39,246 nt of DNA from an uncultured Clostridia bacterium (GCA_949878595.1 CATLBG010000003.1:1-39246); one strand, 5' to 3'. Positions 1-39,246 are shown, counted from the first letter of the stretch. The notes: generated by a model not told the origin, from the sequence alone. Program-made: numbers and translations.

Positions 1-6
1 GTGCTT

Positions 7-273
7 ATGATTAGAATTTGGGCAAGAACTATGATTGATACAAAAATAACAAAATCTTTTATATATGAAAGTATAGACAATTTTTCAGAAGATAAACTTC
101 GTCTTCACATAGAAAAAATTTGCCATGAAATTGATATTCCAACTCCAATGATATTAAAAAGCCACATAACAAGTTATGTGGACTTTAATAATTGTACATT
201 CACAAAATCTGACTTTGTTGAATCTGTTGATTTTGAAAAACTTATCTTAGAAAACGCTACGATGCAGAATTAA
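7..273 (+). CDS. conserved-looking small hypothetical protein (start may lie at or before the window edge)
   Basis: ORF 1..273; first ATG at 7; RIWA...ICHEIDIPTP...DFVESVDFEKL pattern recalls small uncharacterised clostridial proteins; stop overlaps the convergent gene. Confidence 0.6.
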   Translation: MIRIWARTMIDTKITKSFIYESIDNFSEDKLRLHIEKICHEIDIPTPMILKSHITSYVDFNNCTFTKSDFVESVDFEKLILENATMQN

Positions 274-1268
274 TAATCTGTTTCATCTTCACATCTAAAC
301 ATTAATGAAATATTTCCAAGTGATGCAAATTTTGGCAAAATTGTTTGGAGATATTTTTTTATTCTTTCTGAAATATCTGAATCAAAACCATCAAGCATAT
401 TTTCAATATCTTCTGCACTTTCAAATGCTACAATAAAATCTTGTCCTTCAAAAACTGCCTTTTCACATAGTCCAATAAAAGTCATAACCTTTTTGTAGAG
501 TTTTGAACTTTCTTCACCCTCACTATATTCAATACACTGAACTGCCTCGCCAGAGTATTTTTTTGTCGCAAACAAAATAAGCTTAATATTATTTTCACTA
601 CAGCTAAAAGTCAATTTTTCAATTTCTTCTTTTATTTCTTCTTTTGTGCTTAAGTAAAAATCCCGGCTAATTCCTGCACGCATCATTGCTCCGCCAATTA
701 TAATCTTTTCAAAGTTAGACTTAACTTTGATTCCATTTACTGAAATTATTTTAAAGAAATCATCATCAGCTCTAAAAATTTCAACAATATCAAAATCTGT
801 TAGTTTAAATTTTTCTGCTAAGCTTTTATTAATTTTAATATCGTCAGCTGACTCAACAAATTGTCTTACCCTCAAATAACATTTGCCATCTTGCTCATAA
901 TAAACTCTAGTCTCAATATCAGCAACTTCAATATCTTCTTTATATGATGCAAGTTTCATAGTTCCAAAATCTTCAAGTGATGCATTCTTTAGCTCACCAA
1001 AAACATCAGAATTTCGCTTAATTTTACTGATACATTTGTTTATATCAAATTCTCTAACACTAGGTCTTCCAAACGAGCTTCTTGCTGGTGCATCAACTTC
1101 ACCATAAACAACCTTTAAAATGTAATCAATAAGCTCTTGTTTTTTCATAGTTGTTGGAGATGGTATGCCAAACTTACGTCCAAGATCTCTAAGATCTCTT
1201 ATATTTAATAAAGATAAATTTTTTTCATTGTAAAGAGATTTATCTAAATCTTTGTGAATATTTTTCAT
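270..1268 (-). CDS. Rho-like protein: Rho N-terminal and RNA-binding domains plus a degenerate, truncated ATPase domain
   Basis: LRDLGRKFGIPSPTTMKKQELIDYIL (Rho_N); YLRVRQFVESADDIKINKSLAEKFKLTDFDIV (Rho OB fold); LCEKAVFEGQDFIVAFES aligns to AKRLVExxKDVxILLDS; no Walker A; SD GGAGGA. Confidence 0.7.
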   Translation of the reverse strand: MKNIHKDLDKSLYNEKNLSLLNIRDLRDLGRKFGIPSPTTMKKQELIDYILKVVYGEVDAPARSSFGRPSVREFDINKCISKIKRNSDVFGELKNASLEDFGTMKLASYKEDIEVADIETRVYYEQDGKCYLRVRQFVESADDIKINKSLAEKFKLTDFDIVEIFRADDDFFKIISVNGIKVKSNFEKIIIGGAMMRAGISRDFYLSTKEEIKEEIEKLTFSCSENNIKLILFATKKYSGEAVQCIEYSEGEESSKLYKKVMTFIGLCEKAVFEGQDFIVAFESAEDIENMLDGFDSDISERIKKYLQTILPKFASLGNISLMFRCEDETDY

Positions 1269-1322
1269 TTGTCCTCCAAATTTAGTTAAATTTTAACACA
1301 TTTGAACATTTTTGTCTATGTT

Positions 1323-2795
1323 TTAAGCTAAATTTACAGGTGAGTAGATATATATCTTTTCGCCGCTAGCAAAATTTTCTGCAACTTCATTTTGGCTAGA
1401 TATAACTTCTGGTCTAACATTAAGGCTTCTTGCAACATCAAAAAGAGACTCCCCTTCACTTGTTACATAAACCCTGATTGCACTTGTGGTTTCTTGTTTT
1501 TCTGAAAGAACTTCATATGATTTGACAAATTTTTCACTTATGCCTGTTTCATATTTTGCTGTGCAAGACAAGTTAAACATAACTTCAAGATCTCTGCCTG
1601 CCTTAACTTTGAAAGAAGAAATTTCAGGAACAACTTGAAGTTCTCTAAGATCTGCATCAGTTTCACTTGTTACTTCAATTTTAACCTCTGTGCTAAGAGC
1701 TTCAGAACAAAGTTCTTCTGCTGTCTTATAGATTGCAACCGCCAAAAGAGAACCAGTTGCAACATATGTGTCACCTTGTTTTTCAATAGAAATAAGTTCA
1801 AACTTTGGTGCATAAACACATGAAACATCTTCAAACCCTTCAATCTCTGAAACATCAGAAACGCTTACTGCGGTATCACTAAATGTTTTAACTGAATTGT
1901 AGTTTTTCATTTCAACAAAACTGTAGGCTGTTTGAAGTTCATTTTTTAGTGAGAATAAATCTGTTGTAACTTCATATGTTCCTTCATCATAAATATATGC
2001 TTTTGCAAACATATCAAAAACAAATACAAAATTAGTTTTCTCTTGAACTTCTTCTGCTGTTACTGTTATGTTTTTAACTTCAGCATGAACATCTGGAACC
2101 ATGTTTGGAAGTGTTCCGTTTGCAGCGATTTCTTGCTTAAACTCACAAACCTTTGCAAGTGTGCTAACGCCTGTGCTATCTGCATAAACTGCTTCTGCTA
2201 AAACTTTGCCTTGAACAACAATTTTGTCAACCAAGCAAACAACTTCACTTAAAATTGTTTTTGCTGTGCTAGAAAGAACTCTAACACCTTGAGCATTGCT
2301 TTCAACTTCTTCTGCAACAACAAAGTTGTCTTCTGCATCAGCCACAAACTTTAGAGCACTAAATGTTTTTTTGCTGAGAACAAGCTCATCTTCTGATTCA
2401 GAAAATTCACTGATTTCATATTTAAAGTTTCCACAAACTGAAATTTCATGCTCTAAAAAGCATAAAATTTCATTACCTAAAAATGAATGGTTAGAAACTT
2501 TTACTTCATCTATGCCATGACATTTTTCAAGTGCAAAACTGCTCTGCTGCTTTTCAGAAAAATCTAAAACGCCTTCTGCCGCACTGATATTGCCTTCTTC
2601 TGAAACAAAAACAACATTAACTTTGGTTTTTCCACTAACATGAGTAAACCCGCTTGTGCATTCAGTGTTTGCCACTGCACTTGTTGCTGTTACACTCAAA
2701 ACGGCTTTGATGTTCTCTTCTGTTTGAATTTTAAGCTCTGAAGAAAATTTGTCCATAGTGAATCTTTTTCTTGCTAAAAGTGCTTGTGTTTCCAT
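1323..2795 (-). CDS. SPOCS (DUF3794) repeat + C-terminal LysM spore-coat morphogenetic protein (SipL-like)
   Basis: Repeated beta-rich units (e.g. DKIVVQGKVLAEAVY), C-terminal LysM YVTSEGESLFDVARSLNV...GEKIYI; adjacent to veg; sigmaE-like promoter. Confidence 0.8.
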   Translation of the reverse strand: METQALLARKRFTMDKFSSELKIQTEENIKAVLSVTATSAVANTECTSGFTHVSGKTKVNVVFVSEEGNISAAEGVLDFSEKQQSSFALEKCHGIDEVKVSNHSFLGNEILCFLEHEISVCGNFKYEISEFSESEDELVLSKKTFSALKFVADAEDNFVVAEEVESNAQGVRVLSSTAKTILSEVVCLVDKIVVQGKVLAEAVYADSTGVSTLAKVCEFKQEIAANGTLPNMVPDVHAEVKNITVTAEEVQEKTNFVFVFDMFAKAYIYDEGTYEVTTDLFSLKNELQTAYSFVEMKNYNSVKTFSDTAVSVSDVSEIEGFEDVSCVYAPKFELISIEKQGDTYVATGSLLAVAIYKTAEELCSEALSTEVKIEVTSETDADLRELQVVPEISSFKVKAGRDLEVMFNLSCTAKYETGISEKFVKSYEVLSEKQETTSAIRVYVTSEGESLFDVARSLNVRPEVISSQNEVAENFASGEKIYIYSPVNLA

Positions 2796-2816
2796 AAATT
2801 ATCCCCCATTAGCACT

Positions 2817-2845
2817 ATTCTATTATGCAACAAAACTATTTATGA
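2817..2845 (-). promoter_or_regulatory. sigmaE-like sporulation promoter for the SPOCS-LysM gene
   Basis: Minus strand TCATAAA-14 nt-AATAGAAT fits the ATA-N14-mATAnnnT consensus. Confidence 0.55.
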
Positions 2846-2897
2846 CTTTTTTGAATAAAAAATTTTTTTATGTTAAAAATTAAGTCAAGAGGAGATT

Positions 2898-3137
2898 ATG
2901 AGAAAAGTAAACACAAATGTTTCTACGGTTATTGAAGAAATTGAAAGACTCAAAGGCGAAAACATTTCTATGGAGATTAACAAGGGCAGAAAAAAAATTG
3001 AACGCTATCAAGGAATAATTGAAAATGTTTATCCAAGCATATTCACAGTTAACATTGGTGAGGGCAAAAGCCCACTATCATATTCTTACACAGAAGTGCT
3101 TTGCGGCGATGTGGTGATAAGCAAAATTAATAGTTAA
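2898..3137 (+). CDS. veg: Veg family protein
   Basis: 79 aa, NKGRKK...GIIENVYPSIF...SYSYTEVL; SD GAGGAG. Confidence 0.9.
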   Translation: MRKVNTNVSTVIEEIERLKGENISMEINKGRKKIERYQGIIENVYPSIFTVNIGEGKSPLSYSYTEVLCGDVVISKINS

Positions 3138-3161
3138 ATATAACATTTATAAACAAGCAAT

Positions 3162-3191
3162 AAAAAAGAACAGCGACTGCTGTTCTTTTTT
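3162..3191. terminator. bidirectional intrinsic terminator
   Basis: AAAAAAGAACAGC-GACT-GCTGTTCTTTTTT between convergent genes. Confidence 0.85.
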
Positions 3192-3203
3192 ATGCTCTTT
3201 AAA

Positions 3204-6038
3204 TTATAATTTTGTCCATATTTCATGACGATTTTCTTTAAAATAAACTGCATTTTGCGTTGAATTTGAAACATCAAAAGTTACATCATTAACTTTCCAT
3301 CCATTAATATCTAAAAATGTTACTGAAGTCAAATTACTACAATATGCTAATGCATCTCCTTCCATTTCAATCATTTCATTTGATGCAATTGTTACTTCTG
3401 TTAAACTTCTACAACTACTAAACGCATAAGTATTAATTTCATTAACAGTTGAAGGAATATATACAGATTTCAATCTGCCACATTCACTAAATGCTTGGAA
3501 TCCAATAGATTTCACACCCTCTTGAATTGTTAATGAATCCATACTTGTATGATAAAAGGCATGCGAACCAATACTTGTAACATTTGATGGAATAACAAGT
3601 TCACCACTAAAACTTACTCCTACAAATGCCCGACTTCCTATTTTAGTTACTGAACCATCTGTTGGAATAACTGAATTTTTACAACCTTTTAATAATTCTT
3701 TGTTCTCTTTATTAATTATACAATTAATTTCTATACCTGAATTATTCTTACTTGTAAATACACTATTTCTATCTGCAACTATAATTGAAGTTATTCCACT
3801 ACAACCATTAAATGATTCAGAAGAAATATTATTAATACTAGATGGAATTATAATACTTTTCAATGACCAACAATAGTAAAAAGCATTTTTACCAATACTC
3901 TTAACACCTTCTTCTATCGTTACAGAAGTTACTCCTGAACTATAAAATACTCCCGATTGTCCAGAATTGGAATCTTTTATTCCAACCACAGGTTGGCCAT
4001 TATAGGTTGCAGGTATAACAATATCCTTCACATTTGAATTTTTATTAAATTCTGAGACTTCATAGCCACCATCACACTCTGAAAATATTAAATATGTGTA
4101 TGGGTCTGCTAATACTTCTTCATATGTAAATATAATACTAACATTGCCCGTTACGCTATGGGTTCCACCATTTGTAAAATTTTGATTATTAACTTTAAAT
4201 TCTTTAAGTTCATAGTTGTCTGCAAGTGTATAAGATATTGTTAAACTATCGCCATAATATATTGTGGCATTGCTTGAAAGTGTGCTTCCATTGCGTCTTA
4301 CAGTTACTCCGCTTGGGATTGTGCCTAAACTATATGTTATTCTGCTTCCTTGTTCCCATGATAGACTTGATGTTGATGTTAGACTTAGTGTTATGTTTCC
4401 TGTTACATTTACACTTGAACCACTGCTAAGTGCTGAGTTATTTGCCTTTAATGTGTATGTTGTGGTTTCTTTCTCACTATAATTATAACCTGCCTCTTGT
4501 TTGGTATTTCCAGTGTTTCTTGTTGAGCTTGTTGTATACGTAAAAGTTAATGTGTCACCATAATAAATTGTTGCATTATTAGATAGTGTTGTGCTTCCTC
4601 TCTTTACTGTTACTCCGCTTGGAATTGTGCCTAGGCTATACTCAATTCTTGAACTTTGTTCCCAAGAAAGTGAGGTGCTACTGCTTAACTCTAATGCAAT
4701 ATTATCTGAAACTGTTATTGTTGAACCATTGCTTAAAACTGAGCTGTTAACTTTTAAGACATATGTTGTGGTTTCTTTTTCGCTATAATTATAGCCTGCC
4801 TCTTGTTTTGTGTTGCCTGTATATCTGTTGCTTGTTTCTGTGTAGGTAAATGTTAATTGATCTCCATAATAAATTTTGCTATTGCTATTTAAGACTTCTG
4901 TTCCTCTTTTTACAATAACGCCAGATGGAATTGAGCCTAGGCTATATTCATTTCTCTCTTCTGCATAAATTATGTTTAGGTCGCCTATAACTTTCCATAA
5001 GTCGCCTGTCATATGCTCTGCCCACTCTAATCTAAAGTCTGTTTTATGGTGACCTTCGCTCTCTGTGTATGTTATCTCTAACTCATCACCATATTTTATT
5101 GTGACTCCGCTCTCTAGTGTCTTTCCTTCTCTTTTAACTGTTACTCCGCTTGGGATTGTTAGAGAATACTCTAATAAAGATTCTGTGTAGGTTATTGTTA
5201 AGTCGCCATTTCCTATGAGTTCTATCTCATAATATACTTTTCCATCTTCTTCTACTCTATTTGCATAGGTTAACACATCTGTGGTTGTTCCATTTACTGT
5301 TACCTTGAACTCTGTTATCTCATTACCTGTCTTTGCTGTTGCTCTAAGCCTGATTGTTGAACCATAGTGATAGGTATCATTCAAAGTTACTTTCTCACCA
5401 CCAACACTTACACTTATGCTATCTAGATTGTTGCTATTAGTAAAGCCAAACCTATATTCTTTTTCTACTGCTTTGAAAGTTGGATATATATCAAGGTCTG
5501 ATGTTATGCTTGTGAGGTCTACTGGGTTGCCTGTTTCATCTACCCAACCTGTGAATACATAAGTTGCATAACCTGTTTCTGCTTTGGTTGCGTCTGCTAT
5601 ATTTATATTTGATTTATGAGCTATGTCTGTTTTGGTTTCAACAAGTTCTCTATTATCGTTGTAAATATTTATAGTGTAAGTTATTGCCTCATATGCAATA
5701 TAGATTTTAGACTCATCTGTAACTGTTTCACTATCTGAATATGGATGTTGCATTGCTTCATCTTTATATATGCCTGTGATATTATAGCCATCTATTGCCT
5801 TTAAAACAGTTTTTAATTCACTAATTTTTGTGCCTTCACTCACGCTAAGTGAATAATCTGGAACATTCTCTATTCCACTGCTAACAATAATATTAAATCT
5901 ATTATTGCTTGCACCAGCATTATCTTTTCCATTAGACAATGCTAAAGATGTTGGAACTGCAACTGCTGCAACTGCAACAACTGTTGCCACTCCCACAATT
6001 ATTTTTTTTGTTTTTCCGTTTCCTCTTTCATTTGCCAT
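3204..6038 (-). CDS. modular surface protein: N-terminal signal/anchor, InlB-B-like and 102-aa stalk repeats, C-terminal BspA-type leucine-rich repeats
   Basis: KKIIVGVATVVAVAAVAVP hydrophobic N-terminus; IPSGVTVKRG...IYYGDxLTFTY repeats; LRR motifs such as VTIEEGVKSIGKNAFYYC and IPSNVTSIGSHAF in ~3204-4110. Confidence 0.85.
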   Translation of the reverse strand: MANERGNGKTKKIIVGVATVVAVAAVAVPTSLALSNGKDNAGASNNRFNIIVSSGIENVPDYSLSVSEGTKISELKTVLKAIDGYNITGIYKDEAMQHPYSDSETVTDESKIYIAYEAITYTINIYNDNRELVETKTDIAHKSNINIADATKAETGYATYVFTGWVDETGNPVDLTSITSDLDIYPTFKAVEKEYRFGFTNSNNLDSISVSVGGEKVTLNDTYHYGSTIRLRATAKTGNEITEFKVTVNGTTTDVLTYANRVEEDGKVYYEIELIGNGDLTITYTESLLEYSLTIPSGVTVKREGKTLESGVTIKYGDELEITYTESEGHHKTDFRLEWAEHMTGDLWKVIGDLNIIYAEERNEYSLGSIPSGVIVKRGTEVLNSNSKIYYGDQLTFTYTETSNRYTGNTKQEAGYNYSEKETTTYVLKVNSSVLSNGSTITVSDNIALELSSSTSLSWEQSSRIEYSLGTIPSGVTVKRGSTTLSNNATIYYGDTLTFTYTTSSTRNTGNTKQEAGYNYSEKETTTYTLKANNSALSSGSSVNVTGNITLSLTSTSSLSWEQGSRITYSLGTIPSGVTVRRNGSTLSSNATIYYGDSLTISYTLADNYELKEFKVNNQNFTNGGTHSVTGNVSIIFTYEEVLADPYTYLIFSECDGGYEVSEFNKNSNVKDIVIPATYNGQPVVGIKDSNSGQSGVFYSSGVTSVTIEEGVKSIGKNAFYYCWSLKSIIIPSSINNISSESFNGCSGITSIIVADRNSVFTSKNNSGIEINCIINKENKELLKGCKNSVIPTDGSVTKIGSRAFVGVSFSGELVIPSNVTSIGSHAFYHTSMDSLTIQEGVKSIGFQAFSECGRLKSVYIPSTVNEINTYAFSSCRSLTEVTIASNEMIEMEGDALAYCSNLTSVTFLDINGWKVNDVTFDVSNSTQNAVYFKENRHEIWTKL
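4335..4946 (-). repeat. two tandem 306-bp (102-aa) intragenic stalk repeats, flanked by shorter related units
   Basis: The YSLG(T/S) block recurs at 4321, 4627 and 4933 (306-bp period); GNTKQEAGYNYSEKETTTY is identical in both units. Confidence 0.85.
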
Positions 6039-6117
6039 TATAGATTCTCCTTTGGTTTAATTTTTGACACTCCCTTATTTTACACCTAAACTTTATTGCA
6101 ATGATTATGTCTCTTAT

Positions 6118-6146
6118 ATTATACCCCCTCCCTCGGAACTTTTCAA
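6118..6146 (-). promoter_or_regulatory. sigma70/A promoter of the LRR surface-protein gene
   Basis: TTGAAA-17 nt (AGTTCCGAGGGAGGGGG)-TATAAT. Confidence 0.75.
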
Positions 6147-6262
6147 GTGGTTTGACTCTTTTTATTGGGTTTTTCTGCGTTTTTGCAGTTATCTTTATCT
6201 TGATTATAATAATTATTTGGTTTCTATTGTATTGTTCTGCTTTTTCACATTTTTTTCATAAG

Positions 6263-6290
6263 AAAAACCACCATGAAAGGTGGTTTTTTT
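6263..6290. terminator. intrinsic terminator
   Basis: AAAAACCACC-ATGAAA-GGTGGTTTTT just past the stop of 6301..6903. Confidence 0.8.
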
Positions 6291-6300
6291 ATAATTAATA

Positions 6301-6903
6301 CTACTTTTTGCTTCCAAGCAAATCATCGTCTCCGCCGAAATCATAATCATCATCGTCTTCATCGTCTTCATCATCGTATTCATCAGAAATTTCAACTGTT
6401 TCAAAGTCATCTGCTGATTCTGAAATTTCTTCATCAAGATCTTCTTCTTCATCATCGCCTACAAATGCAAGAGGTTCATCTAAATCATCTTCTATGAGAA
6501 CATCTTCTTTATCCTCTAAAGCATATGGATCGTCATCTTCTGAAATTTCTTCAAAACCAGGATTGTATTCATCTTCTTCATCATCACCATCAATATCGTC
6601 GCTTGCTGAAATAACAGAATCATCTTCTTCATCTGCTTTTTTCCAAGTGGTTTCGGCTGGTTCTTCATTTTCTGAAGAACTTCCATTTTTTTTCTTTTTG
6701 CAATCTTCACACATAGCCTGCTCAGGCTTAATGTAATTAACTCCACAAACTGGGCAAAGTTCAAGATCATCAAAATCTAAGAGTTCGTCCTCATCGCCTT
6801 CTACATGATGCTTCATTTCTGATTTGCAAACATGGCAATAGTCTTCACCCTCTAAAATATAGTTAAGTTCACATCTAGGACATTTAATATATTTTTTACC
6901 CAT
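6301..6903 (-). CDS. hypothetical protein with two Cys4 zinc-ribbon-like repeats and a very acidic tail
   Basis: CPRCELNYI...CHVC and CPVCGVNYI...CEDC; D/E-dominated C-terminal half; SD GAGGGGAG. Confidence 0.75.
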   Translation of the reverse strand: MGKKYIKCPRCELNYILEGEDYCHVCKSEMKHHVEGDEDELLDFDDLELCPVCGVNYIKPEQAMCEDCKKKKNGSSSENEEPAETTWKKADEEDDSVISASDDIDGDDEEDEYNPGFEEISEDDDPYALEDKEDVLIEDDLDEPLAFVGDDEEEDLDEEISESADDFETVEISDEYDDEDDEDDDDYDFGGDDDLLGSKK

Positions 6904-7033
6904 AATATCTCCCCTCGTATTTTCCCATATAGTATAACAAAAATATCTTTTTGTAAACTGATTTTTTTAATTTTTTTACTATTTTATTGTATTATATTTC
7001 TCACAAAATATTCACATTTTTTGAAAGAAAAAT

Positions 7034-7057
7034 AAAGTGAGCATAAAAGCTCACTTT
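7034..7057. terminator. intrinsic terminator after acpP
   Basis: AAAGTGAGC-ATAAAA-GCTCACTTT. Confidence 0.75.
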
Positions 7058-7074
7058 ACTAAAAAATCTTAAAC

Positions 7075-7305
7075 TTATTTTTTATGAGATTCAATAAAAT
7101 CAACAACATCTTTAATTGACTTGATTTGTGGGATAGCCTCATCTGGAATTGAAATCTTAAACTCATCTTCAAGTGACATTAAAATTTCAACTAAGTCTAA
7201 AGAGTCTGCACCAAGATCTTCACCAATATTAGTTGTTTCAGAAAGTTTGCTTGCATCAACTGAAAGTTGGTTAGCAATAATTTCTTTTACCTTATCAATA
7301 GTCAT
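7075..7305 (-). CDS. acpP: acyl carrier protein
   Basis: DLGADSLDLVEILMSLEDEF phosphopantetheine motif; ATG at 7305 follows SD GGAGG. Confidence 0.95.
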   Translation of the reverse strand: MTIDKVKEIIANQLSVDASKLSETTNIGEDLGADSLDLVEILMSLEDEFKISIPDEAIPQIKSIKDVVDFIESHKK

Positions 7306-7378
7306 AAATCTATCCTCCAACTAAACACATATTAGCACATTATAGTAATATTTGCAACAAAAATAACCTTAGATTGAT

Positions 7379-8686
7379 TTATTTTTGTATAGATATGCTT
7401 GTTGCAACAATTTCTACTGGACCATCTGGCTGACCAATAGCTCTGATAATGTTAAATTTCATAACTGAATTTCTCTTGATATTGAAACTTACATCTTCAT
7501 AGCAATATTTATTTAACATATCAACTGTCTGCTCATTTCCATCTAAATCTATATAAGTGAAAGAAACAATCTCGTCACCTCTTTTTAATTTTCCACTAGC
7601 AATTGAACCTGAGGCAACTGACTGAACTATAACTTTATAATTATCAATAAGCTTGTCATTTACCATTACAGAAGAAACTGGATAGTTTTCATCATGAGCA
7701 AATGACACACCAAGATTGATTGAAGTTGCATCACCATCATTCTCAATTATACTTCTTGCAACTCCAAGAGCAAGAGTTCCTGGGATTGCATAAGCTGTGC
7801 CCTCTGCAACAATCGTGTTTGGACCAGACTTTGTTGTGAACAATTTTGAGTTTACAAGACCAATAAATTCACCTTTTGCGTTGAATAGTCCACCACCAGA
7901 GTTTCCTGGGTTTATTGCTGCATCGATTTGAAGTTCTCTACAAATTCTGCCCTCAACACTTATTTCTTTATTTATTCTTGAAATGAGTCCACCTGTTACA
8001 CTAAAACCACCAGAGAGTGAGTTGCCAACTGCAAAAGCTGTTTCACCTATGGCAAGTTTTTGACTATCAGAGGCGTCTACCTGTCCACATGCATCAATAT
8101 TTCTTAGATCTGTTACCTTTAAAACAGCAATATCATAGTTTGAAGAATATCCAACAACAGAAGCTTTTATTGGCTGTAAATAACCCTGAAATTGAACATT
8201 GATTTTATTTAAGTATCCATCAACAACATGATAACAAGTTAAAATATAAACATAATTATCGTCATTATTCTTTTCTAGAATTACGCCAGAACCCATATTT
8301 TCTGAATTGCTATAGAATGAATTATAGTCATAAACATTTCCGCCAGCTGCAATGCAAACAGAACTATATCTGGCTTTTTGAACAGCATGAGTTGAAATAT
8401 TTTCACCAGAAACATTAACAGAATTGTTCCAATAATTAATATATCTATTTCCACCAGTCTTAATATGGTGAATTAAAACCCCTAAGAGCACTATATTTAA
8501 ACAAAACATTAAAGTAACAACGCCAACCAACACCTTGAATGATTTGCCGGTCTGTCTTTCTGAGCCACTCTTTTTAAAAGAAAAGTTTGTTTTTCTTGGT
8601 TCAGGGTCTCTAGAAATTGGAGTGTCATCATAAGGTATTTTTTCATTTCTAGAAAGAAGATCTTTATAATCTTCATTATAGCTCAT
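7379..8686 (-). CDS. membrane-anchored HtrA/S1C serine protease with PDZ domain
   Basis: TM segment; catalytic motifs TCYHVV, YDIAVL, IDAAINPGNSGG; PDZ-like KLKRGDEI. Confidence 0.9.
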   Translation of the reverse strand: MSYNEDYKDLLSRNEKIPYDDTPISRDPEPRKTNFSFKKSGSERQTGKSFKVLVGVVTLMFCLNIVLLGVLIHHIKTGGNRYINYWNNSVNVSGENISTHAVQKARYSSVCIAAGGNVYDYNSFYSNSENMGSGVILEKNNDDNYVYILTCYHVVDGYLNKINVQFQGYLQPIKASVVGYSSNYDIAVLKVTDLRNIDACGQVDASDSQKLAIGETAFAVGNSLSGGFSVTGGLISRINKEISVEGRICRELQIDAAINPGNSGGGLFNAKGEFIGLVNSKLFTTKSGPNTIVAEGTAYAIPGTLALGVARSIIENDGDATSINLGVSFAHDENYPVSSVMVNDKLIDNYKVIVQSVASGSIASGKLKRGDEIVSFTYIDLDGNEQTVDMLNKYCYEDVSFNIKRNSVMKFNIIRAIGQPDGPVEIVATSISIQK

Positions 8687-8719
8687 ACAACAACCTCCTT
8701 TTTGCCCTATTTTACACTT

Positions 8720-10207
8720 TTATTTTACAATATTTCTTCTAGCATTGACAAATGAAATTAGTAGAAAAATGATAAATGCAATCCCAAAACCACCTAAAAA
8801 GGCATATAAAATGTATAGCATCACCTCATTTATGCCATTGTTTTTAACTGAAACCTCAACAACTTCAGAAAATTCATTAATTATTGAATCTCCTATCTTT
8901 TTGCCTGATGAAGTAGCAATTATGTTTGTTTTTCCCTTTTTTAAGGCTTTAACCTTAACATAATAAATGTTTCGTTCACTGTTATATTCAACCTCTTCAA
9001 CAGATGCAACATTTTTATCCTCTGAATAAAATGAAACCGATGTGTTTGCAACAAAATCTTCTGACATTTTAAATTGAAAAATTAATATTTCATTTTTGTT
9101 TAAAGTATAGGCTGATTCTGTGAAAATTCCAAAGGTAAAGTTTGTGACTATTATGCTTTGACCTGCCGTGAAAACATTGATTGGTTTTGTTTGTCCGGCT
9201 TTTTGTTCATCTAACTTAAAACTAATTAAACATGAACCAATAGTATCAAAATATATTGTATCTCCAATATTCACAGTATAAGAGGCTTTTCCACTAGGCT
9301 TAACTGTAATTGTCAATGCGAATTTATTATTTTGGCTTCCACCAAGAAGAATGTTTGTTTTTCCTACATAAATATAAGAAAATATATCAGGCATTGAAGT
9401 TAGCTTATAGCTAGTGTTTGTGTAAACTTTTCTTAGACTATCCGCAAAACTTGCCTTAAATGAATAGTAGCAATAATTTAAACTCTTGACAAATGATGTC
9501 TTTTCTGATGTTCTTGCAGATGCATATACATCATAAAACGAAAGCGTGTCAGTTGAAATAGATTGAATTAAATCACCGCTTGAGGTTCCTGTTCCTGGAA
9601 TATTTGAACTTTTTCTATAGCTAATTTCCATTATATTTAAAGCAATTTCACTTGCACCACTGAAACTTTTTTTTGCATCATCATAAACAAGTTCTAACTT
9701 CTTCCAGCCATACTTACCTTGAAGAGAACCCATTAAATCGTAAAGTGGTTCATAGTCATATTCCCACTCAATTTTTTGACCAGACGAATTTGTGAAAGCA
9801 ATTGTGAATTTATAAAAGTTTTCATATGGGTCATCTGGAAAATAGAGCCACATAAATATTGACGTTCCACTATTTATTGTGAATTCATTAACCCTATATA
9901 TTTTTGAAACCTGATTGATTGAATCTGCTTCCGGAGTTACTGCAACGCCTTCCATTGGCTTTCTATTATCTGGGTCAAACGGAGTTTGAGTTTCACTAAT
10001 TTCTTTTATTGTATTAATGTTAGTTGTATTTGCAAGTTCCGTTTTATCTGTGCTGACGATTGTTTGTTTTAAGCTAACATCTTCTGCATGTGCAAAAGAT
10101 GAGCTATTTTTGTTTATCATAAAAACTGGCATGAGAAAACCCAGCCCCAAACACAAGCTGAGAACAAAACATAATATTTTTTTTGTTATATGTTTTCTAT
10201 TTTCCAG
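8720..10207 (-). CDS. exported protein with Ig-like (Big_2-like) domain and C-terminal TM anchor; probable CTG start at 10207
   Basis: Frame is open from CTG at 10207 behind SD GGGGAG, giving a signal peptide ending AHA-E; SEDKNVASV...ALKKGKTNIIATS motif; C-terminal hydrophobic helix then RRNIVK. Confidence 0.7.
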   Translation of the reverse strand: MENRKHITKKILCFVLSLCLGLGFLMPVFMINKNSSSFAHAEDVSLKQTIVSTDKTELANTTNINTIKEISETQTPFDPDNRKPMEGVAVTPEADSINQVSKIYRVNEFTINSGTSIFMWLYFPDDPYENFYKFTIAFTNSSGQKIEWEYDYEPLYDLMGSLQGKYGWKKLELVYDDAKKSFSGASEIALNIMEISYRKSSNIPGTGTSSGDLIQSISTDTLSFYDVYASARTSEKTSFVKSLNYCYYSFKASFADSLRKVYTNTSYKLTSMPDIFSYIYVGKTNILLGGSQNNKFALTITVKPSGKASYTVNIGDTIYFDTIGSCLISFKLDEQKAGQTKPINVFTAGQSIIVTNFTFGIFTESAYTLNKNEILIFQFKMSEDFVANTSVSFYSEDKNVASVEEVEYNSERNIYYVKVKALKKGKTNIIATSSGKKIGDSIINEFSEVVEVSVKNNGINEVMLYILYAFLGGFGIAFIIFLLISFVNARRNIVK

Positions 10208-10860
10208 TTTATTTCTCCCCTATTATTTTTATTTAAAAATTCATTAGTCTTTTTGAAGTGGTCATTTCCAAAAAATCCTGCATAAGCTGACAATGGACTT
10301 GGGTGAGCAGAGGTTAAAACCAAGTGCTTGCTTTCATCAATAAGTGGTCTTTTGTTTATGGCATTTCTGCCCCACAAAATAAACACAACAGGTTTATCTT
10401 GTTTGCTGACTTCTTGAATTACTCTATCTGTAAACTTTTGCCAGCCAAAGCTCGAATGTGAATTTGCTTGATGTGCTCGAACCGTTAAAGTTGTGTTGAG
10501 CATAAGCACGCCTTGCTTTGACCAAGACATTAGATAACCATGATTTGGTGCGGGATAACCATATTCACTCTCAAGCTCTTTATAAATATTTTTTAAAGAT
10601 GGTGGCGGTTCTATTCCAGGCATAACAGAAAAACACATTCCATGAGCCTGACCCTCTTCATGATATGGGTCTTGACCAAGCAAAACCACTTTAACATTAT
10701 TGATGTCGCAATTTGTTAGAGCTGCAAAAATTTTTCCCTTTGGTGGATAAACTTTATATTTGTTATATTCTTCATCTACCTTAACCAAAAGCTCTTTAAA
10801 ATAATCTTTTTCAAACTCATCTTCTAAAACTTCGTCCCAGCCATTATTAAAAAATTTCAT
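10186..10860 (-). CDS. ung: uracil-DNA glycosylase
   Basis: GQDPYH, PPSLKNI and HPSPLS motifs. Confidence 0.97.
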   Translation of the reverse strand: MKFFNNGWDEVLEDEFEKDYFKELLVKVDEEYNKYKVYPPKGKIFAALTNCDINNVKVVLLGQDPYHEEGQAHGMCFSVMPGIEPPPSLKNIYKELESEYGYPAPNHGYLMSWSKQGVLMLNTTLTVRAHQANSHSSFGWQKFTDRVIQEVSKQDKPVVFILWGRNAINKRPLIDESKHLVLTSAHPSPLSAYAGFFGNDHFKKTNEFLNKNNRGEINWKIENI

Positions 10861-11016
10861 TAGCTCTCTCCTTAGTGTGGCTTAATTTGCCATTTTACAT
10901 TTATAAAATATAATTTTATTTTAACAAAATGCTAAAATTTTAGCAATTAAAAAACATTCATTAGTTTTTAGAATCCTAGAGATTATTGAACACTTGCTAA
11001 ATATTAGACATAAATC

Positions 11017-11096
11017 AAAAAAGTCTATGATTTCTCATAGACTTTTTTCTACCCCTTCTTAACAATTAACCCCAGCCCCCGTGCACACTCATTATA
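11017..11096 (-). ncRNA. candidate small RNA unit, copy 1 (extended -10, G-rich core, terminator)
   Basis: TGtTATAAT (hexamer at 11091-11096); core GGGGGCTGGGGTTAATTGTTAAGAAGGGG; terminator AAGTCTATGA-GAAA-TCATAGACTT-TTTT; no ORF. Confidence 0.45.
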
Positions 11097-11152
11097 ACAT
11101 GAAAAATGGGTTTTGTCTCGACGCCCTGCCAAAATTATTTAATTTTTATATT

Positions 11153-11258
11153 TCCATTCTGAGCTAAGTTAAAAAATCTCATCATTTATAAAAAACCATA
11201 CTAGTTTTTAAGCAGTGGAGATGTTTCGACGACGCCTTACAGGCTGCTCAACATGACA
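11153..11258. repeat. REP-like inverted pair (degenerate reverse copy 11153-11180, forward copy 11218-11258)
   Basis: CATTCTGAGC...AATCTC then GAGATGTTTCGAC-gacgccttacaggct-GCTCAACATGACA; same family as 12388, 30353 and 37314-37457. Confidence 0.75.
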
Positions 11259-11302
11259 ATAAAAATGAGGGTTAATACCCCTCTTTGAATTAAATTATCA
11301 AT

Positions 11303-11551
11303 TTATTTCTCTTCTATTTCTAAATTATTAAAATTGAAATATTCGCTATCAAAAAATTCTGACATAGTCAAACCTAATGCTCTAATAATTAAAGCCATAT
11401 TTGTAAAATTAGCAGTTTTATATTTACATTTCAAAATATCTGTCATGGTGCTTTGATACATACCAGTTTCCTGTGCCAACTTATATTGTGTCATATGCTT
11501 TTCTTTCAATACTTGTTTTACTCTTAATGCAAATGCTTCATTTAATTTCAT
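11303..11551 (-). CDS. XRE/Cro-CI helix-turn-helix regulator
   Basis: MTQYKLAQETGMYQSTMTDI...IIRALGLTMSEFF. Confidence 0.9.
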   Translation of the reverse strand: MKLNEAFALRVKQVLKEKHMTQYKLAQETGMYQSTMTDILKCKYKTANFTNMALIIRALGLTMSEFFDSEYFNFNNLEIEEK

Positions 11552-11701
11552 AAAAATTTTCCTTATACTTCGTTTTTCACTATATACATATTAGCTGAAA
11601 TATAATGTTTAACTATTTAAGGAAATCCCGAATATTTTGTTATAAATTTAATTAAATTGTGATATATTATATATAGAAAAGCCGAAATAAAGGAACTAAA
11701 T

Positions 11702-12352
11702 ATGAATTTAAAAGAAATAAAAGAAAATACAGTCTGTTTTACAGGGCACAGACCACAAAAACTGCCTTGGGGGTTTAAAGAAAAAGGGCGAAAGTTTAAG
11801 TTAGCGAAAAAAAACACATCATGGGCTATTGAAAAAGCGATTAAAAATGGTAAAAGACATTTTATAACTGGCATGGCTCTAGGTTTTGATATGATGTGTG
11901 CAGAAATTGTTTTGACACTAAAAAGAAAATATAATGATATTACTTTAGAATGTGCAATTCCTTGCAAGGTTCAAGAAAAAGCATGGAAAAAAGAACAACA
12001 GGTTAGATACCACAAAATTTTGAAACAAGCAGACAAAATTAGATGTGTGTTTGACCAGTATGTTGACGGATGTATGCAAGAAAGAAATAAATATATGGTG
12101 GATTCTTCTTCCCTAGTGATTGCACTATTTGACGGAAATGCAGGTGGAACAAAACAAACTATTGAATATGCCAAAGAGCAAGGCTTAGAGGTTATTATAA
12201 TAAATCCACAAACCAATGAAAATTTATTTGATAAATATATTGATTGGCTTATTAGGCAATATTTTGCAAATAATAAGCCAACCAAAGAAGAAATTGAAAA
12301 GCATAAAAAAGAGGTTTTAGAAGAAATTGAGAATAAAAAAAAGCTAAACTAG
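11702..12352 (+). CDS. SLOG-superfamily protein (YspA/DUF1273-like)
   Basis: CFTGHRPQKL, FITGMALGFD, RNKYMVDSS and GGTKQT motifs. Confidence 0.85.
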   Translation: MNLKEIKENTVCFTGHRPQKLPWGFKEKGRKFKLAKKNTSWAIEKAIKNGKRHFITGMALGFDMMCAEIVLTLKRKYNDITLECAIPCKVQEKAWKKEQQVRYHKILKQADKIRCVFDQYVDGCMQERNKYMVDSSSLVIALFDGNAGGTKQTIEYAKEQGLEVIIINPQTNENLFDKYIDWLIRQYFANNKPTKEEIEKHKKEVLEEIENKKKLN

Positions 12353-12387
12353 CTTTTTTTTATAATAATTTACATTTTTCTAAGGTT

Positions 12388-12431
12388 GAGATTCTTCAAC
12401 AACGGGCACAAGTGTCCTGCTCAGAATGACT
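12388..12431 (+). repeat. REP-like copy
   Basis: GAGATTCTTCAAC-aacgggcacaagtgtcct-GCTCAGAATGAC. Confidence 0.75.
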
Positions 12432-12513
12432 TTATCTCTTTGCTTGCTAAATGTTAAAAATTGCGTGCAGATGAAAAAACAATAAAAAAACAAGGTATAA
12501 ACCTTGTTTCTTT

Positions 12514-12921
12514 TTATCTCTTTGAGAATTGTGGAGCCTTTCTAGCTTTCTTAAGACCGTATTTCTTTCTCTCTTTCATTCTTGGGTCACGAGTAAGGAG
12601 CCCTGCTGATTTGATAGATGCTTTATATGTTTCATTTGAAAGAACTAAGCCTCTAGCAATTGCATGACGACAAGCACCAGCTTGTCCTGAAAGTCCACCA
12701 CCTGTAACAGTGATTTCAATATCAAATTTATCTGCTGCTTCAACAAGTGTAAGAGCTGTTTTAACTTCATTTTGAAGAAGTTCTGATTTGAAATATTCAC
12801 CAAGTGGCTTTTTGTTTATAACGATGTTGCCAGTGCCAGCAGCAACTCTAGCTCTTGCAATGGCTTTTTTTCTTCTACCGGTTGCCCAGATTTTTTCGTT
12901 TTTTGCAGTTTTCTTTGCCAT
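12514..12921 (-). CDS. rpsI: 30S ribosomal protein S9
   Basis: TGRRKKAIAR, GGGLSGQAGA, C-terminal KAPQFSKR. Confidence 0.98.
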   Translation of the reverse strand: MAKKTAKNEKIWATGRRKKAIARARVAAGTGNIVINKKPLGEYFKSELLQNEVKTALTLVEAADKFDIEITVTGGGLSGQAGACRHAIARGLVLSNETYKASIKSAGLLTRDPRMKERKKYGLKKARKAPQFSKR

Positions 12922-12927
12922 AATCTA

Positions 12928-13368
12928 TTATCTTCTCCCTTCTAAATTTAAAACTTCTGGTTTTTGAGCTTGTTGCTCATACTTCTCATCTTTGTATACA
13001 CGAAGATTTGTAAGCATTCTTCTTCCGAGAGAATTTTTTGGAAGCATCTTTTTAACTGCTTGCATAACAGCTTTGTCTGATTGTTCTCTCATGAGTGTTT
13101 TGTATTGGATTTCTTTTAGTCCACCAATGTAGCCTGTGTGATAACGATAATATTTGTCTTCAAGTTTGTTGCCAGTTAAAACTACTTTGTCTGTGTTGAT
13201 GATAATAACATGATCACCACAAAGCTGATTTGGTGTGAACTCTGGCTTGTTTTTGCCGCGAAGAACTGCAGCAACTTGGCTAGCCAATCTGCCAAGAGGC
13301 ATACCTGTTGCATCAACAAGATACCATTTAGTTGACTTTTCTTCTGCTTTTTGCATAAATGTTTTCAT
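12928..13368 (-). CDS. rplM: 50S ribosomal protein L13
   Basis: WYLVDATG..LGRLAS, GKNKPEFTP, YYRYHTGYIGG. Confidence 0.98.
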   Translation of the reverse strand: MKTFMQKAEEKSTKWYLVDATGMPLGRLASQVAAVLRGKNKPEFTPNQLCGDHVIIINTDKVVLTGNKLEDKYYRYHTGYIGGLKEIQYKTLMREQSDKAVMQAVKKMLPKNSLGRRMLTNLRVYKDEKYEQQAQKPEVLNLEGRR

Positions 13369-13397
13369 CTTTTTTTACCTTTTTTAATATATTTTTT

Positions 13398-13474
13398 TGC
13401 GAACTATCGGGAAAAATGGACATTCTCCCAATCCTATGCTCGTATATTTTATATCAAATAAACTTTCTTGTCAA
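13398..13474 (-). promoter_or_regulatory. rplM promoter and structured 5' leader (probable L13 autoregulatory leader)
   Basis: TTGACA-17-TAAAAT (13474-13446); leader can fold CGAGC/GTTCG and TTGGGAGAAT/ATTTTTCCCGA. Confidence 0.6.
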
Positions 13475-13548
13475 TAATTTTATTATATTTTATTAAAGAA
13501 AATATTTAAATTCTAAGTTTATATAGACCAAATTATTTTTTAAATATA

Positions 13549-13577
13549 TTGACACTACTTTTCCATTATTGTATAAT
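13549..13577 (+). promoter_or_regulatory. perfect consensus sigma70/A promoter
   Basis: TTGACA-17 nt-TATAAT upstream of 13631. Confidence 0.85.
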
Positions 13578-13630
13578 TGAATCAGTTATTTTTATAACTA
13601 ATTATAACTAAAAATTATTAGGAGAAATTT

Positions 13631-14890
13631 ATGACAGGTGCGAGTGTAAGAGATAAATTTGAAGATTTTTTCTCAAATTTAGGAGAAAAATTTGCTGAAT
13701 TTGGAGAAAAAATTAAAGATGGCTTTATAGCTTTTAAAGACAAAACTGTTGAAGTTGCTGGAAACATAAAGGATAAGCTTTCTGAATTTGGAAGTGCCGC
13801 AAAAGATAAGCTTTCTGAATTTGGCAGTGCTGCAAAAGATAAACTTGCTGAATTTGGCAGTGCTGCAAAAGACTGGTTTTGTAACCTTAAGGACAAGGCT
13901 GCTGCAAAATTTGCTCAAATGAAAGAAAATTTTCCTGAAAAATGGGAAAATTTGAAAGAATCTTTAAAAAATAAACTAGGGGCATTAAAAGATAAACTAG
14001 GAAGACAAAAAGAAAAGATTTCTGCATATCTTCAAGAAATGAAGAAAAGAAGAGAACAAAAGCGTGAGGCTGCAAATAGTTCTGATATGATTGAAGCTAA
14101 AGCTGCTGCAAAAGCTGCTAAAATTAAAGATAAAGCTGCTAAGCGTGAAGCAAATGCTGCTAGAATGAAAGACAAAGCTGCTAAACAAGAACTAAAAGCA
14201 CAAAAACGTGCAGATAGAGCTGCTGACCTCGCTGCTAGACGTGAACAAAGAGAAGAAGACCTTGCTGCAAGAAGAAATGCTAGTTCATATTCTGTAGATG
14301 TTGCTGGAACATATGAAAATGAAGATGAAAATGAATATGCTTCTACTAGAAATATTACAAAAGACAAAACAAGACCAATATCTCGTGCTGATTTAGCTGC
14401 TGCATTAAAAGATCCTGATTTCCAAAGAGCTTTTTCTAATCTTCCAAACATTGTTAATTCAAGCAACCAAAGAAAAAATAAAGCAATAGATGACCAAATG
14501 CTTAATGACTATTTGCAAAATGGTGGAAACACAAGTATTTCAAATGATAACTCAGTTACTAACACTAACTCAAACAATATAACAAATTCAAACAACACAA
14601 CAAATATCATTTATAATGTATTCCCTCCTGAACTCCTTGAACAGCTTATGAATAATCCTGATCTTATCAAAAAACTAGTAGCTGATGGTTCACTATCACC
14701 AAAACAAAGAGATATTGCAAGACAGGTTTATTTGCAGAGTAAACAACCAGACATTATGAGAAATGAAGGCATAAGTGATGAAAAAGATGTTCACATTTAT
14801 AAAGAAGGTGAAAACAATGTTAAATTTAAACATGATGTTCATATTACCAAAGCTGGTGAAGAAAATAACTATGACATTCAATTGGATTAA
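13631..14890 (+). CDS. orphan protein: amphipathic 11-mer repeats, charged helix, Asn-rich segment
   Basis: 419-aa ORF with SD AGGAGA and consensus promoter; KDKL(S/A)EFGSAA x3. Confidence 0.75.
   Translation: MTGASVRDKFEDFFSNLGEKFAEFGEKIKDGFIAFKDKTVEVAGNIKDKLSEFGSAAKDKLSEFGSAAKDKLAEFGSAAKDWFCNLKDKAAAKFAQMKENFPEKWENLKESLKNKLGALKDKLGRQKEKISAYLQEMKKRREQKREAANSSDMIEAKAAAKAAKIKDKAAKREANAARMKDKAAKQELKAQKRADRAADLAARREQREEDLAARRNASSYSVDVAGTYENEDENEYASTRNITKDKTRPISRADLAAALKDPDFQRAFSNLPNIVNSSNQRKNKAIDDQMLNDYLQNGGNTSISNDNSVTNTNSNNITNSNNTTNIIYNVFPPELLEQLMNNPDLIKKLVADGSLSPKQRDIARQVYLQSKQPDIMRNEGISDEKDVHIYKEGENNVKFKHDVHITKAGEENNYDIQLD
13768..13866 (+). repeat. 3 x 33-bp tandem repeat (11-aa unit)
   Basis: AAARGATAARCTTKCTGAATTTGGMAGTGCYGC at 13768, 13801 and 13834. 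Confidence 0.9.
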
Positions 14891-14910
14891 AAATTAAGGA
14901 GAAAAATAAT

Positions 14911-15288
14911 ATGTCAGATAAAATTGAATTTACAGAAGATGAAGATGATCTTTTACGAGTGCTTGATGGATATGAAATTGTTCATGATGCATTAGCTTAT
15001 TCAGAAATGATTGACTTGCTTCCAGATGACCCATCTCCTCTTCTTGATAGAATTGAAAGAGAAATTCCTGAAGATCCAGTTCAAAAAATCAACAAACTTG
15101 TTGAACTTGCCAAAACAGATGTAGAATTTTTTAATCAATATTTTGCCCTTCAGGTTTTATTAAAAGAAGAAGGGTTTGAAGAGAAAGAAGATTCTAAAAT
15201 TGAAAAGATTGATTCAGATGCAATTAAAAAAGCAAAAGAAGATGAGCTTTATGCACAAGTTTTACAGAAGCTTAAAGAAGTTAAGTAA
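14911..15288 (+). CDS. acidic hypothetical protein co-transcribed with 13631..14890
   Basis: SD AAGGAG, 20-nt gap, shared terminator. Confidence 0.7.
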   Translation: MSDKIEFTEDEDDLLRVLDGYEIVHDALAYSEMIDLLPDDPSPLLDRIEREIPEDPVQKINKLVELAKTDVEFFNQYFALQVLLKEEGFEEKEDSKIEKIDSDAIKKAKEDELYAQVLQKLKEVK

Positions 15289-15300
15289 ATTATTATTATT

Positions 15301-15337
15301 AAAAAAGCACTACAAATTTAATTGTAGTGCTTTTTTT
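15301..15337. terminator. bidirectional terminator
   Basis: AAAAAAGCACTACAA-ATTTAA-TTGTAGTGCTTTTTTT. Confidence 0.85.
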
Positions 15338-15349
15338 ACATTTTTAATT

Positions 15350-16090
15350 TTATTTGTACTCAACACTTTTTAGCAAAAGTGCTTTAGCTGGCATGGTTTT
15401 TCCTGCTCTTGAACGATCTTCTGAGGCTATCACTTTTGAAATATCACTTGGTTCTAGTTTGCCATAGCCAACTTGAACTATTGTTCCAAAGATTATTCTG
15501 ACCATATTATAAAGAAAACCGTCACCAGTAATTTCAAAAGCGTATAGTCCACCACCTACCTCTTTTATGTGAGCATCAAAAATGGTTCTCACAAAGTTTG
15601 TTTTTCCACTCTTTCTTGAAACAAAAGATCTAAAGTCATGAGTGCCAACAAACTCATGACATGCCTGTTTCATTTTTTCTAAGTTTGCATAGTCATTAAC
15701 CCTGACTGCCATTTCATCAAAAAGTGGGTGCGAAAATGCTGAAATATAGAAAAAATACATATAAGTTTTTTTCTTGGCATTAAACCTTGAATCAAAATCT
15801 TCGCTAACCAGCTTAACCTCTCTCACGCTAACATCTTCTGGCAAGAGTGCATTGAGACTTGCAAGCAGTTTTTTCTCATTAATTTCAACTTTTGTTTCAA
15901 AATGACAAACTTGAGCAAGAGCTGAAACTCCTGCATCGGTTCTGCCACTGGCATAAATTCGAACTTTTTCTTTAAGCAAAAATGAAAGTGATTTTTCAAG
16001 TTCTTCTTGAATAGTTCTCTTTTCTGGCTGAATTTGAAATCCACTAAAGTTTTTGCCGTTATAACTAACAATTAATTTAACTCTTTTCAT
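15350..16090 (-). CDS. truA: tRNA pseudouridine(38-40) synthase
   Basis: YNGKNFSGFQ, ASGRTDAGV, GFLYNMVR; start re-set to ATG 16090. Confidence 0.95.
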   Translation of the reverse strand: MKRVKLIVSYNGKNFSGFQIQPEKRTIQEELEKSLSFLLKEKVRIYASGRTDAGVSALAQVCHFETKVEINEKKLLASLNALLPEDVSVREVKLVSEDFDSRFNAKKKTYMYFFYISAFSHPLFDEMAVRVNDYANLEKMKQACHEFVGTHDFRSFVSRKSGKTNFVRTIFDAHIKEVGGGLYAFEITGDGFLYNMVRIIFGTIVQVGYGKLEPSDISKVIASEDRSRAGKTMPAKALLLKSVEYK

Positions 16091-16096
16091 AAAATG

Positions 16097-16125
16097 ACTA
16101 TAGCACAAATAAGAAAAATTTTCAA
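16097..16125 (-). promoter_or_regulatory. truA promoter placed for a leaderless mRNA
   Basis: TTGAAA-17-TATAGT, then 6 nt, then ATG; no SD. Confidence 0.6.
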
Positions 16126-16221
16126 TTAGATAACGCAAAAACAAATTATTTCTTATTGACTTGATGACTTAATAATTCTATAATTAACAAGGTAAAACAA
16201 AAATTTTTATTGGAGAAATTT

Positions 16222-19200
16222 ATGAAAAATGAAAAACATGTAACCATTGATGGCAACACAGCCGCTGCCAGCATGGCATATCTTTTAAGCGACCTTGCAA
16301 TGATTTATCCTATCACCCCATCATCACCTATGGCAGAAAATATTGATGCGTGGGCAGCCAAGGGCAAAAAAAATATTTTTGGAAAGATAGTTGAAGTAAC
16401 TGAAATGCAGAGCGAAGGTGGTGCAGCAGGTGCCCTTCATGGAGCACTAACAGCAGGTGCAAGAGCCACAACCTTTACAAGCTCACAAGGATTGCTTTTG
16501 ATGATTCCTAATATGTATAAAATTGCAGGGGAACTCTTGCCATGTGTTATTCACGTTGCTGCAAGAACAATCGCAACTCATGCTCTTTCTATTTTTGGTG
16601 ACCACAGCGATATTATGGCAGTTAGACAAACTGGCTTTGCTATGGCAGCATCATCTAGTGTGCAAGAAGCTCAAGATATGGCACTTGCAACTCACCTTGC
16701 AACCAATATTGCGAAAATTCCCTTTATTCATTTTTTTGATGGTTTTAGAACATCACATGAAGTAAACACAATAACAGAAATCAGTGAATCTGATGTTAAA
16801 GCACTCGCTAATAAATATGGAAACATTTATGAAAGAATAAATGAATTCACTCCATCTAACCCTATTCAAAAAGGAACAAACCAAGGCGAAGACATATTTT
16901 TCCAAAACAGAGAGGCTGGAAACAAATGGACAGAAGCTGTTCCTGAAATATTTGAAAATGTTCTTGCTGATATTACAAAAATTACTGGAAGAAAATATAA
17001 ACTATTTGAATATTATGGAGCCAAAGATGCAACAAATGTTATTGTTATTATGGGAAGCGGTGCAGACACCACTATTCAAACAGTAGAAAAACTTGCAGCT
17101 CTTGGTGAAAAAGTTGGTGTAATTAAAGTTAGACTTTATAGACCATTCGACTCAGCTAGATTTGTCAAAGTACTTCCTAAAACAGTTAAAACAATCACTA
17201 TTCTTGATAGAACTAAAGAAAATGGTGCAACCTTTGAACCACTTGCAGAAGATGTTATCTCAGCCCTAGCAGACCAAGATGTTTCTGGAATCAAAGTGCT
17301 TGGTGGTAGATATGGCCTATCTTCAAAAGAGTTCACTCATGACAATGTTATTTCTGTTTTTGAAAATATGAAAATTAAAAAACCTAAAAATCACTTTACT
17401 ATTGGAATCAACGATGATGTAACTTTTACTTCTCTTCCAGAGAATAAGAGAAAAATTGATTTCTCAGACAAAAATATGGTTGAATGCAGATTCTATGGAC
17501 TTGGAAGTGATGGAACAGTTTCTGCCAACAAAAACAGTATTAAGATTATCAGCGAATATGCAGGTCTTTATGGACAAGGTTATTTTGTTTATGATAGTAA
17601 AAAGTCTGGTGGACTCACAACAAGCCACCTAAGAATGTCTAAAAAGCCAATAAATGCACCATATCTAACAGAATGCCCTGACTTTGTGGCTTGCCACAAC
17701 AAATCTTATGTTAAAAAGTATGATATGCTTAGCGAAATTAAGCAAGGTGGAACTTTCCTTTTGAATGCTCCTTGGACTGACGCAGAGCTTGAAAATGAAC
17801 TTCCTGCTTCGATGAAAAAATTTATTGCAGACAAGAAACTTAAATTCTATATTATTGACGCTGAAAAGATTGCTGAAGAAGTTGGACTTAACCGCAGAAT
17901 TAATGTTGTTATGCAAACTGCATTCTTTAAGCTTTCAAAAATTTTAGACGAAAAAACTGCTATTGCACATATTAAAACCGCAGCAGAAAAAACTTATGCA
18001 AGCAAGGGCGAAAAAGTCGTTCAAATGAATATTAATGCCATTGATAAATCTATTGGCGAACTTAGAGAAGTAAGCTATCCTGAGTCTTGGAGTGATGCAG
18101 TGGCTGAACCAACATTCAATGCATTTGACGACCCATATTATGTTAACTATATTCACCCTATTGAACTTAAACTTGGAAATGAGCTCCCTGTTTCTGCTTT
18201 CGACCCAAGTGGAAGTTCTCACACCGCAACAAGCCAATATGAAAAGAGAAATATTGCTTCGTTCCTTCCAAAATGGATTGCAGAAAATTGCATTCAATGC
18301 AACCAATGCTCTTTAGTTTGTCCACATGCAGTTATTAGACCTTATCTTGTTAAGTCTGACAGCAGCTTAGCTAAACAAGTGGGAGCTATTCCTGCAACTG
18401 GTGTTCCTGGATACTCTTTTAAAATTCAAATTTCTCCAAGAGATTGCACTGGCTGTGAAAACTGCGTTAAGGTTTGCCCAGCAATCAAAAAGGCACTTGA
18501 AATGGTTAAAGCTGAAGAAATTTTAGACAAAGAAGATAAACTTTATGCTAAACTTAAAAATGTAGAAAATCCTGAAACAATCTTTAAAAAAGAAACTGTT
18601 AAAGGTAGTCAATTTAAAAAACCACTATTTGAATTTTCTGGTGCTTGTGCTGGTTGTGGCGAAACACCATACCTTAAACTTTTAACTCAACTTTTTGGCG
18701 AAGAAATGATTGTTGCAAATGCAACAGGTTGCTCTAGCATATATTCTGGAACTGCCCCAACTTGCCCATACACAAAATCAAAAACAGGTTTTGGCCCAGC
18801 TTGGTCTAACAGTTTGTTTGAAGACAATGCAGAGTTTGGTCTTGGAATGAAAAAAGCTGTTGACAACAACAGAGCACATCTTAATGAAATTGTTGAATTT
18901 GCAATAGCAAACAAAGTTTATAGTCCTAAGTTTACTGAAAAACTCGAAACTTGGCTTGCTCAAGAAAAGAAAGATCAACTGCTTGCAACTGAAATTAAAA
19001 AAGAAATTTTAAAACTATTTGAAAAAGACAAAACAAATGAAACAACAAAAGCACTTTATGGCTATGTAGCTGCCCTATTTGAAACATCTGTTTGGATTAT
19101 TGGTGGTGACGGCTGGGCATATGACATTGACTATGGTGGACTTGACCACGTACTTGCAACAGGCGAAGATGTTAACATTTTAGTTCTTGACACAGAGGTT

Positions 19201-19719
19201 TACTCTAACACTGGTGGACAAGCCTCTAAAGCCACACCAAAAGGAAGCGTTGCTAAATTTGCAGCTGCTGGAAAAAAGACTCAAAAGAAAAATCTTGGTG
19301 CTATGGCAAGACAATATCCTGGTGTTTATGTAGCTCAAATTGCACTTGGTGCAAATCCTGCTCAAGCAATTAATGCACTAAAAGAAGCTAAAGAAAACAA
19401 AGGACCTTCTATTGTTATCTGTTATTGCCCTTGCATTAACCATGGCAGTGATATGAGCAATTCTCAAGCTCAAGAAAAACTTGCAGTTGAATCTGGCTAC
19501 TGGCCAATTTATAGATATAACCCAGTAACAGACAAACTTACATACGACGCAAAAATGCCAAGTAAGGAATATGAAGATTTCACTCAAACACAATCAAGAT
19601 ATTTCACACTAGCAAAAACTAGCAAAGAAAGGGCTGAAGAATTAATTAGCAGTGCTAAAGAGCATGCTAAAGGCGTTATTGAAAGCCTTAGTGAAGAAGC
19701 TAACAAGGAAACCAAATAA
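16222..19719 (+). CDS. nifJ: pyruvate:ferredoxin/flavodoxin oxidoreductase
   Basis: YPITPSS, MQSEGGAAG, two CxxCxxCxxxCP clusters, GACAGCGE, GGDGWAYDI; SD GGAGA before ATG 16222; promoter TTGACT-17-TATAAT at 16156-16184. Confidence 0.97.
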   Translation: MKNEKHVTIDGNTAAASMAYLLSDLAMIYPITPSSPMAENIDAWAAKGKKNIFGKIVEVTEMQSEGGAAGALHGALTAGARATTFTSSQGLLLMIPNMYKIAGELLPCVIHVAARTIATHALSIFGDHSDIMAVRQTGFAMAASSSVQEAQDMALATHLATNIAKIPFIHFFDGFRTSHEVNTITEISESDVKALANKYGNIYERINEFTPSNPIQKGTNQGEDIFFQNREAGNKWTEAVPEIFENVLADITKITGRKYKLFEYYGAKDATNVIVIMGSGADTTIQTVEKLAALGEKVGVIKVRLYRPFDSARFVKVLPKTVKTITILDRTKENGATFEPLAEDVISALADQDVSGIKVLGGRYGLSSKEFTHDNVISVFENMKIKKPKNHFTIGINDDVTFTSLPENKRKIDFSDKNMVECRFYGLGSDGTVSANKNSIKIISEYAGLYGQGYFVYDSKKSGGLTTSHLRMSKKPINAPYLTECPDFVACHNKSYVKKYDMLSEIKQGGTFLLNAPWTDAELENELPASMKKFIADKKLKFYIIDAEKIAEEVGLNRRINVVMQTAFFKLSKILDEKTAIAHIKTAAEKTYASKGEKVVQMNINAIDKSIGELREVSYPESWSDAVAEPTFNAFDDPYYVNYIHPIELKLGNELPVSAFDPSGSSHTATSQYEKRNIASFLPKWIAENCIQCNQCSLVCPHAVIRPYLVKSDSSLAKQVGAIPATGVPGYSFKIQISPRDCTGCENCVKVCPAIKKALEMVKAEEILDKEDKLYAKLKNVENPETIFKKETVKGSQFKKPLFEFSGACAGCGETPYLKLLTQLFGEEMIVANATGCSSIYSGTAPTCPYTKSKTGFGPAWSNSLFEDNAEFGLGMKKAVDNNRAHLNEIVEFAIANKVYSPKFTEKLETWLAQEKKDQLLATEIKKEILKLFEKDKTNETTKALYGYVAALFETSVWIIGGDGWAYDIDYGGLDHVLATGEDVNILVLDTEVYSNTGGQASKATPKGSVAKFAAAGKKTQKKNLGAMARQYPGVYVAQIALGANPAQAINALKEAKENKGPSIVICYCPCINHGSDMSNSQAQEKLAVESGYWPIYRYNPVTDKLTYDAKMPSKEYEDFTQTQSRYFTLAKTSKERAEELISSAKEHAKGVIESLSEEANKETK

Positions 19720-19731
19720 AACATACAAAAC

Positions 19732-19765
19732 AAAAAATATAGCTTGAGTTCAAGCTATATTTTTT
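19732..19765. terminator. bidirectional terminator
   Basis: AAAAAATATAGCTTGA-GT-TCAAGCTATATTTTTT. Confidence 0.85.
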
Positions 19766-20558
19766 ATTTGTCTTTTTCTTCAGATTGAAGCTCGGATAGT
19801 TTGTCTATTTCATATAATTTTGCAATCTCTGCAAAATGTTTACTAAAATGTTTAATATGCTCATCAGCATTTTCAAAAAACATTTCTTCTTCATCTTTTA
19901 AGACTCCATTGATTCTTGCAAAGAAACTTTTCATCTCGCTTGGACTATTAATATTTAAATAGCCTAGCTTTGAATTAATATTTTCTGTATTATAGCCACT
20001 ATTTGCAAACTCATAAACATCTAAAGGAAATCTTTTTATCATTGCAAGCCTTTCAGCAACTGAAATAGCCAAGAATCTTTCAGAGTGAGTTGGAAAACTT
20101 GCAATTAAAAAATCTATATAGTCATTAACATAATTTTCATCTTCGTTATTAATATTTTCAAGGTAAATTTTATTTAATTTAGCACACTCATATTTATATT
20201 CAGCATTATCATCAACTTTAACACCATAAGGTGTGAAAACAAATTCTTGACTTTTTATTTCCTCTTCTAAACCATTTCCTTCAGTTAGCACAGCAAAAAT
20301 CTTGCCTCTCTGTGGCTGACTATAAATGAGCTCTGGATTATTGAACTTTTTATTGTTAATTCCAAATTTTGAAAAATATAGTGAAGATTCATTTAAAGTT
20401 CTTAAAACATCATCAATTTTAACTTCTCTTCTACTTAAGACCTCTTCATAAATTTCACTCATTGGCAATAACTTTTCTCGGTCTGTTTGCTTGATTGGAG
20501 TTTCAACAAAGGTAATATCTTTTAGAGTAAATTGTTGGTCATTATTATAGTTATTCAT
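19764..20558 (-). CDS. hypothetical protein (start uncertain: ATG 20558 or TTG 20624)
   Basis: Long ORF; AAGGAAG precedes ATG 20558; no motif recognised. Confidence 0.6.
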   Translation of the reverse strand: MNNYNNDQQFTLKDITFVETPIKQTDREKLLPMSEIYEEVLSRREVKIDDVLRTLNESSLYFSKFGINNKKFNNPELIYSQPQRGKIFAVLTEGNGLEEEIKSQEFVFTPYGVKVDDNAEYKYECAKLNKIYLENINNEDENYVNDYIDFLIASFPTHSERFLAISVAERLAMIKRFPLDVYEFANSGYNTENINSKLGYLNINSPSEMKSFFARINGVLKDEEEMFFENADEHIKHFSKHFAEIAKLYEIDKLSELQSEEKDK

Positions 20559-20705
20559 AATTTCTTCCTTACTTAAATTTCTAAAGAAATTATAATACCT
20601 AAGCTTGTTTAAGTCAATACCCAAAATAATTTCACAGAACTTGCAAAATTATATTTTTTCTTGACTATCTTCTATATTTGTTTTAAAATGAAATAGAGGT
20701 AATTT

Positions 20706-21257
20706 ATGAGCGGAAAAGTTGAACTTTTAGAAGTTTTAGATGAAAATGGTGTTGGAACTGGCAGACCTGAAACCAGAGATAACGTGCACAAAGACGGTCT
20801 TTGGCACAGAGCTATTATTGTTGCGATTATAAATAATAACAATGAGATTTTAATTCAAAAAAGAGCTAAGATAAAAGAAAAATTTCCAGGACTTTGGGAT
20901 ATTTCTGTTGCAGGACATGTTCCTTTTGGTCATGACTCAGTTTCTTGTGCTGCAAGTGAAACAATGGAAGAAATTGGTTATATGCTTCCTAAGGTGGTTC
21001 AACTTAAAGACTTTAGATTTATGACAAGCTTTAGAAATCAACTCCCTGTTTCTGAAAGCTTTAAAGAAAATCAATATTATGACTTTTTTGTGTATAATGC
21101 AGATATTGATATTTCTAGAATCAACATTCAAGTTGAAGAAGTTGAAGAAGTTAAATTTGTAACAGCATATGAACTTAAAACTATGGTGGAAAAAGGATTA
21201 TTTCACCCAAGAACAGAATGGGTTAATGTTTTATATAACTATATTACAAAATTTTAA
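20706..21257 (+). CDS. NUDIX hydrolase (Idi/YfcD-like)
   Basis: VHKDGLWHRA, ILIQKR, FPGLWD..AGH and a variant Nudix box SETMEEIG. Confidence 0.85.
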   Translation: MSGKVELLEVLDENGVGTGRPETRDNVHKDGLWHRAIIVAIINNNNEILIQKRAKIKEKFPGLWDISVAGHVPFGHDSVSCAASETMEEIGYMLPKVVQLKDFRFMTSFRNQLPVSESFKENQYYDFFVYNADIDISRINIQVEEVEEVKFVTAYELKTMVEKGLFHPRTEWVNVLYNYITKF

Positions 21258-21258
21258 T

Positions 21259-21287
21259 AAAAAACTACGGATAGCCGTAGTTTTTTT
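21259..21287. terminator. bidirectional terminator
   Basis: AAAAAACTACGG-ATAG-CCGTAGTTTTTTT. Confidence 0.85.
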
Positions 21288-21335
21288 ATAGTTAAGATTC
21301 TCGCGTCACACCAAAGATGATAATTATTTAAGCGT

Positions 21336-21932
21336 TTAGAGACGAAGTTTCTCTGGAAGAATGATATCACAATATCCTTGTTTTGCTCCACATAATGGAC
21401 AAGTTTCCCAGGCTTCTTTTGAATAGCTTACATGCCCACAACTTGGGCAAACCCATGTAACCTCTTTTGCTTTTTTGTAGAGCTTTTTATCTTTAAACTG
21501 ACTATGCAGTTCTTTAAACACATCAGCATGCCTGATTTCTACATCATGAATCATTTTGAAAATCTCAGCGATTTCATCAAACCCCTCTTCCCTTGCAATT
21601 TTTTCAAACTCTATGTAAACTTTTGCCTCGTCTAATTCATCACTTGCAAGTAGTTTTAAATTTTCTTCTAAATCCCACTTTTCTTTAAATGGAAGACTAG
21701 CCTCTATATTAATATTATCAATTTGTGGCATTTCGGCATCTTGAAGCTTGGCATAGAGAACCCTTGCATGGTTAAACTCTTGATAAGCAATCTTGTCAAT
21801 TAGTGTTGCAATTGCTTCATATCCATTATATCTAAAGCCATATTCACAAAATTCATACCTCGTTCTTGCGGAACACTCTGATGCATAGGCAATTGCCAAA
21901 TTTTTAAATGTTTTACTGTCCTTTAATTTCAT
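21336..21932 (-). CDS. rbr: rubrerythrin family protein
   Basis: EFNHA and EIRHA di-iron motifs; C-terminal CPSCG...CPLCG; SD GGAGG before ATG 21932. Confidence 0.9.
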   Translation of the reverse strand: MKLKDSKTFKNLAIAYASECSARTRYEFCEYGFRYNGYEAIATLIDKIAYQEFNHARVLYAKLQDAEMPQIDNINIEASLPFKEKWDLEENLKLLASDELDEAKVYIEFEKIAREEGFDEIAEIFKMIHDVEIRHADVFKELHSQFKDKKLYKKAKEVTWVCPSCGHVSYSKEAWETCPLCGAKQGYCDIILPEKLRL

Positions 21933-21950
21933 ATTATCCTCCATAGAAAG

Positions 21951-21979
21951 ATATTTGACAAAAATCTAAAATAATATGC
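21951..21979 (-). promoter_or_regulatory. possible forespore sigmaF/G-type promoter
   Basis: GCATA-15 nt-GTCAAATAT directly upstream of the rubrerythrin SD. Confidence 0.4.
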
Positions 21980-22000
21980 AATGTAAAAAATAAATTCTAT

Positions 22001-22029
22001 AAAAAACGCCATCTAAATTAGATGGCGTT
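22001..22029 (-). terminator. intrinsic terminator
   Basis: AACGCCATCTAA/TTAGATGGCGTT stem with T tract on the minus strand. Confidence 0.8.
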
Positions 22030-22034
22030 ATAAA

Positions 22035-22679
22035 TTAAATTTTTTGTTTAATAATTATCCTTTTCAAATTTTCTGGATATTCTAAGCCGGTTTCATATGG
22101 GTAAACATTGTTTTTTAAATCATCTAGCATTTCTTCAATTCCTACTTTTGTATCAAATCTTTTTGCAATGCCGTTGCAAAATTCATCTTTTAAACTAAAC
22201 TTGGCATAGTTGAAAAGCTGATCAACAATTTTGCTTTCTGAAGAAGATAACTCCGTTTCACCAACCTCTATGCTCGCTCTCCCTCCCATATCAAAAATAG
22301 GCTTACTAAATTTGAATGCACCAGTTTTTGATGTTAAGAGAATATGTTTTCTTGTAACATCATAAAAGTCACCAGAATATTCACCATCACAATCTGGAGC
22401 AGCTCTAAATAATGTTGGAGCAATTCTTGTGTCTATTGGAAGCTCAATAACTGATAAACCAAGGTCTTCTTTGAATACTCCAATAATTATGTGGGTTACC
22501 AAAATTTCGCCGGTATCTTGTTTTATGTCATTTGCTGAATAACCATAAAAATGATTATCTTCAAATAGCTTTGCCTTGCCGTACCAACAACCTTCAGTAT
22601 AATCTGGTATGTAATTTAAATTATCTCCAAGTTTCCACTCACAATATAATTCTATTGGCTTAAATTTTTTGCTTTTCAT
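22035..22679 (-). CDS. hypothetical protein
   Basis: 214-aa ORF, SD AGGGGG, own terminator. Confidence 0.65.
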   Translation of the reverse strand: MKSKKFKPIELYCEWKLGDNLNYIPDYTEGCWYGKAKLFEDNHFYGYSANDIKQDTGEILVTHIIIGVFKEDLGLSVIELPIDTRIAPTLFRAAPDCDGEYSGDFYDVTRKHILLTSKTGAFKFSKPIFDMGGRASIEVGETELSSSESKIVDQLFNYAKFSLKDEFCNGIAKRFDTKVGIEEMLDDLKNNVYPYETGLEYPENLKRIIIKQKI

Positions 22680-22706
22680 GATTTGACGCCCCCTATAAAT
22701 TTTTAC

Positions 22707-22772
22707 AAAAAAAGGAAGATTTCCTCTCCCTCCTTAACAATCCACCCACGCCCCTTAGCTGGTTTTATTATA
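22707..22772 (-). ncRNA. candidate small RNA or leader unit, copy 2
   Basis: TGtTATAAT (hexamer at 22767-22772); core GGGGCGTGGGTGGATTGTTAAGGAGGG; terminator GGGAGA-GGAAA-TCTTCC-T7. Confidence 0.45.
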
Positions 22773-22812
22773 ACATGGCAAATTAGTTTTTGCATGAAGG
22801 TGTGACAATTTT

Positions 22813-23037
22813 TTAATCTTCTTTGATTTTTCCTTTAAGATATTTTGAAACCGCTAAACTTCTTTTTGCTTCAGCTGCTTCACTGAGTAAAGTATATGCT
22901 TTGTTTTCTGCAGTATTTTTATCGTTGCCCTCTGCAATATATTTTACAACTAAATCTGCATATGTAAAAAACAAATCTTTGACATCTATATCTTCATCTA
23001 ACAATTGAAATAAATCATTATTATTTGACTTTGTCAT
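22813..23037 (-). CDS. small hypothetical protein
   Basis: SD GGGAGG; promoter TTGAAA-17-TATAAT at 23107-23079. Confidence 0.65.
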   Translation of the reverse strand: MTKSNNNDLFQLLDEDIDVKDLFFTYADLVVKYIAEGNDKNTAENKAYTLLSEAAEAKRSLAVSKYLKGKIKED

Positions 23038-23140
23038 AAAGGCCTCCCTGATATTTTTATATTTTTTGTAATATAATAATTATAGCACTTGAAAATAAGA
23101 GTTTCAAGTGCTATTTTAAATTTTTTTAAATTATTTTTTA

Positions 23141-23185
23141 GTATTATGTGTTACATAATACCGCATATTTTCAGCGATTATGAGG
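23141..23185 (+). repeat. dispersed intergenic element, copy A
   Basis: GTATTATGTGTTACATAATACCGCATATTTTCAGCGATTATGAGG aligns without gaps to 31968 and 37199. Confidence 0.65.
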
Positions 23186-23199
23186 TTTTGAACATAACA

Positions 23200-23439
23200 T
23201 TACATACCCATGGCTTGTTCTTCTTGAATCTGCTCGCTAGCGGCTGCAAGCTTTTTCCTTTTTGCTTCTTCAAGTTTTGCCTTTTGTGCTCTGCACTTTT
23301 CATTTTGTATGGCAAGAAGTTTGTTGTTTGCCTCTATCATTTCTCTTAATTTTCGCTCGGCTGGACTATTGTATATTCTTAAATCTTCTGCTTTGCTGAT
23401 TTCACGAATAATAAAATCTGCATCATAATATTGTTTCAT
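23200..23439 (-). CDS. small helical hypothetical protein
   Basis: SD AAGGAGG before ATG 23439. Confidence 0.65.
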   Translation of the reverse strand: MKQYYDADFIIREISKAEDLRIYNSPAERKLREMIEANNKLLAIQNEKCRAQKAKLEEAKRKKLAAASEQIQEEQAMGM

Positions 23440-23530
23440 ATGTGTGCCCTCCTTGCTTTTTATTAATTTAATTATAACAGGGATAAAATATTTACACAAC
23501 CAAATTTTTGTTAGTAATTAAAACAAAAAC

Positions 23531-24055
23531 TTAATTCATATTATAAATCTTTTTTATATCACCAATAGTCTTAAATAAAACCTCCATTAATGTTAGGCCT
23601 GAAATTTGAATTGAACAGTCACACGCACTTTTTAAAATTTGATGCATCTGAAAAAGCTGTTCTTTGCTATATAAATTTAACTTGCTCAGCTCTGGACTTA
23701 AATTCTTTTTATTTAAAAAATTTTCCTCTGCTTCTGGTGTATCATATAAAAACACTGAAACATAGTCCTTTGAAATATTGTCAAAACATTCTTTGCATGT
23801 GTCTGCCATTGATATATCTGCAATTAAAACCACATTTTCATAGTCTGAACTATATTTAACAATTTTTCCAAGTTGGGCTTTTACATAGGTTGCTCCCCTT
23901 TCATATATCATTTGACTTATGTTTCGTGGAGCAAAGTCGAACTCAAAAAGCTCTATAGAATTTAAAACTCGCATGGAAAAAAAGTCGGCTAATTTTTCTG
24001 CGACTTTCTTTGATATATCATAGTCATAACTAACTAACAATATATTTTGTTTCAT
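23531..24055 (-). CDS. shikimate-kinase-fold protein without a P-loop
   Basis: NILLV...KKVAEKLA...ISQMIYERGATY follows the AroK N-terminal pattern, but SYDYDISK replaces GxxGxGKS. Confidence 0.55.
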   Translation of the reverse strand: MKQNILLVSYDYDISKKVAEKLADFFSMRVLNSIELFEFDFAPRNISQMIYERGATYVKAQLGKIVKYSSDYENVVLIADISMADTCKECFDNISKDYVSVFLYDTPEAEENFLNKKNLSPELSKLNLYSKEQLFQMHQILKSACDCSIQISGLTLMEVLFKTIGDIKKIYNMN

Positions 24056-24065
24056 GCATATACCT

Positions 24066-24401
24066 CTATATGTTTTTTACCTTTGCAAGCACACCTTCAA
24101 GTTTTGTGTTGAATTCATCTTGCTCTATTTGCTCATATTGCTTTGAAAGTGACCTATTTAAATTTATATCTTTTTCATTTATCTTTTCTATGGTTTTTTG
24201 TCCATCTGATATCTCATCGCTAACATCATCAATAACTTTTGTTAAAACAAAATCACCATAGATTTTTCTTAGATAAACTTCTATCTCTAAGTCTTGTTCA
24301 CTAAGACCAATACTATATAAATCTTCTAAAACAATTTCACTATTCTTTATTTCTAAAGAATACTCACTCTCATAATTTTTTAATGAATTTATTTTTTCCA
24401 T
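24066..24401 (-). CDS. acidic hypothetical protein
   Basis: 111-aa ORF in a tight operon, SD AGAGGA. Confidence 0.6.
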   Translation of the reverse strand: MEKINSLKNYESEYSLEIKNSEIVLEDLYSIGLSEQDLEIEVYLRKIYGDFVLTKVIDDVSDEISDGQKTIEKINEKDINLNRSLSKQYEQIEQDEFNTKLEGVLAKVKNI

Positions 24402-24416
24402 TATTATTCCTCTGAT

Positions 24417-25361
24417 TTAACTTCCTAAACTTGCAAGAAATGCATCTATTTCTGCATCTATATCTATGTCAGTTGAATCATCTGATTTTTTTGTGTCAAC
24501 AGACTTTTTAAAGTATTCTTCTGGAAGAAGTCTTGAACTTTCATCACAAATAAGTTTACTGGAAATTTCTGCTGATTGGTCTGCATTTTGTGAAACTAAA
24601 TATTGTTTAATTTTAACCTTAAACAAATTTCTCACGCCTGCCATATAATCTTCAAAACTATTAGAAATTTCGTATGTGAAGCAAAGAAACTCTCCAAGGC
24701 TATCATTTATTTCGGTTAATGTTTTAACTTTTATTTCTTCAAAAACATAACTTGCAAGAGCCTTTAGCATATTTATTCTAAAGCTTGAGTTGAATAGCAA
24801 TTTTGCTGGAAGTTCTTTTAGATATTTTGGAAAACAATAGATAAGCTTATTTAAATCTTCATAGCTCAATGTTTTGATAATGTCTAAATTATTTGAATTT
24901 GATAGGTCTATTTCACCATTAGATAATAACAATAGTTTGCCATTTAGGTTTAATAGCTGCTGCTCATTTTCACTTAGTCCAAGGGACTTGGTGCTAACTT
25001 CTATATCACTGTTTTTAACTTCAAAAAGTGCTGGTTTTATTGATTCGCTTATTATATCCTCATCTAAATCTATTTCTTTGCTGATTACTGAGAGTCTATC
25101 TTTATTTCTTTGAAGAAGTTTTGATACCCTATCTTTCTTTATTAAAACATTTAAAAGTTCATTCCTCAACTTTTGAGTTTCAGTAAAAAAAGTATTTATC
25201 TCAATTTCTTTCTCTGATTGCTGCAATTTTTCTTCTAAACTATAAAGTTTTTCTGACAAAGATTCACTTCGCTTATTTAAATTTTGCATGACAAATGTTA
25301 GTTTTTCTATCAAAACTTTTGCAAGTGCACCATATTTTTTTAGTTCTTGAATTTCTAACAT
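24417..25361 (-). CDS. hypothetical protein with N-terminal coiled coil
   Basis: 314-aa ORF; first gene of a three-gene operon; upstream TTGACA...TATATT. Confidence 0.65.
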   Translation of the reverse strand: MLEIQELKKYGALAKVLIEKLTFVMQNLNKRSESLSEKLYSLEEKLQQSEKEIEINTFFTETQKLRNELLNVLIKKDRVSKLLQRNKDRLSVISKEIDLDEDIISESIKPALFEVKNSDIEVSTKSLGLSENEQQLLNLNGKLLLLSNGEIDLSNSNNLDIIKTLSYEDLNKLIYCFPKYLKELPAKLLFNSSFRINMLKALASYVFEEIKVKTLTEINDSLGEFLCFTYEISNSFEDYMAGVRNLFKVKIKQYLVSQNADQSAEISSKLICDESSRLLPEEYFKKSVDTKKSDDSTDIDIDAEIDAFLASLGS

Positions 25362-25425
25362 TTATTTTTTCCTATAAATCAAATATAATTGTTTTTGATA
25401 TCTATGTCAACAATATTGCCCTTTT

Positions 25426-26739
25426 CTAGTTTGTCTTAATCTTTTGTTTTTTAATTGGCTTTATGAAAATAACAAAAGTTTCTATGAATATAAATATTAT
25501 ACTTCCTAAAAGATACCACGAAATCCTTATGCTGTTTGCCTCTGAAGCTTTGCTTAAAACATATTTAAGATTCTCATCTGATTCGCCAAAAACAATATTT
25601 CCAAAGACAGCAGTTGAAAGAATAGGATCGGATTCAGATTTATATTTTTTTGCACTCTCTATTGCATTTTCACTTGGGTGATCATATGTATTGTTTTCAC
25701 CCACAGAAACTACAACAAATTTTGGAGTGATGAGCGACATTAACATTTCACTTGAACTATATGCACTGCCATGATGACCCATTAGATAAACTGAAACATT
25801 TGAAAGCTTTTGTTTTTCTTCTATTGTTAAACTATTTATAAAGTCTTGCTCAGCATAACCACTTGTTGGAATCTCATTTTCTGAACTAGATGAAAATGAT
25901 GCATCTCCTGTGAAGAAAAAAGTTTCATCAAATATAGTAATGGAAAATATTGCTGAATTTCCATTTGAATTAGTGGTTCCATAACCCATTGTTGCAAAAC
26001 CATAAGTATCTGAATAGTTTGATAGATCATAAACTTTATCTCTTACAAGTGGAGCATAAAATTCTAATTCATAATCTTGACCATAAATTTTTAAACCATC
26101 ATAAAAAACTGTAACTTTACTTTGATTAGTGATGTTATTTTCTGTGTATGTTTCAGAATAAATGCTATCAATGAAATTTTTATAAATATTAGTTGTTATT
26201 CTTGAAACTTTATTTCTATTCCCTTCTTCACTAACAATTACATTATAAACCTCTGCAAGATCCTCGTTTTCATGAGGAACAAAGCTATCTGAGTTTGAAC
26301 CTATGCCTGCAATTTGAAATGGTCTATAAATGTTTTTTACCTCAAAATTTTCAAGCACATAGCCAAGCCCACCAATGTGATCTGCATCTGCATGAGTTCC
26401 TATCATATAATCAATTTTATCTATGCCTCTTGATTGAATATAGTCTGAAACAATTTTGCCAGAACTAACGTTTCCACCATCAATAAGAATTGTTTTATCA
26501 TCTGGAAGCTGAACCAAACATGAATTTCCCTGACCAACATCAATATATTCCACAAGATATTTTGAACTATTTAGTAAGTTATAATTTGTTTGATTTTTAT
26601 TGTAGGAAGAATTTAAGCTAAGTGCATTCTCTATTTGGCTAGAAAAGAAAAAAGATAAAATTAGTAGCAACAAAAATGTTATAGTGACTACTAATTTTAT
26701 CTGGAATTCTTTTGTATCTATAAATTTTTTAAATTTCAT
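25426..26739 (-). CDS. ComEC/Rec2-type metallo-beta-lactamase-fold hydrolase with N- and C-terminal TM helices
   Basis: IDVGQG, LIDGG, THADADHIGG, FTGDA, GHHGS and ENNTYDHP motifs. Confidence 0.88.
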   Translation of the reverse strand: MKFKKFIDTKEFQIKLVVTITFLLLLILSFFFSSQIENALSLNSSYNKNQTNYNLLNSSKYLVEYIDVGQGNSCLVQLPDDKTILIDGGNVSSGKIVSDYIQSRGIDKIDYMIGTHADADHIGGLGYVLENFEVKNIYRPFQIAGIGSNSDSFVPHENEDLAEVYNVIVSEEGNRNKVSRITTNIYKNFIDSIYSETYTENNITNQSKVTVFYDGLKIYGQDYELEFYAPLVRDKVYDLSNYSDTYGFATMGYGTTNSNGNSAIFSITIFDETFFFTGDASFSSSSENEIPTSGYAEQDFINSLTIEEKQKLSNVSVYLMGHHGSAYSSSEMLMSLITPKFVVVSVGENNTYDHPSENAIESAKKYKSESDPILSTAVFGNIVFGESDENLKYVLSKASEANSIRISWYLLGSIIFIFIETFVIFIKPIKKQKIKTN

Positions 26740-27592
26740 TTTTCATAAAGTATTTATTTATTTTTTTTGGATTTAATCCAAGAATTTTTTCTATTTTGTC
26801 ACGATTTGCCATTACGGTATCATAACCAATTTTAATCATTTGTTCGGCACCTTCGGTTTTAAGTGGAGAAAATGATTCTAGAGCAGGTTCGAAAATCAAA
26901 TCTGCTTGTGCCATTGTTTGATCTACTTTTGCCTGCATCATTATACCAATTGTTGAGGATAAAACACTTATTGTTGAAAGTGAACTGGTTCCTGTTCCCC
27001 TCAAATGATTGACATCTACTGCAAAAACTACATTTGCACCCATTTTTTTGACAACGTCAACAGGCACATTGTTTCTAAGACCTCCATCAACCAAATTCAT
27101 ATTTTCATATTCAACAGGAGTTAGAATTCCTGGAACTGCACAACTTCCAGAAACCACCTTTGCTACGTTTCCATAATCAAAATCAACTTCTTTTCCAGTT
27201 TTTAAATCAGTGCAAACTGCACAAAATGGAATTTTCATTTCTGAAAACACTGTTATATCACCAAATACACTTGTTATTAAATCTTCTAGTCTTTCAGTTT
27301 TTGCTGGCTTTATAAATGGAATCATGCCTTTTATTATATCACTCTTCTTTAAGCCCTTGACAAGTTCTTCTATTCTACTGACAGGTATGCCATAGCTGTA
27401 TAGTGCACCGACAATACTGCCAGCACTTGTGCCAGCAATATAATCAAATTTTACACCAAGCTCATCAAATGCCTTTAGCACCCCAACATGACCAATGCCT
27501 CTTGCTCCGCCACCACCAAGTGCTAAACCTATTTTTACCTTTGAATTTATTTGAATTTTGTCTGTATTATTTTTTCTAAAAAATTTAAACAT
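26729..27592 (-). CDS. patatin-like phospholipase
   Basis: GGGGARG, GTSAG and DGG motifs. Confidence 0.92.
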   Translation of the reverse strand: MFKFFRKNNTDKIQINSKVKIGLALGGGGARGIGHVGVLKAFDELGVKFDYIAGTSAGSIVGALYSYGIPVSRIEELVKGLKKSDIIKGMIPFIKPAKTERLEDLITSVFGDITVFSEMKIPFCAVCTDLKTGKEVDFDYGNVAKVVSGSCAVPGILTPVEYENMNLVDGGLRNNVPVDVVKKMGANVVFAVDVNHLRGTGTSSLSTISVLSSTIGIMMQAKVDQTMAQADLIFEPALESFSPLKTEGAEQMIKIGYDTVMANRDKIEKILGLNPKKINKYFMKNEI

Positions 27593-27642
27593 AAACCTCT
27601 TTCCTATTATATTATATCACAAAATTTCATTTTAAGCAAAAT

Positions 27643-27671
27643 AAAAACTCAAAGCATTATGCTTTGAGTTT
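27643..27671. terminator. intrinsic terminator
   Basis: AAACTCAAAGCAT-T-ATGCTTTGAGTTT. Confidence 0.8.
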
Positions 27672-27690
27672 ATTTTTATTTGATTTTAAC

Positions 27691-28584
27691 TTATTTTTCA
27701 TCTGAACCATCAGTTTTGTTTTCTTTTAATGATTTGATGAGTGCTTCAAGTTCTGCAATCTCTTCATCATATCTTGCAATTTCTTGTTTTAAGTATTTTG
27801 CAACTGATTTATTTTGAGAATGTTTTGCCTTGTTGCTTTCAATATATTCTTCTGCATCTTGAATGCTAGCTTTAAGTTCTGCAATATGAGCAGTAAGCTC
27901 TTCTTGTTTTACTTTCTTTTCTTCATCAACATTTTTGATATCTGTTACTGAATACATAAGAAGGTTAAGATTTGTAAGTTCACCTGCTCTTCTATCAAGC
28001 ATTCTTTGGTTTCTATCTTTTCTTCTGATTGTTCTATCATATTTCAAGATAGCTTTGTTTGTTTTATCTAAGTCTCTGCTTAACTTATTTCTACTCTTTT
28101 TTACTTTTTCAAGTCTTGTTTCATAGTCAATTAATGTTCCTGGAGTGATTGGCATGTGTGCAACAAGTTCTTCTGAATCATCATCTGCTTCTGGCTCTTC
28201 TGTTTTTGCATCTTCAACAATAGTTTCAATAACTTCTTCTTGAACTGGTTCTTCAACTACCTCTTCTTTAACTTCTTCAGTAACTTCCTCTTGTGCTGGT
28301 TCTTCAACTATCTCTTCAACTACTTCTTCTTTAACTTCTTCAGCTTCGCCTTCTGTAAGTTTGTCTAGTTCTGCAAGCATATCACTTACACTTTCTGATT
28401 GTTCCTTTTCTGAATTTTCATTAATGGTTATTTCAAATACATTTTTAACCTCTTTAACTGAATCTTCTGGTTGTTCGTTTGATGCTCTGCAAATTTCAAT
28501 GATGAATGCAATCATAAATCCAATTGCCATAACACCTAAAACACCAATAAGCGAGATTAGAACGATTTGTGTTGTTGTTAACAT
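27691..28584 (-). CDS. membrane-anchored acidic-linker/coiled-coil protein
   Basis: N-terminal TM, EEVKEEVVEE repeats, long coiled coil; SD AGGGGG before ATG 28584. Confidence 0.7.
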   Translation of the reverse strand: MLTTTQIVLISLIGVLGVMAIGFMIAFIIEICRASNEQPEDSVKEVKNVFEITINENSEKEQSESVSDMLAELDKLTEGEAEEVKEEVVEEIVEEPAQEEVTEEVKEEVVEEPVQEEVIETIVEDAKTEEPEADDDSEELVAHMPITPGTLIDYETRLEKVKKSRNKLSRDLDKTNKAILKYDRTIRRKDRNQRMLDRRAGELTNLNLLMYSVTDIKNVDEEKKVKQEELTAHIAELKASIQDAEEYIESNKAKHSQNKSVAKYLKQEIARYDEEIAELEALIKSLKENKTDGSDEK

Positions 28585-28871
28585 ATAAATTTTCCCCCTT
28601 TGTTTTTTCAATTGTTAAATGTAAGAAAATTAACATTGATGTTTGTTTTTTTACATTTTTATATGTAAATTTTGTTTACATGGTTATATTAACATAAAAA
28701 TATTTGTTTGTCAATAGCATTTTTTAAAATTTTTTGAAAAATTATGACGAACCAAACAAACACATATATAAAATTTTAAGTTATAAGTAAATAACTTTGA
28801 TGTTTTAAAGTTATAACCAACAAAAACTTATTAATGTAAGTCTACTATTTTTATATGCAATTAGGAATCAT

Positions 28872-28900
28872 TTGACAACTATTTTTCTGTTAAATATAAT
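28872..28900 (+). promoter_or_regulatory. consensus promoter placed for a leaderless yjjG-pnuC mRNA
   Basis: TTGACA-17-TATAAT, then 6 nt, then in-frame ATG at 28907. Confidence 0.7.
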
Positions 28901-28906
28901 ATGTTT

Positions 28907-29608
28907 ATGGATAATAATATATGTAAAAGTAAATATAAATATTTGTTTTTTGACTTAGATGGAACTCTTCTTGATTTTAATAAGGACCATGAGAAGGCCT
29001 TTAATTTAGCTGCAAAAAAATTAAACATTAAAATAAAAGGTTCCTATAAAATTTACGATAAAATTAATTCTATGCTATGGAACAAACATGCACTTGGTGA
29101 AATAGAAATAAAAGAACTCAAATTAAAAAGATTTCAAATGTTTTTTGAAGAAATTAATTGTGAATCTGACCCAGCAGAATTTAAAAGTCTTATGACTAGT
29201 GAAATGAAAAACACAGGGTTTCCCATTAAAGATGCAAAACATATTTTGAAAAAGCTATGTAAAAAATATAAAATTTATGCCATAACTAACGGCATAGAAG
29301 AAGAACAATGTCATAGGCTGAAAAATGCAAAAATTGATTGCTATTTTTCTGATGTATTTATATCTCAAACTCTTGGAGTTGATAAGCCAAAAAAAGAATT
29401 TTTTGATAAAGTTTTAAATGCCATTAATTTAAACTCAACTGAAAATATCTTAATAATTGGTGACAGCTTAAAGTCAGACATTTTGGGTGGAATAAATTCT
29501 GGAATTGACACCTGTTGGTTTAACCTAAAAAATGAAAGAAATGACAGTAATATCAAACCAACATATGAGGTTGGAAGCCTAAAAGAAGTTTTAAAGTTAT
29601 TGGAGTAA
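28907..29608 (+). CDS. YjjG-family HAD nucleotidase
   Basis: FDLDGTLLDF, ITNG, KP, IGDSLKSDI..G..SGIDTCWFN. Confidence 0.9.
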   Translation: MDNNICKSKYKYLFFDLDGTLLDFNKDHEKAFNLAAKKLNIKIKGSYKIYDKINSMLWNKHALGEIEIKELKLKRFQMFFEEINCESDPAEFKSLMTSEMKNTGFPIKDAKHILKKLCKKYKIYAITNGIEEEQCHRLKNAKIDCYFSDVFISQTLGVDKPKKEFFDKVLNAINLNSTENILIIGDSLKSDILGGINSGIDTCWFNLKNERNDSNIKPTYEVGSLKEVLKLLE

Positions 29609-29613
29609 AATAA

Positions 29614-30354
29614 ATGAAGTTAAATAAAAGCTTTTTTAAAGAAAATTGGTATTATATTGTTATTTCTATAATTGGACTTACAATTATTTTAACCAACCGA
29701 ATAATAACAGGCTTTGATGGGATTATGGTGCTATCTGATTTAGCATCGATATTTGCAATTGGCTATATCATTTTTAATTCTAAAAATAGTGTTTGGGGAT
29801 TGGCATTTAATATTGTTTCTACAATATTTGTGGCAATAACCTCATTCTATCAACACATTTGGCTCAATGGTGCAATTTGCGTTTGTATTAACATTCCTAT
29901 GTTTATCTTTGGGATAATTACCTGGAAAAAGAAGCTTGCAAAACAATCTAGCAAAATTAGAATAAATAGACTTTCTAAAAGAAATCTTGCACTTGTCTTT
30001 TTGGGATATGCTGCTGTTTCAGTTGGATTTTTATTTGCACTAAGGGCACTTGGCGGCAATATATATTATTTAGATGCAATTTATTCTGCTGGATCAGTTA
30101 TTGGTGTAATCCTCTGCTCTTATGCTTTCATTGACCAATTTTATATTTTTTATATAGCAAATCTAGCTGGGATTTCTATGTATTCTATTTTATGCTTTCA
30201 AAACCTCAACAACTTGCCACTTCTTTTTATGAATATTATGTTTATGGCAGGTGCAATAATTGGAAATATTAACTGGGTTAGACTTTCAAGACAAGATAAA
30301 GAAAATAAAACAGAAGAACAGTCAAGCAATAGTGAGGAAGTTTCAGCGGAATAG
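29614..30354 (+). CDS. PnuC-family (nicotinamide riboside/vitamin) transporter
   Basis: Multiple TM helices; GIITWKK, YYLDA, GNINW pattern; follows a nucleotidase. Confidence 0.75.
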   Translation: MKLNKSFFKENWYYIVISIIGLTIILTNRIITGFDGIMVLSDLASIFAIGYIIFNSKNSVWGLAFNIVSTIFVAITSFYQHIWLNGAICVCINIPMFIFGIITWKKKLAKQSSKIRINRLSKRNLALVFLGYAAVSVGFLFALRALGGNIYYLDAIYSAGSVIGVILCSYAFIDQFYIFYIANLAGISMYSILCFQNLNNLPLLFMNIMFMAGAIIGNINWVRLSRQDKENKTEEQSSNSEEVSAE

Positions 30355-30392
30355 ATTCTTTAACGACGCAAGCAAGCTTATTGCTCAGAATT
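30346..30392 (+). repeat. REP-like copy overlapping the pnuC stop codon
   Basis: GCGGAATAGATTCTTtaACGACGC...TGCTCAGAAT matches the reverse complement of 37353-37401. Confidence 0.7.
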
Positions 30393-30504
30393 AAAATAAA
30401 TAAAAATAAATGAAAAACGAAACACTAAAAAAATCTCCACACAGGACTATATATCTGTGAGGAGATTTTTTATTAAATATAATAAAAATTATTTTATTGT
30501 TCTA

Positions 30505-31614
30505 TTATTTCTTAACGCCAAGTTTGATGCTTTCCCATGGGAAAATGTTTCTGCCAAAGTGACCAAAGCATGCAGTTTGCTTGTAGATTGGGCGAAGAAG
30601 GTCAAGCTCATTTATCATGTTGCTAAGCTTAAAGTTGAAATTGCTACGAACAAACTCCATGATTTCATGCTCACTAACTTTGTTTGTGCCAAAAGTTTCA
30701 ACTGCGATACTGATTGGTTCTGCTAAGCCTATTGCGAAGCCAACTTGAATTTCACACTTATCAGCAAGGCCATGAGCAACAATATTCTTTGCAACATAAC
30801 GAGCATAATATGCACCACTTCTATCAACCTTAGTTGCATTTTTTGAGCTGAAGCAACCACCACCAACTCTGCCAATGCCACCATAGGTGTCTACAATAAT
30901 CTTTCTTCCAACACAGCCACTATCACCATAACTTCCCCAAATAGTAAACCTTCCGCTAGTATTAATTAAAAGTTTAATGTTCCCTTTATTGAACTCAGAA
31001 TATTCAGCTATAACCTTATCTATAACTTCTGCTTTTATTGTTTTGCTTATTTCTTCATTAGTTAAACTCTCACTATGTGAAACACTGATAAGAATCATTT
31101 CAATTGCCTGAGGCTTTCCATCTTCATAACTAACCGATACTTCACTCTTTGCGTCTGAATAATAACAATTGGTTGTTCTTCTAAAAACATCATAAACCTT
31201 CATAAGTTTGTGTGCAACTATGATTGGAAGTGGCATATATTCTTTGGTTTCATTGCTCGCATAACCATAAACAATACCTTGGTCATTTGCTCCAAGTTCT
31301 ACTTGATTTCCTTTAACAACTGCTTGATTGATGTCTGGACTTTGAATTGAAATTTCTTTTATAATTTGAAATTCATTTGGATTGTATCCAACATCTGCTA
31401 AAACTTCTTTTGCAATTTTGTCATAGTCTATTTTTGCTGTGGTGGTTGATTCACCATATATAAACAGCTTGTTATTTTTGATTGCACATTCCACTGCCAT
31501 TTGAGCATTTTTATCTTGACGAATAGCTTCATCTAAAAAAGCATCTGCAATAGTGTCGCAGGTCTTGTCTGGGTGCCCTATATTTACGGACTCACTTGTT
31601 ATTATTGTTTTCAT
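30505..31614 (-). CDS. metK: S-adenosylmethionine synthetase
   Basis: TSESV..GHPDK, QSPDI, DQG, GRKIIVDTYGG, KVDRS, GHFGR; upstream SAM riboswitch. Confidence 0.95.
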   Translation of the reverse strand: MKTIITSESVNIGHPDKTCDTIADAFLDEAIRQDKNAQMAVECAIKNNKLFIYGESTTTAKIDYDKIAKEVLADVGYNPNEFQIIKEISIQSPDINQAVVKGNQVELGANDQGIVYGYASNETKEYMPLPIIVAHKLMKVYDVFRRTTNCYYSDAKSEVSVSYEDGKPQAIEMILISVSHSESLTNEEISKTIKAEVIDKVIAEYSEFNKGNIKLLINTSGRFTIWGSYGDSGCVGRKIIVDTYGGIGRVGGGCFSSKNATKVDRSGAYYARYVAKNIVAHGLADKCEIQVGFAIGLAEPISIAVETFGTNKVSEHEIMEFVRSNFNFKLSNMINELDLLRPIYKQTACFGHFGRNIFPWESIKLGVKK

Positions 31615-31654
31615 TCTTCCCTCGTTTATTATTATTTCCATAAATTATTTAAAT

Positions 31655-31782
31655 AAAAAAATCCCATAAAATGGGATTTCAAATTTTACTATTATCCCAT
31701 AGTTTTCAGCCATTAGCACCTTGCTAAAAAACAGGTTGCTGTGTGGTCTACAGGGCTGTCCCTCGCACACTCTTTATGGATA
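31655..31782 (-). ncRNA. SAM-I (S-box) riboswitch with terminator expression platform
   Basis: Minus strand CCATAAAGAG-TGTG-CGAGGGACAGCCC...CACAC-AGCAACC...GGTGCTAA...TATGG; terminator AAATCCCAT-TTT-ATGGGATTTTTTT whose 5' arm can pair with the P1 3' strand. Confidence 0.92.
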
Positions 31783-31787
31783 TTTGT

Positions 31788-31816
31788 ATTATATCACACT
31801 AGCTATATTTGTCAAT
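31788..31816 (-). promoter_or_regulatory. metK promoter
   Basis: TTGACA-17-TATAAT with extended TG. Confidence 0.85.
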
Positions 31817-31952
31817 TGTTTTTGTATGTTTTTATCTAATGAATATAAATTAGCTTAAAACCCTATTAAATGAAATTCGTTAAACTCAGTTTTGCATGCA
31901 GAATTTTAAATAACAAACAATAAAAGTCATCTATAATTTATTTTTTTGATAG

Positions 31953-32012
31953 AAAACGCATTTTTAGGTGTAATGTGACGCATAATACCCGTAATTTACT
32001 GTATTTATGAGG
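31953..32012 (+). repeat. dispersed intergenic element, copy B
   Basis: AAAACGCATTTTTAGGTGTAATGTGACGCATAATACCCGTAATTTACTGTATTTATGAGG. Confidence 0.65.
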
Positions 32013-32028
32013 ATTTTATTCGTTAAAT

Positions 32029-32054
32029 AAAAAATGGGAATAATTCCCATTTTT
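32029..32054. terminator. intrinsic terminator
   Basis: AAAAATGGGAAT-A-ATTCCCATTTTT. Confidence 0.8.
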
Positions 32055-32066
32055 AAAATTTTATTA

Positions 32067-32666
32067 TTATTTTTCATATTCTGAAGAATAGACTGGTTGA
32101 TTTTCTATTGTCTTTTTGAATTTATCTGCAAGTGCTGCCAGCTCATGATCTGAAAATAGACTTGCAATATATTCTTCATCAGTGCTTGCAAATTGTTTAA
32201 CCTTGCCTGTTTTATGAGCCATAAACATTAGATATAATAGAAAACGATTTTCTTCAACAAAGTTAATAATTTCAGCACTTTGAATATCATTAAGTTTTGC
32301 CTCTCTCTTTTGTTCTCTATAGCTTACAACTAATCCATTATTGATGCTAGTTTTTAGATTGATTGCTGGGCTTCTTGTTCCGCTAACTTTTTGAAATCCA
32401 TCTGCCCTCCAAACATGGAAATGTGCTGGAGCATCTCTGTGATTGTCTAACTCAACAATATAATTATCATATTTAATTTGCGGAATTGTAATCTTATTCC
32501 AAACACGTGGCCCAATTTGTTTATCTTCTGCTGGTCTCTCTAAACTAACTTTAAAGTAGGCACTACCATAGTTTGGTTTTTCTTTATTTCTGTTTCTAAC
32601 TCTGTATGGTGAATTGTATGCACCATTTACTGCTCTTTTGTTTTTGCATTGAAAATATCTTTTCAT
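32067..32666 (-). CDS. hypothetical protein with a DUF4160-like HxxxPxHFHV motif
   Basis: DNHRDAPAHFHVW...EIINFVEENRFLL; SD GGGAGAGG; promoter TTGAAA-17-TATAAT at 32725-32697. Confidence 0.55.
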   Translation of the reverse strand: MKRYFQCKNKRAVNGAYNSPYRVRNRNKEKPNYGSAYFKVSLERPAEDKQIGPRVWNKITIPQIKYDNYIVELDNHRDAPAHFHVWRADGFQKVSGTRSPAINLKTSINNGLVVSYREQKREAKLNDIQSAEIINFVEENRFLLYLMFMAHKTGKVKQFASTDEEYIASLFSDHELAALADKFKKTIENQPVYSSEYEK

Positions 32667-32809
32667 AAACACCTCTCCCTTAGGTTAATTTTTTCTATTA
32701 TAACATATAAAAACCAGTTTTTCAAGACTGGTTTTAAATTTTTTATTTTTATTTACATTGAAATTTTAAGAGGTTTTGATTGTTTAAACAAGTACAAATG
32801 AAAATCTAA

Positions 32810-33559
32810 TTATAAATCGATATTAAGAACTACTGGAGCATGGTCACTTCCAAGAACATCTGTTAAAATATCTGCATCTATAACTTTGCTTTTTATATCA
32901 TCTGAAACCAAAAAATAATCTATACGCCAACCAGAGTTATTTGCCCTTGCATTAAAGCGATAACTCCACCAAGAATATAAAATCTTGTCTGGATATTTTA
33001 ACCTGAAGGTATCTACCATGCCGCTATCAAGCAGTTCAGAGAATTTACCTCGTTCTTCTTTTGTGAATCCAGCATTTTTTGTATTGCTCTTAGGATTTTT
33101 CAAATCAATCTCTGTATGAGCAACATTGAGATCTCCCGTATAAACAACTGGCTTTTTGTTTTTCAGCCTTGTTAAGTATTCTCTAACTGAATCTTCATAT
33201 ATCATGCGATAATCAAGTCTTCTTAGATCTTCTTGTGAATTTGGAACATAGGCACACACAAAGTAAAAGTTTTCAAACTCTAGTGTAATCACTCTGCCCT
33301 CATCATTATATTTGCCATCAATTCCATAAGTCACAGAAAGAGGTTCTTTTTTTGAATAGACTAATGTGCCTGCATAACCTTTTTTTTCTGCACTGCTCAT
33401 AAACCTATAATAACCTGGTTTTTCAAGGTCTGCCTGACCCTCTTGCATCTTAGTTTCTTGAACACAGAGGATATCTGCATTTTCTCTATCAAAAAATTCA
33501 TTAAAGCCCTTGCCTATGCAAGCTCTGATTCCATTTACATTCCAACTAATAAATTTCAT
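32810..33559 (-). CDS. xth: exodeoxyribonuclease III / AP endonuclease
   Basis: SWNVNGIRA, QETK, GDLNVAH, GWRIDYF, GSDHAP. Confidence 0.96.
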   Translation of the reverse strand: MKFISWNVNGIRACIGKGFNEFFDRENADILCVQETKMQEGQADLEKPGYYRFMSSAEKKGYAGTLVYSKKEPLSVTYGIDGKYNDEGRVITLEFENFYFVCAYVPNSQEDLRRLDYRMIYEDSVREYLTRLKNKKPVVYTGDLNVAHTEIDLKNPKSNTKNAGFTKEERGKFSELLDSGMVDTFRLKYPDKILYSWWSYRFNARANNSGWRIDYFLVSDDIKSKVIDADILTDVLGSDHAPVVLNIDL

Positions 33560-33712
33560 GTTTATTTTCCTTTTCTTTTGATATTTTTATTATATCAAAT
33601 GGAAAATCTTTTTCATAACATTTTTGTGAATTTTAAGCTTTTTGAGCTATTTTTAAAAATTTTGTAGCTTTTATCTAAATTTTTCATAAGTTGGCTTAAT
33701 TGCACTCCCCAT

Positions 33713-33741
33713 TTGACAAAATAGCAAAAATCATATATAAT
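33713..33741 (+). promoter_or_regulatory. glgB-glgA promoter
   Basis: TTGACA-17-TATAAT. Confidence 0.8.
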
Positions 33742-33785
33742 TAATAATATATAATAGCGAAAGGAGCATTATTTTATTTACTATT

Positions 33786-35675
33786 ATGAATATCGCAGAT
33801 CGATTGTCCGCTATTAAAAACGGACAAGACTTTAAACTATATGAATACCTTGGCAGTCACATTGCAACAAAAAATGGCAAACAAGGAGTTTATTTTAGAA
33901 CTTATGCACCAAATGCAAAAGACATTTTTGTTGTTGGTGATTTTAATGACTGGGATAAGGAAGCCAATCCACTCAAAAGGGTAAAAGATTCTGCTGTTTG
34001 GGAAGCCTTTGTTCCGTCAGCTAAGAAAAATCAAAAGTATAAATATTTAATAATAGATGACCAAGACAGGGAGACACTTAAGTCTGACCCTTTTGCTTTT
34101 TATGAGCAAAACTATGAAAATGATGAGGATTTTGCCTCTTATATTTATGACATTGATGGCTATAAATGGAATGATAAGAAGTATTTTGATAACTTTGAAA
34201 CAAAAAATCACCTCACCACACCTATGAATATTTATGAAGTTTGTCTTTTGTCTTGGAAAAGACATGCCGATGGAAGTTATTACACTTACAGAGAACTAGC
34301 ATCTTCTCTTATTCCTTATTGCAAAAAAATGGGTTATACACACATTGAACTTTTGCCACTTTCTGAATTTGCCCTTGACATTTCTTGGGGCTATCAGGTA
34401 ATGGGTTATTATGCCGTGACAAGCAGATATGGCAAACCAAAGGACCTTATGTATTTTGTGGATAAGTGTCATGAAGCTGGAATTGGCGTAATTTTAGACT
34501 GGGTTCCTGCACACTTTGACTATCATGAATTTGGTCTTATGGATTATGATGGCTCTAGCCTTTATGAAAGTGACAAGTGGGACAGAAAATTTCAACTTGC
34601 TTGGAGCACAAGAATTTTTGACTATGAAGACCCTTATGTTGTTGGTTTTTTGATTTCAAGTGCCCTATTTTATCTCAGAAAATATCACTTCGATGGAATT
34701 AGAGTTGATGCAGTGGTTTCTATACTTTATCTTGATTTTTGCAGAAATCCTGATGAATGGATTCCTAATGTTGCAGGAAATAATATCAACTATGCTGGCG
34801 TTGAATTTTTGAAAAATCTTAACAATTCTATTTTTGGAGAATTCCCTAATGCAATTATGGTTGCTGAGGAAGTTTCTTCTTGGCCAATGGTAACTAGACC
34901 TACAACTTCTGGAGGTCTTGGATTTAACTTTAAGTGGAATGTTGGTTGGATTAATGATATTTGGGAATACACTTCAATGGATCCATATTTTAGAAAATAT
35001 CATCACAAAATTTTGACCCATACGATTGATTATGCATTTGATGAGAACTTTATTTTGCCAATTGATCACGATGAAGTTGGAAATGGTAGACATTCACTAA
35101 TCAATAAAATGAATGGTGATATGAAAACCAAAATTGACCTTTGCCGTGCATTTTATCTTTATATGTTTATGCACCCTGGCAAAAAGCTTTCATTTATGGG
35201 AAGCGAGTTTGGTCAAATTGCTGAATGGTCTTATAAAGAACCAATTTCGTTTAACTTGCTAAAAACAAAAAAATATAAAAAATTTAGCAAGTTTGTTATG
35301 ACGCTTAACAAACTATATAAACATACACCAGAAATGTATGAAATCGATTTTGACAAGAGAGGATTTCAATGGATGGTGGCTGATGACAATTCTAGATGTG
35401 TTTGTGCATTTAAAAGATACTCTGAGTCTGGAAGCTATATTATTTGTGTTTGTAACTTTTCTCCAGACCTGCATGAGGACTATGTGCTTGGCGTTGATGA
35501 ACCAGGTTGCTATGAAGAAATTTTTTCTAGTGATGATGAAGTTTTTGGTGGAGCTGGAAAACGCAACGAACTTATGTATTCTTCTATCATGAATAAGCAT
35601 GGAAAAACAAATGCTATTAGAATTGATATTCCTGCAAACACAACTTTATTAATTAAAAAAGTGGAGAAAGATTAA
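33786..35675 (+). CDS. glgB: 1,4-alpha-glucan branching enzyme (GH13)
   Basis: VGDFNDW, SWGYQ, DWVPAHF, DGIRVDAV, AEE and HDEV motifs. Confidence 0.95.
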   Translation: MNIADRLSAIKNGQDFKLYEYLGSHIATKNGKQGVYFRTYAPNAKDIFVVGDFNDWDKEANPLKRVKDSAVWEAFVPSAKKNQKYKYLIIDDQDRETLKSDPFAFYEQNYENDEDFASYIYDIDGYKWNDKKYFDNFETKNHLTTPMNIYEVCLLSWKRHADGSYYTYRELASSLIPYCKKMGYTHIELLPLSEFALDISWGYQVMGYYAVTSRYGKPKDLMYFVDKCHEAGIGVILDWVPAHFDYHEFGLMDYDGSSLYESDKWDRKFQLAWSTRIFDYEDPYVVGFLISSALFYLRKYHFDGIRVDAVVSILYLDFCRNPDEWIPNVAGNNINYAGVEFLKNLNNSIFGEFPNAIMVAEEVSSWPMVTRPTTSGGLGFNFKWNVGWINDIWEYTSMDPYFRKYHHKILTHTIDYAFDENFILPIDHDEVGNGRHSLINKMNGDMKTKIDLCRAFYLYMFMHPGKKLSFMGSEFGQIAEWSYKEPISFNLLKTKKYKKFSKFVMTLNKLYKHTPEMYEIDFDKRGFQWMVADDNSRCVCAFKRYSESGSYIICVCNFSPDLHEDYVLGVDEPGCYEEIFSSDDEVFGGAGKRNELMYSSIMNKHGKTNAIRIDIPANTTLLIKKVEKD

Positions 35676-35676
35676 T

Positions 35677-37116
35677 ATGGACGAACCCAAACAAAAATTT
35701 AATGTGTTATTTGTAAGTGCTGAATGCGTTCCATTTTGTGCAAGAGGCGGCGTGGCTGATATGTGTTATGCCCTGCCAAAATATTTAAATAAGAATGACG
35801 ACCTTGATGTTAGGGTTGTGCTTCCTATGTATTCAAAAATTCCTACAGAATATAGTGAAAACTTTAAACTTGTTGGCGAGCGAACAGTGGAGCTAACTTG
35901 GAGAAATGAATATTGTGGAGTGCTTGAATATGAATATAAAGGTATAACCTATTACTTTATTGACAACAAACGTTATTTTGACAGACCAGAACTTTTTGGA
36001 TATGGTGATGATGTTGAAAGGTTTAGCTTCTTTAGCAAAGCAGTGCTTGATATGTTGCCAATGATTAATTTTTTCCCTGATGTTATACACACAAATGACT
36101 GGCAGTCTGGCATGGTTTGCACATTCTTAAAAGTTCTTGAATGGCAAAACCCAAAATATGAACATATCAAAACAGTGCTTAGCATTCACAATTTAAACTA
36201 TCAAGGCAAGGCAGACTTTAAAGTGGTTCACGACCTACTTGGAGTTGATGATAAGTTTGCATATTTATTTGATTATTATGGTGGTGCGAACCTCATGAAA
36301 GCTAGCATTCTTTGTGCAGATCAAGTTGTGGCTGTTAGCGAAACATATGCAAGTGAAATTCAAAACACAGATAAAGGCTCAGGTCTTCAAGGAGTGCTTC
36401 AGTCTGTGAATCATAAGGTTTCTGGAATAATAAATGGAATTGACTATGAGTATTATAATCCTGAGGCTGACACTGATATTTTTGCAAACTTTTCTGCAAA
36501 TGAAATTGAAAAAAGAACTGAAAACAAACTTAAGCTTCAAGAACTTGTAGGGCTTCCTGTTGATGAAAATATTCCTCTTTATGGTTATGTTGGATATATG
36601 GCTGCACATAAAGGTATGGAACTTTTGACGCAAGTTTTAGATAGACTTATAACAGAAAAAAACGCTCAATTTGTTGCAGTTGGTGGTGGACCAGCTGAGT
36701 ATGAAAACTTCATGAGAAGACTTAACGAAATATATCCAAACAATGTTAAGGTTTCATTTGGATATGACAACAAACTAGCTAAAAAGATTTATGCTGGAAC
36801 TGACTTTTTGTTTAATGTTGCAAGCATAGAACCTTGTGGTCTTTGCCCTCTTATTGCAAACAGATATGGCTCACTTCCAATCGTTTATCAAACTGGTGGA
36901 CTTAAAGATAATTTTTCTGACTTTAAATATACTAATGGAAATGGATATGTCCTTAAAAATTATGATGCAAATTCTCTTATGGACCTCATTGAAAGAACAC
37001 TCCATGACTTTGAAAATAAAGAAAAAATTAATGATTATAGAATCACTGGTATGGCACAAGATTTTGACATTCAAGAGTGTGCAAACAAATATACTGAACT
37101 TTATTATGAAATGTAA
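35677..37116 (+). CDS. glgA: glycogen synthase family (GT5) protein with atypical donor-binding motifs
   Basis: HTNDWQS, SIHNLNYQG, GIINGID, EPCGL, TGGLKD; but ARGG replaces KTGG. Confidence 0.88.
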   Translation: MDEPKQKFNVLFVSAECVPFCARGGVADMCYALPKYLNKNDDLDVRVVLPMYSKIPTEYSENFKLVGERTVELTWRNEYCGVLEYEYKGITYYFIDNKRYFDRPELFGYGDDVERFSFFSKAVLDMLPMINFFPDVIHTNDWQSGMVCTFLKVLEWQNPKYEHIKTVLSIHNLNYQGKADFKVVHDLLGVDDKFAYLFDYYGGANLMKASILCADQVVAVSETYASEIQNTDKGSGLQGVLQSVNHKVSGIINGIDYEYYNPEADTDIFANFSANEIEKRTENKLKLQELVGLPVDENIPLYGYVGYMAAHKGMELLTQVLDRLITEKNAQFVAVGGGPAEYENFMRRLNEIYPNNVKVSFGYDNKLAKKIYAGTDFLFNVASIEPCGLCPLIANRYGSLPIVYQTGGLKDNFSDFKYTNGNGYVLKNYDANSLMDLIERTLHDFENKEKINDYRITGMAQDFDIQECANKYTELYYEM

Positions 37117-37130
37117 TTTAAGAATAAATA

Positions 37131-37161
37131 AAACACTTTGCAAGAAATGCAAAGTGTTTTT
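37131..37161. terminator. intrinsic terminator
   Basis: AAACACTTTGCA-AGAAA-TGCAAAGTGTTTTT. Confidence 0.85.
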
Positions 37162-37183
37162 GTTTTGAATTTTTGTATTGCTA

Positions 37184-37243
37184 AAAACGCAATTTTAAGT
37201 GCTATGTGACGCATAACACCGCATATTTTCGGGATTTATAAAG
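37184..37243 (+). repeat. dispersed intergenic element, copy C
   Basis: AAAACGCAATTTTAAGTGCTATGTGACGCATAACACCGCATATTTTCGGGATTTATAAAG. Confidence 0.65.
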
Positions 37244-37277
37244 ATTATAACTAAATAATATGAATTTATGTAAACCT

Positions 37278-37457
37278 CTATTCGGCTTAAAAGCATTATA
37301 GTTTTTTAAGGTTGAGACCCTTCGACTTTGCTCAGGGTGACATATATTTTTCTGTCATTCTGAGCAGCCATGTAATGGCGTCGTCGAAGAATCTATTCCG
37401 CCTTAAAACTAATATCTTTTTTAGCGGTTGAGATGTTTCGACAAGCTCAACATGACA
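37278..37457. repeat. BIME-like cluster of alternating REP-like hairpins
   Basis: Forward 37314-37342, reverse 37353-37394, forward 37430-37457; duplicated linker CTATTC..CTTAAAA...TTTTTTA..GGTTGAGA. Confidence 0.8.
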
Positions 37458-37468
37458 ATATATGGTGA

Positions 37469-39244
37469 CTATATGCAATAGCCGAAACAAACCCCATAAG
37501 AGTAACTAGCACTAACGCTGGTGATGGCGCCGCTGCTAAGGACAATTAGGAAGGTATTAATGCTATTCATATAAGGCGAACGAAGCCACCAGTAAGTAGC
37601 ACTTCCTGCTCCATTAGACAACTTTTTAACCAAACTAGTGCAACTACTATTTGCTGTTTGGTCTCCTATTAAGTTCCTATAATACTCATATTGGGTTCCT
37701 TCACTTTTATATACTGCTTTATGTTCTGTAGTCCAACTAGTCCAGCTTATATTATCTATTCCTGTACCCGACCAAATCTCTGCAGGGCTAAACAACCACA
37801 GCTTGTCAGATGAGGTCGTTATATTTGTTGAGGTTTCTCCTGCACTGGCATCCTTATTTACTGCTTTTATTACAGATTTTAAATCATCTGGAAGTTTATT
37901 GTAATAGTCATTTAGTGTGGTTCTCATTGCACTTGCTTCCCAACCACCTGCGTTTGTAGGTGATGTGTTCATTTTTGCAAATGATTTAGCTAAATGCTTC
38001 ATTCCTATGCTCATTTTTGCCTTTCCACCACTGGTTAGGTTATCATGGTTAAAGCCAAGAATAACTACTGTTAAAACTTCGCCGTCAGTTAAGGTTATAT
38101 CTTTTTCATCTCCTACACTAAACACAGTTGCTGCATCCCCTGCCTGAGCTACTTCATTTATATCTGACCAAGATGAGCTTGCAAAGGTTATTTGTTCGCC
38201 TTTTTCCCATGCTGTGGTTGTATCTGAACTTAAGCTTAATGCTATATCTCCATTTACTGTGAACGTTCTTCCACTTGCTAGGCTTGTTCCATTGGCTGAC
38301 AATATGTTTGTTGTGGTTGCCTTTTCTGACCACTTAAAACCATTCTCTATTTTTGTATTGCCTGTTAGTCTATGAGTACTCTCTGTATAGGTAAAGGTTA
38401 GCACATCTCCCCAGTAAATTACTGAGTCATTAGTTAATGTTTCGCTTCCTCGTTTTACTGTTACGCCCTCTGGGATAACTCCCAAGCTATACTGAACTTT
38501 TTCGCCTCTCTCCCATGCTGTGCTTGTTGTATTAGATAAAACTAAACTTATATCAGATTTTACTGTTACACTTGTTCCACTAGCTTGGGTTTTTCCGTTT
38601 GCTGTTAAACTATAGGTTGTTGTCTCTACCTCTCTATAGTGATATCCACTTTCCTCTTTAGTGCTCCCTGTATCCATGCTGCTAGTTTCTTCATAAGTAA
38701 AGGTTAGCTCGTCTCCCCAGTATATGGTTGAATTGCTAGATAGCACTTCTCCCCCTCTTCTAACTGTCACTCCGCTTGGAATGCTGCCTAAAGTATAAGC
38801 AAGTTTGCTTTCTGTGTATTCTATTGTTAAATCTCCTTTAACAACATACACTCCGCCAACTAGCTCTGCTCCGTCTACTGCAAAGGTCTCCTTATGGTGT
38901 CCCTCACTCTCTACATATGAAATTGTTAACTGGTCGCCATAGTATATGGCTTCGTTGCTGCTTAATGTGTGGCCATTTCTGGTTACTGTTACTTGTGTTG
39001 GAATTTGTCCTATGCTATATTCACTTGCTGCTTCGTTATAGGTTATACTTAAATCGCCATTGCCTGTGAGTTCAATTTCGTAATATACTTGTCCATTCTC
39101 TTCATGGCGATAGTGTTCTGTTAACAGGTCTATTGTATCTTCTGTTCCTACTTTTACCTTAAACTCGGTTATGTCTTTTCCTAATGGCTGGGTTGCCCTT
39201 ACTACTATGCTTGAGCCATAGTGATATGTGCTATCTAAGGTTAC
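37469..39244 (-). CDS. 5'-truncated modular surface protein, paralog of 3204..6038, ending in a DUF6273/CLec-like domain
   Basis: Frame stays open from the window edge (VTLDSTYHYGSSI...YYEIELTGNGDL...ESEGHHK); two 306-bp stalk repeats; tip SWSDI..VILGFNHD..NAGGW..DKLWLFS..EI..WWLRSP..GVCFGYCI. Confidence 0.88.
   Translation of the reverse strand, partial: VTLDSTYHYGSSIVVRATQPLGKDITEFKVKVGTEDTIDLLTEHYRHEENGQVYYEIELTGNGDLSITYNEAASEYSIGQIPTQVTVTRNGHTLSSNEAIYYGDQLTISYVESEGHHKETFAVDGAELVGGVYVVKGDLTIEYTESKLAYTLGSIPSGVTVRRGGEVLSSNSTIYWGDELTFTYEETSSMDTGSTKEESGYHYREVETTTYSLTANGKTQASGTSVTVKSDISLVLSNTTSTAWERGEKVQYSLGVIPEGVTVKRGSETLTNDSVIYWGDVLTFTYTESTHRLTGNTKIENGFKWSEKATTTNILSANGTSLASGRTFTVNGDIALSLSSDTTTAWEKGEQITFASSSWSDINEVAQAGDAATVFSVGDEKDITLTDGEVLTVVILGFNHDNLTSGGKAKMSIGMKHLAKSFAKMNTSPTNAGGWEASAMRTTLNDYYNKLPDDLKSVIKAVNKDASAGETSTNITTSSDKLWLFSPAEIWSGTGIDNISWTSWTTEHKAVYKSEGTQYEYYRNLIGDQTANSSCTSLVKKLSNGAGSATYWWLRSPYMNSINTFLIVLSSGAITSVSASYSYGVCFGYCI
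37472..37600 (-). other. putative DGR variable region (VR)
   Basis: Adenine-free codons for invariant residues (TGG TGG CTT CGT TCG CCT; GGG GTT TGT TTC GGC) and 30 of 33 codons ending in C/T after WWLRSP. Confidence 0.7.
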
Positions 39245-39246
39245 TG

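Follow-up and report, generated by a model that had tools for sequence, protein, structure and literature searches.

Two genes of a mouse-gut Clostridia bacterium encode proteins that carry different tips on the same stalk, a BspA-type LRR array in one (P0001) and a DUF6273 domain in the other (P0002), which confirms the observation from which a first-pass annotation of this DNA had started. We interpret them, with a probability of about 0.8, as members of a surface-protein family in which recombination exchanges the tips and in which a diversity-generating retroelement (DGR) has rewritten a variable region of one DUF6273 lineage. The window, i.e., the whole stretch of DNA analysed (39,246 nucleotides), is the entire contig C3 of a genome (G000) assembled to 90.4% completeness in 148 contigs; the host genome is small (∼1.2 Mb), and the family genes of the window are chromosomal, sitting among the housekeeping genes glgA, glgB and metK. 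We compared it with a sister genome (G014), which like G000 is an incomplete metagenome bin, and with a family relative (G086). The features of the two genes are given below, with the basis for each in brackets.

3204..6038, minus strand: P0001, a complete family gene of 944 aa with signal/anchor, beta domains, stalk and LRR tip (open reading frame and translation, Pfam)
5934..6038, minus strand: putative signal/anchor KTKKIIVGVATVVAVAAVAVPTSLALS, a basic stretch plus a ∼20-residue hydrophobic segment, residues 1-35 (translation)
5391..5933, minus strand: N-terminal putative extracellular domains, residues 36-216 (Flg_new below threshold)
5172..5390, minus strand: stalk-base domain, residues 217-289, the first part common with P0002 (BLASTP)
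4950..5171, minus strand: 74-aa short stalk unit, residues 290-363 (unit alignment and HMM)
4338..4949, minus strand: two 102-aa stalk units, at 4644-4949 and 4338-4643 (306-nt period, alignments, AF2)
4116..4337, minus strand: 74-aa short unit before the LRR tip, residues 568-641 (unit HMM)
3207..4115, minus strand: BspA-type LRR tip, residues 642-944 (PF13306)
37469..39244, minus strand: P0002, 591 aa seen, stalk and DUF6273 tip, 5' end lost at the contig end (translation, Pfam)
38189..39244, minus strand: stalk of P0002 (BLASTP, unit HMM, unit alignment)
39023-39244, minus strand: stalk-base domain of P0002
38801-39022, minus strand: short unit of P0002
38495-38800 and 38189-38494, minus strand: the 102-aa units of P0002
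37472..38188, minus strand: DUF6273 tip, P0002 residues 353-591, predicted C-type-lectin-like fold (PF19789, AF2)
37496..37591, minus strand: DGR variable region, 96 nt, 32 codons, WWLRSP...SY (adenine-only mismatches against the G014 template repeat)
37290..37468, minus strand: structured intergenic stretch past the P0002 stop codon, a dispersed hairpin repeat (copies elsewhere, RNA fold)

The common stalk covers about 410 residues (BLASTP, P0001 217-625 against P0002 1-407, 52% identity, E 3e-123), and the collinear strings by which the first-pass annotation had paired the two genes (VTLNDTYHYGST..., ITEFKV, YYEIEL and ESEGHHK) are all found in the translations. Its two 102-aa repeats per protein at a 306-bp period reappear as the repeat families D2, D3, D4 and D6, spaced 306 nt; the last 102-aa unit ends in WEQGSRIT or WEKGEQIT, as in the motif WE(Q/K)GxxIT it had described, and the divergence it had placed past these units is also there, with P0001 continuing through one 74-aa unit into LRR_5 and P0002 running straight into DUF6273 with no short unit between. 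The 102-aa units align with a mean column identity of 75% and are modelled by AF2 with a pLDDT of 96.8. The 102-aa unit has no match to PF18998 (InlB B-repeat/Flg_new_2), and the best PF18998 scores in the stalk, 17.9 bits for the stalk base of P0001 and 13.6 bits for its short unit at 4116..4337, lie below the cut-off of 23.6; the InlB B-repeat 2y5p aligns with the unit model at a Z of only 3.4. Some distant database matches of the family carry PF18998 or PF09479, and the stalk units may be remotely related to these two families. A Foldseek search with the unit model returned nothing at E<=0.001, and VIA-align ranked pilin domains best (Z 5.3-6.2), with streptococcal pilin domains at the top; a Z of 6.2 is below the level that exceeds a common beta arrangement, and these matches do not assign the unit to a fold family.

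Residues 1-35 of P0001, read from the translation, are its sole candidate membrane anchor or signal, and this basic and hydrophobic segment is conserved among the family proteins translated. Inspection of the P0001 sequence revealed no Cys lipobox, and neither its C-terminus (...HEIWTKL) nor that of P0002 (...GVCFGYCI) has an LPXTG-type sorting signal. Flg_new matches in residues 36-216 are sub-threshold only (14.4 bits, cut-off 27). The tip of P0001 is assigned to LRR_5 (PF13306) with an E of 8.9e-38 and 129.5 bits (cut-off 27.7); a match to the NCBIfam adhesin HupY/LrrG reaches 46.5 bits, the cut-off being 1250, so that this is not that protein. By comparison with P0012, a full-length relative of 882 aa, P0002 would lack ∼290 N-terminal residues; contigs C122 and C74 were considered as the lost 5' part and discarded, their overlapping stalk bases being just 64% and 44% identical. 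The join between stalk and tip (∼38186) is bridged with 0 differences by single unitigs of four public runs (record X2 over 37473-38341, records X1, X3 and X4 over 37899-38341), and P0012, an independent database protein, has the matching architecture of N-terminus, stalk and DUF6273, so that this join is not an assembly chimera. The hairpin repeat downstream of the gene (37290..37468) recurs at 11147-11264 and on at least 10 further contigs, with an RNA fold z of -5.46; it does not match the template repeat of G014 and is not a template repeat itself.

That P0002 ends in a hypervariable lectin fold, as the first-pass annotation proposed, is borne out as a prediction. The tip matches DUF6273 (PF19789) with an E of 4.5e-13 and 49.9 bits (cut-off 23.5), a family described as a C-lectin-like phage DGR target in the relevant passages of two reports (PMC10743442, PMC11792537), and its AF2 model reaches a pLDDT of 90.2 and a pTM of 0.90. 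By VIA-align its best match is 9qa6_A residues 32-282 (Z 15.5, rmsd 2.3, 172 aligned, 18% identity), also the only Foldseek match (E 4.7e-4), with lectin rows there at low probability; the lectin-type Z values are middling, at 7.2 for the Lcl C-terminal domain, 6.8 for TvpA (2y3c), 4.6 for TaqVP, 4.3 for Mtd and ∼5 for dozens of C-type lectin domains. Taken together, VIA-align, Pfam and the literature lead us to predict a C-type-lectin-like fold. A profile of the tip matches 13080 cluster representatives at E<=0.001; among PHROGs, the tip is similar to phrog_37900 (4.8e-19) and to a Hoc-like head-decoration family (1.2e-10).

The family is dispersed, as had been supposed, and goes well beyond the two paralogs of the window: the unit HMM matches 10 ORFs on 9 contigs of G000, which carries at least 8-9 family genes, and at least 17 unit-bearing ORFs in G014, with more N-terminal and tip fragments on G000 contigs C122 and C116. 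Full-length 102-aa unit matches number 24 in G000 and 38 in G014; the other 19 of the 21 genus genomes have none, G009 and G015 giving partial matches only. A search of a 5.8-billion-protein database (7999 candidates scored) yielded 32 proteins at E<=0.001. The family is, as far as sequence comparison goes, a set of lineage-specific putative surface proteins whose stalk and N-terminus are particular to the lineage. By Pfam, the tips in G000 are LRR_5 or DUF6273, with LRR_5 above the cut-off in 13 of 17 ORFs scanned (up to 343 bits; C78, at 20.9 bits, falls below); the tip kinds seen overall are many divergent BspA-type LRR arrays, DUF6273, and two small tips matching no known family. Of the first-pass description as adhesins with one stalk and different tips, the paralogy, the stalk and the tips thus stand, and the adhesive or ligand-binding role is one that we infer. 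Each family gene breaks contigs, and since these genes do so systematically in short-read assemblies, a template and its reverse transcriptase (RT) may go unnoticed in metagenome bins, and a survey for DGRs that takes the RT as its starting point would pass over such targets.

The tips are exchangeable, in agreement with the first-pass reading, and the proteins are mosaics. Beside glgA, a DUF6273 tip in the window faces an LRR tip in G014 on stalk bases that are 70-92% identical, synteny at this locus being one-sided as the gene leaves the contig in both genomes. P0001 is syntenic with the G014 locus L052, with ∼81% DNA identity over flanks and stalk; at the protein level the stalks are 90-100% identical and the tips 23-44%, and positions 3139-3977 of the window, the distal LRR tip, have no DNA counterpart at the syntenic locus. 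The first-pass annotation had named stalk-tip pairs fixed across strains as the outcome that would count against it, and they are not fixed: the tips differ at both the glgA and the first-gene loci. The pairs P0011/P0012, P0004/P0006 and P0009/P0015 share ∼95-100% identity across 280-480 residues at the N-terminus, past which their tips are unlike: P0011 (LRR) and P0012 (DUF6273) agree at ∼95% over their first 360 residues, and P0004 and P0006 at ∼100% over 480 residues, with 21-67% afterwards. Stalk units, too, have been gained or lost (P0004/P0006, C23/L054), and P0005, with a tip of no known family, and P0009, with an LRR tip, are sisters in the stalk-base tree (support 100/99). Since numerous proteins of the database match ORFs of G014 exactly or almost so, the mosaic pairs represent a small number of genomes and may in part be paralogs instead of alleles.

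These patterns could be thought to reflect old duplications without any exchange, each tip having been acquired once, with the stalk conserved and the tips evolving fast. The stalk-base tree permits this, requiring 6 tip-label changes against a minimum of 5, with bootstrap support unsettled and two long branches met; it comprises 32 rows (4 pairs identical) and omits the 8 of 40 BLAST hits that cover fewer than 125 of 147 query residues, among them the DUF6273-tipped C13, L021, L019 and L020. On the best tree the two DUF6273 rows are not sisters; no starred branch separates them by force, and a single origin of the two could still apply. LRR arrays are, moreover, fast-evolving, and repeat turnover could erase DNA similarity between tips. 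Against this stand the unrelated DUF6273 and LRR folds at the same position beside glgA on closely similar bases, the P0011/P0012 and P0004/P0006 pairs, and the abruptness of the identity shifts, which fall at domain borders and bound internal segments as well: around residues 117-216, the identity of P0001 to P0004, P0006 and L052 falls to 22-55%, with 67-100% in the adjoining segments, so that this segment also appears swapped. We therefore regard a history without exchange as improbable. On the other hand, the recurrent breakpoint near WExGxxIT that the first-pass annotation had expected was not found, the breaks in identity falling at various domain borders; all 6 visible DUF6273 junctions come directly after a 102-aa unit.

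The second part of the first-pass proposal, that shuffling of domains is combined with point diversification by a DGR, also found its counterpart, the mosaicism being accompanied by an adenine-only footprint. Compared with the template repeat of G014 (L019:2060-2155, minus strand), the variable region at 37496-37591 has 16 mismatches, all at the 36 adenines and none at the 60 remaining bases; a second G000 variable region (C116:201-300) has 17, again all at adenines. Since adenines make up 36 of the 96 sites, the chance that all 16 mismatches would fall on them is ∼1.5e-7. The region occupies codons 69-100 of the last 108 of P0002, between the constant WWLRSP (codons 69-74) and YGVCFGYCI, and the constant GGGGTTTGTTTCGGC on its 3' side is common to all variable regions seen. 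Between P0002 and the C116 paralog, 15 codons vary within codons 75-98, with changes in positions 1 and 2 only; codon 67, just upstream of the constant flank, also differs. The template repeat is rich in Asn codons (AAY), from which ∼10^20 sequences are possible by arithmetic. The four G014 variable regions differ from it by 15/2, 16/2, 19/3 and 19/6 A/non-A mismatches. The C13-type DUF6273 tip is near-identical between G000 and G014 over the equivalent stretch and is thus not diversified.

Family paralogs do recombine, and ordinary positive selection or gene conversion between them might be invoked for this hypervariability without a retroelement. The adenine-only pattern already contradicts this: the 33 differences of the two G000 variable regions are confined to template adenines, with the 60 other bases unaltered, and third codon positions are unchanged in all 15 variable codons. 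The template, furthermore, is non-coding in that frame context, consists largely of AAY codons and has an avd homolog upstream, and each of the 5 other family genomes that have a template-like match carries an RT on the same contig, within ∼1.1 kb of the match. Selection or conversion as the sole source is, in our view, scarcely credible.

The cassette is intact in G086 (L080), where a 1940-aa DUF6273 target with a variable region is accompanied by Avd (phrog_3206 'Avd protein of DGR', 2e-7; PF05635 at 18.1 bits, under the cut-off of 33.8), a template repeat and an RT (RVT_1, 3.3e-17); this template differs from its own variable region at 23 A and 0 non-A positions and is 80% identical to that of G014. 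In G014, the ORF preceding the template has no Pfam or NCBIfam match; we accept it as avd because it is homologous to the G086 ORF assigned to the Avd PHROG. It aligns to residues 1-76 of 132 only, and an in-frame TGA takes the place of an Arg codon of G086. The similarity of the G014 template to the variable regions ends right past TCTTAT, its last variable codon, that in G086 extending ∼19 nt further, and the ∼220 nt that follow, up to a convergent target gene, hold no RT; a genome-wide search found none anywhere in G014. Judged by its sequence, the G014 cassette is decayed. In G000, an RVT_1 profile search gave 0 candidates (at 90.4% completeness, absence is not proven), tblastn with two DGR RTs (L042, G086) returned nothing, and no avd homolog (query G086 Avd) or template repeat (blastn with the tip DNA and with the G014 template) was detected; template and enzyme would be either unassembled or lost. 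The exact template pattern has 0 matches in viral_contigs and metagenome_contigs, and the pattern with N at adenines 0 in metagenome_contigs.

Two readings of the state of the retroelement follow. The one to which we give somewhat less than an even chance is that the DGR has died out in the lineage of G000 and G014, its variable regions frozen and paralog recombination alone providing variation now. The truncated and interrupted avd homolog, the shortened similarity of the template and the missing RT of G014 all point that way, as do the 2-6 non-adenine changes in its variable regions and the monomorphic variable region of G000, whose unitig does not differ between four runs from one study and has about the depth of its flank; no variant letters were seen within 37496-37591 among contigs aligned to 36900-39246, although contigs hide rare variants. 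Weighing against extinction, G000 and G014 are incomplete bins, the lone TGA could be an assembly error, and the G000 variable regions show zero non-adenine changes. The last of these, set beside the 2-6 of 60 in G014's own regions, suggests recent rewriting, and with it a DGR still alive in G000, whose template, avd and RT would lie on an unassembled or unbinned short contig and act in trans on at least two targets. A cassette between family genes that break contigs would indeed end up on a short orphan contig, and there is precedent in the parts of one report that concern trans action, where avd, TR and brt work from a plasmid and Treponema denticola is thought to diversify seven more scattered targets (PMC5758913). 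We hold a live element to be possible, but tentatively so, given an assembly that is 90% complete without RT, avd or template, the decay of the same cassette in the sister genome, and the invariant region in four samples.

Under the explanation that we favour, a family of surface proteins with recombining tips and a DGR-written region in one DUF6273 lineage, the N-terminal segment would anchor the protein, and the small beta domains and the stalk, built of all-beta units of 74 and 102 aa in varying number, would hold the C-terminal tip away from the cell. Recombination between paralogs at domain boundaries would swap or replace whole tips and add or remove stalk units. In the one DUF6273 lineage, the last 32 codons would be the variable region written by the DGR, adenine-randomised cDNA from the Asn-codon-rich template repeat having replaced the variable stretch and given every paralog its own putative ligand-binding surface. 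A bolder form, which we consider doubtful, sees two engines on one scaffold, with recombination moving the tips, a trans-acting chromosomal DGR rewriting each C-lectin tip that arrives on a stalk, and the sister species caught in mid-transition. In one species rewriting would then still go on, and the other would retain an orphan template and a dead avd while its variable regions drift, a natural record of a DGR-driven repertoire decaying into a recombination-driven one.

Most descriptions of DGR targets concern a single gene or a set of similar genes. In the present family, the C-lectin tip that a DGR can address would be one of several interchangeable modules on a common stalk; the family makes up a visible part of a genome of 1.2 Mb and, of 21 species of the genus sampled, is present in only 2. 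The family may thus offer a compact natural system in which the surface repertoire of a gut commensal arises from cassette exchange and targeted hypermutation, and in which the fate of such a repertoire after decay of the retroelement can be seen. A search of the literature collection used found no paper joining 'diversity-generating retroelement' and 'BspA', and DUF6273 is mentioned in seven papers there.

Among known systems, the BspA-type LRR surface proteins resemble P0001 and most of its paralogs in their LRR_5 tip, but the stalk and N-terminus here are lineage-specific; the sortase-anchored adhesins and pilins of Gram-positive bacteria have a C-terminal LPXTG, absent from P0001 and P0002. 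The solved structure nearest to the tip model, PDB 9qa6, is the N-terminal DUF6273 domain (residues 31-322) of the Thomasclavelia ramosa IgA peptidase (PMC12402451), where it is joined to an M64 peptidase; the domain is not known to undergo diversification, and the portion of that source describing it gives no defined ligand. Phage DUF6273 targets of DGRs share the domain, a C-lectin-like model and a C-terminal variable region, placed at the DUF6273 C-terminus in the passages on Faecalibacterium prophage targets (PMC11792537) and said to make a surface beta-hairpin in those on tentaclins (PMC10743442). They are, however, receptor-binding or decoration proteins in phage cassettes, whereas the family described here is chromosomal and has an N-terminal hydrophobic putative anchor and a lineage-specific stalk. 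Treponema denticola provides a bacterial, non-phage DGR, in which, according to the sections on its targets, one template serves several dispersed genes for related surface proteins (PMC5758913); TvpA has a C-terminal variable domain of C-type-lectin fold (2y3c against the tip model, rmsd 3.9, 137 aligned), of the FGE-sulfatase subclass where the tip here is DUF6273, and in contrast to the Treponema targets the same stalk here also bears non-DGR tips, with no RT found in G000. Closest is the chromosomal DGR of G086, with its homologous template (80%), Avd and DUF6273 target; it differs in having an RT, only one target, of 1940 aa, in which the unit HMM finds no 102-aa stalk unit, and a similarity between template and variable region that passes both ends of the 96-nt core, and it shows what the intact cassette of the family looks like.

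Both genes lie on contig C3, which the window covers from end to end, in a genome assembly (G000) of 1.21 Mb in 148 contigs, 90.4% complete, and every detail of the first-pass annotation that we checked, from coordinates and shared stalk to repeats and differing tips, proved accurate.

3204-6038, minus strand: P0001, complete gene, 944 aa, LRR tip
37469-39244, minus strand: P0002, DUF6273 tip, 591 residues seen, 5' end cut off by the contig end

Residues 217-625 of P0001 align with residues 1-407 of P0002 at 52% identity (BLASTP, E 3e-123), and the two share a stalk in which a 73-aa base domain is followed by a 74-aa short unit and two 102-aa units, which repeat at a 306-bp period; the closing motif of the last unit is WEQGSRIT or WEKGEQIT, depending on the gene. 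In P0001 there follow another short unit and an LRR_5 array of BspA type (Pfam, 129.5 bits), whereas P0002 passes straight into a DUF6273 domain (Pfam, 49.9 bits) with no second short unit. That two paralogs share a stalk and differ in their tips is confirmed. In each of four public runs a single unitig crosses the stalk-tip join of P0002 with 0 differences, and a join of the same type occurs in the independent 882-aa protein P0012. The runs containing this DNA are mouse-gut metagenomes, and four runs from a single study contain 96% of the words sampled.

Several other elements were observed in the window:

31694-31782, minus strand: SAM riboswitch (RF00162, 53.1 bits), directly upstream of the next feature
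30505-31641, minus strand: 378-aa ORF, which from its translation we take to be an S-adenosylmethionine synthetase
37290-37468 and 11147-11264: hairpin-forming intergenic repeat that recurs on at least 10 other contigs and has a core of ~35-45 nt with GTCGAA-containing stems, probably a REP-like or terminator element
23126-23191, 31953-32018 and 37184-37249: 66-nt intergenic sequence present three times (repeat family D7, 65-77% identity)
28213-28362, within the ORF 27691-28611 (minus strand): overlapping repeats of 9-24-nt period (family D1) encoding an acidic low-complexity stretch

The stretch 3' of the stop codon of P0002 forms a far better fold than shuffled sequences do (z -5.46).

The proposal that the pair belongs to a dispersed family is borne out by the unit HMM and the catalogue of C-termini, which give not only two paralogs but at least 8 genes in G000 by distinct stalk-attached C-termini, or 9 including the one on contig C116. 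The HMM matches 10 ORFs on nine contigs, and BLAST with parts of the proteins adds N-terminal fragments on C122 and C74 and, on C116, a third DUF6273 C-terminus. By Pfam, LRR_5 tips are found on C66, C20, C99 and C11 and DUF6273 tips on C13 and C116, while a six-unit protein on C23 ends in a short tail without a Pfam family (~75-96 aa, according to the end chosen for the last partial unit), for whose 96 C-terminal residues the best Pfam match, TcaA_3rd_4th, stays below the cut-off at 15.1 bits. The last 76 residues of this small tip (L001:4313-4600) are 100% identical between two species, recurring at locus L054 (C3) of the sister genome G014. Nearly every family gene stops at a contig end, in G000 (C3, C20, C66, C99, C74, C122, C116, C25, C82 and C37) as in G014 (loci L018-L020 and L053-L060), both of them metagenome bins; short-read assembly fails systematically at the repeated stalk, and the gene counts are therefore lower bounds. 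The full 102-aa unit has 24 matches in G000 and 38 in G014, where at least 17 ORFs carry units, and is absent from all others of the 21 genus genomes, G009 and G015 having partial matches to its first 40-60 residues only. Among 5.8 billion clustered proteins, 32 of 7999 scored candidates matched the stalk at E<=0.001; ~17 of these are close relatives that have the N-terminus in common as well, and the remainder share a generic 75-aa repeat only, which also occurs, for instance, in proteins carrying the siphovirus family DUF859.

Every full-length member has at its N-terminus a basic stretch and a ~20-residue hydrophobic segment (KTKKI[IV]VGVATVVAVAAIAVPT...). Because their sequences contain neither a lipobox Cys nor a C-terminal sorting signal, the N-terminus would be the sole candidate for an anchor, which would make the tip the distal end; we infer an adhesin function. 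The model of the 102-aa unit (pLDDT 96.8) is all-beta, contains two long hairpins and has no Foldseek match, and its best structural matches are Gram-positive pilin stalk domains at Z 5.3-6.2, too low for family assignment; for base and short units, the Pfam family Flg_new_2 (divergent InlB B-repeat) scores below threshold. The model of the P0002 tip (pLDDT 90.2, pTM 0.90) lies nearest to 9qa6_A 32-282 (Z 15.5, rmsd 2.3), a region which, according to the accessible part of its description, is the N-terminal DUF6273 domain of a Thomasclavelia ramosa IgA peptidase (PMC12402451). It is followed by the C-terminal domain of Legionella Lcl (Z 7.2), the DGR protein TvpA (6.8) and PvdO (6.3), then by dozens of C-type lectin domains near Z 5 and, lower, TaqVP (4.6) and Mtd (4.3). 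Each Z is middling, but since the list is uniform a C-type-lectin-like fold is a reasonable reading of the model. DUF6273 itself is very large: 13080 cluster representatives match it at E<=0.001, most of them at the C-terminus.

Exchangeability of the tips, as claimed, is supported at syntenic loci and in mosaic pairs, where stalks are kept with different tips. At the first locus, 1034-3138, 3978-6065 and 6285-8702 are ~81% identical in DNA to G014 L052, where the distal LRR tip (3139-3977) has no counterpart; between the two proteins the stalk is 90-100% and the tip 23-44% identical. At the second, 35649-37258 (the end of glgA) is 84.6% identical to G014 L053, whose gene next to glgA is a family member with a stalk base 70-92% identical to that of P0002 and a 518-aa LRR tail in place of DUF6273, a synteny that is one-sided, as both genes run off their contigs. 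Among database proteins, several of them identical to G014 ORFs so that few genomes are represented in pairs and tree, P0011 (LRR) and P0012 (DUF6273) are ~95% identical across their first 360 residues, P0004 and P0006 ~100% across 480 residues with one 102-aa unit difference before different LRR tips, and P0009 and P0015 97-100% across 280 residues, then 13-41%. On the stalk-base tree P0005, which has an unknown tip, is sister to the LRR-tipped P0009 (support 100/99); 6 tip changes are counted against a minimum of 5, a result that is not decisive. A recurrent breakpoint near WExGxxIT was not borne out: identity breaks lie at different domain borders (behind the base domain, behind the first short unit, where the stalk meets the LRR array and around residues 117-216), and there is therefore no single recurrent breakpoint. 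All six visible DUF6273 junctions directly follow a 102-aa unit; before most LRR tips there is a short unit.

The C3 (P0002) and C116 tips diverge in an ordinary manner over codons 19-66, with many third-position changes, whereas over codons 75-98 they differ at 15 variable codons at positions 1 and 2 only, all other bases across codons 69-106 being identical. A search of species-representative genomes located four tips in G014, one of which has beside it, on the opposite strand, a 96-nt copy consisting largely of AAT and AAC codons (L019:2060-2155), the template.

Mismatches of variable regions to the G014 template
37496-37591 (P0002): 16 at 36 A sites, 0 at 60 other sites
C116:201-300: 17 at 36 A sites, 0 at 60 other sites
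Four G014 variable regions: 15, 16, 19 and 19 at 36 A sites; 2, 2, 3 and 6 at 60 other sites

By our own arithmetic, 16 of 16 mismatches falling on A has a chance of ~1.5e-7, and the template codons (15 AAY, ATG, two AGC, ATC and TAT) allow ~10^20 protein variants. The equivalent stretch of the C13-type tip (L021 in G014) is not diversified, since it is almost identical in both species and lacks a template match. The 663-aa orthologues bearing it (L004:7423-9411 on C13; L021:8720-10708) show 87-100% identity outside a central block (~residues 120-320), which is at 50-72%; mosaicism therefore reaches this member too.

The 401 family genomes gave template matches in 7 genomes from 4 of 58 genera (two candidates scored per genome), and in all five besides G000 and G014 an RT lies on the same contig within ~1.1 kb. 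One of them, G086, from another genus, carries a complete DGR on its chromosome, with the parts on one strand and in the textbook order (L080, G086:C14:56000-72000; 4638-12473, minus strand):

Target: 1940-aa DUF6273 protein with variable region
Avd: 132 aa (phrog_3206, 2e-7)
Template: 23 A mismatches, 0 non-A
RT: RVT_1 3.3e-17; phrog_1423, 4.7e-84

Measured against this cassette, the G014 copy is decayed: its avd homolog carries TGA in place of the Arg of G086 and can be aligned over residues 1-76 only, template-variable region similarity ends right after TCTTAT where in G086 it continues ~19 nt further, and the ~220 nt between template and convergent target gene hold no RT. Neither an RVT_1 profile search nor two DGR RT proteins as queries detected an RT in G000 or G014, and the template pattern was absent from the G000 assembly and from the scanned collections of viral and metagenome contigs. 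G000 may have a live cassette that escaped assembly, as the variable regions clean at non-adenine sites and the fragmentation of the assembly at each family gene would suggest; or it may have lost the cassette, in keeping with the lack of template and RT in its assembly and with a variable-region unitig identical in four samples at a depth similar to its flank. Of the proposed DGR point diversification, the adenine-only footprint stands; a DGR still active in G000 is a possibility. A separate classical DGR was seen beside phage-like genes in the genus relative G004 (L042, G004:C67:6066-9680):

798-914: variable region of the target
1032-1148: template, unrelated to the G014 template
1282-2373: RT

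The interpretation of one stalk displaying exchangeable tips, with DGR diversification as a footprint, is supported. BspA-type LRR surface proteins are common. Multi-target and remote-target DGRs, avd/TR/brt acting in trans and C-lectin variable domains are established (PMC5758913), and DUF6273 has been described as a phage DGR target domain (PMC10743442, PMC11792537), as far as the accessible portions of these papers go. Although supplementary tables of DGR surveys may list similar cases, the accessible portions of the literature searched apparently do not describe a chromosomal paralog family that exchanges several modules, a DGR-addressable tip among them, on a shared lineage-specific stalk, diversified and fixed DUF6273 tips within one genome, or an orphan template and broken avd beside several variable regions.
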